Both the position numbers and the translations under genes were made by a program. 64,000 nt of DNA from Candidatus Marinacidobacterales bacterium (lineage in GTDB: Bacteria > Acidobacteriota > Vicinamibacteria > Marinacidobacterales > SMYC01). The stretch lies in the NCBI GenBank assembly GCA_965237955.1, contig OZ250169.1, positions 5,312,001 through 5,376,000 on the forward strand. The letters are read 5' to 3'. Under the pieces are notes generated by a model. It had not been told where the DNA came from. It ran no database searches and saw only the letters and a program-made list of their open reading frames with translations. This document shows positions 1-64,000 of this stretch, piece after piece (the first letter of the stretch is position 1; the number at the start of each line of letters is the position of its first letter).

Positions 1-1
1 A

Positions 2-1597
2 GTGCCCGTGTATCCGGGCTATGTCATCGCCGTCGCGGCGTCGGTTCTTACCGGAAAGCCGATCAAGTGGATCGAGGACCGTTCCGAGAACCTTCAGGCT
101 GACTCGTTCGCGCGCGATTACCACATGAAAGCGGCGTTATCGGCGAAGAAGGACGGCACCTTGACCGGTCTCAAGATCAAGACCGTCGCCGATCACGGCT
201 ACACCGACGGGGCGGCGAACCCTGCCAAGTTCCCCGCGGGTATGTTCGGTATTTGCACGGGCTCTTACGGGCTCGAGCAAGCGCACGTCGAGGTCGACGG
301 GGTATACACGAACAAGCCGCCGGGAGGGATTGCGTATCGCTGTTCGTTCCGCGTGACCGAAGCCGTTCATTGCATCGAGCGGATGACCGACATCATGGCT
401 CACGAGCTCGACCTGGATCCGGCAGAGCTTCGCATCAAGAACTTCATTCAGCCGGAGCAGTTCCCCTACAAGTCGGTGCTCGGGTGGGAGTACGACAGCG
501 GCGACTATGAGAAGGCACTGCGCAAAGCGATGGAGATGATCGGCTACGACAAGCTGCGGGTCGAGCAGAAGGAGAAGCGAGCGCGCGGCGAGCTCATGGG
601 TATCGGCATCTCCTCGTTCACGGAGATCGTCGGCGCCGGGCCGTCGAAGGACTTCGACATCCTCGGCCTCAAGATGTTCGACTCGGCGGAGATTCGGGTC
701 CATCCCACCGGGAAGGCTATCGCCCGTTTCGGCACGAAGTCCCAGGGCCAGGGGCACGAGACGACCTACGCACAGATCATCGCCGAAGAGCTGGGCATCC
801 CGCCCGAGGACATTCTGGTCGAAGAAGGCGATACCGACACCGCACCCTACGGTCTCGGCACGTACGGGAGCCGTAGCACGCCCGTGGCCGGAGCGGCAGG
901 CGCCATGGCGGCCCGCAAGATCCGTGACAAGGCGAAGAAGATCGCTGCGTATCTACTCGAGGCAGCCGAGGAAGACCTCGAGTGGGAGCAGGGGAAGTTC
1001 TTTGTCAAGGGCTCGCCCGATCGCGCCAAGACGATTCAGGAGATCGCGTTCGCGGCCTACACCAACCATCCGCCGGGAATGGAAGCGGGGCTGGAAGCGG
1101 TGAGCTACTACGATCCGCCGAACCTCACGTTTCCGTTCGGATCCTATATCTGCGTCGTCGACATCGATCGCGGAACCGGTGAGGTCAAGATCCGGCGCTT
1201 CTTCGCTGTCGATGATTGCGGCGTGCGTATCAACCCCATGATCGTCGAAGGCCAGATCCACGGTGGGCTGACGATGGGCATGGCACCTGCGCTCCTCGAA
1301 GAAATCTCTTACGACGAGAATGGGAACATGCATGGCGGCACGTTCATGGACTACTTGCTGCCGACGGCATGGGAGACACCGTCGTGGGAGACAGGTGAAA
1401 CGGTGACGCCGTCGCCGCATCATCCCATCGGCGCGAAAGGCGTGGGCGAGTCGGCCACCGTCGGTGCGCCACCGGCGATCGTGAACGCCGTGGTCGACGC
1501 GATGTGGCACTTAGGCGTACGGCACATGGAGATTCCGATGACGCCGTCCCGGGTGTGGCAAGTGTTGAAGGAGAAGGGCGTCGCCGCCGAAGAGTAA
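2..1597 (+). CDS. coxL: Aerobic carbon-monoxide dehydrogenase large subunit, form I (5' part outside window)
   Basis: Molybdopterin hydroxylase large-subunit motifs (QGQGHET, GAKGVGE) and the form I active-site signature AYRCSFR; downstream XdhC and coxG. Confidence 0.93.
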   Translation: MPVYPGYVIAVAASVLTGKPIKWIEDRSENLQADSFARDYHMKAALSAKKDGTLTGLKIKTVADHGYTDGAANPAKFPAGMFGICTGSYGLEQAHVEVDGVYTNKPPGGIAYRCSFRVTEAVHCIERMTDIMAHELDLDPAELRIKNFIQPEQFPYKSVLGWEYDSGDYEKALRKAMEMIGYDKLRVEQKEKRARGELMGIGISSFTEIVGAGPSKDFDILGLKMFDSAEIRVHPTGKAIARFGTKSQGQGHETTYAQIIAEELGIPPEDILVEEGDTDTAPYGLGTYGSRSTPVAGAAGAMAARKIRDKAKKIAAYLLEAAEEDLEWEQGKFFVKGSPDRAKTIQEIAFAAYTNHPPGMEAGLEAVSYYDPPNLTFPFGSYICVVDIDRGTGEVKIRRFFAVDDCGVRINPMIVEGQIHGGLTMGMAPALLEEISYDENGNMHGGTFMDYLLPTAWETPSWETGETVTPSPHHPIGAKGVGESATVGAPPAIVNAVVDAMWHLGVRHMEIPMTPSRVWQVLKEKGVAAEE

Positions 1598-1603
1598 CGC
1601 TGA

Positions 1604-2461
1604 GTGAGTGAGGACATTCTCGATGCGGCTCTCCGGTTGAGGCAAGCCGGAGAGTCGTTCGTCATCGCGACCGTCACCCGCGCCGAGAAACCGACATCGG
1701 CGAAGCCGGGTGCCAAGGCGATCATCATCACCGCCGGCGGAGAGTGGATCGGCTGGATCGGGGGGAGTTGCTCGCGTCCTTCGGTCGAGTACGAAGCAAG
1801 GCGCGCGCTCGCTTCGGGGAAGCCGCACCTGGTTCAGCTCTCGTCGACGGAGACATGCGCGAGTGGCGGCTCGCTCGACATTTTTCTGGAGCCTCATGTG
1901 CCGAAACCGCATCTTGTCGTCATCGGGCATCTTCCGCTAGCGGAAGCGCTCGTGCACCTCGCGAAGCCCCTCGGATTCCGAGTGACTGCGATGACGCCCG
2001 AAGGAACGCCGGAGCAGTTCGCGTCCGCGGACGCGTTCATGGATCACATCGATTTCGACGAGCTCGGCCCGGGCGCGCGCTACGTCGTGATCGCGAGTCA
2101 TGGGAACTACGACGAAGAGGCGGTCGAAGCCGCGTCGAAATCCGAAAGCGAGTACATCGCACTCGTTGCGAGCAAGAAGCGAGCGAGCGCGCTCGGTGTG
2201 CCCGACGACGTGAAGTGCCCCGCGGGGCTCGACATTGGCGCGGAAACACCGGAAGAGATCGCGTTGAGCATTCTCGCTGAAATCGTGTCGGTACGGCGCG
2301 CGCCGACCCGTGTCGACGAGCCGTCGTCTGCTAAGGACCCGATTTGTGGGATGATGGTCGGCATCGAAGGCGTGCGCTACACTCTCAAGCGTGGGGACGA
2401 CACGTATTATTTCTGCGGCGCTGGCTGCAAGGACGCATACGAGCTGAAGCATGCTGATTGA
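1604..2461 (+). CDS. XdhC/CoxF-CoxI family Moco chaperone with C-terminal YHS domain
   Basis: PGAKAII..GWIGGSC, TCASGG, CPAGLDIGAETPEEIALSILAEIV; C-terminal DPICGM...YYFCGAGCK. Confidence 0.88.
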   Translation: MSEDILDAALRLRQAGESFVIATVTRAEKPTSAKPGAKAIIITAGGEWIGWIGGSCSRPSVEYEARRALASGKPHLVQLSSTETCASGGSLDIFLEPHVPKPHLVVIGHLPLAEALVHLAKPLGFRVTAMTPEGTPEQFASADAFMDHIDFDELGPGARYVVIASHGNYDEEAVEAASKSESEYIALVASKKRASALGVPDDVKCPAGLDIGAETPEEIALSILAEIVSVRRAPTRVDEPSSAKDPICGMMVGIEGVRYTLKRGDDTYYFCGAGCKDAYELKHAD

Positions 2462-2894
2462 AGGTAAAGACAACATCAAAGCGAAACGAGCAGAGGTCTG
2501 GAAGTTTCTCACGGACGCGGAGTCCGTCTCGAAATGCACTCCCGGCGTCGAGTCCATGGAGATCATCGAGCCCGGCAAGAAGTTCAAGGCTATCGGCGCT
2601 TTGGGACTCGGGACGGTGAAGTTCAAATTCGATACGACGATCGAATGGGTGGAGTTGAAAGAGCCCGACAAGGCGAAGATGAAAATGAACGGTACCGCTC
2701 CCGGGAGCTCCATCGACGTCGGCAGTGAGATCGAGCTCGCTGACGGACCGGACGGCTCGACCGACCTTATCTGGAAAGCGGACGTGAGAGTCGTGGGCGC
2801 GATCGCGAGCCTGGCCGCACGGCTGATGAAGCCGGTCACCGCCAAGATGACCGCCCAGTTCTTTTCCTGCCTCAAGAAGAACATCGAAGCATGA
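2451..2894 (+). CDS. coxG: Carbon monoxide dehydrogenase subunit G (SRPBCC fold)
   Basis: VWKFLTDAESVSKCTPG N-terminus, 147 aa, cox context, overlapping start/stop. Confidence 0.85.
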   Translation: MLIEGKDNIKAKRAEVWKFLTDAESVSKCTPGVESMEIIEPGKKFKAIGALGLGTVKFKFDTTIEWVELKEPDKAKMKMNGTAPGSSIDVGSEIELADGPDGSTDLIWKADVRVVGAIASLAARLMKPVTAKMTAQFFSCLKKNIEA

Positions 2895-3910
2895 AGTTCG
2901 GCCCGGTTCCGCTTGCCGAGGCCGACGGCAAAATTCTGGGGCACAACGTCGCGGGCGCGGACGGAAAAAGGCGCTTGCGCAAGGGCAAGCCGCTTCGTGC
3001 CGAGGACGTTTCGGTGTTGCGCGAGCTCGGTCGGAGCGTGGTCTATGTCGCGGAGCTCGAGCCGGGGGACGTCGACGAGAACACCGCGGCGAACCGCGTT
3101 GCGGTCGCGTGCCAGGGGACTGGGCTTCGACTCTCGGGTGCCGCGACCGGTCGTATCAATCTCATTGCCACCGTGCTCGGTCTGGTGCGGATCGACGAAG
3201 GCCAGCTACGCCGTCTGAATGCGGGCGAGGGACTGACGCTCGCGTCGCTCGGTAGCCACGCCGTCGTTCGACCTGGACAAACCGTGGCGACAGTGAAAGT
3301 CATTCCCTATGCAGTGCCCGAAAGCGTCGTCGCGACCGTCGAAGGTGCGACGGGTAGCCCGTTATTGAGTGTGGATGAGCTCGCATCGAAGCGAGTAGGC
3401 CTCATTTTGTCAGGCTCGCCGTCGGTCAGAGGCCCACTTACCGAGAGCTTTTTTCCTCTCGTAGAACGGGTGCGCGCACTGGGCTCGGATGTGGTCGAGC
3501 AAGACTACGTCGACGTCGGTGACGAAGGCGGCGAGCACACCCTGGCCGAAGCGCTCGAGCGCCAGCGGGATGCGGGCGTCGAGGTCATTCTCTTTGCCGG
3601 GGAGACCGCCGTCATGGACCGGCACGACATCACGCCCCGGGCGGTCGAGCGCGCCGGCGGTCGGGTCGAGGCCGTGGGTGCACCGGTCGACCCCGGGAAC
3701 CTCCTGATGCTGGCCTATTTGAACGACATCCCCATCCTCGGCGCTCCCGGATGCGCCCGCAGCCGCAAAACGAACGTCGTGGACTGGGTCCTCCCTCGAC
3801 TCCTGGCCGGCGACCGCCTGACCCGTGACGACATTGTCACGCTAGGTGCTGGCGGTTTGTTAGAGGATGTTCCCGAAAGGCCCCTACCGCGAAGCCGCAT
3901 ACGAAGCTGA
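2891..3910 (+). CDS. Molybdopterin-binding protein (MoeA C-terminal-like)
   Basis: MKFGPVPLAEADGKILGH start, PVDPGNLLML, GAPGCARS, LGAGGLL motifs. Confidence 0.8.
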   Translation: MKFGPVPLAEADGKILGHNVAGADGKRRLRKGKPLRAEDVSVLRELGRSVVYVAELEPGDVDENTAANRVAVACQGTGLRLSGAATGRINLIATVLGLVRIDEGQLRRLNAGEGLTLASLGSHAVVRPGQTVATVKVIPYAVPESVVATVEGATGSPLLSVDELASKRVGLILSGSPSVRGPLTESFFPLVERVRALGSDVVEQDYVDVGDEGGEHTLAEALERQRDAGVEVILFAGETAVMDRHDITPRAVERAGGRVEAVGAPVDPGNLLMLAYLNDIPILGAPGCARSRKTNVVDWVLPRLLAGDRLTRDDIVTLGAGGLLEDVPERPLPRSRIRS

Positions 3911-3915
3911 GATCC

Positions 3916-4029
3916 GCCATCGGCCATCAGCCATCAGCTAAGTCGTCGTCTTGGCTGCGACGCCCCGCCGCTTACCGGCGCCGACGTCCCATAATGCGCC
4001 AGTCGAGCTGATGGCCGATGGCCGATGGC
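3916..4029. repeat. 24-bp inverted repeat built from GCCATC(A/G) heptamers, 66-nt spacer
   Basis: 3916-3939 GCCATCGGCCATCAGCCATCAGCT vs 4006-4029 AGCTGATGGCCGATGGCCGATGGC (23/24 complementary). Confidence 0.85.
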
Positions 4030-4094
4030 TGACGGCCGAATGAAATTGCTTCGATCCTTTTCACGTTTGGTCCAGTCGGGTGTTATATAGGGAA

Positions 4095-4607
4095 ATGCCC
4101 GAGAAAACGCGGTTTACCGACCTGCTGGGGAGCTACGAGAAAGAGATTCACCGGTACGCGTTTCGGATGACGGGCAATCCTGAGGACGCTCAAGACGTCC
4201 TACAGGAAACGTTTTTGAGGGCATTTCGAGCGTTTCCGCGCCTCCCGTCCGACGCGAACCATCGTGCGTGGCTCTATCGCATCGCGCATCGGCAGGCACT
4301 GAATCTATTCCGCTCACAGAAGGTGCGCGCCACCGAGCCTCTCGAGGACGCGCTCGCGGTGGGCGATGCGAACGGCCATCCCGACGACCTCGCGGAGACG
4401 CGGCGCCTGGTACGGGCCCTCGGCCATGTGATTCGCGATCTCACGCCGCGGCAGCGCTCCGCCCTTCTGTTGAGGAAGTACGAAGGCTTGGCGTACCGGG
4501 ACGTCGCCGACATTCTCGGATGTAGCGAAGAGAACGCACGTGCTCAGGTGTATCAAGCCATGAAGAAAGTTCGCAATGGCCTCGAATCGAACGGGAGCAA
4601 ATCATGA
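4095..4607 (+). CDS. ECF RNA polymerase sigma factor
   Basis: Region 2 DAQDVLQETFLRAF..AWLYRIA; region 4 LTPRQRSALLLRKYEGLAYRDVADILG. Confidence 0.92.
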   Translation: MPEKTRFTDLLGSYEKEIHRYAFRMTGNPEDAQDVLQETFLRAFRAFPRLPSDANHRAWLYRIAHRQALNLFRSQKVRATEPLEDALAVGDANGHPDDLAETRRLVRALGHVIRDLTPRQRSALLLRKYEGLAYRDVADILGCSEENARAQVYQAMKKVRNGLESNGSKS

Positions 4608-5203
4608 AAAAACTCGACTTGCTGGAACCCACGGACTCGGAGTGGAAACGAGCCCACACCTTCTTGATGGAGGGATTCGCATCGGTGCGTGTCTTCTACG
4701 AATGGATTGACGCGCCGTTCGGCAAAGTGTTTCTCGCCAAAACGGAACGAGGTCTATGCCGGGTGAGCTTCCGTCGCAAAGAGGACGACCTCGTCGATGA
4801 CCTCGAAAAGCGCGAGCTTCTCCCCGAGAAAGGGGCGGGGCAACTCGATCGCGAGCGCCGTCAATTCGACGAGTACTTCGAAGGCAAGCGACGGCACTTC
4901 GAGCTCCCGGTGGATATCCGCTGGGGTACGCCGTTTCAGCGCAAGGTTCTCGAGGCTGCGAGCGAGATCCCTTTCGGCCATTGCGAGTGCTACACCGACG
5001 TCGCCGAGCGGATCGGTCATCCCAAGGCTCAGCGTGCCGTCGGTAACGCTTTGGGCAAGAACCCCGTCGCCATCGTCGTTCCTTGCCACCGCGTCGTGGC
5101 CTCGGGCGGGCGTCTCGGCGGTTACACCGGGGGATTGGACATCAAACGAACGTTGATGAGTATCGAAGGCATTCAAGTAGAGCCAGTTGAGGAGGAAGCA
5201 TGA
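4604..5203 (+). CDS. ogt: Methylated-DNA-[protein]-cysteine S-methyltransferase
   Basis: TPFQRKV, RAVGNALGKNP, active-site PCHRVV, GGYTGG. Confidence 0.92.
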   Translation: MKKLDLLEPTDSEWKRAHTFLMEGFASVRVFYEWIDAPFGKVFLAKTERGLCRVSFRRKEDDLVDDLEKRELLPEKGAGQLDRERRQFDEYFEGKRRHFELPVDIRWGTPFQRKVLEAASEIPFGHCECYTDVAERIGHPKAQRAVGNALGKNPVAIVVPCHRVVASGGRLGGYTGGLDIKRTLMSIEGIQVEPVEEEA

Positions 5204-6054
5204 GTACGCAGAACACGATGACGACGTTGGAGCATCCGTGCACCGAGTGTGACGGTTTTCTCGAGCCAGAGCTCGTCTCGATCTACCCGAGCTCTCAGGT
5301 CTGCCTCGACTGCATGCCCCAATCCGAGCGCACGCAGCTCGAAAAAGACCTCAACCAGGTGCAGCAACTGGACCGCGCCCTTTTGCCGAACCTCCCACAC
5401 GTCGACGGATGGGACGTCGGGCTCCACTATCGCCCGTCGCGACTCTTGAGCGGTGATTTCTACGATGTTCGTGCGGAAGACGATGGGCGTCTCACGCTCC
5501 TCGTCGGCGACGTCATGGGAAAGGGCATCCCGGCCGCGCTCCTGCGCACCGGGTTACAAAGCTCGCTCAAGGCCCTCGCGCCGGAAGTGTGCTCGCCCGC
5601 GAAAGTGCTCGAAAAGGCGAACCGCCATTTTCTCAGCAGCGCATCTCCGGGACGTCTCGCGACTGTTTTCCTCGGAGCGCTCGACACCGGAGGCGGTCAG
5701 CTGCGCTACGTCAACGCGGGGCATCTCCCACCGCTGGTGCGTCGCGCGTCGGGCGATTGGCAGGCGCTCGATACTACCGGGATGGTCCTGGGCGCGCTCG
5801 AGAACGTTCCGTACTCCGAGGAAGTGGCGACGCTCGAGCGAGGCGACTTGCTCGTGCTCTTCTCCGACGGGTTCACCGAAGCCGAGAACGGCGCGGGCGA
5901 AGTATTCGACGAGCGTCACGTCACGCGGTGCGTGGACCAGCTACCCGGCGCGCCCGCGCAAGTGTTGGCGTCCAGCGTCGCCGAGGAGCTCGCCAACTTC
6001 GCGCCCGGTGAGCCGAGCGACGACCGGACACTCTTGATGTTGAGGCGCACTTGA
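5200..6054 (+). CDS. PP2C/SpoIIE family phosphatase with N-terminal C4 zinc finger
   Basis: SGDFYD, GDVMGKG, NAGH, FSDG, DDRT motifs; N-terminal CTEC...CLDC. Confidence 0.9.
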   Translation: MSTQNTMTTLEHPCTECDGFLEPELVSIYPSSQVCLDCMPQSERTQLEKDLNQVQQLDRALLPNLPHVDGWDVGLHYRPSRLLSGDFYDVRAEDDGRLTLLVGDVMGKGIPAALLRTGLQSSLKALAPEVCSPAKVLEKANRHFLSSASPGRLATVFLGALDTGGGQLRYVNAGHLPPLVRRASGDWQALDTTGMVLGALENVPYSEEVATLERGDLLVLFSDGFTEAENGAGEVFDERHVTRCVDQLPGAPAQVLASSVAEELANFAPGEPSDDRTLLMLRRT

Positions 6055-6433
6055 GCGAGTTCGAACGGATCGTCGATCAGCTGGAGCGAGCCTATCGAGG
6101 CGAAGCGTGGCACGGGCCGTCGATTCGGGAAGTTCTGGATGGCGTCGACGCGGATGCCGCGTCCGCGCGTCCTGTCTCGAATGGCCACACCATCAAGGAG
6201 CTCGTCGTCCACGTCCTCGTGTGGGAGAAAGAAGCCCAGGCTCGCCTCGCGGGCAAAGGCCGAGACGACCTGCCTCCCGAAGACACGGTGTCATCCAACA
6301 TCACCTCTACCACGCCGGACAGATGGCCATTCTCAAAAAAGCGCTTACAATAGGTTGCGTCGGGAGTGGCTACTTGTGAGCGAGGAGCGGCGCGCGCGAG
6401 CGAGGGAGATTCTGCAATGCGCCCTGGCGAAAA
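5327..6433 (+). repeat. 1107-bp direct repeat, copy 1
   Basis: Reads identical to 11591-12697 (offset 6264); ORF translations in both copies match. Confidence 0.95.
6051..6379 (+). pseudogene. DinB-family protein, internally deleted/frameshifted (second copy 12315-12643)
   Basis: GEAWHGPS..HTIKELVVH in one frame; C-terminal GVIQHHLYHAGQMAILKK in another frame after ~6285. Confidence 0.75.
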
Positions 6434-6700
6434 TTGCTTTCGTACCCGCCTGGCTCATCACGGGGAACAAGGTCTTTACCAGCTTTGTAATCCTGACAGG
6501 CCTGTTCGTTTGCTACCTGTTCATAAGGGTTCACGATGCGATCCACTACCCAGCACACCGATGGATAGAACGGCAGGGATGGTTCCACTTTCTGGACCGC
6601 CATCACTACATTCATCACATGGACCCGACTGCGAACGTCAATTTCCTCCTTCCGGTTTGCGATGTTCTCCTTGGAACTCTCAAGCTCACGCCCACGCACG
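6434..6700 (+). pseudogene. Fatty-acid hydroxylase/sterol desaturase C-terminal fragment
   Basis: His boxes VHDAIH and HHYIHH, NVNFLLPVCDVLLGTL; no start. Confidence 0.6.
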
Positions 6701-7065
6701 AGGAGAGATTCGGTGAGCTGCAAGGTGATATCTTCTCCCGTCAAGGCGGTGGTTGTGTCCACCAGCGGAGTGATCGCGGTGACGGTGACTTCTTCTGTAA
6801 TCCCGCTCACCCAGAGGGCAATCTCCACCGAGGCGGTGTAGCCGGCCCGAACCAGAACCCTTTCGTTCTTTGCTTCTCTAAACCCCGGCATGTTGACGGT
6901 GACGACGTACTCCGCCGATGGCTCCAAAGAACCGAGGGTGGCCACACCTTGGCTGTTAGTCGTCGTCTCCCTGCCGGGTCCCGTGTCTTTGGCTTGCGCT
7001 CTAACTACGGCTCCCGGCAGACGGCTTCCCTGTTGGTCTTGGACGATGACAACGATGGTGCCTTT
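6700..7065 (-). pseudogene. Carboxypeptidase-regulatory-like domain fragment of a TonB-dependent receptor
   Basis: GTIVVIVQDQQGSRLPGAVV...TVNMPGF...EEVTVTAITPLVDTT; truncated on both sides. Confidence 0.6.
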
Positions 7066-7074
7066 GGTCGCTAC

Positions 7075-7835
7075 CTGCGCCTCCCCGGCGACGCGCCGTG
7101 TGCTCGAGCTCGCGGCCCACGCTCTCATGGTGGCGGTGCATGTCGTGCTCCTGGTTTACGGGGCTCAACTCGCATTACGGTTTTTCACCGAGCGCGCCAT
7201 CACCGTGGATATCCCGGTCGGACTCGTCTATCTGGTGATCCCGCTCTCGGCGGCCTTGATGTTTGTGATCGAAGCTATCCACATCGCCCGACGGATCGCG
7301 GACTGATGGAGCTTCTTCTTCTCCCGCTCCCGCTCCTCCTCGTCCTCATCGCCATCGGCTTGCCCATCGGCTATGCCTTGATTGCCACCAGGCATCGTCG
7401 TCATCGCGCTCACGACGTCTACGCCTCTCGTGATCGTGGCGCAGTGTCTATTCAACGGCACCGACAACTTCCAGATGGTTGCGGTGCCGCTGTTCATCCT
7501 GGCGGGCGCGTTGATGAACCACGCCGGGATCTCGCGACGCCTCGTCGACTTCGCCGCCAGTCTCGTCGGCTTCATCCGCGGCGGCCTGGCGATGACGACG
7601 ACGCTCTCGAGCATGTTCTTCTCCGAAGTCTCCGGCTCCGCTGTCGCCGACGCGGCCGCGCTCGGGAGCGTCCTCATCCCCGCGATGAAAGAGCGAGGCT
7701 ATCCGGCTCGATTCGCAGCAGCGGTGTTGTCGTCGTCCGCCACCATCGCGATCATCATCCCGCCGTCGATCCCGATGATTCTCTTCGGTGCGATCACGGG
7801 CGAGTCGATCGTGAAGCTCTTCATGGCGGGCGTGG
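7075..7835 (+). pseudogene. TRAP transporter small-permease 3' end plus truncated large permease (DctM-like)
   Basis: AVPLFILAGALMN, SGSAVADAAALGSVLIPAM, IIPPSIPMI; truncated after KLFMAGVV. Confidence 0.75.
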
Positions 7836-7854
7836 TTCACACTCCGGTCGCCAT

Positions 7855-8395
7855 GAACCGTGAGCACGCGATCTTCGAGCGCGGCCGGTGCGTGGCGGTC
7901 TCGCCTTCGGACACCGCACCGGCGCTGGTCGCACTCGACGCGTCCCTGGGTGATCCGGAACGCGAGCGGCGAGCGCGTCGTCGCGGCCGAGGATTTCTTC
8001 ATGCCGCAGTCGACGGACATCACCCGCATGACCGTGCTCGAGCCCGGCGATCTCTTGACCGCCATCCGGATTCCCGGCACGTGGTCCGGCGCAGAGTTCT
8101 ATTTCGAAAAAGTCGCGGACCGCAACACGTGGGACTTCCCGCTGGTGAACGTCACGACTGCCATGACGCTCGACGGCTCTGGCAACATCAAGACTATGCG
8201 CATCGCGTGCGCCGGTGTCCAGTGCACACCACGGCGCCTGACGGCCGTGGAGACGCTGGTGAAGGGACGTCCCCGGGACGAAGAGACCGCCAAGCTCGCC
8301 GGCGCAGCCTCCGTCGAAGGTGCGAGGCCTTTGAACTTCAACCAGTTCAAAATGCCGCTGATGGAGAACCTCGTGAAGCGGGCCGTCAGAACGCA
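7855..8395 (+). pseudogene. Xanthine-dehydrogenase-family FAD-binding subunit, 3' fragment, frameshifted
   Basis: NREHAIF..CVAVSPSDTAPALVALDA; FEKVADRNTWDFPLV; ARPLNFNQFKMPLMENLVKRA. Confidence 0.75.
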
Positions 8396-8571
8396 GGCAT
8401 GGGTAGCCCGGCGACTCCAACCAGCGGGTCCCGGCCCTCCGGGGGTGATTGATCTCGGCCAGCGGGCTCGACGGCGGCGGCCATCATCTCGTAGACGCGT
8501 CGTGCCATATCACCCAGGAGCTCTCGGTGATGCAGGAAATGCGCTGCCTTTCCCGGAATTCCCGGATGATC

Positions 8572-8601
8572 AAAAAAAAAGCGCGACGACCCGCCGCGCT
8601 T
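8572..8601 (-). terminator. Rho-independent terminator of the PEP-CTERM gene
   Basis: Minus strand AAGCGCGGCG-GGT-CGTCGCGCTT followed by a T run, 25 nt after the stop. Confidence 0.7.
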
Positions 8602-8626
8602 GTCGCGAAATTAACTTTCCGCGCCG

Positions 8627-9199
8627 TCAGGCGCGGAAACGCCTTAGCGCAAATCCCAGTAGACCAATTCCCACAAGGCTCAGTACACCGGGCTCAGGGA
8701 CGTGCTCGACGTCGAGGTCGACGACAAAACGTCCGGTACCAAGGCCCTCCATGTTCACTCGCACGAAATCGTCCCCGAAAGTCACACGGCTCGGATCCAG
8801 TCCCGCGATCCCCGTGGTCAAGGTGAAACCCACAACGCGCCCGGGGCCGTCGGTCCAATCAAGATCCGAGAACTCGAATCCGTTGAAAGCTGCACTGCCA
8901 TAAAAGGGACCAGGGATTTGGTCGTAGGTGATGGACGACGCCCCAAAGTCGAAGCTGGCGTCCGTAAAGAAGTTCCCTCCACCACAGATGGTAGAGGTGC
9001 CGCCGCCATTACCAACGCACTCGATCTCGGGGCTGCCACCGTCGACGACCGTGATGACGTCTGGCCCGGCGAAGACAGATCCCAAGTTTGGCGAAAACCA
9101 CGTTACAACAATGTCGTCGCCGATGAGGGTCGCTTCAGCCGCAGGCGCCAAAACGAACGTGACGGCGATCGCGACCGCTATCGTTATTACCGTTCGCAT
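8627..9199 (-). CDS. PEP-CTERM sorting-domain protein
   Basis: Signal peptide (MRTVITIAVAIAV..AEA), C-terminal VPEPGVLSLVGIGLLGFALRRFR. Confidence 0.85.
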   Translation of the reverse strand: MRTVITIAVAIAVTFVLAPAAEATLIGDDIVVTWFSPNLGSVFAGPDVITVVDGGSPEIECVGNGGGTSTICGGGNFFTDASFDFGASSITYDQIPGPFYGSAAFNGFEFSDLDWTDGPGRVVGFTLTTGIAGLDPSRVTFGDDFVRVNMEGLGTGRFVVDLDVEHVPEPGVLSLVGIGLLGFALRRFRA

Positions 9200-9369
9200 A
9201 CAAGCCTCCCGAAAACTTGCAACGCAAGGCCGCATGATGCTTTCCTCGGGTCTCCGTTGCTTTTGTGTTCTCCGTACAGCTTCCTTGGCTTGCAATCTTC
9301 AAGCGGGCCACGACTGTGAAGTGGTGGCTCCATCCAAGATTGCTCCATCCAAAGATTAAGGATAGGAAA

Positions 9370-9600
9370 TTGAAGGATAACATTCGTCGAGCCGTCGAAA
9401 CGGACGTGCTTGATTATCAACAGCTTATGGATTGTCTCAAGGGCTACGCCAAGCCACGGGACAAAGTTCGCGCCATGCTGAAGGCTGGCGAGATTGTCAG
9501 GGTAAAGAAGGGAATTTACGTTTTCGGAGAGGACTACCGACGTGCCGCCAGGTCTCGCGAGATTCTAGCGAACTTGATCTATGGACCTTCGTATATCAGC
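9370..9600 (+). pseudogene. Type IV TA AbiEi-like antitoxin, N-terminal fragment
   Basis: YAKPRDKV..GEIVRVKKGIYVF..LANLIYGPSYIS, then breaks off. Confidence 0.6.
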
Positions 9601-9872
9601 CGTGCTGTTCGCACGATCTTTGTGGAGGCCGGAGAGCGAACGTTCGACACATCTGCATAATGCAGGCCTTCTATGAGCGACCGGCTGGCCATGTGGCTTG
9701 CGGCCTGCCATGCGTGGGCATGAACAGAACCCACCGAGTTCGCCAGACCTACGACCACAGGCTGCGCGATGCGATCGCCGCGACTGGTAACGCGGACCTG
9801 TTCCGCGACGTTGCCATCCCGGCTTCGACGCGGCGCAGTGGGCGCGTGGCGAGGTTCGTCCGGTGGTTACTA

Positions 9873-10370
9873 TGTTTCGGTTCAGCTAGAACATGACAGT
9901 CCTGAAGTTAAAATACGCACATGGAAAAAGGAGCTGTCATGAGCAAAGGTCGTCGTCGTCACACTGCGGAGCAAAAGGCAGAGCTGTTGCGCCAGCACGT
10001 TGCCGAGAAAAAGCCGGTCTCGGAGGTATGCAACGAGGCAGAAATCCAGCCGAGCCTGTTCTACACATGGCAAAGGGAGCTATTGGCTGGAGCCCATACG
10101 GTGTTTTCGTTCCGTCGTGCGCCGAGCCGTGAGAAGGAGCTAGTCCCCTGGATCTTTGATTACTATACAAAGTTAGGCTTTTCGCCAGCCCATAAGATTC
10201 ATAAGATTCATGCACTTAGAAGGTTCTGATACAGGGGACCAGAGGGTTTCGGCAAGCTCTGCTTTATCTAGTTTGTTCTGATACAGGGGACCAGAGGAGA
10301 AGCTCTCCCGTCTCGAGGCGAAGGTGGCCCGTAAGGATCAGATCATCGCTGAGGTGACCGAAGAGTACGT
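9873..10370 (+). mobile_element. IS3-family remnant (left end plus OrfA), interrupted by a MITE
   Basis: TG-start end at 9873; OrfA from 9939 RRRHTAEQKAELLR..FYTWQRE; frame resumes after the MITE (LEEKLSRLEAKVARKDQIIAEV). Confidence 0.7.
10143..10291. mobile_element. IS630-type MITE-A copy with a 22-bp internal duplication of its right end
   Basis: Same sequence as 19190-19316 plus an extra GTTCTGATACAGGGGACCAGAG; left flank TA, right flank mutated to CA. Confidence 0.9.
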
Positions 10371-10374
10371 GATC

Positions 10375-11331
10375 TGCTGGCAGATGGCATGAACCCAATC
10401 AAGAGAGTCGAGAAAGAGGAGCGTTTCTCCGGTAAGCGGATCAGGGGGTGTGGTGAGCAAGACGCGGCTATCCTGGGTTTGGCTCACCCCGCCAACTCGA
10501 ACGGGAGCGCGGGTGAGGTAGCGGGCGAGTTTTTCCAGCCGCTGCGGCTCGTCGTCCCAGACGAGCTGCTCCGCATAGACCGAAAACACCGAAGGATTCC
10601 ATTGCAGCAACCGGTTCATGAACTCCTCGGAGAGACGCTCCGCGCGGTGTAGTCGCTCGAGCAAAAGGCGTCGGAAGCGCTCTTCGATATCTTTGAGGAT
10701 AGAGTTGGCCGGCTTGGGCAAGGGCAGAAACTCCCCCTGCGGGGTGCATCAACCACATCAGTTCGAAAACCCCCTCCATGACCAGACAATGGATGTGGGG
10801 GTGCCAATTCGCGCCGAAGGAACCAAAGGTTTGAATCGAAGACACCGAGCCGGGTCGGACGTCTGTGCGATCTAGAAGTTTCTGGAAACTCTTGTTGATG
10901 GCTTCGAAGGCTGTCTGGGAGAGAAGGCTGAGCAGGGAACGTTCTCTTTCAAACAGACCACGAAGCACTTTCGGAATGCTGAGAGTAAAGTGCCGATGGG
11001 GTACCGGTGCCAGGATCTCTTCTCTGAGTTTCTCGGCAAACAACCAAGAGCGCTTGGCCTGACAGGACGGGCAAAAGTTTCTCGATTGACAGGAGAAAGC
11101 AAGCAGATGCTCGTCCTTGCAGGAAGGGCAGCGAATCCGAGCGAAGCCTCCATGAAGTCGTCCACAATCCAAAAAGGCTTCTACCGTGGGTCGGACCACA
11201 CTTCGCAGCGGTCCCGCCTTGGGTTCGAACCGCTCCTCGTAGGCGTAGACGTAGTCGTCGAAGTGCTTCTCAAGCAAGCGGTAGAAGGCGGTTCGCTCGG
11301 GGTGCCGCGGTCGGTAGACTCCTAGCTCCAT
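10375..11331 (-). mobile_element. IS91-family (Y2, rolling-circle) transposase, frameshifted and truncated
   Basis: Zn-binding domain CGRLHGGFARIRC..C..FSCQSRNFCPSC, HUH motif WHPHIHC, LARYLTRAP. Confidence 0.85.
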
Positions 11332-11430
11332 ACAGGCTAGGAGTGACGAGTTTCAGGTTCGGAACCCCCTCCTTGAAGACCCATTTTTCGGTGTGACGCT
11401 CGGCTCAAAGGGGCGGGGGTCACGACTCAA

Positions 11431-12318
11431 ATGGCGTGCGAGCCTGCTGATGACGGCCGAGAGGAGCAGGTCGTTATCCATTGGGACTTGAAGCTCGCCA
11501 ACGTGAAGAGAAGACTCTCGGTAAGATTAAGGTCACTCCCGATGCTCGAGCTCTGGGCCACGGCCTGCTGGCTGGGAGCCACTGTAGACAAGCGCACGCA
11601 GCTCGAAAAAGACCTCAACCAGGTGCAGCAACTGGACCGCGCCCTTTTGCCGAACCTCCCACACGTCGACGGATGGGACGTCGGGCTCCACTATCGCCCG
11701 TCGCGACTCTTGAGCGGTGATTTCTACGATGTTCGTGCGGAAGACGATGGGCGTCTCACGCTCCTCGTCGGCGACGTCATGGGAAAGGGCATCCCGGCCG
11801 CGCTCCTGCGCACCGGGTTACAAAGCTCGCTCAAGGCCCTCGCGCCGGAAGTGTGCTCGCCCGCGAAAGTGCTCGAAAAGGCGAACCGCCATTTTCTCAG
11901 CAGCGCATCTCCGGGACGTCTCGCGACTGTTTTCCTCGGAGCGCTCGACACCGGAGGCGGTCAGCTGCGCTACGTCAACGCGGGGCATCTCCCACCGCTG
12001 GTGCGTCGCGCGTCGGGCGATTGGCAGGCGCTCGATACTACCGGGATGGTCCTGGGCGCGCTCGAGAACGTTCCGTACTCCGAGGAAGTGGCGACGCTCG
12101 AGCGAGGCGACTTGCTCGTGCTCTTCTCCGACGGGTTCACCGAAGCCGAGAACGGCGCGGGCGAAGTATTCGACGAGCGTCACGTCACGCGGTGCGTGGA
12201 CCAGCTACCCGGCGCGCCCGCGCAAGTGTTGGCGTCCAGCGTCGCCGAGGAGCTCGCCAACTTCGCGCCCGGTGAGCCGAGCGACGACCGGACACTCTTG
12301 ATGTTGAGGCGCACTTGA
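11431..12318 (+). pseudogene. Duplicated PP2C domain fused to unrelated upstream sequence (zinc finger lost)
   Basis: Identical to 5200..6054 from RTQLEKD onward; new N-terminus includes a kinase-like VIHWDLKLANVK scrap. Confidence 0.7.
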
Positions 12319-12697
12319 GCGAGTTCGAACGGATCGTCGATCAGCTGGAGCGAGCCTATCGAGGCGAAGCGTGGCACGGGCCGTCGATTCGGGAAGTTCT
12401 GGATGGCGTCGACGCGGATGCCGCGTCCGCGCGTCCTGTCTCGAATGGCCACACCATCAAGGAGCTCGTCGTCCACGTCCTCGTGTGGGAGAAAGAAGCC
12501 CAGGCTCGCCTCGCGGGCAAAGGCCGAGACGACCTGCCTCCCGAAGACACGGTGTCATCCAACATCACCTCTACCACGCCGGACAGATGGCCATTCTCAA
12601 AAAAGCGCTTACAATAGGTTGCGTCGGGAGTGGCTACTTGTGAGCGAGGAGCGGCGCGCGCGAGCGAGGGAGATTCTGCAATGCGCCCTGGCGAAAA
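11591..12697 (+). repeat. 1107-bp direct repeat, copy 2
   Basis: Matches 5327-6433; this copy continues into the interrupted kinase N-terminus (KKSDERTQFLRDAC). Confidence 0.95.
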
Positions 12698-12888
12698 AGT
12701 CCGATGAAAGGACGCAGTTTCTTCGCGACGCGTGCCAGAGCGATCCCACGCTCATCCCCGAAGTCGAGCTAGCGACACGGCCAAGGCAGGATTAGAGCCG
12801 ATGGCGCCGTGTGAGCACGTAGGCATTTCCCTACGCATCGTGAAGTTGGACATTACGTAAATGACTGCAAACATTACTACCTACTGCC

Positions 12889-12904
12889 CGGCACGCCGAT
12901 TGCA
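12889..12904 (+). promoter_or_regulatory. Sigma-54 promoter (-24/-12)
   Basis: CGGCACGCCGATTGCA, GG-N10-GC, matches the TGGCAC-N5-TTGC consensus; 12 nt before GTG 12917. Confidence 0.65.
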
Positions 12905-12916
12905 AAACGGAACGAC

Positions 12917-13480
12917 GTGAAGACGGTTCTCGATCTACTCAAGAAATACGACGATCTGAACGAAGCCAAGATCCGTGGCGGCGGGAAACTCTCGCCCGAG
13001 GATGAGGAGCGCTGGGAAGAGTTGAAGGTCGTCTACGACCTGCTCATGTTCCACTCCGGACTCACGAGTGAGAACGCAAGCGCCCCGTTCTCGCCTGCGG
13101 AGCTCCGCGAGACACTCGCCGATGAGACGCGACTACGGGTTCCCGTCGAAGCGCACGCGATGGTCGAGCACGAAGGCGGCTCCTTCGACGCTAATGTCGT
13201 GAACGTGAGTCGCGGCGGCGTCTTCCTCGCGTCCGAGACTCTCGCGTAGGCTGGCTCCCGGCTGACCCTCTATCTCGTAGGCTTGTCCGACGACGATGAC
13301 CCCGGCGACATGCTCGAGCTCACCGGCGAAGTCGTCTGGTGTGCCGAGGAGGGGATTCCCGAAGCCCGCATCCGGCGCGGCATGGGAATCCGTCTCGTCG
13401 ACGTTTCGGAGGAGACCGGCGAGCGTTTGGAGTCACTCGTCGTCAAGACGATCGAGAAACGACTCACCCGTTTCGGCTGA
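12917..13480 (+). pseudogene. PilZ-domain protein split by an in-frame TAG (13247-13249)
   Basis: RLRVPV..NVSRGGVFL * ..LTGEVVW..GMGIRL all in one frame. Confidence 0.75.
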
Positions 13481-13498
13481 CAGCCTGACAGGCTGACG

Positions 13499-14821
13499 CT
13501 ACCACGCGTTCACGAGCTGTTCAAAACCACGTAGCTCGATGAACCCCGGCTCTGGCACGACCCGCTGTGAGCGCAACGTTTGCGCCGACTCGGGGCTGCA
13601 CGTGCCGTTTCTCAAGAAGTAGAGCGCTTCGGCGAGCCGCGCCTCTTCAGGATTGCCGAGCGGCCGGTTGAGCCCGTCACGCATCGGGCAGTCGACCGGA
13701 AGACCGTCGTAGTACTCGCCATCTCCCTCGGCATTGACACCGAGGAACGAGACGGGGAAGAGCACTTTGTCGCAGAACTCGAAGCCGTACTGGCCGACCG
13801 GTTTTCCAAATGTTCTCCGTCCAACGAGGGTGACAGGGATGAAAGGCTCGAGCGCGTTGATCACTAGCTCGCTCGCCGACGCGGAGGACTGACTGGTAAT
13901 GACGACGAGTCGCGGCACGTCGATGGCAGCGGCTAGATCTTCGAAACGGAGTGCTCGGTTTCGGAACGACTGCTTGTCGTTGTGGATGAACTCGACGAAG
14001 ACGCGCGTGTTCGTGTGAACTCCGCCAATCAAGCTCCCGAGGTAGCGGGCGACGTCGATGAGGCCGCCGCCATTGTAGCGGACGTCGAGAATCACGTCGT
14101 CGACGCCTTGCTCATGAAACTCGGTGAACACGCGACGGAGCGCAGGGGTCGATGGCTCGACGAAATTTCTCAAGTGGACGTAACCCACGGGAAGTCCGTC
14201 GTTGTCGAACACCGCCGAGTGGGAAACCGTCGGGATCGTGTAGGGTCGTTTGACGACCGTCGCGGTGAGCTCGTCGCCCGCGATCGATCGCCACGTCAAC
14301 TCGAGGGTATAGCCCGGTTCTGACGGCCCGAGCGCAGCACCGAGCTCGCCGCTTGCGAGGAGCTCGGAAACGGGGCGCCCGTCGATGGCGAGAAGGTAGT
14401 CGCCGCGGCGAAGCCCGGCCTCGTCGGCGGCGCTTTCGGGAAAAACTTGCGCTATCCGCAACTCGCCCGGTTGCAGTTGCCGGGCCGTGAACCCGATACC
14501 GACGCTCTGGCTTGCCGAGTAAAACGCCGTGGACGCGGCGCGCGAAGTAATGTAGCTGAAGCGGTTGTCGATCGGGCGGAACCGCACGCGGTCCAGGTAG
14601 GCCTCGGGAGAATCGAAAAGAGCCGGATCGGCCTCCGGGAGCTCGCGGTACCAGAGATAGAACTCGTCGAGCCTTTCGCGAACGAACGTGTTTTGCCCGA
14701 CGACCGAGCAGTCTTGTGCGGGTGAGGGTACGGCGACTAGCAATAGCGCCAAGACGGAGAGGATTACGCGTGGACGATCGATGGTGTCCATGGTTGCCAT
14801 AGTGGCCATGTTGTCAGACAA
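13499..14821 (-). CDS. S41 family (C-terminal processing) peptidase with PDZ domain
   Basis: LDVRYNGGG, SASASELVIN, TFGKPVG; signal peptide. Confidence 0.9.
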   Translation of the reverse strand: MSDNMATMATMDTIDRPRVILSVLALLLVAVPSPAQDCSVVGQNTFVRERLDEFYLWYRELPEADPALFDSPEAYLDRVRFRPIDNRFSYITSRAASTAFYSASQSVGIGFTARQLQPGELRIAQVFPESAADEAGLRRGDYLLAIDGRPVSELLASGELGAALGPSEPGYTLELTWRSIAGDELTATVVKRPYTIPTVSHSAVFDNDGLPVGYVHLRNFVEPSTPALRRVFTEFHEQGVDDVILDVRYNGGGLIDVARYLGSLIGGVHTNTRVFVEFIHNDKQSFRNRALRFEDLAAAIDVPRLVVITSQSSASASELVINALEPFIPVTLVGRRTFGKPVGQYGFEFCDKVLFPVSFLGVNAEGDGEYYDGLPVDCPMRDGLNRPLGNPEEARLAEALYFLRNGTCSPESAQTLRSQRVVPEPGFIELRGFEQLVNAW

Positions 14822-15944
14822 TTCCGGTGATGTATTTGGCTTTCACTAGCCTCCAGAATACTACGAGAAACGCCGTCAGCGGTATGGCGAGGATCATACC
14901 GGCGATGCCGTCGAACGCGGTACCCCAGAAAAACAGCGCGACGATGATCATGAGCGGGTGGAGGCCGGTGCGCTCGCCCATGACCTTGGGCGTGAGGTAG
15001 TAGCCTTCGATCAGCTGCACGACCACGAAGACAGCCATCACCAGCCCGAGCCGGGCCGGGCCCCCGTCCGCCTGGAAAAAAGCGAGCGGGAGTGCGATCG
15101 CGAGCCCGAGCATGCTGCCGAGGTAGGGGATGATGTTCAAGAATCCCAGAAGTAGACCGATGATGAATCCATGCTGCAGTCCGACGAGCGCGAATCCTAT
15201 TGCAAAGAGAAGGCCCTGGCCGAGAGCGACGATGAGCTGACCGCGGAAGAAAGAAACGATGATGTTGATGAATTCGCGAACGAGGTAGACGACGTCCTTC
15301 CTCGTGTCTTCCTTCAGAAAGGGTAGAAGCTCCGCCCAGTCCTTACGCGGAAACGGCGGGGTCATCAGAAAAAAGGCGAGGTAGGCCGGGAGGACGAACC
15401 AACTGAGTGCGGCGGCGACGCTCCGGAACGCGCTCGCGCCGGCGGAAAACGCCGATCGAGTCATGCTGCGGACGGCGTTTACGATCGAGTCTGCTTCCTG
15501 GGATAGGAACTCCTGGACCCGTCCCGCCATTCCGTATTGGTCCCAAAGCTTTTCGACTTGGGGCCAGTGGGTCGCGACGAAAGCTTGCGCTTGGCTGGTC
15601 AACTCGGGAAGCTTTCGCGCCAGCTCGGTCAGCTGTGAAACGGCGAGCGCTCCGAAAAACCACAGGAACAATGCGAGCGGAAGAAGTATGGCGATGAATA
15701 CCGCGGCCACGGACGCGGCGGGCGGAAGTCGCATGCGCTCTTGAAAGACCTGTTGGACTGGTCGCACCACCAACGCCAGGATGACGGCGACGAACAGCGG
15801 CAGGAAGACGCTCGAGAACACCGCGACGAAGCGTGCGAACAGCAAGAACAGCCCAAAAACAACGAGGAGGATCACACCCGCGGAGAGCGCGGTGATCGCC
15901 ACCCCGACGGTGGCTGACTGACGGGGGCTGAGCTCGATGTTCAT
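14814..15944 (-). CDS. AI-2E family transporter
   Basis: Hydrophobic; RGQL, LNIIPYLG, QLIEGYYLTPKVMG, GLHP, GMILAIP. Confidence 0.9.
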   Translation of the reverse strand: MNIELSPRQSATVGVAITALSAGVILLVVFGLFLLFARFVAVFSSVFLPLFVAVILALVVRPVQQVFQERMRLPPAASVAAVFIAILLPLALFLWFFGALAVSQLTELARKLPELTSQAQAFVATHWPQVEKLWDQYGMAGRVQEFLSQEADSIVNAVRSMTRSAFSAGASAFRSVAAALSWFVLPAYLAFFLMTPPFPRKDWAELLPFLKEDTRKDVVYLVREFINIIVSFFRGQLIVALGQGLLFAIGFALVGLQHGFIIGLLLGFLNIIPYLGSMLGLAIALPLAFFQADGGPARLGLVMAVFVVVQLIEGYYLTPKVMGERTGLHPLMIIVALFFWGTAFDGIAGMILAIPLTAFLVVFWRLVKAKYITGIV

Positions 15945-17158
15945 CGCACGGTGGCGAGAATGCGCTCGCGGTTCAGGTAGAGGAGCGAGCCCAGAGCGTG
16001 TGCTTGAGCGATGGCGCCGTATGCCAGCGCGGCAGCGCCGAGGAGGCGGCCGAGCCAGGGGATGAAGCTGAACAGTGTCTGTAGGGCGATGACCATGACA
16101 GAGATCGCGATGAGGAACAAGACAATGAGCAAATAGTCTTCTTTGAGAGTCTTGATCGCGGCGATAACCGTTTTCGGTTCGAACGCCTTGGTGGTGCCTT
16201 GCCCGAGCAAGAGAAGTCCCAGGGCCATCGGCAGGTACGCGAACGACACCAGCGTCAGCGGTAACTGGAGAATGGCTCTCGCAGATGGGGGCGCGTAAAA
16301 CTGGATTCCGACCATGACCCCGGCGACGACGGTGGTGAAGATGGCGACCGGTATCACTTGCTCGCCGAGTTTTTTCAGATCGAGGTTTGGAGCGATGGCC
16401 AGTTTCTTCTCGCCTCTAATAGACGATGCCGCCACGTGCACCGCGAGCGCGAGCGCGACGAAGTACAGCGGGAGCAGAAAAATCGATAGGCTGCCGAGCC
16501 AGATGAGCGCGCCCAGCGCGGCGGCGATCTTCCAAGCGTTGTTTTCGATCGGGTAGCGAAGGATCTCCCGCCACCGCTCCCACGGGGGTAGCTCGGTGAG
16601 CCGCGGATCGGGATCTTGAACGGCGCCGTTACACGCGGGACAAAGCCGCGGCTGCACTCGAATCAACGTCTCGAGGCACTCTTTGCAATAGCTGCGACCG
16701 CACTTTTTGCACGTTCCCGCGGGAGCGTTCTGACGATGGTTGACGCACCGGCGCTGTATGACGGGGGTGAAGTCGTCGCGGAGGAAGAGTTGCTGGAGCT
16801 CGGGATGGTCCGATGCGGGATGAAACTCCTGCCCGTTGTCGGAAACGAGATCCCACGGCTTGACGCGGCCGTCCTGAATGCCGTGCTCGAACGCGTCCGT
16901 GCTCACCGTCTCCACACTGCCGGTCGGCAGACGTAGATGAATTCCGAGGCCGTTTTCCGACGCTCCTGCAGCTGGTAATGTCGAAACGGAAAGCCCGCCG
17001 GAATCCGAACCGGCGGTAGCGGTGTCCTCTCTTCGGACGAAAACCGAGACACCGCAACTTTGGCAGGTACGAGCGACTCCCTCAGCCGGCATCTCGGAGG
17101 CGTCGAGCAGATTCGCTTGCCCGCAGGCGGAGCAGTTGAACTCGAGAAAGTTTGCCAC
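15941..17158 (-). CDS. Membrane protein with N-terminal zinc ribbon, B-box-like zinc finger and C-terminal TM domain
   Basis: CSAC..CQSC; CVNH..CKKCGRSYCKEC..CPAC; about six TM helices. Confidence 0.7.
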   Translation of the reverse strand: MANFLEFNCSACGQANLLDASEMPAEGVARTCQSCGVSVFVRREDTATAGSDSGGLSVSTLPAAGASENGLGIHLRLPTGSVETVSTDAFEHGIQDGRVKPWDLVSDNGQEFHPASDHPELQQLFLRDDFTPVIQRRCVNHRQNAPAGTCKKCGRSYCKECLETLIRVQPRLCPACNGAVQDPDPRLTELPPWERWREILRYPIENNAWKIAAALGALIWLGSLSIFLLPLYFVALALAVHVAASSIRGEKKLAIAPNLDLKKLGEQVIPVAIFTTVVAGVMVGIQFYAPPSARAILQLPLTLVSFAYLPMALGLLLLGQGTTKAFEPKTVIAAIKTLKEDYLLIVLFLIAISVMVIALQTLFSFIPWLGRLLGAAALAYGAIAQAHALGSLLYLNRERILATVR

Positions 17159-17162
17159 GCGC

Positions 17163-17933
17163 TTATTGTGGCGGCAGGGTCGGGAGCTCGCGTTTTTGGT
17201 AGCCCGCCGGTACTTCGAACAAGCTAGCGTCGAGCTTATCGTGACTCACGCCCTGTACCAGCTGCTCGGACGTCACTTGCCCGTTTGAACCGAGGTGCCG
17301 GACATGCACGGGAAACCCGTCGGGCACGTTGTCTTGAAACATCCCGGCACTTCCCAGACGCTTCACCAAAGCTTTCATCGAGCTCTGCATTGCCATCATC
17401 GTGTCTTTGTCGCCCGACGGCATTCCTATCGAGCTGGCGTCGGCGAGACAAAGTTCCCGCACTTTCCGCTCGCGCCCTGATACGCCTCTACCCACTTACA
17501 CACGAAGCCACCGATCGAGTCGTTGCCTCCTCGCGGTTCGTACGCACCGGCTCTTCAGGAAGGGGCGGAAGCCCCGGCATTGTCTGACCTGAGCGGTTCA
17601 TCATCTTCATCATTTGCTCGCGCTGTTCTTCCGGCATCTCCTTCAAGCTCTCTTGAAGTTGGGCCATCATCTGCTGCTGCATTTGGCTCGCCTGGTCCAT
17701 CATCTCGCTGGCCTTTTCGGGGTCGAACTCCATGTACGACTTCTCACCCGGCTGGATGGCGTAGAACGTGTTGTCGGCCTGTAGAGCAAGAGCGTGTCGT
17801 CGTCATCATCATCAGTGCCCTGCTCCATACGGACTTTCCCGCTCGTGACCATGACGGTCTGGATTCGCGGCTTTCTGCCCGGCTCGGTGTGTTGGATGGA
17901 CAGGCGCGTGTCGGCGAACAAGGCCGTGGACAT
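17163..17933 (-). pseudogene. DUF4412-like exported protein, multiple frameshifts
   Basis: Pieces in three frames: GKVRMEQ, Met/Gln-rich helix, LDASLFEVPAGYQK. Confidence 0.55.
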
Positions 17934-18344
17934 GGAAATGCAGAGGCGCGGCAATGTCAATGTCAGTGCGAGCGTTCGCGTCAAGCTCACTGGGCTCACG
18001 TTGGTTCCCTTCCTGGACCCCCGATCGCGTGGATCCGTTGCTCTTATGTGGCTCTTATTGTGAGGTTTTGGAGGAAGAAAGCAAGTGCCAGCACATCATC
18101 ATGAAGGGTCCAGACGATGTCCTTGGTGGATGGCGACCGCTCATGCGGCCACTAGTCGAAGTTCTCCTTTGGGAGAGCGACGATCACTTTTTCGAACGGT
18201 GAATACCCGCCTCGATGGCGCTTTTGAAACAGCTCCCGATCTTTCATCGGTACCCCGTTTTCCCCGCAACGAGAGAGGCGGCCTGTCCGGCCGCAAGGCA
18301 CAGGCGTTCTCGTGTATGATTGGTTTAGAGGGCTTCCAAACCCG

Positions 18345-19190
18345 ATGGCTCGATTGGCTCACATCCGAAGCTGGGGCGTGGGGCTCGGGCTGTTGGTTCT
18401 TCTCGCCGGTAGTTTCTCCGTAGTGGCGGCTCAAGGTCGAGGCTGGTGGAACCGCGTCCCACCGCGGTTTGCGGAGCCGAACACCCCGTCGAACGACTTG
18501 TTCTCGTTTTGCCGCATCCTCTACGAAAGCGTGCGTCGTGAGCCTTCTGGCTATGGGTGGAACACCGACTACCCGTACTCCGACATCAATTTCATGACGC
18601 GTTTCTCGCAACTGACGACGGCGAAGATCCGTCGTGACGGCGATGGCATGCCCCAGCACGTGGTGGTGACGCTCTTTGACGATACGATCTTCGAGTATCC
18701 GTTCGTCTTCATGTCCGACGTCGGCACCGTTGGCTTCAGTCCAATGGAAGTCGAACGGCTACGGGACTACCTTGTCCGAGGCGGTGTCTTGTACGTGGAC
18801 GACTTCTGGGGAGAGCGTGCGTGGGAGCATTGGAAGCACGAGATCGGTAAAGTTCTTCCGCCGGATGACTATCCTATCGTCGACGTACCTCTCGATCACG
18901 TCATCTTTCGCACGTTCTACACGATCCGCAAAGTCCCGCAGATTCCGTCGATCCACTATTGGCGACGCTCGGGAGGGAGCAGTACTTCGGAGAGAGGGTG
19001 GGAGACCGCGGAGCCTCACTTCCGCGGTATCTTCGACGAGCACGGTCGGTTGATGGTGATCATGACCCACAACACCGACATCGCTGACGGTTGGGAGCGC
19101 GAGGCAGAAGAAGAAGAGTACTTCTACCGATTCTCGCTCAAAGCCTATCCCGTTGGCGTGAACATCGCGATCTACGCGATGACGCACTAG
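18345..19190 (+). CDS. DUF4159 domain protein
   Basis: WNTDYPYSDINF, LRDYLVRGG..DDFWG, HNTDIADGWE, GVNIAIYAMTH. Confidence 0.85.
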   Translation: MARLAHIRSWGVGLGLLVLLAGSFSVVAAQGRGWWNRVPPRFAEPNTPSNDLFSFCRILYESVRREPSGYGWNTDYPYSDINFMTRFSQLTTAKIRRDGDGMPQHVVVTLFDDTIFEYPFVFMSDVGTVGFSPMEVERLRDYLVRGGVLYVDDFWGERAWEHWKHEIGKVLPPDDYPIVDVPLDHVIFRTFYTIRKVPQIPSIHYWRRSGGSSTSERGWETAEPHFRGIFDEHGRLMVIMTHNTDIADGWEREAEEEEYFYRFSLKAYPVGVNIAIYAMTH

Positions 19191-19316
19191 TCCCCTGGAT
19201 CTTTGATTACTATACAAAGTTAGGCTTTTCGCCAGCCCATAAGATTCATAAGATTCATGCACTTAGAATGGTTTCGGCAAGCTCTGCTTTATCTAGTTTG
19301 TTCTGATACAGGGGAC
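19190..19316. mobile_element. IS630-type MITE-A (127 bp)
   Basis: GTCCCCTG...CAGGGGAC ends, TA duplicated (19188-89, 19317-18) in CTAG context. Confidence 0.92.
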
Positions 19317-19705
19317 TAGCGCGGCTGCCGCACTTTGATCCAGGCCGCCGGTCCTTCGCCCCTCCGCTCGCGCTCCTCGGAGAGCACCTCGACCTCGAGG
19401 CCTTCGGCTAGATCGTCGACGCTCCCGGCGGTATTGGCCTCGCCGAGCTCGCTGCGATCAACCCAAATGATGGTGTTCTCGGTGAGCTCGACGACGACCG
19501 GTCCCGTCTCCGTCGCCATCGTCAGCTGCCGCGCGTCAACATCGATCGCTTCGATGGAACCGATGCGCGCATATTCGCCCGAGATCCCCGGCGATTTTCC
19601 GATAGGGATGTATTGCTCCGTCGCCCGCTGGCCCGCGTCGGTTACGAGTGCGAGAGCCACGGCGAGCATGGTCAGGCTTTTTGTGTAGCGAAACTTCTCC
19701 TTCAC
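19316..19705 (-). CDS. Small exported hypothetical protein (OB-fold-like)
   Basis: N-terminal hydrophobic stretch, GSIEAIDVDARQLT..DLAEGLEVEV; overlaps the stop of the peroxidase gene. Confidence 0.65.
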   Translation of the reverse strand: MKEKFRYTKSLTMLAVALALVTDAGQRATEQYIPIGKSPGISGEYARIGSIEAIDVDARQLTMATETGPVVVELTENTIIWVDRSELGEANTAGSVDDLAEGLEVEVLSEERERRGEGPAAWIKVRQPR

Positions 19706-21055
19706 GACGTGCCCCCTTCGATGATTCGGCCTCTCGCCTCTTCGAGCTCCTCCAATGCGGTACGGAGGTGTCTTCGCTTGAAGAACCAGCTCCGTGCGGC
19801 GCGCGCGCTCGCGCGGCGTGACGCTTCGAGATCCTCGACCGCAAGCGGATGGAGACCGCCGCCGGCGAGGTCGGTAATGGCGTCCTCGATCTCGGCGTCG
19901 GCGAGCTCGATACCTTCTCGGCTCGGTCCATGGTCCAAGTTCTGTTGCAGCTGTTCGACGCTGAGTCGGATATTCTCGAGCGCGTTGATCACACGTAAGA
20001 ACGCCGCGACGGCGACTGTCTGGGTCGCATCCAGACGGATGCCGATCCCGTTGGGATCCGCGGCCGCCAGGGCTTGCCCGGAGGGTGAGTTGTTGAAAGC
20101 GTCGCCGCTATAGAATGCGACCGCCCCTTCGATGGTTTCGACCGAGTTGTTGTGGAAGAACGGCGGCGTATCGGCGGCCTCGACCAGAGTTGGGGTGTTG
20201 AACTGTCCGTTGCCGGGTGAGCCGAAGCCGTCGTCGCGCGGAATGAACTCACCGGTGAGACGCGCGGGTTGGTCGGGCAAGTCCTCGACCCCGGTGTCGA
20301 AATTCGCGTTGCCGAGGTCTTGTCCCCCGATGTTCGCGTTGGCGCCGGCGTTGACGTGGCAGATGTTGCACTTGCCGAGTGAGTTGTCGACAAAGATCTC
20401 TTGTCCGCGGACAGGCACGACACCGGTGAGGGGAAGCGGCAGCTCGATCTCGGACTGGCGTCCCAGGGAAAACTGGAACGCTTCGAGGGCGTCGAGCTCA
20501 TCGTCCGTCGGTAGTCGAAAGTCGACACCCGCAACCCGGTTCAACGTTTTTGGGAAGTGCTGGATAACGGCTCCGGTGGCGAACGAGCGAAGCGAGCCGT
20601 CTCCGGGTGAGCCGTCGCCGGACCAACCTAGATGGGGCCCCTGCGGGCTGTCGATCGATGTTCTGAGAGCGAACGTATGCGGGATGCCGCGCATGACGAA
20701 CTTGTTCTCGAGATCGCTGAAGCCGTCCAGATTCTCGAGAATGAGCCCGAATTGCCGCATGAGCTCGGGACGCTCCAACGTGGCGAGCACCGGGTTGAGC
20801 TCGGCGACGAACAGCGGATCGTCATCCGGAAGAGCGGCGATGAACGCTGCGTCGAGGGTGAAGTTGTTCTCCGCGGGATGACAGCTGCCGCAAGTTCTAC
20901 CGTTGCCGTCGAACGTTTCGTTGAAGAAGAGATAACGTCCCTCGGCGATCAGCTGTTCCTGGGGTCAGTGCCGAGGTTTCAGGAGTTTGGGCGAGCGCGA
21001 GCCCGGCGAGCACGATTCCGCTCAGAGTCACCAGGAAGTAGTGCAGACGAATCAT
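19702..21055 (-). CDS. Di-heme cytochrome c peroxidase/MauG-like protein (frameshift near 20962)
   Basis: Signal peptide from ATG 21055; CGSCH (~20880) and CNICH heme motifs; FNTPTLVEAADTPPFFHN. Confidence 0.75.
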
Positions 21056-21123
21056 GGGCACTTCTCTTTCAAAGCCCGCGTGGGAGAGATGAGAGTCGTG
21101 GATTACCGGGTGAGAGTTGATTC

Positions 21124-21139
21124 TGTGATGCGGATCACC
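21124..21139. promoter_or_regulatory. CRP/FNR-family-like site
   Basis: TGTGA-TGCGGA-TCACC, 9/10 match to TGTGA-N6-TCACA, between divergent genes. Confidence 0.35.
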
Positions 21140-21302
21140 ACGCGGCCAACCTGTGATTAGTTGCTTTACCTCGACCGGCGCGCGTCAAGGAGAACGTAAT
21201 TGCGAACAGCCGGATTGTAGCACAGCGATTTCCACATAGACCAGAACCTTAGAACCGGACTACCTAACCTACCTGGGTTAAGCCTGGGTTAGAATTTGCC
21301 CG

Positions 21303-22946
21303 ATGAAAAAAATATTGTGGCTGCCTCTGTTCTTCGCCGCAGCCTGCCAGCCCCGCGAAGCCGATCGTTTCCGGGTGGTCGAGGCGACCATCGCCGATAT
21401 TCAAGAAGCCGTTCTCTCCGGACGGACGACATGCCGTGGGGTGGTGCAGGCGTATCTCGAGCGCATCGAGGCCTATGACCAGCCCACCGGTCTCAACGCG
21501 ATTACGGTGGTGAACCCCAATGCCTTGGAAACCGCCGATGCGATCGATCGCGCGATCGCGAACGCTAAGGACGACGAGCTCGGACCGCTCTTTTGCGCTC
21601 CCATCCTCGTGAAGGACAACTTCGACACCCACGACCTGCCGACGACCGGGGGATCGATTGCGCTCATGGACAGCATCCCGCCGGACGATGCGTTCATGGT
21701 GCGAAAGCTTCGCGAGGCGGACGCGATCGTCATCGCCAAGACCAACATGGCGGAGTGGGCGTTCAGTCCCCGTCGTACCGAGAGCTCGTCCTACGGCACC
21801 ACCGCGAATGCGTACGCGCTCGATCGCGTTCCCGCGGGCTCGAGCGGAGGCACCGCGTCGGGCGTCGCGGCGAGCTTCGGCGTGGCCGGACTTGGCTCGG
21901 ATACCGGTAACTCCATCCGTGGTCCATCATCGCACCTTGCGCTTTTCGGGATCCGCTCGACGATCGGTCTCACGAGCCGCGACGGTGTCATTCCCCTCGC
22001 TTTCGATCGTGATATCGCGGGCCCGTTGACGCGAACCGTCGAAGACGGGGCCAGGGTCTTCGACGTCGTTGCCGGCTACGATCCCGCGGACTTCTACACC
22101 GAGCTCGGAAAAGGCAGACGCGAGGCCGATTACACGAGCTTTCTACGCGCGGACGGTCTCGAAGGAGCGCGCCTTGGAGTTTTGCGTGCTCTCGTGGATA
22201 CCGAGGATGCCGCCGCCGAAGTCATCGCGTTGTTCGAGGTAGCACTCGAGGAGCTCCGTGCCGCGGACGCGGAGATTATCGACCCGGTTGTGATCGACAA
22301 CTTCGCTTCTCACCTAGATGCGAGCAACGGGTGCCCGCGCTTCCGCTACGACATGTTCGTCTATCTGCAATCCCTGGGCGATGACGCGCCTATTGAAGAC
22401 GTGATGGAGGCGTACGAGAACGGCGATTATTCGGACTACGTCGCGAGCCGGCTCGAGCGCCATCAGGACCGACCGCTCGACGTGGCGCCTGCCGACTGGG
22501 ATCCTCCGTGTCCCGACTATGCCGATCATCCTGGCCGTCAGGCATATTTGGCGGACGTCGTTGCAGCGATGGATGCCTCGGGCGTGGATGCGCTCCTCTA
22601 TCCGACGTGGACGAATCCTCCCGCCCATATCGACCGGCCGAGCGAAGAGTACAAAGGCGACAACAGTCAGCTGGTCGCGCCGGCGACGGGCATGCCCGCC
22701 GTGACCGTGCCCATTGGTTATTCATACGACGGCCTTCCCGCCGGGCTTCAGATCTTGGGACGACCTTATGCGGAGGGTCGCCTCATCGAGCTCGCCTACG
22801 CGTACGAGCAGGCGACCCATCACCGGCTAGTCCCCCGGATCTTTGATTACTATACAAAGTTAGGCTTTTCGCCAGCCCATAAGATCCATAAGATTCATGC
22901 ACTTAGAAGTGTTTCGGCAAGCTCTGCTTTATCTAGTTTGTTCTGA
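21303..22946 (+). CDS. Amidase-signature family lipoprotein; C-terminus replaced by MITE read-through
   Basis: Lipobox AAAC, VKDNFDT, GSSGGTA, GSDTGNSIRGPSS. Confidence 0.9.
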   Translation: MKKILWLPLFFAAACQPREADRFRVVEATIADIQEAVLSGRTTCRGVVQAYLERIEAYDQPTGLNAITVVNPNALETADAIDRAIANAKDDELGPLFCAPILVKDNFDTHDLPTTGGSIALMDSIPPDDAFMVRKLREADAIVIAKTNMAEWAFSPRRTESSSYGTTANAYALDRVPAGSSGGTASGVAASFGVAGLGSDTGNSIRGPSSHLALFGIRSTIGLTSRDGVIPLAFDRDIAGPLTRTVEDGARVFDVVAGYDPADFYTELGKGRREADYTSFLRADGLEGARLGVLRALVDTEDAAAEVIALFEVALEELRAADAEIIDPVVIDNFASHLDASNGCPRFRYDMFVYLQSLGDDAPIEDVMEAYENGDYSDYVASRLERHQDRPLDVAPADWDPPCPDYADHPGRQAYLADVVAAMDASGVDALLYPTWTNPPAHIDRPSEEYKGDNSQLVAPATGMPAVTVPIGYSYDGLPAGLQILGRPYAEGRLIELAYAYEQATHHRLVPRIFDYYTKLGFSPAHKIHKIHALRSVSASSALSSLF

Positions 22947-22956
22947 TACAGGGGAC
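22830..22956. mobile_element. IS630-type MITE-A (127 bp)
   Basis: Near-identical to 19190-19316; TA duplication 22828-29/22957-58. Confidence 0.92.
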
Positions 22957-23045
22957 TAGCGCCGGAGCAGTTCGGCGAGCTCACACGGTAGATCGTAGAG
23001 CTCGTCTCGTCAATGCCTTCGAGATCGGCGTTTGTCCGCTCCGTG

Positions 23046-23714
23046 TCAGGACTCGATGAGACCATCGCGGAGACGAATCGCGCGCTCCGCGTGCTCCGCC
23101 ACTTCCTGTTCATGGGTGACGACGATCAGTGTATGCCCTTGGCGATGGAGCTCGTCGAAGAGCGCCAGAATCTCGGCTCCCGTGGCCGAATCGAGGTTGC
23201 CGGTGGGCTCGTCGGCGAGCACGATCGACGGGTCGTTGACGAGGGCGCGCGCGATGGCGACTCGCTGGCGCTGACCGCCCGACAGCTCGTTGGGTCGATG
23301 GTCGAGCCGGTCTCCGAGATCCACGCGCTCGAGAGCCGTCCGCGCGCACGCGCGGCGCTCCTCCGCAGGCACGCCTCGGTACACGAGCGGTAGCTCGACA
23401 TTGCGCAGCGCCGCGGCGCGCGGCAACAGCTGAAACGTCTGAAAGACGAACCCGATCTCGCGATTGCGCACGTGGGCGAGCTCGTCGTCTTCCATGGTGC
23501 TCACCTCCCTGCCGTTCAGGCGATAGGAGCCTTTCGTGGGGGTGTCCAAACAACCGACCAGGTTCATCAGTGTCGATTTTCCGGAGCCCGATGGCCCCAT
23601 GATAGCCACGTAATCACCTTTCTCGACCGTGACGTCCACCCCGGCGAGGGCGTGGATCTCCTCCGCACCCATGACATAGCTCTTCCAAAGACCGCGCGCT
23701 TCGATCAAACTCAT
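23046..23714 (-). CDS. ABC transporter ATP-binding protein (MacB/LolD type)
   Basis: [30 protein letters not shown]. Confidence 0.95.
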
Positions 23715-23791
23715 CCGATGGGATTGTAGCTTGTACCACCCGGTTGCGGGCGACGGTGGCGCACACTAGCATGCTCTTGCAAGGAAACAGC

Positions 23792-25027
23792 ATGCGGAAG
23801 CAATTCGCCTCGTTCCACTCACGGGCGGGCGTGTCTCTGGTGATAGCACACGTTATCGGCTCCGTCGCGTGCTCCGGAATAGAGGCGGATCCGGCGACCG
23901 AAAACACGACGGAGGCGGTCTTCGAAGAGCTCCGAATCCGGCGAGGATTGTTCCGAGAGCGCGTCTTCCTCACGGGAACCCTGGAAGCGACACGAGGGGT
24001 GCGCATCACCCCCCCACGAACCCCGACGTGGCAGGTCCAAATTCGTTGGATGGAAGAGGACGGCGCCAACGTTACGGCTGGACAAAAAATCGTCGAGCTC
24101 GACAACTCCGCCTTCGCCGCCGACCTCGAGTCGAAGCACCTGGCCGCACGCAAAGAAGAAAAGGAGCTCGAGCAGCAGAAGGCGCAAGCGGACGCCAAAG
24201 CCGCCGAGCTCGGTTTCGCCGTCTCCCAACGTCTGGTGGAGCTGGCAAAAGCGGAGATCGAAATCGACATTCCCCGGGAGCTCATCCCCGTTCGGGAATA
24301 CCAGGAAAAGCAGCTCGCCATGGAGCGCGCGCGAACTGCCCTGGGGAAGGCCGAGGAAGAGCTCCGCACTCACCATCGAACGACCGAGCAAGATCTGGCG
24401 ATTCAGCAGATCAATTTACGGAAGACTCGTTACGAAATCCGCATCGCCGAGAAGGCCATCTCCGAGCTGGTCCTCGAGGCAACGCGCGATGGCGTGCTGA
24501 TCATCGGCGACGTCCGGCGCGAAAACCGCAAGCTCCAGGTGGGCGACACGGTGTGGCCCGGGTACGTGGTCGCGCGCATCCCCGACCTCAGCGAGATGCA
24601 GGTGGTTGCGCAGTTGAGCGACGTCGACGACGGGCGCGTGCAGGTCGGTGCGGAAGCTGTCGTTCGGCTCGACAGTTATCCCGAGCTCACGTTCCCGGGT
24701 GTCGTTCGCGATATCACTCCGATCGCACGAGAAACGAGCCCTCGCTCGCTCCGGCGCGCTTTTCGAGTGCGGGTCGCCCTCGAGCAAACGGACCCCGAGA
24801 AGATGCGACCGGGCATGGCAGCCCAAGTCGAGGTCCATATGCAAGGACTCGAGGACGTATTGCTCGTCCCGCGGGCGGGGCTCGATCTGTCGCGCTCACC
24901 TCCACAGGCGTTGCTCGAAAGCGGCGAAAGCGTTTCCGTCGAGCTCGGTCTCTGCAACAGCTTCGAGTGCGTGTGCGTGGGCGGGCTCGACGAAGGTGCG
25001 AGGCTCCGACCGAGGACCGGTTCATGA
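23792..25027 (+). CDS. Periplasmic adaptor (membrane fusion protein) 1
   Basis: EDGANVTAGQKIVELD lipoyl half, long coiled coil, IPDLSEMQV, MRPGMAAQV; RBS AAGGA. Confidence 0.85.
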   Translation: MRKQFASFHSRAGVSLVIAHVIGSVACSGIEADPATENTTEAVFEELRIRRGLFRERVFLTGTLEATRGVRITPPRTPTWQVQIRWMEEDGANVTAGQKIVELDNSAFAADLESKHLAARKEEKELEQQKAQADAKAAELGFAVSQRLVELAKAEIEIDIPRELIPVREYQEKQLAMERARTALGKAEEELRTHHRTTEQDLAIQQINLRKTRYEIRIAEKAISELVLEATRDGVLIIGDVRRENRKLQVGDTVWPGYVVARIPDLSEMQVVAQLSDVDDGRVQVGAEAVVRLDSYPELTFPGVVRDITPIARETSPRSLRRAFRVRVALEQTDPEKMRPGMAAQVEVHMQGLEDVLLVPRAGLDLSRSPPQALLESGESVSVELGLCNSFECVCVGGLDEGARLRPRTGS

Positions 25028-26247
25028 GACGAGGAATCGACCGCCGCGCCCTGCGCAGGGTTCTCGTGGCCGTCGGCCTCGTCGTCCTCGTCGGTGGCGG
25101 CTGGTGGATGGCGCGCGGCGCCGGCGGGTCCCGAGCGTCGGATTGGGCCGTTGTCGAGCGCGGGAACCTCGTCATCAGTATTGAAGTAGAGGGCACGCTG
25201 GCAGCGGTGCACTCACACCTGCTGACACCACCCGCGTTCTCGAGGAGGTGGGAGTACAAGATCTCCAGCATGGCTCCCGACGGAACCGAAGTGAAGGAGG
25301 GCGATCCCGTGCTCGCGTTCGACACGTCCGAGCTCGAGCGCCTCCTTCTGGATATGACGGCCGCGCTCGACTCTGCCGAAAAGGAAATCGAAAAGAAGCG
25401 CACGAACATCGTCATCCGTCGGCGCGACGACGAGCTTCGGCTGGCGGAAGCACGAGCGAACCTGGAGAAAGCCGCGCTGAAGCTCGACCGACCCGAGGAG
25501 CTCGTCGCGGCAAGGGAGATCGCAACGCTTATGCTCGACCGCGACCTCGTCCAAAAAGAGGTGGCCTATCTTGAGAAACGGAGGCGACTACTCGATGAGG
25601 CTGATGAGGTGGAGCTTAGCATTGTGCGGGAGGAGAGGGACCAGGCCGCGCTTCGGGTGCGCGAGCTCAAAAGCGGCATCGAGCGCATGACGCTCAGCGC
25701 ACCTCGCGACGGCACGGTCATTCATGTGACCGACCGGCGAGGCGAGAAGAAACGAATAGGCGACGCCGTCTGGCGACGGGATCGGGTCTTGGAAATCCCC
25801 GATCTCACCTTGATGATGGCACGAGGCATCGTCGACGAAGCCGACGCCGGCCGGCTCGCGTTGGGACAGCGCGCCGAGCTACGGCTGGATGCTTATCCCG
25901 ACTCGACGTTTGCCGGCTCCATCAGCAAGCTCGCAAAAACCGTTCAACCGAAGACGAGGAACTCTCCGCTCCGAGTCGTTCGTATCGACATCGCGCTCGA
26001 CGAGACCGATCGGGACCGCATGCGCCCCGAGATGCGATTCCGCGGCACTATCGAAGTCGAGAGACACGAGGACGTGCTTCTCGCTCCCGTGAGCTCTATC
26101 CGTCAAACCGCATCCGGCGCTACGGTCCACAGACGATCGATCTCGGGCACTCGAGAGCGACCGATCGAGCTCGGTAAACGGAACAACGAGAAGGTGGAGA
26201 TCGTCCGCGGAGTCTCCGAGGGCGACCAGGTGTTGACGCGACGGTGA
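25024..26247 (+). CDS. Periplasmic adaptor (membrane fusion protein) 2
   Basis: TM anchor, PDGTEVKEGDPVLAFD, SAPRDGTV, IPDLTLM, MRPEMRFRG. Confidence 0.87.
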   Translation: MRRGIDRRALRRVLVAVGLVVLVGGGWWMARGAGGSRASDWAVVERGNLVISIEVEGTLAAVHSHLLTPPAFSRRWEYKISSMAPDGTEVKEGDPVLAFDTSELERLLLDMTAALDSAEKEIEKKRTNIVIRRRDDELRLAEARANLEKAALKLDRPEELVAAREIATLMLDRDLVQKEVAYLEKRRRLLDEADEVELSIVREERDQAALRVRELKSGIERMTLSAPRDGTVIHVTDRRGEKKRIGDAVWRRDRVLEIPDLTLMMARGIVDEADAGRLALGQRAELRLDAYPDSTFAGSISKLAKTVQPKTRNSPLRVVRIDIALDETDRDRMRPEMRFRGTIEVERHEDVLLAPVSSIRQTASGATVHRRSISGTRERPIELGKRNNEKVEIVRGVSEGDQVLTRR

Positions 26248-27527
26248 GCAGACAACGTCTCGTCGCTGCACTCGTCGGTGGCCTCGCGATCGTCGGTGTC
26301 GTTGCGATCACTCTCTACGAATCCAGTGAAGAAACAGTTCCGCTCCTCGAGGTTCGCATGGAACCGTTCCAGCAGCGGATCACCGCGGAAGGTGTGCTCG
26401 AAGCCGTGCGCTCGACGCCCCTGTCGTCGCCGCCACGGACCGAAGGCCCGGCCAAGATCGCGTGGATGGTCGAAGACGGGATCGTCGTCGAGCAAGGGGA
26501 CATCATCGTACGCTTCGATCCCACCGAACGAGAACGAGAGCTTCTGGAAGGAGAGGTGGCGCTTTCCACGGTCGAGAGCAAAATCCTGCAGAGCCAGGCC
26601 CAGACCGAGGCCTCGTTGCACGACGTGGAGCGCGACCGCCAACTGGCCCAGTTCGAGCTCGATATGGCCCGGAACTTCTCGAGCAAGGATCCGGAAATCT
26701 TCTCCCGGATGGAGATCATCGAAGCACAGATCGACGAAGAGCTGGCGGGTCTCAAACTCGAGCACGCCGAAGGCAGCGAACAGATCCAGGAGAGTCTCTC
26801 CGCGTCCGAAATGAAGCTTTTCAACATCGAAAGAACTCAGGCGGAGGTGAAGATTCGTCAGGCCAACGATGCGCTCAACGCTCTCGAAGTTCGCGCACCG
26901 CACGACGGCATCGTGATCTTCGTGAGGGATTGGCGCGGTAACATAAAGCAAGTTGGAGACACGGTCTACTCGAGACAGGCCATCGCCGAGCTTCCGGCCC
27001 TGGACATCATGAAGGCGGACATCTACGTGCTCGAAGCCGACGCGGGCGGACTCCAGGAGGGCCGTCCGGCAGAGCTTATCGTAGAGGCGGCACCCGAGCG
27101 TTCTTTCAGCGCGACGATCCGATACGTCGATCGTATGCCGAAGCCCAAAGTCCGCGGCGTTCCGGTTCAATACTTCTCGGTGACGCTGGGCCTGGAAGAA
27201 ACCGATCCCGAGATCATGAAGCCGGGGCAACGGGTGCGGGCCACGCTTGTCCTCGTCGAGAGCGATGCCGCTATCGTCGTCCCGCGTCAGGCCGTCTTCG
27301 AAAAGGAAGGCAAGAAGTTCGTCTATCGGGTCGTCCATCGGCGGGGCGGGTCCGGCTTCGAGGAAGTCGAGGTGAGACTCGGGCCGTCTTCTTTTGGGCG
27401 GGTCGTGCTCGAGGACGGTATTTCCGAAGGCGATACGATTGCGCTTCGCGATCCGGCGCGATCCCGCCGGGCGCTCGTGCCGGGTGCCGGCGAAAGCGCT
27501 TCCGATACGACTCCGAGCTTCCCATGA
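26244..27527 (+). CDS. Periplasmic adaptor (membrane fusion protein) 3
   Basis: TM anchor, EDGIVVEQGDIIVRFD, RAPHDGIV, MKPGQRVRA. Confidence 0.87.
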   Translation: MSRQRLVAALVGGLAIVGVVAITLYESSEETVPLLEVRMEPFQQRITAEGVLEAVRSTPLSSPPRTEGPAKIAWMVEDGIVVEQGDIIVRFDPTERERELLEGEVALSTVESKILQSQAQTEASLHDVERDRQLAQFELDMARNFSSKDPEIFSRMEIIEAQIDEELAGLKLEHAEGSEQIQESLSASEMKLFNIERTQAEVKIRQANDALNALEVRAPHDGIVIFVRDWRGNIKQVGDTVYSRQAIAELPALDIMKADIYVLEADAGGLQEGRPAELIVEAAPERSFSATIRYVDRMPKPKVRGVPVQYFSVTLGLEETDPEIMKPGQRVRATLVLVESDAAIVVPRQAVFEKEGKKFVYRVVHRRGGSGFEEVEVRLGPSSFGRVVLEDGISEGDTIALRDPARSRRALVPGAGESASDTTPSFP

Positions 27528-28759
27528 GCTTCGCCGAGACGTTCCGGGACGCGATCGATAGCCTGACGGCGCACAAGCTACGTGCCGGCCTCAGCATGCT
27601 CGGAATGATCTTCGGCGTCGGCGCGGTCATCGCGATGCTCTCCATCGGCGAAGGCGCCGAGCGTCAGGCCCTCGAAATGATCGAGCGCCTCGGGCTTCGC
27701 AACATCGTCGTCGATGCCAAGGACCTCGCCCGAGAGGACCTGATGGAGATTCGGGAAAAATCGCCCGGACTCACGAACCGCGACATCGATGCTATTCGGG
27801 AGGCGGTTTCAGGGGTCGAATGGGTGGCGCCCCGAGTCAAAGTGGAGCCTTACAAGGTCATGACCGCAGGCGCCAAGACCGACGCCATGGCCTACGGGGT
27901 TTCGCATCATCACTTCGAGCTCACAAGCGTGGGAGTGGCGGAAGGGCGCTCTCTCGATCCGCTCGATGAGCAAACCCACGCTCAGGTGGCCGTCATCGGC
28001 GCCAAGGTTCGCCAGGATCTTTTCGGGTACGACGCGGCTCTCGGCCAGACGCTGAAAGTCAACGATGTCTGGTTGGAGGTGGTCGGCGTCCTCGCCTCCG
28101 ACACGAGCGGCGCCCAGTCGTTTCAAGGAGTTCAGCTGAGCTCCACCGCGGGCGAGATCTACATGCCCTATTCGACGGCTCTACGGAAGTTCGATCACCC
28201 ACCGCTCGACTCGCCGCTCGATCAAATCGTCGTGAGAGTTGCGGGAGACGCGTCCCCATGGGAGACCACGGCCGTGATCGAACCTTTGCTCGAGCTTCTG
28301 CACGGAGGTGCTCGAGACTACACCATCATCGTCCCGGAAGCGCTTCTGGAGCAGAGCCGGCGCACCCAGCGACTCTTCAAGATCGTCATGGGCTGTATTG
28401 CCGGGATCTCGCTCCTGGTGGGCGGCATCGGGATCATGAACATCATGCTTGCGAGCGTTCTCGAGCGAACGAGGGAGATCGGTGTGCGCCGCGCCGTCGG
28501 AGCCCGTCGCGACGATATCCGCTTCCAATTCATCGTGGAGTCGTTTTCCATTAGCCTCATCGGGGGGCTCGCCGGCATTTTCATGGGCCTGGCCATCGCC
28601 CACGTGGTTGCCTTCTACGCCGAATGGCCGACGGTCGTAACCCCGTGGTCGATCCTTCTTTCGAGTGGCGTCTCGGTGACGGTCGGCGTCGTCTCCGGTC
28701 TCTACCCCGCGAGCCGAGCCGCGGAGCTCGACCCGGTCGTGGCGCTCGGCTACGAGTAG
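27524..28759 (+). CDS. MacB-type ABC permease
   Basis: LSMLGMIFGVGAVIAM, ISLLVGGIGIMNIMLASVLERTREIG, YPASRAAELDPVVAL. Confidence 0.93.
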   Translation: MSFAETFRDAIDSLTAHKLRAGLSMLGMIFGVGAVIAMLSIGEGAERQALEMIERLGLRNIVVDAKDLAREDLMEIREKSPGLTNRDIDAIREAVSGVEWVAPRVKVEPYKVMTAGAKTDAMAYGVSHHHFELTSVGVAEGRSLDPLDEQTHAQVAVIGAKVRQDLFGYDAALGQTLKVNDVWLEVVGVLASDTSGAQSFQGVQLSSTAGEIYMPYSTALRKFDHPPLDSPLDQIVVRVAGDASPWETTAVIEPLLELLHGGARDYTIIVPEALLEQSRRTQRLFKIVMGCIAGISLLVGGIGIMNIMLASVLERTREIGVRRAVGARRDDIRFQFIVESFSISLIGGLAGIFMGLAIAHVVAFYAEWPTVVTPWSILLSSGVSVTVGVVSGLYPASRAAELDPVVALGYE

Positions 28760-28923
28760 GGTGGCGCCATCAGGACGAGATGAGTGACTACCTCTGTCGG
28801 ACATGAGACGTCGACCGATGATAGCTCCCGCGAGCCGACGCCCGCAGTCAGTCGTGCTCGGGTCCTGGAGGGAAAGCGCCTTGCGCGCGAGGTCGTCGCC
28901 GCGACCAAGGATGACTTGTCACC

Positions 28924-30196
28924 CGCGTCCTGTCCAAAAACACGAACGAACTCAAGACCCGCGTCAGCCGGGGCGTTTCGGATAGACGCGTCTACGCTTG
29001 CTTCGCCAAGGGAAGCTAGAATGCACCGTCATGAGCACGCCGATCCAACCCTGGACGTTCTTGGTCGTCGCCGTGGCTGGTTGGATCCAGCGTGACCAAC
29101 AGGCCGCTATCGTCTACTTGCTCGAGGAGAACAGAGTCCTCAAAGCTCGGGTTCGCGGGAGGAACTTCGCTTCACCGACGACGAGCGACGTCGGCTCGCG
29201 ACAAAGGCTAAGGAGCTTGGCCGGAAACTCTTGGTCGAAGTCGCCGGTATCGTCACCCCGGACACTCTCTTGGCCTGGCACCGAAGGCTCATTGCGCGGA
29301 AGTGGGACGAAAGCGGAGCGGCGGAAACAGCTCGGACGACCCCGGGTGATGGTCGAGATTACCGAGCTCGTCGTGGCCATGGCGAAGTCGAATCCGAAGT
29401 GGGGCTATACACGAATTCGCGGCGCACTCTCGAATCTCGGTCATACCGTTGCCAGAAGCACGGTCGCGACTATCCTACGAGAGCACGGCATCGAGCCCGC
29501 GCCCGAGAGAGGTGAGCGGACGCCGTGGCGCACATTTCTGACCGCCCATTGGGAAAGCGTCGCGGCCACCGACTTCTTCACCGTCGAGGTCGCCACGTTC
29601 CGCAGGCTCGTGACCTACTACGTGCTCATCGTCGTCGAGCTCTCTTCGCGAAAAGTGCACATTGCTGGAATCACTCCCGGGCCTGACAGCGCTTTCATGA
29701 TGCAGGTAGGCCGTAATCTCACCGACCCAGTCGACGGCTTTCTGCTCGGCAAGCGCTTCCTCGTCCTGGACCGTGACAAGAAGTTCACCTCGGACTTTCG
29801 GGACTTGATCGAGGAGGCCGGAACGGACGTCATTCGGCTGCCGTACCGTTCCCCGAATTTGAACGCTCACGTCGAAAGGTTTATTTTGTCGATCAAAAGC
29901 GAGTGCCTGAATCGGATGATCTTCTTCGGTGAGCAATCGCTTCGCCGGGCCGTCACCGAATTTATTTGTCATTATCATAGAGAGCGAAATCATCAAGGGC
30001 TGGAGAACGCGTTGATCGAAGCGGACGAGCGCCTCGGCAGTCTCCACGGGAACGTGCGATGTTGCAAGCGATTGGGCGGCTTGCTCAGTTATTACCGCCG
30101 CGACGCCGCATAGGAGTTCTGGCAAGCAAACTAGACGAAACGGATGGCCTGGAGGAGAGGTCTGCTCGGGATCGCCTATCGCGAGTAGGACACGCG
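28924..30196 (+). mobile_element. Integrase-core (rve) DDE transposase element, IS481/IS3-like, frameshifted
   Basis: [47 protein letters not shown]; boundaries approximate. Confidence 0.75.
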
Positions 30197-30289
30197 CACT
30201 TCCGCATCGGGATACCCAACCCGCTGCCGCCCTACCTCGAGGCGCCCGGCTAGAGTAGAATCGAACAACCTTATTTCAGGAGACCGTCC

Positions 30290-32098
30290 GTGCGCGTAGT
30301 GCTCTTTCTGATATCCGCCACGCTCGTCTCGATTGCAGCGCTTGCGGGGCAGGACACCGCAGCGAACGACTTCGAACGGCGCGAGCTGCGTATTCCCGTC
30401 CGCGACGGGGCCAAGCTGTATGCCATCGCACTCATCCCCGAGTCTATGACTAAGCCGCTCCCGATCATCCTGATCCGAACTCCCTACGGTGCCGCGCGCT
30501 CCACCGCGAATGGACTCAGGGTCGGCTATAGAGAATTGGCGAAGGACGGCTATATCTTCGTCACCCAGGATTCACGGGGACGCCACAACTCGGAAGGCCA
30601 GTTCGTCATGAACGGCGCCCTGCACGATCCGCGCGTCGGCGACGGCGTGGACGAAGCCACCGACACCTACGATACGATCGAGTGGCTCGTGAATAACATC
30701 TCTAACCACAACGGGCGCGTCGGCGTGCTTGGCGTGTCGTACCCGGGATGGCTTGCCGGCATTGCCGGCGTCAATCCCCATCCGGCGCTTCGAGCAATCT
30801 CGCCGCAGGCGCCGATGGCCGATACTTGGCTTGGGGACGATCTGTTCCACCAAGGCGCGTTCCGTGAGGCCTTCGCGTTCGGGTACGTTTCGGGGATGGA
30901 GCTGACGAACAACAACTCGAAGCGCGTAGCGATGAACCGCTACGACCAGTACGATTGGTACCTGCAGTTCGATACGCTCGAAGAGCTTGCGAAAGTGGAC
31001 GAGGTGATGAACCTTCCGTCCTGGAAAGCGGCCGTCGAGCATCCGGCCTATGACGAGTACTGGAAGGCGAAGGCGATGCAGCGGGTGCTCACGACACCCG
31101 ATGTCGCCGTTCTGACGGTCGGAGGGTTCTGGGACCAGGAGGACAAGTTCGGCCCTCAGGAAGCCTACCGCGTCCTCGAGCAAAACGATGCGGACGATGT
31201 CAATCACATCGTGCTCGGACCGTGGAACCATGGCGGGTGGTCACGCCCGGGAGGCGACTCGCTTGGCCCCATCCAATTCGGCGCCAAGACGTCCGACTAC
31301 TACCGCGAGTATATCCAGCGCCCTTGGTTCGCGTACTGGCTGAGGGGCGAAGGCGAAGACGTCTTCCCCGAAGCCTGGGTTTTTGCAAGCGGTGAGAATG
31401 AGTGGCACACTTTCGAATCGTGGCCTCCCGAGCAAGCCGAGCCGGCAAAACTGTACTTGCGCAACGGCGGGCTTGTGTCCTTCGACGCACCGACGGGCGA
31501 GGGCTTCGACTCGTATATCTCGGATCCCGAACATCCCGTGCCCTACATGGCGCGCCCGGTCGTGCGGACGCGTTGGCAGCAATGGCTCGTGGAAGACCAG
31601 CGTTTCGCCGACAACCGGCCCGATGTGCTCACGTGGCAGACAGGTCCGCTGAGCGAGGACGTCACCATTGCCGGGAACATCGTCGCCGAGCTTTTTGCGT
31701 CTACGACAGGTGCCGACGCCGACTGGGTGGTAAAGCTGATCGACGTGTATCCGGACACCGTGGAGGACGATCCAACGATGGGAGGACACCAGCTCATGGT
31801 GGCCACGGACATCATGCGCGGCCGTTATCGCAACAGCTTTTCGAAGCCGGAGCGGATTCCGCCGAATACCGTCGTTTCCTTCTCAGTGGACCTGCACCAG
31901 CAACTGTACCGCTTTGGGCGCGGCCACCGGATCATGGTTCAGGTCCAGAGCACATGGTTCCCGCTGTACGACCGAAATCCGCAGAAGTACGTGGAGAACA
32001 TCTTCCACGCACAGGCCTCGGATTTCGAGGCTCAAGAACATCGCGTCTATCGCACGCCTACGTTCCCGTCGCACATCGCCGTCTCGATTCTCCCGTAA
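30290..32098 (+). CDS. CocE/NonD family serine hydrolase (alpha-amino acid ester hydrolase-like), secreted
   Basis: RTPY, QDSRGR, GVSYPG nucleophile elbow, GPWNHG, QSTWFPLYDRNPQ. Confidence 0.92.
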   Translation: MRVVLFLISATLVSIAALAGQDTAANDFERRELRIPVRDGAKLYAIALIPESMTKPLPIILIRTPYGAARSTANGLRVGYRELAKDGYIFVTQDSRGRHNSEGQFVMNGALHDPRVGDGVDEATDTYDTIEWLVNNISNHNGRVGVLGVSYPGWLAGIAGVNPHPALRAISPQAPMADTWLGDDLFHQGAFREAFAFGYVSGMELTNNNSKRVAMNRYDQYDWYLQFDTLEELAKVDEVMNLPSWKAAVEHPAYDEYWKAKAMQRVLTTPDVAVLTVGGFWDQEDKFGPQEAYRVLEQNDADDVNHIVLGPWNHGGWSRPGGDSLGPIQFGAKTSDYYREYIQRPWFAYWLRGEGEDVFPEAWVFASGENEWHTFESWPPEQAEPAKLYLRNGGLVSFDAPTGEGFDSYISDPEHPVPYMARPVVRTRWQQWLVEDQRFADNRPDVLTWQTGPLSEDVTIAGNIVAELFASTTGADADWVVKLIDVYPDTVEDDPTMGGHQLMVATDIMRGRYRNSFSKPERIPPNTVVSFSVDLHQQLYRFGRGHRIMVQVQSTWFPLYDRNPQKYVENIFHAQASDFEAQEHRVYRTPTFPSHIAVSILP

Positions 32099-32224
32099 AC
32101 GGAGCTCACATCGAATTCGCTTTGCCCGAGCCGGCAGTCGAACGTGTTACCGCCGCAGGCGAGAACTCTCATGGAGACCCATGAGACCTCGTCGCCTAGA
32201 GTCCTAGCGTCGAAAATCCTCCCA

Positions 32225-32330
32225 CCAGCTTGTGGCGCATGTTGATGATCTGATCGAACCGCGCCCGGAACTGATCCCCCGACGCGCTCTTCTCCGTCTT
32301 CGTCGGTCGCATCGCTGCCCTCCTCGATGC
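32225..32330 (-). mobile_element. IS5-family transposase N-terminal scrap
   Basis: MRP..SGDQFRARFDQIINMRHKLV. Confidence 0.5.
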
Positions 32331-32713
32331 GACAGGAGAATTACGGATCGACGATGCAGGGAATCCCCGGCGGGCGAAAAAATTGCAGGGTCCCGAGGCC
32401 AAGACCCCGAAACCTTGCAATCTTGATTACTTCAGCAGGCCGAGAAAACCGACCGGATCAACCGGCTGTTCTCTGTTCACGGGGAATAATGGAAAGCGAA
32501 ATGCGTGCATTTCTTGACGTACGTTGATGAAACGCAGAAATGGTTCTGCCACAAAAGTGATTGCTCCGGGTGACTATGGTAGTTACAATCTCGCCGTTGG
32601 AAACTCAGCAATGGCTCAAGATTTTTGACCCAGGCAGGGAGAATTGCAGACGCGAGCTGCATAATCAGCCGTTTCGCTAATTCGTCTACAACCAATTAGC
32701 TTGGGAGGGTGGC

Positions 32714-35514
32714 ATGAACACCTCGAATCGAGTGGGAGTATGTGGAATCTCGTTTGGCTTGGTGGTTTTGCTAACCGCTTGGAGCGCGACGGCGCTCGCT
32801 CAGTCAAAACCAGAACCAATATACGCAATCATCGTCGAAGAGGACGTTATGATCCCGATGAGCGACGGGACTCTGCTCGCGACGGACGTCTACCGTCCCG
32901 ACGTGGAAGGGAAGTTCCCCGCCCTGGTCGAGCGAACCCCCTACAACAAGTCGAGTTTCGTCGGCAATGCTTATTTCGCCGAACGCGGATACGTGTATGT
33001 GGAACAGGACGTGCGGGGCCGCTTCAAATCGGCGGGGGTATTCTACCCGTTTCTTGACGATGCATGGCTCGAGCGCCGCGATGGCTTTGACACCGTGCAG
33101 TGGATTGCCGAGCAGCCCTGGTCGAACGGCGTTGTTGGCGTGACAGGCGGATCCCATTCAGGCCAGACCGCCTATATGATCGGACCGACGCAGCCGCTCG
33201 CGATGAAAGCAATATTCGCCCGCGAGTCGGCGTCGAATCTTCGCGACCATTGGGTCTTTCGTGGTGGCGCCTTCGAGCACGCCTTCATCACTGCATGGGC
33301 AACACGCATGTTCGGGCCCAATATCGTCGAACGGGCGTACGAAGGCGAGAAAAAGGAAAATGAGCTGTCCAAACTCGCGTCTGCCGTCGAGGACCAGGCT
33401 AACGCCTACTGGCACCTGCCGCTCAGCGAGTACCCGGTTTTCAAGTCAACACCGGGCTGGCAGTTCTACTACGACTGGGTGACCAACGCGAATGACGGTC
33501 CGTACTGGTGGCGGCAAGCAATCGAACTGAAGCATAACCGCTTTGCGGTGCCTGTGTGCCACCTCGGCGGTTGGTTCGACATCTTTCTGGACGGGACCAT
33601 CAAGAATTTCGTCGGCATCCAGAAAAATGGCGCCACGCCTTTGGTCCGCAACAACCAGAAGCTAATTATCGGTCCGTGGTACCACGGCCCGTCCAATGTC
33701 GGAAAGACAGAAGTCGCCGAAATGGTATACCCCGGGGCGGACACGTATCCCGACGGGGAGGAGCTCAATTACGACACCCTTCGGCGGAAGTGGTTCGACG
33801 TTTGGAACAGAGCGCAGGATACCGGCTTCATTGACGAACCACCTGTTTTAATCTACGTGATGGGTGACAATAAGTGGCGCTTCGAGAACGAGTGGCCGCT
33901 CGCCCGCACCCAATACACCAACTATTATTTCGGCGGTGGCCGGTCACGGCCGTCCTCTACGGTATGTCGTCTGCGGTGGACACCGACTGGGTCGTCAAAC
34001 TTAGCGAAGTGTACCCGGATGGCCGCTCGATGCTAGTCCCCTGGATCTTTAATTACTGTCCAAATTCGATTTGCCATGTGTATCGAGCGTTCGCTGGGCG
34101 AACCGAGCGATGGTTTCGAGGATTTGGTCGGCGGATTTCGCCCACTTGAACGGCTTTGGGTTCTCGTTGTGAGCATCGAGATAGTCTTGTATCGCAACGC
34201 GGAGCTGAGGCACGCTCGTGTGCGAGCCTCGTCGCAAGGCGTGTTCGGTGAGCAAGCCAAAGAAGCGCTCAGCGAAGTTGAGCCAAGAGGCGTGTGTCGG
34301 TGTGAAGTGAAAGTGGAACCGAGGTCGCTTGGAAAGCCAGCGTTTGATCGCCGGTGTCTTGTGCGTGGCGAGATTGTCGAGCACGACGTGGATGTCCAAC
34401 TCGCTGGGAACGGCTGCTTCGATCTCAGCGAGGAACTTCTTGAACTCTAGCGCTCGATGTCGCGCGTAGCACTTTCCGAAGACTTCACCTGTTGCGGCGT
34501 CGAGTGCGGCAAACAGGTCAGTCGTTCCATGCCGAATGTAGTCGTGGGTTTGTCGCTCGGGCTGGCCCAAGCTCATGGGCAGGACAGGTTGAGCACGCTC
34601 GAGCGCTTGAATCTGCGATTTCTCGTCGACGCACAGGACGACCGCGTTATCCGGTGGGTTCATATACAGGCCAACAACGTCGCGTACTTTTTCGACCAGT
34701 TGTGGGTCTTGCGAGAGACGAAACGATTCCGAGCGGTGCGGTTGAAGCCCGAACGTTCGCCAAATACGTCCAATCGTCGAATGACTCAGCCCAAGATGCT
34801 TGGCCATCGAGCGCGTACTCCAATGGGTTCTCCCCTTTGGAGTCGTCTCCAGCGTCTTGGTCACGACTTCCTCGATCTGGTCATCGCCGATTTTGCGAGC
34901 CGCTCCCGGCCGAGGTTCGTCGTACAACCCTTCCATTCGTTGTTCTACAAAGCGTCTTCGCCACTTGCCCACCGTGCTCCTCATGGTGTGCATCTTCCTA
35001 GCAACTTCCATATTCGTCAGACCCGCCGCGCAATCCAGCACGATCTTCGCTCGGAAGGCTTGGTGCGGCGAACTACGGCTGCGTCGCGCCAGTCGCGTCA
35101 GCGCTTCGCTTTCTTGAGACGACAGCTTCAATTCGGCTTTTCGCCGGCCCTTGTGTTTCATGCATTTAGCAGATCACAGAAGGGCCGGTGTTGTCTAGCT
35201 TTTTATGTTCCATGGGACTAGTAGCCGACGGTATTCTCAGAGCGCGTTTCCGCGACTCCCAAACGAGTCCGACATTGATCGAACCTGGCAAGATTTACAG
35301 GTACGAGGTCGACCTGTGGGCGACTAGCAACGCGTTCAAGGCAGGGAACCGTATTCGAGTCAGCGTCCACAGCAGCAATTTCCCACGCTGGGACCGTAAT
35401 CTCAACACTGCGGAGAGTCCTGAAACGGGGGCGAAGTCGGTGGTCGCGCTTAACACGATTGTCCGCTATGAATTGCGGCCCTCGCATATCGTGCTGCCAA
35501 TTATTCCGCGCTGA
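32714..35514 (+). pseudogene. Second CocE/NonD hydrolase, internally deleted (~33940) and split by IS630
   Basis: ERTPY, QDVRGR, GGSHSG, GPWYHG; C-terminal domain DTDWVVKL..GRSML|VADGILRARFR..SSNFPRWDRN rejoins across IS630. Confidence 0.85.
34036..35218 (-). mobile_element. IS630-family insertion sequence (1183 bp), transposase 34049..35161 intact
   Basis: [27 protein letters not shown]; ends GTCCCCTGG/CCATGGGAC; TA duplication 34034-35/35219-20. Confidence 0.95.
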
Positions 35515-35530
35515 ACTGCGGAATGGCGGG

Positions 35531-36783
35531 TGTCCCTTCTATTTATTCGTCGCGCGCGTCGCTATGATCTTTCTCGCACGCCGACGTCAGTATCCCGGCA
35601 TGATTTGGTCGCTTCTCTGTTCGCTCATCTCGGCTTTCAAAACGCGCCGCTCACTGGCTCTTGAAAATCTCGCTCTGCGCCAGCAGCTCGCCGTCCTCCA
35701 ACGTTCGGTGAAACGACCGCGGTTGTCGAATGTGGACCGTGGTTTCTGGGTGCTGTTGCGAAGATTCTGGACCGACTGGGCCAGGGTCCTCATCATCGTG
35801 AAGCCCGAGACCGTTGTCCGGTGGCACCGCTCCGGGTTCAAACGCTACTGGACATGGAAGAGCCGGAGGCGTCGGCCGGGTCGACCCGGCGTCGCTCCCG
35901 AAGTACGCGAGCTGATCCGTGACATGTGTCGAGCCAATCCGCTCTGGGGAGCGCCCCGCGTGCACGGCGAGCTCGCGAAGTTCGGCATCTCCATTTCCCA
36001 GGCCGCCGTATCCAAGTACATGATTCGCCATCGCCGTCCACCGTCTCAGACGTGGCGGAGCTTTCTCGACAATCATGTCAAGGACTTGGTGTCCTTTGAC
36101 TTCTTCACGTTGCCAACCGCCACGTTCCGGGTTCTGTTTGTGTTCATCGTCCTTCGTCACGATCGGCGCCGTATCCTGCATTTCAATGTCACGGAACATC
36201 CCACGGCTGAGTGGAGCGCGCAGCAGATCGTCGACGCCTTTCCGTGGGATAGCGCGCCTCGCTTCATGCTGCGGGACCGGGATGGAATCTACCGAGCGTA
36301 CTTCAAACGTCGCGTTGCGGGACCGGCATCCAACAGGTTCTCACGGCGCCGCGCTCGCCGTGGCAGAGCCCGTACGTCGAACGAGTCATTGGAAGCGTTC
36401 GCCGCGAGTGCCTCGACCACGTGATCGTCCTCAACGATCGGCAAGCGAGACGAATCCTGCGCGAATACGTCGACTACTATCATTCCTGCCGGACTCACTT
36501 GTCGCTCGAGAAAGATGCCCCCGAGCCGCGAACCGTCCATCCCCCTCGATGGGGCGAGTGACGGCCGTTCCGAAAGTCGGAGGTCTCCATCATTATTACC
36601 GTCGCCTCGCTGCGTGACGATCGCCGCACTGACGTGATGTCTTTCTCACGGACGGCGCGGCGTTCTTGCGCGGGCTCCGATTCCGCGATGACCGCGACGC
36701 CGACCGAGCATTCAACGCGCGTGAACTCGCTCCCAGGGTCGAGAGCAGCTTGAGGATTGCGGATCGAGTTTATGGAAGGCACA
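35531..36783 (+). mobile_element. IS481-like rve transposase element, frameshifted
   Basis: TGT...ACA termini with imperfect IR (TGTCCCTTCTAT/ATGGAAGGCACA); WGAPRVHGEL, FDFFT, RDRDGIY, GGLHHYY. Confidence 0.8.
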
Positions 36784-37051
36784 CCCTCCTCCCCCAACGT
36801 CCCCTCCGACTTGACACGACGACACACGTCTCCGCAATAGTCGTGTGCCTCGACGCGCATCCAGCCTCCTCGCCAATCTACCGCCCGGCAGTCATCGCCC
36901 CTTCCAATGTCTGATTCCTCTTCCAATCCCTACGTTCCCCACCGGCGAGTCCTCAATTTTCTACCTAAGCACTCATAATTTCGACCTAGCACTCATCGTG
37001 CGTTGGTCAAAGTTCCTATCGATGGAAATCCCTAGTAAGAAAAAAGTCAGA

Positions 37052-38554
37052 TCAATCTTGTATCGCTGACTGGATAAATTCTGCGATCTCCTCTTTAAAC
37101 TTGGCATGGGATGGTTTGTGGATATACATCATGTGACCCGCTTCATAATAGCTAATCTTTATGCGTCCCTTGAAATCGGAATTCAAATCCAGATGTGAGA
37201 CAGCATATTCGGCAGCAAAATAGCTCCTAACGTCGTAATAACCGTTAGCAATATAAACCTTAAGAGATTGGTTCTTTCTCATCACCTTGCGAAGGGTCTC
37301 TGCAGTATTCAAGTAGCGAGGTCTATTCCAGGGCCTGACCTTTCCTTGTAATTCATAGTTCATATCATTTTTGTACTTGAGCTCTGTTCTGAAGTAGTGA
37401 TTTATCATTGCAGAAAATGCTCCAGAAATCGCTGAGTGACCTGGGTCAGATTCGAAGTGTTCACCCGCTGAATCAGCATCCTTTCCTTTGAACCGTGCGT
37501 CATTGTGACCTACTATCATGTGTTCATCGCGAAGAAGTTCTTTTTCAAAACGGCGGGTATGGATACGCATATTAGTTTGTTCGATATATTTGGGAGAGAG
37601 TCCGGTGTAGCGGGCTAGTTTTTTAATAATTTCGCTCTTTTTATCTGCAGGGAGCTCGTTTCCTTTGATCAGCGCCAAATTGTAGTCCTCTAACGCAAAT
37701 TTTTCGACCTCATCCAGGACATCACGCAGATTTCTTTCCTGAAGGTCAGATGGGAGCTGTTTATGAAACCATGCTACTGCCGTGTACGTAGGCAGAGCCA
37801 GGATGAAAGCCAGGTCATTCCCGGGCTGAAAACTACGGGCGTACGGGTTTAAACCAGAAGAGACCAGGATTAATCCTTTGAGATACATTGTTTGAGTGTC
37901 TCTCTGGAGAAATTCAGCCAGCCCTACAGCCCGGGGGACGCCGTAGCTTTCTCCTATAATAAACTTGGGCGAGGCCCAGAGTTCATTACGGGCTATATAC
38001 AACTGGATAAATTCTGCGAGATATTCAATATCTTCTATATAGCCATGAAATTCGTTCGGATCTACACCCTTAACAGCCCGGCTGTATCCTGTGGAAACAG
38101 GGTCGACCATAACCACATCCGACACATCCAGGATGGAGTATTCGTTGTCTACAAGGCGGTAAGGTCCAGGAGGGGGAACTCCTTCATCGTCCAGCAAGAC
38201 CTCTCTTGGACCGAGAGCTCCAATATGAAGCATCGTAGAAGAAGAACCAGGCCCTCCATTGTAAGCAAAAGTGATGGGGCGGCGACTTTTATCTTTTACA
38301 CCGTCCTTGGTGTAAGCCGTAAAAAAAACATTTGCTCTTGGCCTTCCTGTTTCTTCCCTAAGAAGCATGTAACCTACTGCCGCCGTGTATTTCAGCGGTT
38401 CTCCCTTTAGCTGGATGGTGTGACTTGTAACAGAGAGAGATGGCTCTGGAACTTTTTGGGTTGGCTTCTTTTTGGAAGATTCTTGAGCTGATAAATTGGG
38501 AAGCTGAAAGATTAGAAAGACTGCCAAAAAAACATAAAGACTTTTTCTCATCAT
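37052..38554 (-). CDS. S10 family serine carboxypeptidase, secreted, AT-rich relative to flanks
   Basis: NGGPGSS, DPVSTGYS, GESYG, YEAGHMMY; signal peptide. Confidence 0.92.
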   Translation of the reverse strand: MMRKSLYVFLAVFLIFQLPNLSAQESSKKKPTQKVPEPSLSVTSHTIQLKGEPLKYTAAVGYMLLREETGRPRANVFFTAYTKDGVKDKSRRPITFAYNGGPGSSSTMLHIGALGPREVLLDDEGVPPPGPYRLVDNEYSILDVSDVVMVDPVSTGYSRAVKGVDPNEFHGYIEDIEYLAEFIQLYIARNELWASPKFIIGESYGVPRAVGLAEFLQRDTQTMYLKGLILVSSGLNPYARSFQPGNDLAFILALPTYTAVAWFHKQLPSDLQERNLRDVLDEVEKFALEDYNLALIKGNELPADKKSEIIKKLARYTGLSPKYIEQTNMRIHTRRFEKELLRDEHMIVGHNDARFKGKDADSAGEHFESDPGHSAISGAFSAMINHYFRTELKYKNDMNYELQGKVRPWNRPRYLNTAETLRKVMRKNQSLKVYIANGYYDVRSYFAAEYAVSHLDLNSDFKGRIKISYYEAGHMMYIHKPSHAKFKEEIAEFIQSAIQD

Positions 38555-38695
38555 TGTATTTCCTCCTTAAGAAATATTAATGATAGAACATTCGTTTTTG
38601 CTGTTGCGAACATTTTCTTCATTTTTAGCTAAGTTTTACCCTGTTCGTATTCTTAAGAAGGATACTCCTGTACTACGGCCACTACGCCCGACGAA

Positions 38696-38770
38696 CCGGC
38701 ATTTTCATGGGCCTGGCCATCGCCCACGTGGTTGCCTTTTACGCCGAATGGCCGACGGTCGCCACCCCGT
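38696..38770 (+). repeat. 75-bp copy of the permease gene segment 28572-28646
   Basis: CCGGCATTTTCATGGGCCTGGCC...ACCCCGT with 3 mismatches. Confidence 0.85.
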
Positions 38771-39696
38771 AGTGTGCCAATACTCAGAGTGAAGGCAAAA
38801 TCCATCATTATTAAACACCTGTTCCGCTTGAATCAGGGGAAAAGGGACCTTCTTGGCTGCCTTTGTCAACGTTGCGGTTCTTGAAGGCGTGGCGGCGGCG
38901 GCGCGATATCTCAGAGACGGGGACCCTCAGCCCGCCATCGCGTTTCTCGAAGCCTTCGATCTTCGGCAGTGAAAACGCGGCCGCTCCGCTTACGCTGCCT
39001 CCCGATAATAATATCGGAGAATCCCGCCAAGACGCTCCCGACACAGAACGCTCCCCTCAGTGCAGGGACTGTCGGGCAGAGATCAACCTGTTGTCGAGAC
39101 CCTGGTTGTTTCCAGATGGTTATGGGCGACGTAAGCGCGAACGGCCTTGCGAAGATGATTCTCTCCGAGCGGAACGATCCTGTTGAGGCACTCGTGTTTT
39201 ATCGAACGAACAAAACGCTCCGCGTGAGCGTTCAAATTCGGACTCCTTGCGGGTAGTTTCACTGTCTCCACCCCAGTCGCGCAGAGCGTGACGCAGAATG
39301 ACGCTGAGAACAGCGGGTCTCGATCGTGGATTAGAAATCGAGCGTCGCGAAGAAATCCATCCATCGCGTCCGTCAAGTTTCGCGCCATTTGCTTCATCCA
39401 ATCATCGTAGGGCGATCTCGACGCGACGGGTCTTGAGGTCGATGACAAAAAGCACAAAACAGCGGATCAATCCACGGGCGGTGAGCACTTCCACGGTGAA
39501 GTAATCCGTCGCAGCTATAGCTCCCCCATGGGCTTTCAGAAAGGTGCTCCAGGGCGTGCGTTTATCCCTCGCGGGTGGTAAGGCTGCATAGGCCGCATTC
39601 TAGCCGTTCGGGGCAGCGGGGCTATTCTTTACTTCGGGAAGACGCCACCCTACGAGGTGCTGCGTCGCGTCGGCCGAGTTTGGGCACACTACGGGG
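38765..39696 (-). mobile_element. Internally deleted rve-transposase element with terminal inverted repeats
   Basis: CCCCGTAGTGTGCCAATACTC / GAGTTTGGGCACACTACGGGG; [20 protein letters not shown]. Confidence 0.75.
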
Positions 39697-39869
39697 GCCG
39701 GGCGTCAGACGGCAGCGAGATGGGCGGGACGCCGAAGGAGATCGCTCACCTTAGTTATCGGTCGGGCGGCTGGTTTAGCTTAGGGGCTAACGTTTCTTGA
39801 GTTACCTGCCGATAAGTATCCCGACAGTGCTCGCGTGAGCCGCCCGGAGAATCAAGGTCAGGAATCATC

Positions 39870-41855
39870 ATGAAACAGATCGTTTTGCTCGTCGAAGATG
39901 AAGTCTCGAACCGAATTGCAGTCGAGCGCGTGTTGCGTACCCAGGAGATAGCCTTCCTCGAGTCGGGGAATGGGCGCGAGGCCTTGGAAATGCTCGAACA
40001 GCATCGTCCCGATCTCATTTTGCTGGATATTGTGATGCCCGTCATGGACGGTTACGGTTTCCTGAAGGAATTCCGCAGCAACGATGCCAACCGTCCGATC
40101 CCGGTCTGTGTGATGACGGCAAGGTCCGATGAACTCAGCCGACGCAAGGCCATCGATCTCGGCGCCGATGATTTCATCGCCAAGCCGGTGGATCCGACGG
40201 AACTGCAGACCCGCGTCAAATCGATGCTGCGGATCGGGAGCTACTGGAAACAGCTCAACCAGTCCAATGCCATGCTGGAGACGCAGATCGACGAGGCCAA
40301 CAAGGCCAATCTGGCCAAGAGCGAGTTCCTGGCCAAAATGAGCCACGAGATCCGAACGCCGCTCAACGGCGTGATTGGCATGGCGGATTTGTTGATCGAC
40401 ACCTCGCTCGACGCGGAGCAACGAGATTACGTCGAGACGCTCAAATTCAGCGGTAGAAGCCTATTGCACCTGATCGACGATATCTTGGATCTGTCCAAGA
40501 TCGAGGCCGAGCGCCTGGACCTCGAGACAATCGAGTTCAATATCCACGAGCTCTTCACGGAAACCTTCAACCCTCTGGCACTGCACGCACAGTCCAAGGG
40601 ACTCGAGTTGCTCTACCACATCGGTGACGGTGTCCCGACCTGGCCGATCGGCGATCCCACCCGGCTGCGGCAGATCCTGACTAACCTGGTCGGCAACGCG
40701 CTCAAGTTCACGGAAACGGGGCACATCGTTGCCAGAGTATCGGTCGAAGCGGAGGACGCTGAGCGTCAGGTCCTGCGATTTTCCGTGGAGGACACCGGAA
40801 TCGGGATTCCGCAGGACAAGCTGCAGGTCATCTTCGAGCCATTCCGCCAGGCAGACGAGGGCACGACACGCCGCTTCGGAGGCACCGGACTGGGGCTGAC
40901 CATCACCTCCAGGCTCGTGGCCAAGATGGACGGCACGGTCCGTGTACAGAGCCGGCCTGGCCACGGGAGCACGTTCTCCTTCGACATTCCGCTGCAAGTC
41001 GGGCGACGTATCGATGCAACTCCGGACCGTTCGCGTTGGACGGGCCGAACGGCACTCATCGTCGATGACTGCGTTCCCGGCGCGCGGATCTTCGAAGAGC
41101 TGCTCGCTCGGCACGGCTTTACCGTGCACACAGCAACCGACGCCGCGGCTGCGATGAGGCGGCTGCGCGAGGCGGACCGGGCGGGGAGCGAGCCCTACTC
41201 GGCGGTCATTGTGGATCACGAGATCGCCGGGGCCGCGGATCTCGTCGACAGCGTGCGGCAAAGCTCTTCGAACGACGAGCCACGGATCATCCTGTCCCGC
41301 AACCGCTTCTCCCGCGACAGTCCGGTTCGTGGCTCCATGATGGATCTTCCCGCGATCTACAAGCCTTTCACACTCGCCGAGCTGCTCCAGAGTGTCGGCG
41401 GTGCCATCGACGCCGACCGAACGGATTCGGCTGACCTGGAACGTTCCCCGGGCGGACCGGAACCACCACCACGACGACGTTCGTCCGTGCTGGTGGCCGA
41501 GGACAATCCGGTCAACCGCAAAGTCGTCTTGCGCTTGCTGGAAAGGCGTGGGCATGACGTCGTGGTGGTCGGCAACGGCAGGGAGGCCGTCGAGGCGGTA
41601 AAACAACGGCGGTTCGACTTGGTTCTGATGGATTGCCAGATGCCGGTGATGGACGGCTTCAAGGCGACATCCAGCATTCGGGCTCTTGAGGGCGAGATCG
41701 GCTACCACGTTCCCATCGTGGCTCTCACTGCCAACGCGATCGAGGGAGACCGCCAGCGTTGCCTCGACGCGGGCATGGACTCTTATCTCGCCAAACCGGT
41801 CTGCGCCCTAGAGTTGTTCGAAGCGGTGGAGACTCGAAGCAGACCCTCGGAGTAA
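39870..41855 (+). CDS. Soluble hybrid histidine kinase (REC-HisKA-HATPase-REC-REC)
   Basis: [41 protein letters not shown]. Confidence 0.93.
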
Positions 41856-41883
41856 GCGTTTCCAAAGACTTCGCGCACTCGGG

Positions 41884-42195
41884 TCATCCCATAAAGTTTC
41901 TGGCCGGGTCGGTCGAAAGCAATACTTGTAACCACTTCTTCGGGAACGTCAAGGCTTCGACCGGCCGCCGCCTGGAGCCGTAAGTCGCTTCGGCTACCAT
42001 GCTTGCGATGAACTCGTTCGTCTCGCCACATATCTTCCTGTTCATGCTGGCCGTTCCCCGCATATGTTGCAGCGGTACCGCCGACGTCGGCCCGACTTGG
42101 TGGTAAACCAGCCGTGCCCAACGACGTTGACGCCCCGCTTCCCAAAGTTGTCGCACCCGGGCTTGAAGCATGCTATGTCGTCGATCGGCCTCATC
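41884..42195 (-). mobile_element. IS1-like InsA zinc-ribbon/HTH remnant
   Basis: CFKPGC..VVGHG..RRRYRCNIC; frameshifted and truncated. Confidence 0.5.
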
Positions 42196-42533
42196 GCACA
42201 AGTGTAGCGGGCTGAAAACTCAGCTGTTTCACCCACGATCTCGCCCGCTTGAGGGCGACAGATCAACAGCGACCGGCGCAAGCACCGAGAGCGCGGTTAC
42301 GTCAGAAAACGTCGACAGACGTGTTGTGAGATGATCTCAAGCCTTTATCAACATCATTTTTGAGATCATAAACAATTTTAAATGTATTCTCCGTTTAATG
42401 ATAGTTGTGTGAACATTAATGTGGAACCGAAATAATTATTTCATCTCTCAGATAAAGATCTCACGTTTACCTTAAGTATCTTACACAGTAGACGTGTAGA
42501 CAGAATTGTTTTCAAATGCTAAGTTGTTTTGCC

Positions 42534-45500
42534 ATGAAAAATCATTTGATTCTGTTCTCTGTTGCCATTTTCCTGGTGGTGGCGTGCTCCGATACGAAGA
42601 CGAATAAGGATAGCGCTGTATCGGTGAATGATGATGCCGGTCCCGAATCGGATGAGCGCCCGGACTATACCTCCAGGGTGCCGAAGTTTACCTTTGCTTC
42701 CACCCTGGAAGAGCAGGAAGAACAACTCAAAACGAATCCACTGATCTTACGGTTCAAAGAGTCGCGGGCGAAATTGGCTGCTGATCCCCATGTGCCTCTC
42801 TATCATTTTGTCAGTCCCGAGAAGGGCCTCAACGATCCGAATGGACTGAGCTATTGGCAAGGTCGCTGGCATATGTTTTATCAGGGCTATCCGCCTGAAG
42901 ACCCGCGTCAGCATTGGGGCCATGCGGTAAGTGATGACCTGATCCACTGGCGGGATCTGCCCTACGCCATCTATCCCAATCCGGAGGACAGATGCTATTC
43001 AGGCTCTACCCTGGTTGAAGAAGACCGGGTGATCGCCATGTATCACGGCACCAAATTGGGCAACATGGTTGCTGTCTCCAGCGACCCCTTGTTACTCAAC
43101 TGGGAGAAGGTGACCGATGGGGCGGTGATTTCCAGAGGATGTCAAGGAATTAGTTGAAACCATCATAAGCGACTCGTGGTCATTTCCAGCTCTACGCCCC
43201 TGACCTTACGCGGCCTCAGGCATCTCGTCCTCTCGTTGGATCGCATCGATGGCCGCAACCACTACGTCGATGGATGCGTGCCCCTTGACTCGTCTGAACT
43301 GTTGTTCGCAGTGCAGCAGCACAGCGGCGAGCCATCGCTGGCGCATTTTGCTGTTACGGTAGCGTTTGATGTTGCGCTCGCAACTACGAACCATGGAGAA
43401 CATACTCTCTATAGGATTCGTCGAGTGCAGGCTCTGGCGCAGTAGAGCGGGGACCTTCAACTTGTGGAGCATCAGCACCTCCTCGAGTGCCTCGAGGAGT
43501 GAGTCTGCCGCCGACTCGTTGATGTCGCGAAGCCAGCGCTCGAACTCCTGCAACATCTTCTTCGCGTCCTTGTAGCTGTTCTGCTCCAAGGCAGTCGCGA
43601 AGAGGTGGTGTACCTGCTTGCGGTAGCGTTTGGGCAGGTGGCGCTGGATGTTGCGGTCTTTGTGCAAAGTACACCGCTGGTGGATGAGCTTCTTGCCGTA
43701 TCGGTCTTTGAGCGCCTTGATGATCCCCCCGCCACCATCGGTTACCCAGAGGATCCGTTTGGAGAGCTTTAACCCCCGTCGCTCCAACTCTTCCAGCAAT
43801 TCCTCGCAGATCTCGTGGTTCTCCGTCGCCCCTTCCCAGAAGCCCAGGGGGAGCTTTTTCCCTTCACGGTCCACGCCGAGCGCGACCACGAACGCCTGAC
43901 CGCCGCGGTGGACCGTGTCTAGGTACATCGCGAAGAGCGGAAACTCTTCGAGACTGCGCTCCTGGAACTGCTTCAGCTGCTTCGCCGTCGCCTCGACCAG
44001 ATGGCGGGACACCGAGCTCGGCGTCACACCGAAAGCCTTGCCTGCCGCCGTCACCGTCTCTTCGTACTTGCGAGCAGACATTCCCCGAAGCACCTCCGAC
44101 AGGAGTTCCTCCGAAAAGCCCCCGCGATTCTTGAGCTGCTCGTAGGTTCTCAGCCCGACCTCACCCTCCGGGCCCCGCAATCGAGGGTGCTCGACAGGGA
44201 GCTTCTGGTCACCGACATAGATCGACCCACGTTGACTCGCCCATTTGCGAAGCCCGGACGACGTAGGATGGTAGTCTGGCCCAGATCTCTCTTCGCGCTC
44301 CATGTACATGAGCGTCTCAGCTACCAGGCGTCCGACATCGAGCATCACGGCGTCCAGCGCTCGCTTGCCCTCCAGCATCACATGCACAACTTGATCCGCC
44401 CACCACTCTTGCTCCTGCGTCGCCCTCAGCATCTGTGTTGCATTCTTTCTCTTCTTCGTATCTGCTCTCACCGGGTGGCTCCTTTCTTTTTGATCGCCAG
44501 CTTTGACACCGACGATCTTGAAGGGAGTCACTCACCGATTTCAACTAGATTCAGGATATCCTCGATTTCCAAGTATCCGGGTGAAGACGGAAAACCCCTT
44601 CCCTACGGGGTATACGATCCCAATATCTGGAAAAAAATGGGGTCTATTACTCTCTTTCGGCTGGTCAGCTGCCAAGAGGGCCCGGGGGTAAGTCTACTCG
44701 CGCCAACTGGCTGTTTCGTTCCAAAGACCTGGCCCATTGGGAATATCTTCATCCTTTTATCGAGAACGATCAGTATTCGCTGGTAGGGGATGATGGCGCC
44801 TGTCCTTATTTCTGGCCCCTTTGGGACAAGCACATATACCTGCAATTCAGCCACATGAGCGGGGGGAAATACCTGATCGGTGACTATGAAAAGCAGCGGG
44901 ACAAGTTTGTGGTCACTGCCGGTGGAGACTTCAATTTCGGGCCTTACAGTCCTTCTGGCGTACATGCACCATCTGCCACGCCTGAACCTGCTGAGCACGG
45001 CGGCGCCGGCCCTTCGGGTGCCGTTGACGGCGCTGTTATCGCGATCTTTAACATGAATCCCGGCAAACCTACGGAGGGCTGGAATCAGATCATGACCCTG
45101 CCGCGGCGCCTGACCTTGCTACCGCAAGGAAGCCTGGACAACCTCGGCATCGAGCTGGTAGGGGATATTGGCTCCTTGCGATACGGTCACAAAAACCTGG
45201 GGCCCATGACCCTGCCGGCCAACCAAGAATTGGTACTCGATGGCATCCGCGGAAAAGCCATGGAGATCATTTTGGAAGTCGACACGAAGGAGTCACCGAT
45301 GGTTGAATTGGACGTCTTCCGATCTCCGAATCGGGAAGAAGTGACCCGCATCCTGTTTTATAGGAACAATGGCTACCGGCACAATGAACTAAAATATGGA
45401 GCGGATGGTCGCGGAAAGCGCAATAGCTTGATCTCGATTGAATCTTCCGCCTCGTCTGTTCTCCCCGATGTTCAGTTGAGAGCCGCAGAGACCGCTAATG

Positions 45501-45706
45501 TCTTCATCGATGAAGGAGAGACCTTGAAACTGCATGTGTTCATCGACAAGAGTGTGGTTGAAGTGTTTGTCAACGGCAGACAAAGTGTGGCGCAAAGGGT
45601 ATATCCAGGTCGCACCGAAAGCGATGGCGTATCGCTGCGCGCCCAGGGAACTGACGCAAGGTTAATATCGTTGGACGCCTGGCAGATGAAGAGTATCTAT
45701 GAATAG
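42534..45706 (+). pseudogene. GH32 family lipoprotein interrupted by IS256 (plus frameshift at A7, ~44631)
   Basis: Lipobox VVAC, LNDPNG, HWGHAVS, CYSGS, C-terminal FIDKSVVEVF; frame rejoins as GAVIS|KYPG. Confidence 0.88.
43135..44563 (-). mobile_element. IS256-family element, transposase ending at 43206
   Basis: IRs GAGGATGTC..TAGTTGAAA / TTTCAACTAG..GATATCCTC; 8-bp target duplication GATTTCCA; YLD, VTDGG, QRCTLHK, STNPIES. Confidence 0.93.
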
Positions 45707-45717
45707 GTTGGGAGTTA

Positions 45718-47329
45718 GTCCCCTGTATCAGAAGTACGTCACCAAATTCTAGGGGGAGGTGCCCCCACCATAGTTGAAGGTTCGAGGTGGTGGCGGCTCC
45801 TGACACATGGTTTACCCGACTTTGGCGTGCTTGTCGAGCGCTTGATTCTCAGTGACCTCCGCTAACTTCGCTTCGAGGATCGGTAGCGATTGGTATCCAA
45901 TGATACGACGGAAATTTTTCTCCGTGGCGAGCAGAGCCGAAGCGGCCCATCTCAGAACCATCTTGCCATTGCGCCAGCGGGTGACGCGACGGGTACGACC
46001 TCGCGCACCGCTGAAGCACGACTCGATGATGTTCGTCGATCCAAGGCAGCGTTTCAGAGATGCGGGGAGGTCGAGCTCGTTGATGGTGAACATCTCGTCG
46101 AGCCCCTCCCGGATGCTCTCCGCCGCCGAGGGGTAGTCGTCCTCGAGCCACTTCGCCTGTTGCTCCAACCGCGCTTTGCCCTTCTTTGCTGGGAGCTGCC
46201 AGGCCGAACGCAGGCTCGCTTGCACTTGCGGCTTCAGCTCCTGCGGCAGATAACCGAGCACATTGCGCTCCTTGTGCTTCCTGCAACGCTGGACCTTGTT
46301 GTGGGTACCGAACACAGCGTCGACGGCGACCCGTAGCGCCTTGGAGCCATCGATCACGAACAGCCGACACCGCTCTGGGCTCAGGCCTCGTTCGACCAGG
46401 TCCTCCAGCAGCGCCTTGCACACTATCTGGTTCTCCGATGCTCCATCCCGAAGCCCCAGAACATGCTTGTATCCCTCTGTATCTACGCCGATTGCCGCCA
46501 GCGCGTGGTGCACGCCGAAGCGAATCCCGTCCAGGTACACGACCGCGATCTCCAGCTCGTCCAGCGGATGCTCCATCAGCCCCTGCAACTGCTCCGCGCT
46601 TGCTTCCACGAACTCACGGCTCACCTCGCTCTTGCTAACCCCTACCGTCTCCGCCATCTCGGGAAGAACCGACGCGTACTTGCGCGTCGACACACCCAGC
46701 ATCAGGATTTCCCAGATGCGTTGGCTCAGCCGAGACGAGTTGTTCACCGCTTCGTAGGCAGGAATCGCAACCTCCCCTCCCTCTGCCTTTCCCTTACGCC
46801 GCAGACGTGGCCGGCTCACTCTCAACTTCCGCTCCGCAAGGCTTACTACGCCACCCTGCCGGCCGTGCCAGCGAACATCGCTACCCTTCTTCCCCGGGTG
46901 TTTCTCCCCAGCCACACTTTGGGCTGACAGATCCAAGACCGCTTCGATCGTCGCTCGGCCAGCAACGTCGATCACTTTGTCGATCGCTATCTCGGTTCGC
47001 TCAATCGCATCCAAGAACGGCAACAGAGCTTGCCCCTTCGAGCTCAGTATCTCTCGAAGCTTCTTCCTGTTCTTCGCATCGATGATTTGGTAATTTGACA
47101 TCGTGGTGGCTCCTTTCTTTTTCCTTCACAGCCGGATTCTATCGAACCCGGCCTTAGGAGCCGCCACTCCTAACCTTCAACTATCTCAGGGGCATCTCCT
47201 TCTAGGGCGCTTTTGTGCGCTGGACGTCGTTGCAACTCCTGGGAATATCTAGAGATGACTTCGTCGTTGCGCCTCGCAGCGCGTAAAATCACCTCGAGCC
47301 TTTGGCCACGAACCTCTGATACAGGGGAC
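45718..47329. mobile_element. IS630-type MITE-B (~159 bp without the nested IS256)
   Basis: Perfect 15-bp IR GTCCCCTGTATCAGA/TCTGATACAGGGGAC, TA duplication 45716-17/47330-31. Confidence 0.85.
45755..47199 (-). mobile_element. IS256-family element, transposase 45812..47101
   Basis: IRs GGAGGTGCCCC..ATAGTTGAAGG / CCTTCAACTAT..GGGGCATCTCC; 8-bp duplication TTCTAGGG; YLDG, VIDGSKAL, QRCRKHK, STNIIES. Confidence 0.94.
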
Positions 47330-50300
47330 TAGTTCAACAAGGGAATGACAATGCTCTTTATGTCTTGAGAAGCGAAAGAGTAGGTGCCGGAGCCAACTTC
47401 ATAGACGGCGGCATTGTCTTCCATGCGGAGGAACGTGACGCCTGGCGCCTGATTTGCTTCTTTGCTGCTTTCGGTGACGCTGTCAGCGCTCACGGCGGGA
47501 ACATAAACGGTGGCGATGGTGTTAGCGGGAATAGTTACGTTGAGTTTCAGGTTACCGTCCGTGAGTTCCCAATGGGTAGCGATCGTGCCATGGATGGATT
47601 TATAGCTGGCTTTGACATGTGTCAAGTCACCACCGGGACGCGGGCGGATGATGATTTTCTTGAAACCAGGCCCGTCGGTATCGATTCCGGCGACGGTGGA
47701 AAACATCCATTGACCTACTGAGCCGAAGGGATAATGGTTAAGCGAAAATCCCATACCAGTTAAGTTCTCGTCGGAGCTCTGCCAGCCGGCCCAGCGTTCC
47801 CACATGGTAGTGGCGCCTTGTTTAACCAAGTATCCCCAGGACGGATAAGTTTCATTGGTCAACAGATGGTAAGCGATATCGAGCCTGCCGATTTCTTCCA
47901 GAGTGGGCAGTAGAATGTTCACCCCCAAGAAACCGGTGGAGAGATGCCAATTTCGTTCTTTGATGCGACCGGCCAGATGTCGGGCCGCGGCACGTTGCTT
48001 ATCTTTGGGGAGCAAATCAAAGCAAAGAGCCTGCAGATAAGCGGTTTGCGTGTCACCTTTGATCTTTCCGTCATCGGCGACGTAGGCTCTATTAAAAGCG
48101 GCTTTGATGTTCTCAAACAATTCCTGGTATTTTTGGGCGTCATCGTTTTTGCCCAGCGCTTGGGCTATCTTGGCCATGAGGCTCGTACTGTAGCCAAAAT
48201 AGGCGGTCGCTATCACGTCGGAGGGTGTCAGTGACTGGACATTGAGGTGGTCGTGAAACCCTCCCTCAGGCCGTACTAGATTGTTGCTGTTTTCACGGCA
48301 GTATTCGATCCAGGCGCCCATCTTGTCGTAGTGTTTTTCCAGAATGCGGGCGTCGCCATACATCTGATAAATAGTCCACGGGCAGGTTATGCCGGCGTCA
48401 GCCCAGCCGGGAGAACCGTGACCGCGCGAGACCGGCGCGAAATGGGAGTACGCTCCCTCTGGCGATTGGCAATCATTAACGGCGTTCAACCAGCTCGTGA
48501 AGAACGCCGCGACGTCCATATTATAGGTTGCGGTGCGAATGAAAACCTGGGCATCGCCGGTCCAGCCATACCGCTCATCGCGCGTCGGGCAGTCGGTGGG
48601 TACTTCCAGATAGTTGCCACGCTGACTCCAGACGATGTTTCGGTGTAGTTGATTGAGCATGGTGTTGGAGCACTCGAACGAGCCGGTAATGGGAGCATCC
48701 GAATGCAGCACGACGCCGGTAACGGCATCGAGTGAAGGCGTGCCCGGAAAGCCGGTTACTTCCACGTACTGAAAGCCGTGGAAGGTGAAGCGCGGTTCCC
48801 ATGTTTCCACATCCTTGCCCTTGAGAATATACGTGTCGGTGCTCTTGGCATAGCCCATGTTGACGGTATGGATAGTGCCATCGGGGTTGAGCATCTCAGT
48901 GAGGCGCAGCACCACCTTGTCGCCGGGGTTTCCTTTGACCTTGAGCCGGGCCCAGCCGACCATGTTCTGGCCCATATCAAACACATACACACCCGGTTTG
49001 GGTTCGGTGATTTTTACCGGTTTGATTTCCATGATTTTTCGCACCGGTTCACCGGGATGGGCCTGGAGTCTAGCGGCTGGCTCCCGCCCGGCCAGGGCAG
49101 GTTTCCAGAAACTGTCGTCGAAGCGGGGCTGATCCCGCCTGGCCAGGACAGGTTTCCAGAAACTGTCGTCGAAGTCGGGTTGGTTCCATCCCGGTATTTC
49201 CTTGCGGGAATCGTAGGTCTCGCCGTGGAACATGTGTGAAGTACGGATGGGCCCGTCGTACGTCGATTTCCATGACTCATCACTAGTGATAATCTCTGTG
49301 GAACCGTCAGCGTATTCCAGGCACAGTTGTCCGCGCAGGTATGGTATGGCAAGGTTGTGGCGAAGTATGGCCCAGCCGGCGCCCAGGACAACTCCCATGG
49401 CATTACTGCCATTGGCTTGCAGCAGATCAGTCACCTCATAGGTCTGGTAGTAAATTCGCTTGGCGTATTCGGGCCAGCCGGGCGCAAAGTAGTCACGGCT
49501 GACACGCTGGCCGTTGATATATAGTTCGTAGAGGCCCAGGGCAGTGATATAGACCGTCGCCCGACGCACGGGTTTTTTCACAGTGAAGTTCTTGCGCAAC
49601 TGCGCCACTGAAAAAGACTCCGACTCCGATCCAATGAATGCTACTTTGCCCCACGGTTTTCTGTCGCCGTAGTTAGCAACGGCTTTGGGTTTGACCCAGT
49701 CAGCGGCGTCAAAATCGACCTGGGTCCACCCCGCGACCGTTTTGTCGCTACAGAGCCACTGATCCCAGGGTAATAGTTTCGGTTGGCTAGTATCGGTTCG
49801 ATATACGTGGATGCCGCAGGCAACTCCGTTGATGCCGTTGGTGCCGTATAGACTGCCGGCGGCGATGGCGATTACATTCTTTCCGTGGTTTAACTCTTCG
49901 TTCATCTTGAGTTCGTAGAGTTGGTATCGCCACCACTGTGTTGCTGATTCAATTTTGTTTCCATTGGCGTACAAAGTGTAATGACCTATCCCCACTGTTA
50001 TTTGAATGATAATGCGCGTGACTGATTCGTCCAGCTCAAGCTCTCTGCGGAAGCAAATTTCGGTTCGTTCGTCTTTTCCTCCGCTGGGAGGTGAGATCCA
50101 TTTTTCCAGTCTAGCTTCCGGAATCGGTTCTTTGATCGGATAAGGGCTGATCCATTGCGCTTTCCAATCGCCGGCGTTCAGAAGTCCCATGGACCACCGG
50201 GCCGGCTTGCTCCAGGGCGAGGGCTTGTCGTTTTTGTCCCACAGACGCACTTTCCAGTAACAAAGCATCTGCGAGGAAAGTTTGGTGCCTGCGTAGACTA

Positions 50301-50700
50301 CGTGAATTGACTGATCCGAAGCGACCTTGCCGCTGTCCCAAAGATCACCCTGGTTTCGTTTGAGCTTGTTTTCGTCGCTGGCTACCAGAATCTGGTAGGC
50401 GCTTTGGCTCTGTGCGCGCTGATCGGATTCAACCAGCCAATAGAGTCGCGGCTTAGCTACATCGACACCCAGCGGATCGACACGGTATTCACACCGCAGA
50501 TCGGTTATGCGGATCGAATTAGAAACACCAGCCTGCAACTCGCCCCGAGGCCCTTCTTGGCCCAAGACGTCCTGGGATTCTCCCACGCAGAAAAGGATGG
50601 TAATGCCTCCTCCCGTGAGCTTCAGGAGCTTTCGTCTGCTGAGAGGAAGGACGGTGTCGTCGTCGTCGAAATCCAGGACGAGATAATCCTCTCTTCTCAT
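47329..50700 (-). CDS. GH78 alpha-L-rhamnosidase-like protein with twin-arginine leader
   Basis: DLRCEY..PLGVD, TALGLYE, DMGQNMVGW, PTDCPTRDERYGWTGD, GATTMWERW, SLNHY. Confidence 0.9.
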   Translation of the reverse strand: MRREDYLVLDFDDDDTVLPLSRRKLLKLTGGGITILFCVGESQDVLGQEGPRGELQAGVSNSIRITDLRCEYRVDPLGVDVAKPRLYWLVESDQRAQSQSAYQILVASDENKLKRNQGDLWDSGKVASDQSIHVVYAGTKLSSQMLCYWKVRLWDKNDKPSPWSKPARWSMGLLNAGDWKAQWISPYPIKEPIPEARLEKWISPPSGGKDERTEICFRRELELDESVTRIIIQITVGIGHYTLYANGNKIESATQWWRYQLYELKMNEELNHGKNVIAIAAGSLYGTNGINGVACGIHVYRTDTSQPKLLPWDQWLCSDKTVAGWTQVDFDAADWVKPKAVANYGDRKPWGKVAFIGSESESFSVAQLRKNFTVKKPVRRATVYITALGLYELYINGQRVSRDYFAPGWPEYAKRIYYQTYEVTDLLQANGSNAMGVVLGAGWAILRHNLAIPYLRGQLCLEYADGSTEIITSDESWKSTYDGPIRTSHMFHGETYDSRKEIPGWNQPDFDDSFWKPVLARRDQPRFDDSFWKPALAGREPAARLQAHPGEPVRKIMEIKPVKITEPKPGVYVFDMGQNMVGWARLKVKGNPGDKVVLRLTEMLNPDGTIHTVNMGYAKSTDTYILKGKDVETWEPRFTFHGFQYVEVTGFPGTPSLDAVTGVVLHSDAPITGSFECSNTMLNQLHRNIVWSQRGNYLEVPTDCPTRDERYGWTGDAQVFIRTATYNMDVAAFFTSWLNAVNDCQSPEGAYSHFAPVSRGHGSPGWADAGITCPWTIYQMYGDARILEKHYDKMGAWIEYCRENSNNLVRPEGGFHDHLNVQSLTPSDVIATAYFGYSTSLMAKIAQALGKNDDAQKYQELFENIKAAFNRAYVADDGKIKGDTQTAYLQALCFDLLPKDKQRAAARHLAGRIKERNWHLSTGFLGVNILLPTLEEIGRLDIAYHLLTNETYPSWGYLVKQGATTMWERWAGWQSSDENLTGMGFSLNHYPFGSVGQWMFSTVAGIDTDGPGFKKIIIRPRPGGDLTHVKASYKSIHGTIATHWELTDGNLKLNVTIPANTIATVYVPAVSADSVTESSKEANQAPGVTFLRMEDNAAVYEVGSGTYSFASQDIKSIVIPLLN
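49082..49183. repeat. 51-bp imperfect tandem duplication inside GH78
   Basis: Encodes QPDFDDSFWKPVLARRD / QPRFDDSFWKPALAGRE. Confidence 0.85.
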
Positions 50701-50968
50701 TGCTGGGTTCCTCTCTTCGTTTCCAATGCTGCGGTTTGAACGGCCTGGACAATACGGTTGTGAGCTCCGCAGCGACACAAGTTGACTTCCATAGCATCGC
50801 TACAGAGCTGACGATCGAGTAAGAGTACTGTCCGCACCTTTGTATTCTTGAACCACCTGCCCAGCTGGGCTTTCACGCTGTCTCCAACTATTCGCTCATC
50901 CATGCCAAGGACATCCCGGGGATTCCTATCACAGCCCCCCTAACAGGTCCATCGACAGAACGTCCCGC

Positions 50969-51532
50969 CTACTCGAGACAGCCCATCGCGGAGCTTCCGG
51001 CTCTGGACATCATGAAGGCGGACATCCACGTGCTCGAAGCCGACGCGGGCGGACTCCAGGAGGGCCGTCCGGCAGAGCTTACCGTAGAGGCGGCACCCCA
51101 GCGTTCTTTCAGTGCGACCATCCGATACGTCGATCAGATGCCGAAGCCCAAGATCCGCGGCGTTCCGGTGCAATACTTCTCGGTGACGCTCGGCCTGGAA
51201 GAAACCGATCCCGAGATCATGAAGCCGGGGCAACGGGTGCGCGCCACGCTTGTCCTCGTCGAGCTCGACGCCGCGATCGTCGTCCCGCGTCAGGTCGTCT
51301 TTGAAAAGGAAGGTAAGAAGTTCATCTATCGGGTCGTCTATCGGCAGGGCGGGTCCGGCTTCGAGGAAGTCGAGGTGAGACTCGGGCCGTCTTCTTTGGG
51401 GCGGGTCGTCCTCGAGGACGGTATTTCCGAAGGCGACGCAATTGCGCTTCGCGATCTCAAGGTTCGCCAGGATCTTTTCGGGTACGACGCGACTCTCGGT
51501 CAGACGCTGAAAGTCAACGATGTGTGGTTGGA
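50969..51532 (+). pseudogene. Diverged partial copy of adaptor-3 (26966-27453) joined to a permease piece (28003-28077)
   Basis: About 30 substitutions in 488 bp by hand count; junction at 51456/51458. Confidence 0.9.
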
Positions 51533-51646
51533 AAGCGACCGTCGAACCGATCGGGCGCGGTGAAGCCTCCCGCGACCAGGCCGCCGCGACCCGGATGAAG
51601 TGCTTTGTAAGCGATGTACAGCAAGAACGGTCCATGTATCCACCTC

Positions 51647-52186
51647 CTACGGGTCCGGCTGAACCACACCGATATAAGGAAGCGTTCGATACCGGTCGGT
51701 ATAGTCCAGGCCATACCCGACCACCCATTTGTCCGGGATGGTGAAGCCCAAGTAGTCGATCGAAACCGGTACTTCGAGGCGGTCGGGTTTCTGTAGCAGC
51801 ACACACGTCTTGAGTGATGCCGGCTCGCGCGCGGCGAGGGTTCTTAGCAAATATTCGAGAGTCTTGCCCGAATCGACGATGTCCTCGACCACGAGCACGT
51901 GTTTACCACGAAGAGGTGCGCGGACATCGAGGACGAGGCGTACCGCTCCACTCGTCGCCGACGCGTCTTCGTAGCTCGAAAGCGCGATGAAGTCGACACG
52001 CCGGGGAATGGTGAGCCGACGTGACAAATCCGCGAGGAAAATGAACGCGCCTCGCAGGACGCCGAGCAAGTACACGTCCTCGACGCCTTCGGCTTTGTAG
52101 TCGGCGGATATCTGCGTCGCCAGCTCGGTGACCCGATCGTGGAGCGCCTCTTCGCTCAGGAGAACTTCGAGCTCAGGGGTTGGCAT
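51647..52186 (-). CDS. hpt: Hypoxanthine phosphoribosyltransferase
   Basis: GVLRGAFIFLADL, VLVVEDIVDSGKTL, WVVGYGLDY..RTLPYIG. Confidence 0.95.
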   Translation of the reverse strand: MPTPELEVLLSEEALHDRVTELATQISADYKAEGVEDVYLLGVLRGAFIFLADLSRRLTIPRRVDFIALSSYEDASATSGAVRLVLDVRAPLRGKHVLVVEDIVDSGKTLEYLLRTLAAREPASLKTCVLLQKPDRLEVPVSIDYLGFTIPDKWVVGYGLDYTDRYRTLPYIGVVQPDP

Positions 52187-53275
52187 TGGTCCTTCTCGTT
52201 ACCGGAAGCGGTCGTGCCTTGAATTTGTCGTAGAGCTTGGTGTGGCGCGAGCTCACGTCGACGCGTCGGCCGCGGATCAGGACGTGTCGTACTTGTGTGG
52301 GCACGTCCAGGAGGTCGCCGTCGGAGACAACGACGTTCGCCACTTTTCCGACCTCGAGGCTGCCGTAGTCGTCGCCGACGCCCAGAATATCGGCAGCGCC
52401 TTTCGTCATCGCGTGCCACGCTCGCTCGCGCGGTAGGCCGAACGCGACCGCCATCCCCGCGGTGTAGGGAAGGTTTCGCGCGTTGGTCGCACCGCCGGTA
52501 CGGAAGCAGGAGGCAACACCAGCGTCTTGCAGTAGGCTCGCGGCTGTGAACACCGCATCATACGGATCTCCCGGCGCCGGCCGGCTTTCGAGCGGGCCGA
52601 GAATGACCGGGACACCCGCCGCGGTGATCGCATCGACCGTTCTCCACACGTCGCGCGTTCCGACGAGAATCGCATCGAGGCCGAATTCGTCGGCGAAATC
52701 GAGCGCGGAACGAATCCCATCCTCGCTGTCCGCTTGGAGGAGGACTGGAAGCTCACCCCGAACAACAGGGACGAGTGCACTAAGCTCGTCATCGTCGTCG
52801 TTTTCAGACGGCTGGTTGTGACCGTTCGCGATAGCGCCGGCGTACGCTTGGGCGCGTCGCATCCAATCGTGCAGTGTCTTCCGATCGGTCTCGACACGCT
52901 CTCTTGCCTCCTTCGCCTCCTTGTCAGGCAAGAGCTCGAGGATTTCCGGGAAGTCGATCACCATCGCCACCGGACTTTTGGCAACGACCTCGGGAGCGGT
53001 CCACCCTGTCATGTCGATGAGCGCGGCTTGACCCGAGATGAGTCCGCCGGCGGGAGCGGTGATCGCCGTGGTCACGCCGTTGGCGCGGGTGACCGGCAGC
53101 ATTTCGGAGTGAGGATGAACCGCGACCGCCGCTTTGACGCTCGCGTTGACTTCCTGAAGCTCGCGCACGTCTTGCGTTGCGGAGACGGCGCCAATCTCGG
53201 AGATTCCGAGTGTCGTTCCCGCATTGATGATGCCTGGAGTCACCACTAGGCCTCGGGCGTCAATGACCTCGGCAG
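52173..53275 (-). CDS. Amidohydrolase-family domain (degenerate metal site); likely C-terminal part of the upstream gene
   Basis: IDARGLVVTPGIINAG, RANGVTTA, GSLEVGKVANVVV; its N-terminal beta-strands lie in the upstream frame. Confidence 0.8.
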
Positions 53276-56161
53276 TGTCGGCACGTCGAGGTCGGTCCCG
53301 ACCGCCGCGATCCTGCCGTTTCTGATGAGCACGGTACCGCCTTCGATAATAAGGCCCGCCACGGTGACGACGCGGCCACCGACGATCGCGATGTCGCCCG
53401 AGCTCTCGAGCGCTGGGCTTTGGACGTCGCCGTACCCCATGGGGCTCGGCGAAGCGTCGGGCACCGTCCATGGTGCGAAACGCTCGTCGAGACCGTCTCC
53501 GTTCGTCGGCGTTGCATCCTCGCTTGTCGGTTTCGCGAGCGTTTGGAGCGCCTCGGTCGTGGTCTCGACTCTATCGCGGTCGAAGTAGATCTGGCCGTCG
53601 ACGAAGGTCATGCTGACTTGAGCATCGGCCGAGAACGGATGTGCGGTGTAAATCGCGAGATCGGCATCCTTGCCGACCTCGATGGAGCCGATGCGGCCGT
53701 CGAGACGCAAGTGTTTCGCCGGATTGAGCGTCACCATCTTCAACGCCTCTTCTTCGGAGGCACCTCCATACTTCATCGCTTTGGCCGCTTCGACGTAGAG
53801 ACGGCGCGTCATCTCGCCGAGCGCATCCGAGTTGATCGAGGCAACGACGCCGCGGTTCGCCATCAGCGTCGCGTTGTATGGGATAGCGTCGAACGCTTCC
53901 ATCTTGTAGCCCCAGCTGTCGGCAAACGTGGAGCCGCCGGCTCCGTGCGCTGCGATCTCGTCGGCGACTTTGTAGCCTTCGAGAACGTGTTGGAGCGAGG
54001 CGATTCGGAACCCGAAGTTTTCGGCAACACGCAAGAGCATCAGAATCTCGTCAGCCCGGTAGCAATGAGCGTGCACGAGAATGCTGCCATCGAGGATCCC
54101 TACGAGCGCTTCGAGTCTGAGGTTTCGTCGCGGCCGCATCGGATCTTCACCGCGCGCTTTCGCGTCTTCGTAGTCCTCCCACTGGGCCTGGTATTGCTGC
54201 GCCTGGGTGAAGCTCGTTCTCAGCGTGAGCTCGACTCCCATGCGGGTGGCGGGGTAGCGCGCCGGGACACCATCAGGCCGCCCGCGGTTGGTTTGTTTTG
54301 GATTTTCGCCGAGCGCGAACTTGACCCCCGGCTGCGCTCCCTCGACGAAGAGATCGGCCGCGTCTTTGCCCCAGCGCAGCTTGATTACGACGTTTTGGCC
54401 GCCGATGACGTTGGCCGAGCCGTGGAGCACGTTGACGGTTGTGACCCCACCGGCGAGAGCACGCAGGATCGAGGGGCTTCTGTGGTCGATCACGTCGGCG
54501 ATGCGGACTTCGGGGGTAACCGGGCCCGTGGACTCGTTGTCGTCACCGGCGACAGCGATGTGGATATGGGCGTCGACGATGCCCGGCATCACGAACATGC
54601 CGGTCGCGTCGATTTCCAGCGCGCCCGCGGGGATGGCGACGTCGGCGTCGGGACCCACCGCCTCGATCTGGCCCTCATTAATAATGACGGTCCCGGAGGT
54701 GATGGTGCCGTTCGTGACCGTGAGGATGGTGGCGTGGCGAATGGCGGTGGCCGGAGCTTCCGGCCACAGCGGACCCATGGGGGCGCGCCGTTCCCAAAGT
54801 GCGCGCAGGTCGCGTTCTGAGGGGGCGGAGGCGTCGTCGTCTTCGACTTTCTCCTCGGCGGTTTTCTTTGGTTCCGCGGTGCTCTCGTAGAGCCGGCCAT
54901 CGATCCACGTGGCGGCGACGCGTCCGTCGTCGAACAGGTTGCCGTCGACCGCGACGATGTTAGCTGCTTTACCTGGATCGAGCGTCCCGAGACTCGCGTC
55001 CAGCCCGAGAAATCTCGCGGGCGTCACCGTCAGGGCTTCGAGTGCAGCTTGTTCGGGCAGTCCGGCGTTCACCGCCGCGCGCAGGTTCGGGAGAAATTTG
55101 TCGGTCGATACGAGTCCTTCGGAGGTGAACGCGAATCGCACGCCGGCGGCGTGCAGCAGAGCCGCGTTCGCCTGTGCGTCTGTCTTGTCGTCCGCGCCCG
55201 GACTCAGCATCAACCCGCCGGGCGCTTGCCGACCGAAGTTTGCGGGATCGCGCCGCGGTCGGTGGTCGAGCGACACCAGCACCGGGAGTCCGCTCTCCGC
55301 GAGCACGTCGGCGACGCGCCAGCCGTCGATGGCGCCACTCACGATGGCATCGATGCTGAGCTCGTCGGCGAGACCGAGCGTACGAAGAATTGCGTTGTCG
55401 GACCACGCCGAGAAGACGACTTGCTGCTCGTTGTTCGCGGCGGCGCCAAGAGCGGCCAGGCTTTCGTCGAACGGTGGGCGCTCGAGTGCGTCGGGGGTTT
55501 GCGCGTAGCGCTCCCATGCGACTTGGTACCAACCGGCGTCCGAAAAACTCTGTCGGACGGTAGCGAGAACACCCATGAGCGTACCTGGATAGTCGTTTCG
55601 CTGGCGCGAGAACGGGTCATAGGCGATGTGTTGTGCCCACGGCTCCTTGAGAATGAGCTCGTCGATGCGACCATCGCCAAGGGCGATCACGGCACTCTGG
55701 CCACGAAGGATGCCGTCTGGCCGTGCGATCGCCGCGACGGTAACGCCCATACGACGGTACGCTTCCAAGCTGTCGCTGTCGTGCGCGTAAAGAGCGGATG
55801 CGCGCACGTTCGCTTGCAGACCCGGCGTCGGGTCCCCACGTTCACGCCTCTCGGCGGCCTCTCGGGCGGATTCTTGTTTCGGTTTCGACATGCCGAGCGA
55901 GGAGTGAGCGTCGATGAAACCCGGGTAGAGCGTCCATCCAATGGCATCGATTGCGATCGCGTCCGCCGGGGTGTCAACGTTGGCACCAACAGCGGCGATG
56001 CGTCCGTCCCGCATGACGAGGGTGCCGGACTGGATGATCGGGCTGCTCATCGACACGATGCGCGCGTTTTGGAGCGCGTAGGCCGGTGGCGACGCCGGTG
56101 AGGCTACGAGGGTCGGCGCGAGAGCCAGCGCCGACAACAACATGCTGAGACGTTTGGGCAC
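53246..56161 (-). CDS. Secreted multi-domain amidohydrolase (imidazolonepropionase-like fold)
   Basis: Signal peptide after GTG 56161 (RBS GGAGG); PGFIDAHS and PGIVDAHIH domains; KFALGENP, HCYRADE, GSIEVGKDAD. Confidence 0.88.
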   Translation of the reverse strand: MPKRLSMLLSALALAPTLVASPASPPAYALQNARIVSMSSPIIQSGTLVMRDGRIAAVGANVDTPADAIAIDAIGWTLYPGFIDAHSSLGMSKPKQESAREAAERRERGDPTPGLQANVRASALYAHDSDSLEAYRRMGVTVAAIARPDGILRGQSAVIALGDGRIDELILKEPWAQHIAYDPFSRQRNDYPGTLMGVLATVRQSFSDAGWYQVAWERYAQTPDALERPPFDESLAALGAAANNEQQVVFSAWSDNAILRTLGLADELSIDAIVSGAIDGWRVADVLAESGLPVLVSLDHRPRRDPANFGRQAPGGLMLSPGADDKTDAQANAALLHAAGVRFAFTSEGLVSTDKFLPNLRAAVNAGLPEQAALEALTVTPARFLGLDASLGTLDPGKAANIVAVDGNLFDDGRVAATWIDGRLYESTAEPKKTAEEKVEDDDASAPSERDLRALWERRAPMGPLWPEAPATAIRHATILTVTNGTITSGTVIINEGQIEAVGPDADVAIPAGALEIDATGMFVMPGIVDAHIHIAVAGDDNESTGPVTPEVRIADVIDHRSPSILRALAGGVTTVNVLHGSANVIGGQNVVIKLRWGKDAADLFVEGAQPGVKFALGENPKQTNRGRPDGVPARYPATRMGVELTLRTSFTQAQQYQAQWEDYEDAKARGEDPMRPRRNLRLEALVGILDGSILVHAHCYRADEILMLLRVAENFGFRIASLQHVLEGYKVADEIAAHGAGGSTFADSWGYKMEAFDAIPYNATLMANRGVVASINSDALGEMTRRLYVEAAKAMKYGGASEEEALKMVTLNPAKHLRLDGRIGSIEVGKDADLAIYTAHPFSADAQVSMTFVDGQIYFDRDRVETTTEALQTLAKPTSEDATPTNGDGLDERFAPWTVPDASPSPMGYGDVQSPALESSGDIAIVGGRVVTVAGLIIEGGTVLIRNGRIAAVGTDLDVPTLPRSLTPEA

Positions 56162-56197
56162 GGGGACCTCCTCTAAAAAAGGGTGGTAGCGTAACAT

Positions 56198-56555
56198 ATG
56201 AAAAACGCGCAACAAGACAAAGCCGCACGCTTTCGGGCGCTCCACGAGGGGCCGGATGTCCTCGTGCTGCCGAATGCGTGGGACGTTGCGACCGCAGTGC
56301 TGATGGAAGATGCCTGGTTTTCCGCGGTGGGGACAACGAGCGCCGGAATGGCGGCGCTCTACGGCTACCCCGATACCGAAGGTGAAAGAGCTCGGCGTTG
56401 CACGGGTGAGCGTCGGAAGCGCCATCGCGCGCGCCTCGCTAGCGCTGGTACGGGCTGCAGCCGACGAGCTACAAACCCACGGAACGTAGCTTCGCCGACA
56501 AAGCGATCCCCTACGACGAGGTCAACGACCTGCTCCGTCGCCGAGCCGATGGCTG
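56198..56555 (+). pseudogene. Isocitrate lyase/PEP mutase family remnant
   Basis: FRALH..LVLPNAWD..GTTSAG..GYPD then jumps to the C-terminal RVSVGS. Confidence 0.7.
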
Positions 56556-56590
56556 ACGGCCGATGGCGCACCTAAGCTAGTCCCCTGCTA

Positions 56591-56717
56591 GTCCCCCGGA
56601 TCTTTGATTACTATACAAAGTTAGGCTTTTCGCCAGCCCATAAGATTCATAAGATTCATGCACTTAGAAGGGTTTCGGCAAGCTCTGCTTTATCTAGTTT
56701 GTTCTGATACAGGGGAC
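56591..56717. mobile_element. IS630-type MITE-A (127 bp) preceded by an extra end stub CTAGTCCCCTG (56577-56587)
   Basis: Near-identical to the other copies; TA duplication 56589-90/56718-19. Confidence 0.92.
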
Positions 56718-57927
56718 TAGCTTACCCAACACCGACAGCAATTTATCCACATCCGAACGATTGTTGAACATCGCCACGCCCGCACGCAGGAGACCTCCGC
56801 CTTCGCGGAGCGTCACCGCGACTTTTTCTTTGGCGAGAACTTCCCGTAGGTGGTCGGGATCGAATCCATGATGGAAGCTCACGATGGGCGACGCGTTGTT
56901 CGGCGGCGTGAAGACGTCGAAGCCGAGCTTCTTGGCGCCTTCTCTCAGCTCAGCCGCCAGAGCAACGGTGTGTTTTTCGATGCGTGCGAGCCGAACGTTT
57001 TTCAGGTAACCGAGCGCCGCGTCCATCGCAGCGACCGCCGCGCGCGCTAACGCGGCGTACTCGAACTTCGCGGCGGTTTCCTTGAGACGAAAGTGATTGT
57101 CGGGAAGTTTTTCCGCGACCGAGCCGTGACCGTAGCGATCCGCATCCATCCACGCCAGATGCTCTTTCTTGACGTATAGAGGCGCGCACCCGAAGTCCGC
57201 GAACCACCACTTGTAGCCGTTGCCGCACGCGAAATCGACGCCCTCGTCGTGGAGGTTCGTTTGGAACGCCCCGAACGCCTGCACCGCGTCCGCGTACAGG
57301 TACGCGCCGTTGTCGTGAGCGAGCTCGGCGAGAGGGGGCAGGTCGTAGAGATACCCGTTTCGGGTCGAGACCCAAGCCACCGTCAAAAGGCGCGTTCTCT
57401 TGTCGACACGGGCCGCGAAGTCTTCCATCGGTACGCGGCCGTTTTTCGGCCGCACGATACGAAGCTCGATACCCTTGCGCTTTTCGAGCTCACGGTACAG
57501 GACGAAGCTCGTGACGAAGTGCAATTCGTCGAGCACGACGTTGTCGCCCTCTTTCCAATCCATGGCGTTGACGACGACGTTCTCCCCGTCGCTCGTCGAG
57601 TAGAGGAGCGCCCACTTCGTCCTCGTCGGCGCCGAAGAGCTCGGCGAACCGCGTGCGGGCTCGCTCTTTCGTCTGTCCGCGACTGCGCCTGTTTCTCAGG
57701 AGCATCTCCTCGTCCGCGTAGGCCGCGACTGCATCGCGAGTCGCTCGCGACATCGGCCCTGTGCCGCAGCTATTGAGGTAAGTCTGCTCGGCGGTGAGTG
57801 GAAAATCCGCGCGAACGCCCAGCGGATCTTCGTCCGAGGGCGCGGTAAGCCCACGGGCGGAGTGAAGAGAAGCGAGGCCGGCGGCGGCCGTGGTCTCGAG
57901 AAAGCGGCGGCGATTCATTGCACTCAT
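56694..57927 (-). CDS. Tat-exported class V aminotransferase/cysteine desulfurase-like protein (frameshift ~57612)
   Basis: MNRRRFLE leader, RADFP..YLNSCGTGP, YADAVQAFG, GYKW PLP lysine. Confidence 0.8.
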
Positions 57928-57984
57928 GGCGTTTCTCCTTTTGCGGTCGGGATAGTTTACAGCGACCTCATGTTGTTCGCGCTT

Positions 57985-58366
57985 CTGGTGGCGGCCGCGT
58001 TCGATATCGTCCAACTTCACGAAGGCGCTCATCGAGGAGATTCGGAAGCTCACCGACAAACCCGTGCGCTTCGTGATTAGTACACATTGGCACGGCGACC
58101 ACGTCTACGGCAACCAGGTGTACCGCGACCCGTTCCCCGAGGTCGTGTTCGTCGGCCATCGTACGATCCGGGAGGACATGCTCGAGCTCGGCGGCGAGAT
58201 GCTTGCCGAGGAGATCGAGACGCTGCCCGAGACCATCCGCCACCGCGAGACGTGGCTATCGTCGGGGACGGGTCCGGACGGGGAGGAGCTGACCGCTGAG
58301 CTCCGCGAGCGCATCGAGTACAGCCATCGGGTGCGAACGGCTTACCTCGAGGATTTGCGGACGTAG
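57985..58366 (+). pseudogene. MBL-fold (cyclase-like) fragment
   Basis: TDKPVRFVISTHWHGDHVYGN; no credible start, truncated. Confidence 0.65.
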
Positions 58367-58606
58367 GGTCGCGATGGAAGTTGCACGCTGCCATCGCACC
58401 GACGGCCATCGCAAGACGCGAAGCAACACAGGGTGGCACATATGTGCCGGTTTGAGACGGGGCGGGTTCGATGGCATTGGAGAGTAATGGAGGCTCTCGA
58501 GACATGGATTTGGCGCCAGATCCACGTGGGGAACGCGGAAAACGCTCTGAGAGGCACACCGGTATCGTCGAGCGAGCCCATCGAGTATTGCCTCGCCGGC
58601 AGGATT

Positions 58607-59786
58607 CTAGGTAACGGCCGGCGTTGGGGCCGCGCGGCTTTCGAGCGACCACTCCCGTACGTCCAGCTCACCGAGCCAAATGCTCGGACGGTTGCGACGG
58701 CGGTCTAAAACGGCCTGCATCAATTTCGGTGGAGACCACTCGAGCGCATGCGGTGCGCGTCCTTTCACGCCGATGTGTTTCTTGTGGATCAGATCATGGT
58801 GAAAATTGCAGACGACGGTGAGGTTCCAAGGCGAGTGGCAGACGCCATGGCTGCGGTACTGAATGTGATGAACGTGTAATTGCGCACGGGCGCCACAACC
58901 AGGATAGCGACATTTCCAACCGTCCCTTTCCAGGACGAGCTGGCGCACTTCTTTGTAGTCGGGGCGCTTCGCGAGCTCCGCCTCCGCTGCAAGCTCGCTT
59001 TCGAACAGGCTCGGTTGCACGATTTGGCCAATTGAGCCAGTATCGAGCTTCGACCCAGGGAAAAACGGGACCCGCTTCGGTTGCGTTGTCACCCGGTGGG
59101 GTCGTTTCAGGCGCGTCGTCTTCGTCGGCAGGCATCGTGGCTTCGGTCTCGGGCTCGTCAGGCTTGTCGGGGGTTTCTGTGTCGGCAGGAACATAGCCCC
59201 ATTCCGCGATAACCTCCGCGAGCATTAGCTCGAAGGCCTCGACCGGCGATATCTCGGCGCCCGCACGGCGGCGATAAATCTCGAGCGCGTTCTCCCACAA
59301 AATACGGCGGTCCTCCGTCAACGGGAGGTGAAGCACCGACGCGAGCTGTCCGTGCCGTCCCTTGATGTTGATGCGGTGCTCGAGTTGCTGCACCGTCAGG
59401 GACAACGCGGATTCGAGCCACATCACCTCGTTGTCGGGAGCGGCGACGGAGGCCAGTCGACTCGCCTTACACCAGCCGAGCTTCCCGCTCGCCAGCGCGG
59501 CTCGGATCTTCGGAAGATGCTCGATCTTGCGCCCGAGAGAGACCAGATAGCCGGTCTTACGCGCCCCGAATCCGAAGCGTGCGTGCGCGTAGTCGGTGAT
59601 GCTCGTGTAGCCAAAGTCTCGGTAGGCCCGCCTCTCGCCCACCGCGGACAGATAGCAGCACACGAGCATCTCGGCCTTCTCGCTCTCGACGGCGGCTGTC
59701 TCGAGCTGTTGGTCCATCTCCAGGTTCGTGAGTTGGGGAATTTCGGAAACGACATCGTTGTATAGAGACTCGGACGACTCGGACAT
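58607..59786 (-). pseudogene. DUF222-like plus HNH endonuclease, split over two frames
   Basis: N-part LPKIRAALASGKLGWCKA; C-part VLERDGWKCRYPGC..LHVHHI..NLTVVCNFHHDLIH. Confidence 0.78.
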
Positions 59787-59975
59787 GGGACACACCTCTC
59801 CTGAAGAATGAAGTCGAGAAACGAGAACCCCACCGAGCAGCTCGGGGTGTTTCAGAGTATAGGTGAAAAACAGGGATATGTCAAAAACGTACGACGTTAA
59901 GTCATTATATAACAATGAGATACAGGCGAAATCGGCGTGAAATGGGTAGGCGGGTCGATCGTAACTTGCTTCTGG

Positions 59976-60009
59976 ACAGGCACTTACAGGCACTTACAGG
60001 CACTTACAG
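59976..60009. repeat. Tandem decamer ACAGGCACTT x3.4
   Basis: Directly visible. Confidence 0.9.
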
Positions 60010-60178
60010 ACGCAACTTTTTCGATTCCCCAGTTTTTTTCGTAAATTTTGCGATTCTACCCTCAAGAGTCTCTAACAAAGCGCTATCCGCAAAGACCTCG
60101 ATCCGCAGGCGGCCTGCAGCCAGGTTCCCGGCACTGCCGAAGCGCTTTTTGTAAAGCTCGATAAGGAAGAGTCCGAGG

Positions 60179-60240
60179 ATGAGTGAGCCTCACCGCGGTG
60201 AGGTGTGGTTGGTCGATCTCGGACTCGCAACCAAAGTTGC
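60179..60240 (+). pseudogene. MazF/PemK toxin N-terminal scrap
   Basis: MSEPHRGEVWLVDLG..K. Confidence 0.5.
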
Positions 60241-60289
60241 CAATTATTCTACTGGCTCCTGGGAACCCGGCGGTCGAGCCCCTGGGACC

Positions 60290-61815
60290 AGGATCGAAAA
60301 ACATCTATCGTCATGCTGGATCTCCCCGTAGAGAAGGCTCGATGTGATATCCGAGTTTGCGCAGGTCGCGGATCATATTGGCAATGCGTCGTTTGGAGCG
60401 CGCGCGGCTAACGTCGGGGCCACGTTCCTCATAGTCAACGCCCTGGTGGAGAATCTTCCAGATTAAACGACACAACCGATGGGCAACGGCCCAGATGGCT
60501 TGCGCGTGCCCCAGGCGTGGAACCAAGCGCCGGTACACGAGCTGGAAGAAACTCCCTTTGGTCTTGACGGCCGCGTTGGCGGCTTGATTGAGGAGGCGGC
60601 GCATCGGCCGACTGCCTTTGGGCGAGCGATGGCTGTAGCTTTTGCCGGCGCTTTCGTGCTCTCCGGGGCACACGCCCACCCAGGACGCGAGGTGCTTGGC
60701 CGACGGAAACGTCTCGGCGCTCGCCCCGACTTCCGCGATGATCTGCTGCGCCGAATCCACGCCGAGCCCAGGCACTTCAGCGAGTCGTTGCACAGCTGCT
60801 TGATGCTCGCCGAGCAGATGCGCCATCTCTTCATCGAGTTGCGCGCTCTGCTCTTCGAGCAATCGTAATTCCTCGAGCGTCATTTGCACGAGCTTCCGAT
60901 AGACGGGGTTGAGATCGGCACACGCGCCGAGCGCATCGCACAACTGCTCGGGCGTGGCACGCAATCGACGGTCGGCCAACTCCGCCAAGCGGGCCGGCTC
61001 CGTTTCCCCGTCCGCCAAGGCTTGCAACATCCGCCGCGCACTCAGCCCCAGAAGATCCGACACCAGGCTCGACAACTTCAGATGCGCTTCCTCCAGCAAC
61101 GACTCTAGGCGGTTTTGGAGCTGAACCCGGTTACGCGTGAACTGGTACTTGCGGCGCATCACCGTTCGCCACAGGCGCTGCTCCGGCTCGGGAACGAAGC
61201 TTAGAGTCAGCTCCTGCGCCACCAAACGCTTCACCAATCGTTCGGCATCCGGAAAATCCCGCTTCCGACCCCGCGCGCCGCGATTCGACTTTGCTTGCGC
61301 CAGATGCAAGTTGCCCGACTGCGCACCCGCGCCCGGCCGAGCTCGGCACTGCGGAGCCCAGGACCGCTCCAACGCCTCCCACACCGGGCGCCAATATTGC
61401 GCGGTCGATTCCATCACTACTTCATCGACCCCCTCGGCCACCAGCCACTCCGCCAGAGCCCGAAGCTCACTCGGTCTCGTGCCCACACGCCGGCGCGAAA
61501 ACTTATACTCGCCCTCTACTGCGATGTCGGCGACCACCACCGCCAGCATCTTCTTGTGAACGTCTATCCCAGCAATCCGGTTTGGCATCGCTCCTCCTCA
61601 TCGCCGCAGCGGAGCGCGTGCTAATCAACTTCATTAATCAGGATCTCAGGCTCGCACCGTGGACAAAGCGCTCACGGCGACGCCTACTTATTCGCTCTAC
61701 CAACGCACACGCCGGATCAGCCAGTTGAACGGTCTCAACGGCCCCACTGGTTCGTCGATCTCACCGCTCCGGACCGCACCAGTCTGCCTTAACCGGAAAT
61801 GTTTTTCATGTTCTT
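60290..61815 (-). mobile_element. IS110-family element, intact recombinase 60311..61588
   Basis: GIDVHK, MEST, DFPDA (DEDD), ESAGK catalytic Ser; 9-bp IR GAAAAACAT (60296-60304)/ATGTTTTTC (61799-61807); exact ends uncertain. Confidence 0.9.
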
Positions 61816-62215
61816 TCGCGAGCTGCGTCCATCACATCCCCACTCAATTCACCGGAACCAGCCTAAGCAGCTCTTCGTGCCAGTTGAGCTCGATGGCTTC
61901 TCTCGCGTAGTAGCCGCGCTTTGAGCGCGTTCTGATTGCCGATCAGATCCAAAGCGGCGACAGCCTGCCGGACGTGGTCTGTCACTTCTTCACTCAGCTC
62001 ACTGACTTTCAAGGTACATTTCGAGCGTTAGCGTAGGATTTCGGCCTAGTGACAGGGAAGCTGTCATGACCCGCCATTTTGGCGGCCTGTTTCCGGGTCA
62101 GAGGAGTCGTGGAACGGCGGACAGAAGGCGCTGAACTGTTTTTCAGCGACAGGAACGGCGCCCGAGTCGTGCTCGGTGTGTTCCCCGCCTAGACGTAGGC
62201 CGGTCGCGCAGCGGT

Positions 62216-62365
62216 TCATGCGTCAATCGGGATGCGTTGCTCGAGATCCAGCTCGAAGATGCCATACGGATTCACATGGTTGTAGATCAACGGTGAAAGC
62301 GCTCGTAGGTCCTCCTCAACCATCTTGTCGGACCAGGTCCCCCCAAATCCGTTAAGCACCCTTTC
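62216..62365 (-). mobile_element. Tn3-family transposase C-terminal scrap
   Basis: [24 protein letters not shown]. Confidence 0.65.
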
Positions 62366-62394
62366 GTCGCCCGCGCGTTGATGAGGGAGAGCTT

Positions 62395-62643
62395 TTCTAT
62401 CGCAACGGCGACAAGATGATGGCGGTGCCCATCGAAGCGGGTCCCGCCTTCGTGTTCGGGCAGCCGCGACAGCTGTTCGAACGGCCGTACGAGCCTCGCG
62501 ACAACCGTAACGGTCCGGTCTACGACATGTCCTCCGATGGCCGGTTCCTGATGCTGAGGCGAGTCGGTGAGGAACGACCCGTGGAAATCCGCGTCGTTCT
62601 GAATTTCGACGAGGAGCTGAAGCACCTCGTTCCCACGAATTGA
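62395..62643 (+). pseudogene. C-terminal scrap of a TolB-like beta-propeller (Ser/Thr kinase-associated)
   Basis: [42 protein letters not shown]. Confidence 0.55.
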
Positions 62644-62737
62644 TTGCCCCCGGGCCCCCTTCCAATATAAGATATTGGACCCCCTCGAAAAGAACTGGCG
62701 CAAATAAGGTCGACGGCGACCTTTCTGGGAGAGGAGC

Positions 62738-63331
62738 ATGTCAGTGAGAGTCGAATCGAGCCTCAGTCGGCTGAAAAAGCTAGGCCAGCGCCTGCTCGCC
62801 AATCAGAACGAAAACGTCAAAGCTCAGCCGATACCGGCGGACGTCGCCGCCGAGCGCCGCGCGGGCCGGCGAGCGCCGCTGCCGCTTGAAATCCGTATCA
62901 AGCTGAGTGAGGACGACGACCCACGGAGAGGCAAGATTCGCGACGTAAACATGACCGGGTTGGCCGTCGAGCCGTCACTGGGCGCCCAAGTCGACGATCG
63001 CGTCCATATTGGGTTCGACGGGTACCCGGACGTTTGTCCCGGGTTTGCGCTCGTTGGCCGCGTCAAACGCATCGTGGAGGCGGAAGAACCTGGCGAGACG
63101 TCGGCCATGGGGCTCGAGATCGACCGCGAGCAGACCTCCGCGGATGCTCAGAAGAACTTTCGGCGCCTCGTGCGTCACTACCTGCATCACCGCCCGCTCC
63201 TGGACAGCATGAGCCAGGGCTTCATCACCGGACGCTGTACGTCGTGCGACTGGGTGGGCCGCACCGGCAAGCGGAAGCCGCGGTGTTCTCTGTGCGGCTC
63301 GAGAGTCGTTCCCATTGAGGGAGAAGCCTGA
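62738..63331 (+). CDS. PilZ-domain protein with C-terminal zinc ribbon
   Basis: ERRAGRR and DVNMTG motifs; CTSC..CSLC; RBS GAGGAG. Confidence 0.8.
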
Positions 63332-63461
63332 TTCCGCGCTAGCACAGCCAGCCTACCTGTAGTATCTTGCGCGCTCGCCTTAGTAGGCGAGTGCGTTCAT
63401 ACACTTTTCTATCGATGCAAGTTTGTTCTTCATCCCTCCGAGAATTCTTAGGAGAGCACTC

Positions 63462-63956
63462 ATGAAGTTGCCCGTCAGCATCGCAGTCAACGGGACCGAG
63501 ACTTCCGGCGAAGTCGAGCCCCGGTTGCTGCTGGTGCACTACATTCGCGACGTTTTGGGACTCACGGGAACCAACGTAGGCTGCGATACGAGCCAGTGCG
63601 GCTCGTGCACGATTCTCATCGACGGTGACGCGGTGAAGTCGTGCACCGTCCTCGCGGTCCAGGCCGATGGCAGCGAGATAACCACGATCGAAGGGCTGGC
63701 CACAAACGGCGAGCTCCATCCGATCCAGCAGGCTTTTTGGGACAACCATGGCCTCCAGTGCGGCTTTTGCACGCCGGGAATGATCTTGACGGCGACCGAG
63801 ATTTTGAAAAAGAACCCGCGCGCCAGCGAGCAGGATGTGCGCCATAGTCTCGAGGGGAACATCTGCCGCTGCACCGGCTACGAGAACATCGTGAAATCCA
63901 TCGTGGCTGCCCAAAGCGTCAAGCCCGCGAAGAAGTCGAAGAAAGGGGGACGCTGA
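63462..63956 (+). CDS. coxS: 2Fe-2S small subunit, CoxS/CutS family
   Basis: [27 protein letters not shown]. Confidence 0.88.
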
Positions 63957-64000
63957 TGGGTTACGTAGGTTCGAGCGTCAAGCGAGTCGAAGATCCCCGA
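63956..64000 (+). CDS. Start of a molybdopterin hydroxylase large subunit (CoxL-like)
   Basis: [18 protein letters not shown] overlapping the coxS stop. Confidence 0.75.
   Translation, partial: MGYVGSSVKRVEDPR

Follow-up and report, generated by a model that had tools for sequence, protein, structure and literature searches.

The question raised by this locus is how a 5157-bp patchwork of about 15 gene and transposon pieces came to lie between two identical copies of a host segment in a Candidatus Marinacidobacterales bacterium. The window, i.e. the whole stretch of DNA that was analysed (64,000 nucleotides), comes from an 8.13-Mb genome (G000). Its positions 5327-6433 and 11591-12697 are the same over 1107 bp with 0 mismatches, the identity can be extended on neither side, and no third copy of this repeat, R, was found in G000. 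A prior sequence-only reading had seen 1107-bp direct repeats around a 5.2-kb patchwork of about ten fragments: the repeats are as it described, with identical copies, and the count of fragments has to be raised by an IS110 sliver, an IS91-like sliver, an oriIS tip, a MITE, a 16-bp duplication and a 19-bp insert. The features of the locus are:

5200..6054, + strand: PP2C/SpoIIE phosphatase gene (PF07228), intact and native, 284 aa
5327..6433, + strand: repeat R, copy 1, with the PP2C 3' part, the deleted DinB gene and the start of the kinase-like stub
6051..6353, + strand: DinB-family pseudogene with an internal deletion of ~154 bp near 6280
6434..6708, + strand: fatty-acid hydroxylase/desaturase gene, internal fragment matching about residues 137-231 of a homolog of 255 aa
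6702..7080, - strand: TonB-dependent receptor-type 5' fragment (PF13620), without signal peptide
7081..7838, + strand: TRAP transporter piece, dctQ 3' part and dctM 5' part (Pfam DctQ, DctM)
7839..8467, + strand: molybdopterin-dehydrogenase FAD subunit, 3' part (PF03450), and downstream DNA
8455..8545, - strand: IS91-family transposase sliver (approximate ends), lacking 12 bp internally
8627..9199, - strand: PEP-CTERM protein gene, 190 aa, Pfam match above cut-off
9300..9357, + strand: IS110 transposase sliver, 42 bp, then a near-copy (16 bp) of its end
9358..9379, + strand: IS91-family oriIS tip, 14 bp, with a second tip likely beginning in tandem
9376..9601, + strand: AbiEi-type antitoxin 5' fragment, interrupted by an IS
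9598..9872, + strand: first 275 bp of an rve-type IS (~1.5 kb), precise left end
9873..10372, + strand: IS3-family element, precise left end, right side cut (orfA PF01527)
10371..11429, - strand: IS91-family transposase remnant (PF14319, PF04986; start 11331) and upstream region
11430..11590, + strand: degenerate Ser/Thr-kinase-like remnant, weakly similar to G000 kinases
11591..12697, + strand: repeat R, copy 2, identical to copy 1
12640..12795, + strand: kinase-N-terminus-like stub between DinB and PilZ; stop at 12795

R is syntenic host DNA. It contains the final 242 codons of the PP2C gene, which is syntenic in G006, G015, G018, G017 and G012, and the internal deletion of the DinB gene is common to both copies and to a sister strain. 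The kinase-like stub is missing from G006; neither it nor the kinase remnant in the insert has a Pfam match, and their identity derives from weak similarity to G000 kinases. Copy 1 of R runs on into the insert and copy 2 into the native right flank, such that both native joints, left flank/R and R/right flank, are kept; the stub's reading frame is continued only past copy 2, as had been noticed earlier, and ends at 12795. Single-crossover (Campbell-type or pop-in) integration duplicates the homology arm. With such events the locus shares the identical host direct repeats, both native joints and an apparent empty site in the sister strain; it differs in that the insert is natural and its non-host part is a scrap block without replicon or integrase. 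Hence, the earlier proposal of single-crossover integration via a host anchor fits.

In a composite transposon the flanking repeats are IS elements, whereas R is host DNA present in just two copies. Integrase-driven islands and prophages have short att repeats, often at a tRNA, in contrast to the 1107-bp repeat here, and no integrase family was detected among the 23 ORFs scanned; the sole tRNA call (4156-4246) overlaps a sigma-factor gene and lacks Rfam support, an Rfam search of 4000-14000 giving no match. Integron cassette arrays consist of whole genes separated by attC, a misfit to pieces cut mid-gene.

The sequence-only reading had left an assembly or amplification chimera as the alternative; this is very improbable, and it is contradicted by short-read contigs from two studies and three samples that carry the window's joints. 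In sample X19 the contigs break precisely at the repeat edges, with 0 other letters at all four edge joints, and the depth is 48-50 on the repeat, 24-26 on the insert and 26.8/21.5 on the flank: the coverage profile proposed as a check thus shows the repeat at about 48 and single-copy parts at about 25 (24-27). The second study has the same joints at a depth of about 3. Within the insert, X23 and X22 each have a single base that differs from the window, which is what separate clones would show. Speaking for a chimera, no one listed contig covers the entire stretch, X19 is possibly the source sample, and the joint 9872/9873 and the MITE are absent from the listed pieces. X23, with its patchy depth, does not show the second R copy, and its uncovered stretches carry no weight; runs X1-X18 (shares 0.13-0.16) do not count as evidence either. 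Contigs lose variants, so small differences between the R copies might be hidden. The insert depth in X19 is not in excess of single copy, and a circle and the chromosome would have identical joints.

The duplication of R is likely recent. Over 738 bp of R, a sister strain in sample S20 has 12 differences or more (about 1.6% divergence); it carries its own 490-bp deletion and has a depth of 7-10 as against 2.9 on the insert. From contig depth and variants, with no contig across the empty site, the sister appears to lack the insert and hence to represent the empty-site allele. At sister-level divergence, zero differences in 1107 bp would have a probability of about 1.5e-8.

Pfam matches above cut-off bear out the earlier identities of the TonB-type, DctQ, DctM, FAD, PEP-CTERM, IS3 and IS91 pieces; DctQ and DctM form one contiguous operon piece. 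AbiEi, desaturase and rve hold up via homologs or IS copies: the AbiEi piece is below the Pfam cut-off (E 1.4e-4) and is 91% identical to a G029 gene lying upstream of AbiEii; for the desaturase piece there are 95 longer homologs, the best at 77% and many with PF04116; the rve piece itself has no Pfam match, while the ORF of its ~1.5-kb IS has PF00665. The kinase pieces are assigned by the similarity mentioned above. The TonB piece overlaps the desaturase piece by up to 7 bp, as judged from homologs. The TRAP piece is 81% identical to G000's own syntenic ortholog and is therefore likely foreign. As had been claimed, the PEP-CTERM gene is the sole intact gene of the insert; it has terminator-like hairpins at 8579-8639, no sigma-70-like site was seen in its 100-bp leader, and an exosortase is encoded in G000.

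Four of the insert's 15 joints are precise transposon ends: those of the rve-type IS nested in the antitoxin gene, of the IS3 element within that IS, of the MITE within IS3 and of the IS91-type oriIS tip beside the IS110 sliver. Most of the remaining joints that can be scored have 0-2 bp of microhomology, sometimes up to about 7 bp; for the desaturase, TonB, TRAP, FAD, PEP-CTERM and kinase pieces these were scored against homologs of 60-90% identity. The earlier picture of pieces butt-joined mid-gene does not hold for every joint, four being element ends. A ‘G at -4’ pattern at the piece ends was post hoc and not significant. The rve-type IS starts at the same point, with unrelated flanks, in 10 of the 10 other copies listed in G000. 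The MITE (about 10139-10294) sits at a CTAG site of the IS3 element and has a private 22-bp duplication; only two of the 21 IS3 copies having this site carry it, the other carrier being G000:6589436, which continues where the window's copy is cut with 2-bp microhomology. The larger IS91 remnant is truncated at 10371, lacks the C-terminal Y2 region and is frameshifted by a 19-bp insert (10745-10763), for which no source stretch of at least 14 bp exists in G000; its translation retains an HPH motif, and a hairpin near 11391-11424 upstream is a candidate terIS, with no second copy to define the end.

The precise IS ends at 9358, 9598 and 9873, together with the MITE, point to a stepwise history. 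The scraps also carry 1-bp frameshifts in dctM (near 7390) and the FAD gene (near 7949), besides the 19-bp insert and the 22-bp duplication, and these frameshifts indicate that the insert is older than the duplication of R. Private amino-acid changes (FAD 3, DctM 4) are not clearly higher than the 0-7 in orthologs, so the age argument rests on the frameshifts. Nested IS clusters and deletion-collapsed pseudogene regions typify IS-expanded genomes, and comparable decay is seen around this lineage: at G000:5307082-5307259 one IS has shrunk to 53+43+81 bp in collinear order, G006 has a 118-bp coxL sliver, and in G015 a molybdo-enzyme block is shortened internally. Of the 90 same-element joints listed for G000, 34 correspond to deletions of at least 27 bp (12 with 0-2 bp of microhomology, three with 4-10 bp, 19 unscorable). 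The insert resembles the nested clusters of such genomes, including G000, G006 and G015, in its IS-in-IS-in-gene order, collinear slivers and 0-2 bp joints; it differs in its much higher joint density (11 non-transposition joints in 5.2 kb vs a deletion about every 28 kb in IS DNA), its foreign non-IS pieces and the fresh 1.1-kb duplication.

A search for donors, as proposed earlier, was partly successful: near-identical copies exist in G000 for the IS3, MITE, IS91 and IS110 pieces (the IS110 sliver is 97.6% identical to G000:4526281-4526322) and for none of the others. The IS110 source region has nothing else in common with the insert. No donor was found for the insert side of the two joints bounding R. 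Neither a circle nor a donor island or less-collapsed version of the insert was found in the relatives and metagenomes searched, and no locus convincingly holding two non-adjacent pieces was found among 41 genomes with matching DNA, 19 with 6380-7100, 55 with the TonB piece, six desaturase loci or the best 80 of 313 matches for the FAD piece. A move of the FAD piece from the G000 mutS-sppA interval was considered and proved wrong: the insertion there is G015's own and G000 has none. The G000 region next to the neighbour of the FAD gene in genus g6 holds no leftover. No literature on such a structure was found in a search without most subscription journals.

We favour, with a probability of roughly 0.55, a history in which the scrap segment was built stepwise by nested transposition and deletion, was joined to a host piece and was integrated by one crossover. 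An IS-rich, partly foreign island would have shrunk stepwise via deletions at microhomologies of 0-2 bp (up to about 7 bp in some cases); two illegitimate joins would then have linked the ends of this collapsed block to those of a chromosomal segment, R, of the same clone, a task for which Ku/LigD end-joining is available (Ku and a three-domain LigD are intact in G000, and NHEJ is known to capture foreign DNA in Sinorhizobium, as cited below); and a RecA-type crossover in R would open the resulting 6264-bp circle to give flank-R-insert-R-flank. A double template switch in replication would yield an indistinguishable sequence. The circle assembled from scrap that the sequence-only reading had envisaged is thus modified: much of the assembly is nested transposition and deletion older than the duplication, and we infer the free circle as an intermediate. 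The insert likely came recently as one block already decayed, and likely through a single crossover, so that it is probably genome clutter and not a new gene-collecting machine. Counting against this history are the want of a donor island or intermediate and the joint density far above background, and it leaves three IS91-family remnants in 5 kb and an ISCR-like layout as coincidence.

Two related histories use parts of the same evidence. It is unlikely that Ku/LigD ligated many free fragments, released by cell lysis or from a shattered region, with R into one circle that was integrated at once: the many, mostly blunt joints per kb, the intact Ku/LigD and ComEC and the foreign TRAP allele agree with this, and NHEJ capture of foreign DNA has been demonstrated in Sinorhizobium, including two tandem cassettes caught at one break (in passages of PMC6379672). 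However, the nested precise IS ends with later truncation, the 12-bp deletion within a 90-bp sliver and the frameshifts older than the repeat speak for a stepwise history, and break joining alone gives no 1.1-kb duplication. The cases in those passages share the machinery, blunt joints and foreign DNA with the locus; they involve one or two cassettes at a break and no long duplication, as opposed to the 1107-bp duplication here. Quite unlikely is a tandem duplication starting at R and trimmed in place by deletions until only R remained double. Deletions are active here (DinB, the stub, the sister's 490-bp loss), and duplications without flanking repeats are known in pneumococcus (a passage of PMC3784515); but this history requires a second copy of the insert elsewhere, of which there is none in G000 and apparently none in the sister, and many deletions while R gained zero substitutions.

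The sequence-only reading had also named the IS91-type transposase as a candidate collector. A less probable but genuine rival is that an IS91-family element, starting from the origin of which 9358-9379 is left, took up R by one-ended rolling-circle transposition, then cargo, and that the circle was rescued through R; the origin interior and transposase would have been lost later, and repeated rounds may have added pieces singly. The proposal gains from a correctly oriented origin tip and an ISCR1-like layout: the tip at 9358 agrees with the IS91 oriIS core at 10 of 11 positions (supplement oligonucleotides of PMC13181058) and points toward the IS91 transposase remnant; a 14-mer of this kind would occur in the insert by chance with a probability of about 4e-6; five of the 23 IS91 C-terminal pieces listed in G000 have related ends 207-226 bp behind them; and tandem origin tips resembling the window's occur in relatives. 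The order R-cargo-ori...tnp-R is that of ISCR1 complex integrons, for which a passage of PMC7707992 describes two aberrant rolling-circle rounds followed by homologous recombination, and PMC13181058, in the part that treats it, gives one-ended transposition a frequency of 1-14%. This layout occurs a second time in G000, at 1450662-1454244, there with a full origin end, and four of 18 near two-copy direct repeats in G000 enclose an IS91 transposase piece, vs 0.5-5% per random same-size segment, an enrichment that is inflated as IS91 pieces cluster in islands.

Against this route, the tip is 14 bp long vs the sufficient end of 82 bp stated in PMC13181058, and it is non-cognate, the family of the transposase remnant having a different end. 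The remnant is frameshifted and without C-terminal catalytic tyrosines, and no full-length copy was found in G000, where the best ORF covers at most 285 of the about 420-450 residues of a full transposase. On inspection, no target tetranucleotide is common to the flanks of 46 G000 ends and the sites in 20 relatives' loci, and hence the joints are not assignable to the enzyme; a CTTN target at the origin flank was dropped, as the IS91 oligonucleotides place the end three bases further out. Among the 20 origin-centred loci examined in relatives, a comparable arrangement with a host-gene repeat is seen once; there, transposase and repeat meet at an 11-bp microhomology, which points to illegitimate recombination. 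Most other two-copy repeats in G000 enclose no origin. With the IS91 family (IS91, IS801, IS1294, as presented in a part of PMC13181058) the locus shares zinc-domain and Y2-domain homology (PF14319 and PF04986), the HUH motif and a near-identical oriIS core; in contrast to it, the window has remnants only, with Y2 missing and three pieces likely from three elements. With the ISCR1 integrons of the PMC7707992 passage it shares the order repeat-cargo-oriIS...transposase-repeat and a ter side facing the duplicated segment, but its origin belongs to another element and is a tip of 14 bp, its transposase is dead, its cargo is fragments and not whole selected genes, and the target tetranucleotide is not conserved. 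More tentatively still, IS91-family origins in this lineage might act in a Helitron-like manner, with repeated one-ended rounds stringing mid-gene fragments and a host anchor together and the circle being rescued in the anchor; the 9358 tip, G000:1450662-1454244, the 46 G000 origin ends and the relatives' tandem tips would be its footprints.

The event created a new in-frame fusion, the kinase remnant being joined to the complete PP2C domain of copy 2 (ORF 11431-12318), and brought in one intact PEP-CTERM gene. In the favoured history of stepwise collapse and single crossover, the locus is a clean natural pop-in duplication that independent reads bear out, and it shows the extent to which an island can be compressed by nested transposition and deletion. 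If the IS91 route were true, ISCR-type gene capture would reach beyond resistance plasmids to the chromosome of an environmental bacterium, and the lineage would offer a testable bacterial counterpart to Helitron fragment capture.

The locus is characterized by an exact direct repeat, R, at the coordinates given by the sequence-only reading: its 1107-bp copies at 5327-6433 and 11591-12697 have 0 mismatches, and 5157 bp lie between them. The window (G000:C1:5312001-5376000 of the source genome, G000) falls within a single 8.13-Mb contig, 29% of which is repeated, IS elements being the larger share. Judged by gene order in relatives, R is host DNA: the relative G006 has the order sigma factor, ogt, PP2C, full DinB, PilZ and S41 peptidase, the left part of which is common to four further relatives. 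R comprises the last 242 PP2C codons, a DinB gene that has lost ~154 bp internally and the beginning of a kinase-like stub; the native joint is preserved on the left by copy 1 and on the right by copy 2. The stub is absent from a further relative (contigs of short-read runs), the PilZ-domain gene (12917-13480) is split by an in-frame stop at 13247-13249, and an ARAGORN tRNA-Leu call at 4156-4246, inside the sigma-factor gene and without Rfam support, is likely false. The duplication created a 295-aa in-frame fusion (11431-12318, plus strand) of the kinase-like remnant with a complete SpoIIE domain, without the native N-terminal four-cysteine motif.

The assembly or amplification chimera offered earlier as the alternative is very unlikely: joints occur in runs from two studies and repeat depth is doubled, even though none of the listed contigs spans the whole stretch and contigs drop variants. 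In run X19, possibly the source sample, the coverage profile proposed as a check gives 26.8 on the left flank, 48-50 on the repeat, 24-26 on the insert and 21.5 on the right flank, and contigs stop precisely 30 bases inside or outside every repeat edge, with 0 other letters. Sampled words of the insert are present at 0.43-0.92 in six runs (three samples, two studies, possibly one campaign); run X23, patchy in depth, does not show the second R copy. In S20, a sample of the second study, the left-to-R, R-to-insert and insert-to-R joints are seen at depth ~3-4, and the R part unique to the insert-bearing strain at 6.7. A sister strain there has depth 7-10, differs at no fewer than 12 positions across 738 bp of R and has a separate 490-bp deletion in PP2C (window 5205-5696); since insert depth stays at 2.9, we infer that the sister is without the insert.

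The insert had been described as a patchwork of genes butt-joined mid-gene around one intact PEP-CTERM gene; the cut pieces and the intact gene stand, but 4 of the 15 joints are precise element ends. Its parts are:

6434-6708, desaturase piece
6702-7080, minus strand, TonB-type piece
7081-7838, dctQ-dctM piece
7839-8467, FAD subunit piece
about 8455-8545, IS91-like sliver
8627-9199, intact PEP-CTERM gene with terminator
9300-9357, IS110 sliver and 16-bp duplication
9358-9379, oriIS tip
9376-9601, AbiEi piece
9598-9872, rve-type IS piece
9873-10372, IS3 with MITE
10371-11331 plus leader, IS91 transposase remnant
11430-11590, kinase-like remnant

Microhomology, estimated where a homolog permits (4 of the 15 joints are undefined), is 0-2 bp at the R/desaturase, TonB/dctQ, dctM/FAD and IS3/IS91 joints, 3-4 bp at tip/AbiEi and up to 7 bp at desaturase/TonB. 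Deletion with little microhomology is common in G000: among 90 listed same-element joints inside IS copies, 34 are deletions of at least 27 bp, with 0-2 bp (n=12), 4-10 bp (n=3) or unscorable (n=19) microhomology. Collinear slivers lie 10 kb upstream of the locus and also in G006. The joint density of the insert is far higher than this deletion background, which counts against ordinary collapse. Ku, LigD and ComEC are intact in G000. At G000:C1:3797887-3800500 one IS copy was apparently inverted and rejoined internally (three joints inside 300 bp), and window 50969-51532 is a deletion-joined, 94-96% copy of HlyD/MacB-region pieces (26966-27453 / 50969-51456 and 28003-28077 / 51458-51532).

The proposed donor search for each fragment succeeded in part: near-identical G000 copies exist for mobile pieces only. 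The TRAP piece shares 81% identity with the syntenic operon of G000 itself and 78% with three relatives, and is thus likely a foreign allele from the same family; for the FAD piece, identity is 80-87% with six relatives and reaches 90% with a metagenome contig. The MITE allele in the IS3 piece is common to one other G000 locus only, where the IS3 element runs on, so part of the insert went through the lineage's mobile pool and was cut after IS3::MITE transposition. This ~134-bp MITE with CTAG ends has over 100 copies in G000, shares its ends with a 1189-bp element and has related window sites at 10139-10294, 19187-19320, 22826-22962, 56587-56721 and 34031-34064. L016:5335-7145 of the relative G015 is a shortened molybdo-enzyme block with an FAD gene, lying as an insertion in the mutS-sppA interval, where G000 has none.

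Zero differences between R copies have a probability of ~1.5e-8 at the sister's divergence and ~0.4 at 0.08%, the level between insert-bearing clones. The scrap pieces show two frameshifts of 1 bp, an insert of 19 bp, a deletion of 12 bp, and duplications of 22 bp and 16 bp. Given these marks beside identical R copies, it is likely that the insert predates the duplication and was moved as a single block, though amino-acid decay by itself gives no proof of that order.

An ISCR-like route, in which rolling-circle capture by an IS91-family element produced R-insert-R, is unlikely. The 14-bp tip at 9358 matches the IS91 oriIS core given in the PMC13181058 supplement, but falls well short of the 82 bp stated there to be a sufficient end. 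Its 14-mer has 8 exact G000 occurrences against 0.013 expected, and 12 of 55 genomes from the order show its pattern; the origin ends of G000 and of relatives' loci have no conserved target tetranucleotide beside them. Related ends follow IS91 transposase C-termini at a distance of 207-226 bp, whereas the remnant's own family has a different end. As the tip faces the remnant, the layout is that of ISCR1 complex integrons, as outlined in PMC7707992; the locus differs from an ISCR1 unit in having no functional IS91/ISCR element, the insert's enzyme being broken and no full-length IS91 transposase ORF being found in G000. The same layout, there with a complete origin end, recurs at a second G000 locus (1450662-1454244), and an IS91 piece lies within 4 of 18 two-copy repeats in G000, but 20 loci from relatives gave a single look-alike, whose joint has 11-bp microhomology. 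The route further requires at least one deletion after duplication, which is possible. The IS91 transposase as candidate collector is favored by tip and layout, and disfavored by the short tip, broken enzyme and differing end.

At the second G000 locus (L165), host repeats of 388 bp (99.2%) flank an IS piece, an intact PqqC/TenA-family gene, an IS91-type origin end and a transposase C-terminus that abuts the right repeat. In L146:9195-17092 (G025), 469-bp proline-dehydrogenase repeats flank an origin end, two sulfatase-like ORFs and IS91 pieces, with 11-bp microhomology at the transposase-repeat joint; in L166 (G000:C1:6766658-6770044), 960-bp host repeats enclose 1467 bp of DDE-transposase pieces, and an insert-repeat joint bears an IS5-like end. 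IS91-type origin ends often have their tip repeated in tandem over 7-21 bp (L144, L148, L159, L161; G000:4013175, 4530082, 6423250). Many of the 46 such ends in G000 have no transposase behind; flanks that some of them have in common across genera (G000:24014 with L151, G000:6459716 with L154) suggest origin-linked cargo. A further patchwork, G000:C1:1213552-1218220, carries the same transposase as the remnant, with a 69-bp deletion and a kinase C-lobe fragment in place of the N-terminus; in the database protein P0010, a desaturase belonging to the same family as the insert's piece is joined to an IS91 zinc domain.

The locus is thus real, likely recent and probably (roughly 0.55) the pop-in of a pre-collapsed scrap block. 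The earlier proposal, single-crossover integration of a scrap circle, is supported in its pop-in, with native joints kept, and amended in that the block likely collapsed before the duplication. In general terms, the setting is an IS graveyard and the event would be a Campbell-type integration: the locus works likewise, a RecA-type crossover in R being the putative integration step.

Follow-up and report, generated by a model that had tools for sequence, protein, structure and literature searches.

Four copies of a short repeat lie within a 64,000-nucleotide stretch of DNA (the window) alongside an insertion sequence of the IS630 family with similar ends. This locus raises the question of what the repeat is, how it arose and which transposase moves it. 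A preliminary description had proposed a MITE family and its likely autonomous IS630 partner. We followed the proposal through the source genome (G000; one contig of 8.13 Mb, 98% complete, 6.2% estimated contamination), other genomes of the order and the contigs of four runs from four studies (X1, X2, X3 and X9, chosen from 20).

Results

A 127-bp repeat with the features of a MITE

The repeat occupies these positions of the window:

10143..10291, plus strand: MITE copy of 149 bp with flanks TA/CA, inside an IS3-like orfA (HTH_Tnp_1) gene, which is broken
19190..19316, plus strand: MITE copy of 127 bp in C-TA...TA-G, inserted at the stop codon (TAG) of a DUF4159 gene, with the stop regenerated
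22830..22956, plus strand: MITE copy of 127 bp in C-TA...TA-G, near the 3' end of an amidase gene
56591..56717, plus strand: MITE copy of 127 bp in C-TA...TA-G, in the final codons of a class V aminotransferase gene on the minus strand

Judged from sequence, the repeat has the features of a prokaryotic MITE: it is shorter than 300 bp (127 bp), has no transposase gene but only a 12-codon relic ORF, carries terminal inverted repeats (TIRs) and a TA duplication with empty sites, and occurs in multiple dispersed, homogeneous copies. The TIRs had been described as imperfect and about 30 bp long, and indeed the two ends share a perfect 8-bp tip and agree at 20 of 30 nt. The predicted fold of the whole element is a single long, imperfect hairpin (about -39 kcal/mol, a value computed with no shuffle control). 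A reading of the MITE as a portable promoter found no support (0 sigma-70-like sites).

The positions of the four copies stand as first given, and so does the length of 127 bp for three of them; the 10143 copy, at 149 bp, is the exception. It contains an internal 22-bp duplication made of its own right end and a few flanking bases, and the same insertion is found at G000:6589707 without this duplication. Its right flank reads CA and 18 of 19 empty paralogues of the site read CTAG, so that the right TA has mutated as had been suspected. Two of the other copies alter gene ends: in the amidase gene the last 10 residues are swapped for a 38-residue tail encoded by the MITE, and the aminotransferase gene has a new short C-terminus at the 56591 copy. 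Directly ahead of this last copy, 11 bp of its left end are duplicated in tandem.

Copies and target sites across the genome

BLASTN of the source genome returned 118 copies, 62 on the plus strand and 56 on the minus strand, in agreement with the expectation of many more copies genome-wide. TA stands on both sides in 111 of the 118, CTA on the left in 115 and TAG on the right in 114. The 107 intact 127-bp copies fall into 46 haplotypes, lie on average 1.5 nt from the consensus (mean divergence 1.2%) and include 23 that equal it, as would be expected of the recent amplification first proposed. With 118 copies and such low divergence among the intact ones, the window repeats are not a product of chance.

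Matches spanning the insertion site were at first obtained for 37 copies, of which 11 were removed as tandem self-matches or for identity below 90%. This left 26 of the 118 copies with an empty paralogue (at least 90% identity), and in 24 of these a single CTAG is present, showing that insertion adds exactly TA. Flanks and empty sites together thus confirm the duplication of TA within CTAG, and empty alleles, a check that the preliminary description had asked for, exist both as paralogues in the source genome and in run contigs. Contigs of X2 and X9 lack the 22830 insertion: they skip 129 nt (127+2) at joints whose short side measures 26 nt in X2 and 46 nt in X9. For the 19190 copy no empty-site joint was among the joints listed for the run contigs.

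By a home-made gene caller, 33 of 113 MITE sites fall inside coding sequence as against 51% of the other CTAGs (Fisher p = 2.6e-6), a depletion that fits selection against gene disruption. Of the 113 sites, 14 coincide with stop codons and 9 fall within a gene's final 15 codons. The MITE is one among many expanding elements, since 31-mers occurring at least 5 times make up about 16% of the genome.

Some arrangements are more complex. Tandem MITE pairs are found at G000:C1:1748111/1748240 and 3644259/3644388 with CTAG recreated at both junctions, and CTAG is likewise recreated at both junctions of tandem MITEs or MITEs abutting IS630 ends at C1:974797, 4360963, 4414803, 7615380 and 7626200. At C1:5695174 and 8062548 the MITE is flanked by CTA..TAG, yet the empty paralogues listed read CCAG/GCAG or GTAG; perhaps the site had mutated to CTAG before insertion.

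The resident IS630

The window also contains the element that was proposed as the partner:

34036..35218, minus strand: IS630-family element of 1183 bp in C-TA..TA-G, interrupting an S15 peptidase gene; likely autonomous partner
34049..35161, minus strand: IS630 transposase ORF of 370 aa, intact, with N-terminal HTH and DDE_3

The element had been called intact, a description borne out by the 370-aa ORF, which scores 282 bits on NF033545 (cut-off 100) and carries Pfam DDE_3 and HTH_32 domains. On known motifs we take D179, D262 and E298 to be its putative catalytic residues. Membership of the IS630 family is seen in the HTH and DDE transposase above cut-off, the imperfect TIRs (the two ends agree at 17 of 30 nt) and the TA duplication. 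There are 38 full-length copies in the source genome, 32 with an intact transposase and 37 flanked by CTA..TAG, and the 33 copies of 1183 bp that were measured lie 0.19% from their consensus. Runs X3 and X9 have contigs with an empty 34036 site, in an allele with two synonymous differences and no CTAG.

Probable origin of the MITE from a sister IS630

The left end of the MITE matches the 3' end of the IS630 at 26 of 29 nt. Its right end matches the 5' end at 21 of 28 nt in a hand count of the window copy and at 22 of 28 when consensus is compared with consensus, and the end matches first reported (26/29 and about 21/28) are thus reproduced. Over the outermost 16 nt the right end agrees with the resident element at 13 of 16. 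The collinearity extends inwards: the MITE consists of about 86 nt collinear with the 5' end of the IS630 and about 31 nt of its 3' end, the 86-nt part spanning the inverted repeat, the leader, the ATG and the first codons, which now end in a stop:

19220..19258, minus strand: transposase-start relic in the MITE, an ATG and 12-codon mini-ORF, MNLMNLMGWRKA-stop, including a 9-bp tandem duplication

The alignment becomes nearly gapless once this 9-bp duplication is taken out, and five natural MITE copies of 118 bp in the source genome are without it. In this form the MITE reads MNLMGWRKA-stop, aligned to the start of the IS630 transposase. When the ends were excluded, the interior of the MITE aligned to the beginning of the transposase gene; the local score of this alignment, 58, was reached by 0 of 2000 shuffles. 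This homology of the interior to the 5' end of the IS, down to the ATG and first codons, suggests that the MITE is likely an internal-deletion derivative of an IS630.

Its identity to the joined ends of the resident element is about 78% (counted from the alignment), so the parent is likely to have been a relative, a sister IS630, rather than the resident element itself. Over the outer 16 nt of the MITE, four IS630s from JGI metagenomes with about 80% amino-acid identity (L066, L067, L076 and L077) agree at 16 of 16 positions but do not match the leader, and over the subterminal bases the sisters score 21/28 overall as against 22/28 for the resident IS. A closer sister (about 85-89% DNA identity) is present in all four runs examined; contigs of X1, X3 and X9 carry a sister 3' end that continues the left 31 nt of the MITE (90% likeness), and one sister-type 5'-end remnant remains at G000:5805249. 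The exact parent was not recovered, the sister 3'-end patterns being unmatched in the retrieved loci and in the other genomes of the order.

Which transposase moves the MITE

A tBLASTN search of the source genome found no other IS630-family transposase with related ends; a second IS630-type family there is about 26% identical and has unrelated ends. The partnership first proposed therefore stands insofar as the resident IS630 is the sole end-matched element found in the genome, although the MITE probably does not descend from it. Two MITE copies are inserted in copies of the IS630 and five adjoin its ends, with one CTAG common to both, indicating that both elements use the same target. The two also covary between runs: the share of window-type IS630 as against the sister is 83, 88, 29 and 2% in X1, X2, X3 and X9, and that of the source genome's MITE allele at 19291 is 91, 100, 52 and 4%, where shares are summed contig depths and not copy numbers. 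With n=4 runs, of which X1 may be the source sample, this covariation is a weak pointer, since shared host lineage alone would produce the pattern. There was no RNA run among the runs listed as carrying the element. The sole end-matched candidate, the common CTAG target and the covariation in four runs lead us to favour movement of the MITE in trans by the resident 370-aa IS630 transposase, to which we would give a probability of roughly 0.78.

A second MITE family and other features of the window

The 8-bp tip of the MITE recurs in a second repeat:

45718..47329: member of a second MITE family (160 bp, GTCCCCTG ends), diverged and split by an IS256 nested at about 45749-47205

This family has 15 copies in the source genome (for example C1:1421395-1421554), is strongly palindromic and shares both the 8-bp tip of the 127-bp MITE and the CTA..TAG flanks; for the window member, identity is about 78%. 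The interior of the 160-bp MITE gave no convincing homology to the resident IS630. It likely uses the same transposase as the 127-bp MITE. In G008, pairs of ends about 163 bp apart have termini similar to those of the 160-bp MITE. Other short or truncated elements have GTCCCCTG ends and different interiors (L065, L071, L072 of 233 bp, L041, G000:C1:2830240 and 7899307), which points to more MITE types from this IS630 clade.

The window is rich in other repeats. IS256-family transposases lie at 45749-47205 and 43206-44531, the first of which recurs in over 30 near-full copies, about 99.5% identical, in the genome, and an IS110-family transposase above the NCBIfam cut-off at 60311-61588 (minus strand). 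A perfect direct duplication of 1107 bp (5327-6433 and 11591-12697), containing SpoIIE-type phosphatase genes, brackets IS3-like and IS91-like elements; a truncated IS91/ISCR-like transposase at 10468-11331 (minus strand) adjoins the IS3-like element disrupted by the MITE. A 488-bp repeat of 94% identity (26966-27453 and 50969-51456) pairs an efflux membrane-fusion gene with a partial second copy. The long ORFs at 6139-7863 (plus strand) and 58794-59993 (minus strand) have no Pfam or NCBIfam match and may not be real genes.

Spread across genera and families

Of 54 other genomes of the order, 7 were found to carry full-length MITE copies. They belong to five genera and two families, and their best identities are 94-98%; recA of these carriers is 77-82% identical to that of the source genome. 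Copy counts for other genomes are lower bounds taken from the best 15 or fewer candidates per genome. In a phylum sample of 400 other genomes no MITE was among the best 2 candidates per genome, and a scan of genome contigs with an allele-specific 21-mer, a probe that says little on range, gave 1 stretch only.

For the queries used, no intact close transposase was among the matches listed in the seven carriers. One carrier (G012) has a 79%-identical transposase copy with a stop codon and another (G015) an end fragment; the other IS630s of the carriers are 32-42% identical and their ends differ where readable. The MITE variants of other genomes fit the resident IS end at 22-25 of 28 positions, compared with 22 of 28 for the variant amplified in the source genome; that the amplified allele fits no better than the older ones counts against the pairing with the resident IS630. 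Automatic TIR calls were used only where both ends were evident, and the end scores of two G015 copies were left out.

Among the at least 37 full-length copies in other genomes 24 were examined, and 14 of these have flanks shared with DNA of the source genome, mostly multi-copy. One insertion has the same flanks at more than 99% identity in two families (L003 and L006). These shared flanks and the common insertion suggest that the MITE likely travels between hosts inside shared mobile DNA. Loci L002-L060, from other genera and families, contain many repeats and stretches of several hundred bases that are 95-100% identical to the source genome, which suggests an order-wide pool of mobile DNA.

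Alternative explanations

The burst may instead have been driven by a sister IS630 (about 85-89% DNA identity) that this genome no longer has or that the assembly lacks, with the resident element as a bystander. The 16/16 match of the MITE outer ends to the four metagenome elements, the closer sister in all four runs and the sister-type remnant at 5805249 would all agree with this, and divergence is higher among the MITE copies (1.2%) than among those of the resident IS (0.19%), so that part of the burst may predate the resident IS. We nevertheless consider a sister-driven burst unlikely. No sister transposase was found in a single-contig, 98%-complete genome, and the 23 of 107 copies that equal the consensus argue that movement was very recent; in X9, where the sister dominates, the MITE allele of the source genome is rare (4%), and the subterminal bases of the sister fit no better overall.

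The copies could also have multiplied mostly without transposing themselves, carried along by other mobile DNA or spread through recombination. Host DNA has indeed duplicated some of them (5322143 with 6589707; 2926039 with 7904154), and flanks are shared with the source genome in 14 of the 24 examined copies elsewhere. Most of the 118 flanks in the source genome are nevertheless unique, with strict CTAG and TA duplication, and the same host site is filled in both orientations in different copies, which requires independent insertions. Passenger spread is thus largely refuted for the source genome by the unique flanks and is highly unlikely as the main route; it probably explains travel between genomes. 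Retention of the MITE for a host function, as a structured RNA or terminator, would accord with identities of up to 94-98% across genera, the long hairpin, one terminator-like site and the 14 of 113 sites on stop codons. We regard it as very unlikely because the hairpin follows from the inverted ends, MITE positions vary from population to population, insertions disrupt genes as well as other IS elements, the MITE has no Rfam match and full-length copies were not found in most genomes of the order. An artefact of assembly or binning, in the repeat itself or in its distribution over genomes, has next to no probability: the estimated contamination of 6.2% and the probable metagenomic assembly of genomes with many near-identical repeats in common might raise the suspicion, but the 46 haplotypes have distinct flanks, the MITE turns up in the contigs of all four runs, each from a different study, and in L074, a metagenome contig of independent origin, several copies are on single-contig genomes, and copies in other genomes are mostly different alleles (another base at the diagnostic site in 19 of 24). 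Movement by the resident IS630 transposase is the reading that we carry forward.

Discussion

The MITE belongs to an ordinary kind of element, pairs of IS630 and MITE being already well described. Its sequence was unmatched in plasmids, phages and E. coli, as well as in viral contigs searched with one degenerate end pattern, and no Rfam family matched in the window. The suggestion that the element is unnamed thus holds for Rfam, plasmids, phages and E. coli, the collections covered. Nothing among plasmid records covers 80% of the IS630, the best places being 64-66% identical. In a literature search with most subscription journals outside its scope, we found no paper on the 127-bp MITE and no mention of 'Marinacidobacterales'. 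ERIC is likewise 127 bp long; with no BLASTN match in 20,395 E. coli records at E <= 1, the MITE is not detectably ERIC or MITEEc1. The IS630 of Shigella sonnei reportedly prefers CTAG, as does the resident IS630 here.

Several known systems are comparable. RUP, a 107-bp repeat of pneumococci, resembles the MITE in being a short high-copy repeat that disrupts genes and has inverted ends like those of a co-resident IS630 (IS630-Spn1), and its mobilisation in trans is hypothesised (PMC3049150). The same paper describes RUP insertions as largely old, about half being common to all strains (PMC3049150), whereas the 127-bp family is young; in our MITE the deletion origin is visible in the kept ATG and first codons. 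MITEPlu5 (123 bp) and ERIC, with the CCC-type IS630s of Photorhabdus, are similar in size, duplicate TA, share with IS630 ends a run of C near the terminus and reach hundreds of copies (PMC6267812). The strict CTAG target sets the 127-bp MITE apart from them. ISY100 has a comparable HTH and DDE transposase, moves by cut-and-paste and duplicates TA; 30-bp ends suffice for a mini-ISY100 and the TA is a true duplication (PMC2170065). In contrast to ISY100 and IS630, the partner here is a natural MITE.

If our reading is correct, an internal deletion of a sister IS630 would have produced a non-autonomous 127-bp transposon, and the present pairing would be cross-mobilisation by a cousin IS630. By analogy with the biochemistry of ISY100, the HTH domain would bind the 24-30 bp ends, and double-strand breaks would excise the element before its insertion at TA (PMC2170065). 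Copy number would rise when the donor site is repaired from the sister chromosome. The MITE probably reached this lineage aboard shared mobile DNA and would then have been amplified together with the resident IS630, while selection likely removed many insertions inside genes. One possibility, which we offer tentatively, is that a dormant, low-copy MITE hops between hosts via a shared pool, outlives its parent and bursts on meeting any sister IS630, with different end-alleles amplified by different sister transposases (the 19291 allele by the resident element, the other allele by the sister).

For the study of such pairs the locus is an unusually well-resolved case: the likely origin by deletion can be seen in the sequence, one transposase, intact in 32 copies, is the sole candidate found, empty sites exist, a second MITE family is likely dependent on it, and MITE and transposase alleles come in natural pairs. 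It offers a ready test of trans- and cross-mobilisation. What is unusual about the 127-bp MITE is the occurrence of near-identical copies in other genera and families. In a census of prokaryotic MITEs these elements are short, carry TIRs, are mostly intergenic and multi-copy, as here, and 98.2% of clusters at 95% identity are confined to one genus, mixed-genus clusters being known exceptions (bioRxiv 10.1101/2024.01.18.576219). Found in several genera and in two families at identities of 95% or more, the 127-bp family differs from the genus-restricted majority described there, joins the mixed minority and is a counter-example to the use of MITEs as genus-specific markers. Its presence across families points to heavy gene flow among uncultured Acidobacteriota.

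What the first reader, a model, noticed from the sequence alone, without database searches (positions are those of the whole stretch)
19187..56720. MITEs land at gene 3' ends and rewrite stop codons and C-termini
Seen: at 19188 the MITE splits a CTAG that held the overlapping stops of two convergent genes, and each gene keeps its TAG. At 22828 it replaces the amidase tail LAPEQFGELTR* with an in-frame 39-aa LVPRIFDYYTKLGFSPAHKIHKIHALRSVSASSALSSLF*. At 56718 it changes ..GKLA* to ..GKLVPCIRTN*. MITE-B converts the GH78 stop TAA to TAG. So four of five MITE insertions are at or within ~10 codons of a stop. Inference: a portable 3'-end cassette supplying C-terminal peptide tags and a hairpin 3' UTR, from either targeting or selective survival.
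Basis: partly seen in the sequence, partly recalled or inferred. Interest (0 to 1): 0.7.

Follow-up and report, generated by a model that had tools for sequence, protein, structure and literature searches.

The report
CTAG-targeting IS630-type MITE at gene ends
A 127-base jumping DNA element, likely moved by the cell's own IS630 transposase, lands on CTAG and rebuilds any TAG stop codon it splits; its copies are scarce deep inside genes, likely because selection removes them, so the new protein tails it makes are most likely ordinary by-products rather than a tagging system.

Summary
The local observations hold. Contigs from near-identical strains lack the element at 19188, 22828 and 56718, which shows a TA duplication and recent, strain-level insertion. 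The generalisation fails. The genome has 117 MITE-A copies and 42 IS630 copies with matching ends; 161 of 167 excised sites give CTAG. Only 26 of 112 MITE-A sites are at a stop or in the last 15 codons (12.5% of all CTAGs; OR 2.15). This comes mainly from depletion deep in genes (4.9 per 1000 CTAGs against about 18 intergenic). The whole 3'-end zone is hit at the intergenic rate (30/1397 against 48/2435, p=0.72). The last 15 codons alone keep a weak excess (OR 2-3, p 0.007-0.07). In seven relative genomes 0 of 28 sites are at gene ends. There is no orientation or frame bias, the peptide frame varies neutrally, and the 56718 gene is frameshifted. Stops survive because the element's terminal G and C rebuild CTAG on both sides. 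This is a new member of the known TA-target MITE kind (RUP, ERIC), for which C-terminal fusions are already published. One side lead: a variant in other genomes reads through as a 43-codon in-frame insert.

The parts
19190..19316 (+). MITE-A, 127 bp, TA duplication (19188-19189, 19317-19318), inserted in a CTAG that is the stop of two convergent genes
   Evidence: empty allele skips 129 nt in X2, X3, X4
18312..19190 (+). DUF4159 gene; stop TAG = duplicated TA + first G of the MITE (start codon not fixed)
19316..19705 (-). 129-aa conserved protein of no known family; stop TAG uses the MITE's last base
21303..22946 (+). Amidase (PF01425 complete at residues 47-494) with a 39-aa MITE-derived tail; the old stop lies at 22989-22991
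22830..22956 (+). MITE-A inserted 11 codons before the amidase stop
   Evidence: empty allele in X3, X4
56591..56717 (+). MITE-A near the 3' end of the aminotransferase gene, giving the 8-aa reverse-strand tail
   Evidence: empty allele in X4
56577..56587 (+). 11-nt duplicate of the MITE's left end beside the insertion
   Evidence: the X4 contig skips 140 = 129 + 11
56694..57927 (-). Class V aminotransferase gene, broken by a +1 frameshift at 57611-57612 in this strain
10143..10291 (+). MITE-A with a duplicated right end, inside a transposase ORF (HTH_Tnp_1), 33 codons from its stop: the fifth, non-terminal copy
34036..35218 (-). IS630-family element, 1183 bp, transposase 34049-35161 (370 aa); likely mobiliser; sits in the middle of a broken S15 peptidase gene
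45718..47329 (.).
   Evidence: X3 has the MITE without the IS256 element
47329..50778 (-). GH78 alpha-L-rhamnosidase gene; stop TAG completed by the element's terminal base (earlier TAA inferred)

Best explanation
MITE-A is a non-coding 127-bp element, likely mobilised in trans by the resident IS630 transposase, that inserts at the TA of CTAG, duplicates the TA and rebuilds CTAG on both sides, and its lean towards gene ends likely reflects loss of copies that hit deep inside genes. Shown: a CTAG in a gene's own strand is either its stop or lies in one of two reading phases. At a stop, TA plus the element's terminal G gives TAG again, in either orientation and on both strands, so the protein is unchanged. 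Inside a gene, all four phase-orientation combinations meet a stop within the common form of the element (tails of 39, 6, 8 and 21 aa), so the gene is cut there. Inferred: cuts in the last few codons cost little and persist at about the intergenic rate, cuts deep in genes are mostly purged, and the tails have no selected function.
For: Target: 161 of 167 excised sites give CTAG; empty alleles skip 127+2 nt. Mobiliser: ends match the IS630 at 19 of 20 and 15 of 20 bases; 33 of 34 full-length (1183-bp) IS630 copies have an intact transposase; DDE_3 and HTH domains. Position, MITE-A per 1000 CTAGs: stop 23.6 (16/679), last 15 codons 35.7 (10/280), 16-50 codons 14.7 (8/543), 51-150 13.0 (16/1233), over 150 4.9 (10/2045), intergenic 18.1 (52/2873); over 150 against intergenic OR 0.27, p 2e-5; stop against intergenic OR 1.3, p 0.35. 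3'-end zone 30/1397 against other intergenic 48/2435, OR 1.09, p 0.72. No orientation bias (16 forward, 10 reverse, p 0.33); 39-aa frame 4 of 10, expected share 0.39. 72 distinct substitutions give 52 nonsynonymous, 15 synonymous, 5 stop against 50.5, 18.3, 3.2 expected; a frame open for 39 codons arises in 34% of shuffles. Relatives: 26 of 28 intergenic, 0 at gene ends. Mid-gene copies cut or cut off real domains (Mrr, Omp85, kinase, sigma-54 activator, SpoIIM), while the near-end hosts with a Pfam match keep it upstream of the insertion.
Against: The last 15 codons are hit 2.0 to 3.0 times as often as intergenic CTAGs (p 0.065 unfiltered, 0.007-0.04 under five other filters); stop plus last 15 against all intergenic gives OR 1.5 (p 0.11), or 1.7 (p 0.036) outside repeats. 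Pure neutrality predicts at most the intergenic rate unless intergenic sites are themselves under selection. Sites 16-150 codons from the stop are not significantly depleted (OR 0.7-1.2). An age test gave no clear support: last-15 copies have more private changes (6 of 10 against about 1 in 3) but p 0.08, and all 'harmless' classes pooled gave p 0.52. The element's interior has no match in the IS630 and 4 of 5 MITE-bearing relatives had no DNA match to this IS630, so the mobiliser is inferred. Gene calls come from my own caller (82% coding).
Confidence: 0.82

Rival explanations
1. The transposase has a mild true preference for gene ends (for example where transcription ends or genes converge), on top of CTAG choice and survival.
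For: Residual excess in the last 15 codons and at stops; convergent ends are hit somewhat more often (15/410 against 11/558, p 0.16); all element types together at stops against intergenic OR 1.5-1.85, p 0.015-0.10.
Against: CTAGs within 45 nt after a stop are not enriched (4/438 against 48/2435); IS630 and the 160-bp MITE have no copy on a CTAG in the last 15 codons; at least one IS630 'stop' (window 34036) is the end of a broken gene; relatives 0 of 28 against a background of 28/333 (p 0.15).
Confidence: 0.08
2. The element is kept at gene ends because its RNA hairpin tunes transcript ends or stability, as reported for ERIC in Yersinia and Correia elements in Neisseria.
For: Both strands fold better than shuffles (z -3.5 and -5.2); one terminator-like site on the minus strand; on the reverse strand 15 of 46 changes at paired bases keep the pair (0.18 expected) and the inner part folds better than 97% of shuffles.
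Against: Changes are not depleted at paired bases (p 0.42 and 0.48), only 2-3 compensatory cells, and the forward inner part is no better than shuffles; no orientation bias; no significant avoidance of operon-internal ends (4/223 against 22/745, p 0.48). A side effect on RNA remains possible without being the reason for the positions.
Confidence: 0.05
3. The element is a portable cassette selected to supply C-terminal peptide tags.
For: The 39-aa tail does form on several unrelated proteins, 4 of the 10 last-15 cases, and on 10 of 33 database proteins.
Against: Four different tails arise in proportion to chance; the frame varies neutrally and gains stops; the same tail sits on truncated genes; hosts never recur and clusters are small (1-13 members, 1-3 contigs); insertions are absent in near-identical strains; the 56718 host is frameshifted.
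Confidence: 0.03

Closest known systems
RUP of Streptococcus pneumoniae with IS630-Spn1 (PMC2229807, passages; PMC3049150, passages)
   Same: Small, about 110 copies, ends like a resident IS630, TA target, often found inside other IS elements (21 of 112 MITE-A sites lie in repeated DNA).
   Different: Different sequence; near-strict CTAG target here; RUP has stops in all six frames, whereas one MITE-A frame is open for 39 or 43 codons.
ERIC / RU-1 of enterobacteria (PMC2759123, passages; PMC2229807, section 10; PMC10969869, passages)
   Same: 127 bp, TA ends, long hairpin, open frames fused to host genes; the published amidase ECA3499 has RU-1 fused at its C-terminus beyond the conserved domain, the same picture as 22828.
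   Different: No direct sequence comparison with ERIC was run; Rfam gave no match in the window. RNA effects are shown for ERIC and untested here.
QMITE1/QMITE2 of Coxiella and BOX of pneumococcus (PMC5896051, passages; PMC3049150, passages)
   Same: Repeats that overlap the extreme 3' ends of genes, supply the stop codon or extend the C-terminus (EnhC +33 aa; 36 of 58 BOX overlaps at 3' ends).
   Different: Other element families and targets; in the passages seen, the link to a stop-containing target word is not made.
Rickettsia palindromic elements, RPE (PMC10969869, passages; PMC2229807, part 1)
   Same: The TGC variant of MITE-A adds 129 nt with an open 43-codon frame and is found read through in predicted proteins.
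   Different: RPEs are often in frame in genes; here 1 of 107 copies in this genome has the open frame and none of 28 relative sites is an in-frame insert in a called gene.

Membership tests
Prokaryotic MITE | Short (<200 bp), no transposase, many copies | tested here: met
   127 bp, 117 paired copies; longest frame 39-43 codons
Prokaryotic MITE | Terminal inverted repeats | tested here: met
   8 of 8, 11 of 15, 21 of 35 terminal bases
Prokaryotic MITE | Target-site duplication with empty alleles | tested here: met
   Contigs skip 129 = 127 + 2 nt and 140 = 129 + 11
Prokaryotic MITE | Transcript predicted to fold into a long stem-loop | tested here: met
   z -3.5 and -5.2, largely from the ends on the forward strand
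IS630-mobilised MITE (RUP-like) | Resident IS630-family transposase with matching ends | tested here: met
   PF13358 + HTH; ends 19/20 and 15/20; 33 intact copies
IS630-mobilised MITE (RUP-like) | TA duplication, CTAG preference | tested here: met
   161 of 167 sites; IS630 TA duplication in PMC2170065 passages, CTAG preference in a reference title there
IS630-mobilised MITE (RUP-like) | Transposase binds and moves the MITE ends | not testable with these tools
   Needs a binding or transposition assay; 4 of 5 MITE-bearing relatives lack a DNA match to this IS630
RPE-like in-frame coding repeat | Insertion keeps the frame and one frame is open throughout | tested here: inconclusive
   129 nt = 43 codons; open in 1 of 107 own and 9 of 20 relative copies
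RPE-like in-frame coding repeat | Copies commonly sit in frame in working genes | tested here: not met
   0 of 28 relative sites; read-through cases in the protein set are single small clusters
ERIC/Correia-type RNA control element | Orientation-dependent effect on transcript processing | not testable with these tools
   No RNA run held the stretch; no orientation bias in position
C-terminal peptide-tag cassette | Peptide under purifying selection and preferred frame at gene ends | tested here: not met
   52 N / 15 S / 5 stop against 50.5 / 18.3 / 3.2; 4 of 10, expected share 0.39

The most novel reading that the evidence does not exclude
This MITE lineage is a 'low-damage' element shaped to spare host genes: it rebuilds any stop it splits, adds an exact multiple of three bases (127, 160, 217 and 1183 bp each become a multiple of three with the TA), and in its TGC form reads through as a 43-codon in-frame insert into proteins such as an AhpC/TSA and an FtsX-family protein. 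It would be an IS630-driven counterpart of the Rickettsia RPEs that has crossed genera at 97% identity, the TGA form in this genome giving the truncating tails.
Probability: 0.1. Interest if true: 0.55.

Novelty: new member of a known kind. Interest (0 to 1): 0.2.

Why it matters
As it stands it is ordinary: one more TA-target MITE whose position near gene ends follows from its target word and from survival, with published precedents for C-terminal fusions. It is a tidy worked example, because empty alleles, an intact partner IS630 and over 100 sites allow the background test, and it warns annotators that this repeat creates false C-termini and small false ORFs. It would matter more if the in-frame TGC form proved to be tolerated in working proteins, since that would give a currently mobile system for testing how repeats add peptide segments to proteins.

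Tried and rejected
No RNA holder listed for window 17500-23500, so expression was not assessed. Rfam: 0 matches in the window. No sigma-70-type promoter in 19100-19400. The 129-aa gene was not found in 5 of 5 relative genomes but was found in the protein set. No empty allele for the GH78 site. The age test of survival was inconclusive. Flank preference (C after CTAG: 53% against 34%) does not explain the class differences. Operon-internal avoidance was not significant. A closer IS630 parent carrying the exact MITE-A left end, hinted at by a loose end in run X1, is not in this genome. The idea that the aminotransferase frameshift is an assembly slip was rejected: X1 contigs at depth 17 do not lack the base, while the other strains do; the X2 contig covers it with only 11 letters beyond. 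De Gregorio 2005 and Tenzen and Ohtsubo 1991 were not held; they are cited only through reviews and a reference title. The search of earlier findings returned nothing.
Full report
What is there. The repeat at 19190, 22830, 56591 and 10143 is one 127-bp element (MITE-A) flanked by CTA and TAG. The IS encodes a 370-aa protein with DDE_3 and HTH domains, an IS630-family transposase; one copy lies in the window at 34036-35218. Its ends match MITE-A at 19 of 20 and 15 of 20 bases, and 33 of the 34 copies of 1183 bp have an intact frame. Cutting out each element with one TA gives CTAG at 161 of 167 sites; 9 of the 167 are tandem or nested. IS630 elements duplicate TA (PMC2170065, passages), and a reference title there reports preference for TA in CTAG (that paper's text was not held).

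Checking the four claims. All are in the sequence, and public contigs give the empty alleles. Runs X2, X3 and X4 (three studies) skip exactly 129 nt at 19185-19315; X3 and X4 skip 129 nt at 22826-22956, with short sides of 26 and 37 letters; X4 skips 140 nt at 56576-56717, the element plus an 11-nt duplicate of its left end. The long X3 and X4 pieces differ from the window by a few bases per hundred or less, so the insertions are recent and strain-specific. The lost amidase tail is real: 9 of 9 orthologues end in a similar motif with a proline and a phenylalanine. The new tail happens to keep L-x-P-x-x-F at the same spacing, and the Pfam domain ends at residue 494, before the insertion. The aminotransferase homologues (9 of 9) end at the length of GKLA*. 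But that gene is split by a +1 frameshift at 57611-57612; X3 and X4 lack the extra base and X1 does not, so in the MITE-bearing strain the tail hangs on a broken gene. The second convergent gene at 19316 is real (15 homologues). The GH78 TAA-to-TAG change is inferred from the TTAG target; X3 carries that MITE too, without the IS256-family element that later split it.

The genome-wide test. I trained a hexamer gene caller on the element-free genome (7633 genes, 82% coding) and classed all 7681 CTAGs. CTAG is rarer in genes (0.73 per kb) than outside (1.90 per kb), and 743 called genes end in CTAG. MITE-A occupies 112 CTAG sites: 16 of 679 stops, 10 of 280 sites in the last 15 codons, 8 of 543 at 16-50 codons, 16 of 1233 at 51-150, 10 of 2045 beyond 150, 52 of 2873 intergenic, 0 of 28 ambiguous. 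So 26 of 112 (23%) are at or near a stop against 12.5% of all CTAGs (OR 2.15, p 0.001). Stops do not differ from intergenic sites (OR 1.3, p 0.35). Sites within 45 nt after a stop are hit less, not more (4 of 438), and the whole 3'-end zone equals other intergenic DNA (30/1397 against 48/2435, p 0.72). Against this reading, the last 15 codons alone show OR 2.0-3.0 (p 0.065 unfiltered, 0.007-0.04 under five filters), on 9-10 events and after many comparisons; against convergent intergenic sites p is 0.16. The window is a high draw: second of 13 tiles with three or more sites, and 3 of 4 has probability 0.04 at the genome rate.

Relatives. MITE-A matches 8 other genomes of the 60 searched, in five other genera and two families; the best copy is 94-98% identical in seven of them and is a 34-nt end in the eighth (at most 14 candidates were scored per genome). 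I fetched 40 of the 48 listed matches. Six were partial or lacked a clean end and six gave no separate site; of the 28 left, from 7 genomes, 26 are intergenic, 2 in called genes and none at a stop or in the last 15 codons, against 28 of 333 empty CTAGs in the same loci (p 0.15; genes called with this genome's model). Several share flanks with multi-copy repeats of this genome, so these sites are not all independent of each other.

Is the peptide or hairpin selected? In the common form every phase and orientation stops inside the element, giving tails of 39, 6, 8 or 21 aa. Among the last-15 cases the 39-aa tail is 4 of 10, as expected from CTAG phases; orientation at gene ends is 16 to 10 (p 0.33). 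Across 127 full-length copies (107 own, 20 from relatives) 72 distinct substitutions fall as 52 nonsynonymous, 15 synonymous and 5 stops in that frame, against 50.5, 18.3 and 3.2 expected; 34% of shuffles have a frame open as long. Both strands fold well, but changes are not depleted at paired bases; the reverse strand shows a weak excess of pair-keeping changes (15 of 46 against 0.18). Of the 10 genes hit 2-19 codons from the end that I scanned, 8 have a Pfam match upstream of the insertion and one of these (arginase) is only a fragment; of 25 mid-gene cases scanned, 12 show a Pfam domain at the strict cut-off, several cut or cut off.

Mechanism. Shown: CTAG targeting, TA duplication, rebuilding of CTAG on both sides by the terminal G and C, hence intact TAG stops on either strand, and truncation with a short tail when the hit is in a reading frame. 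Inferred: mobilisation by the resident IS630 (4 of 5 MITE-bearing relatives have no DNA match to it, so other IS630 relatives may serve there), removal of deep hits by selection, and neutrality of the tails.

Comparison. It works like RUP with IS630-Spn1 and like ERIC/RU-1 (PMC2229807: part 1 of 3, passages and section 10). C-terminal fusions are in print, including an amidase with RU-1 added beyond its domain (PMC2759123, passages), Coxiella QMITE overlaps and the EnhC extension (PMC5896051, passages) and BOX elements supplying stop codons (PMC3049150, passages); effects of 3' ERIC elements on mRNA are reviewed in PMC10969869 (passages). In the listings of searches I saw no title or abstract on this element or on stop rebuilding by a CTAG-targeting MITE; most subscription papers are not in that library and no supplements were read.

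The most novel residue. Outside this genome codon 40 is often TGC (13 of 20 relative copies; frame fully open in 9 of 20, against 1 of 107 here), so the 129-nt insertion can read through. Of 33 predicted proteins holding the peptide, 10 end at the TGA and by my reading 19 run through; in P0022 (AhpC/TSA) and P0025 (FtsX) the host domain resumes right after the insert. Each is a small cluster with a different host, and the frame varies neutrally, so I give an RPE-like, selected role 0.1. Verdict: real features, ordinary cause; interest 0.2.

Noticed in passing
G008, G012, G013, G015, G018, G021, G023 (L026-L065): MITE-A is 94-98% identical across five other genera and two families while this IS630 has a DNA match in only 1 of 5 tested; the same flanks recur across genera, which suggests recent horizontal spread inside other repeats.
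   Followed up: partly
P0019, P0021, P0022, P0025: A TGC-type variant reads through as a 43-codon in-frame insert in predicted proteins (transposase, UvrD/Abi_C, AhpC/TSA, FtsX).
   Followed up: partly
genome-wide; window 19190, 34036, 45718: All four element lengths (127, 160, 217, 1183 bp) become multiples of three with the 2-bp duplication; the 160- and 217-bp types look related, so about three independent cases.
   Followed up: partly
window 32714-35514: S15 peptidase gene lacks PepX_C profile positions 43-126, is out of frame and holds the IS630 in mid-gene; an intact paralogue lies at 30290-32098.
   Followed up: partly
window 56577-56587: An 11-nt duplicate of the MITE's left end beside the insertion, absent with it in strain X4: an aberrant insertion or a leftover of an earlier one.
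   Followed up: partly
window 22860 and 56621 (run X1 loose end): A contig continues from the MITE-A left end into sequence like the IS630 transposase 3' end: a closer autonomous parent may exist in that sample but is not in this genome.
   Followed up: partly
whole genome: About 26% of the element-free genome lies in repeated 24-mers; the window alone holds IS630, two IS256-family, IS110, IS91-like and integrase-core transposase genes and several broken genes, a sign of an IS expansion.
   Followed up: no
window 5327-5626 and 11591-11890; 26966-27265 and 50969-51268: Duplicated gene segments (SpoIIE-domain gene 100% identical over 300 nt; efflux adaptor gene 94%).
   Followed up: no
G000 C1:79798, 91519, 95554, 118140, 360143, 910134, 3684858, 4168075, 8032376: A separate dispersed repeat that begins like the MITE end but follows TAG rather than CTA; not part of this family.
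   Followed up: no
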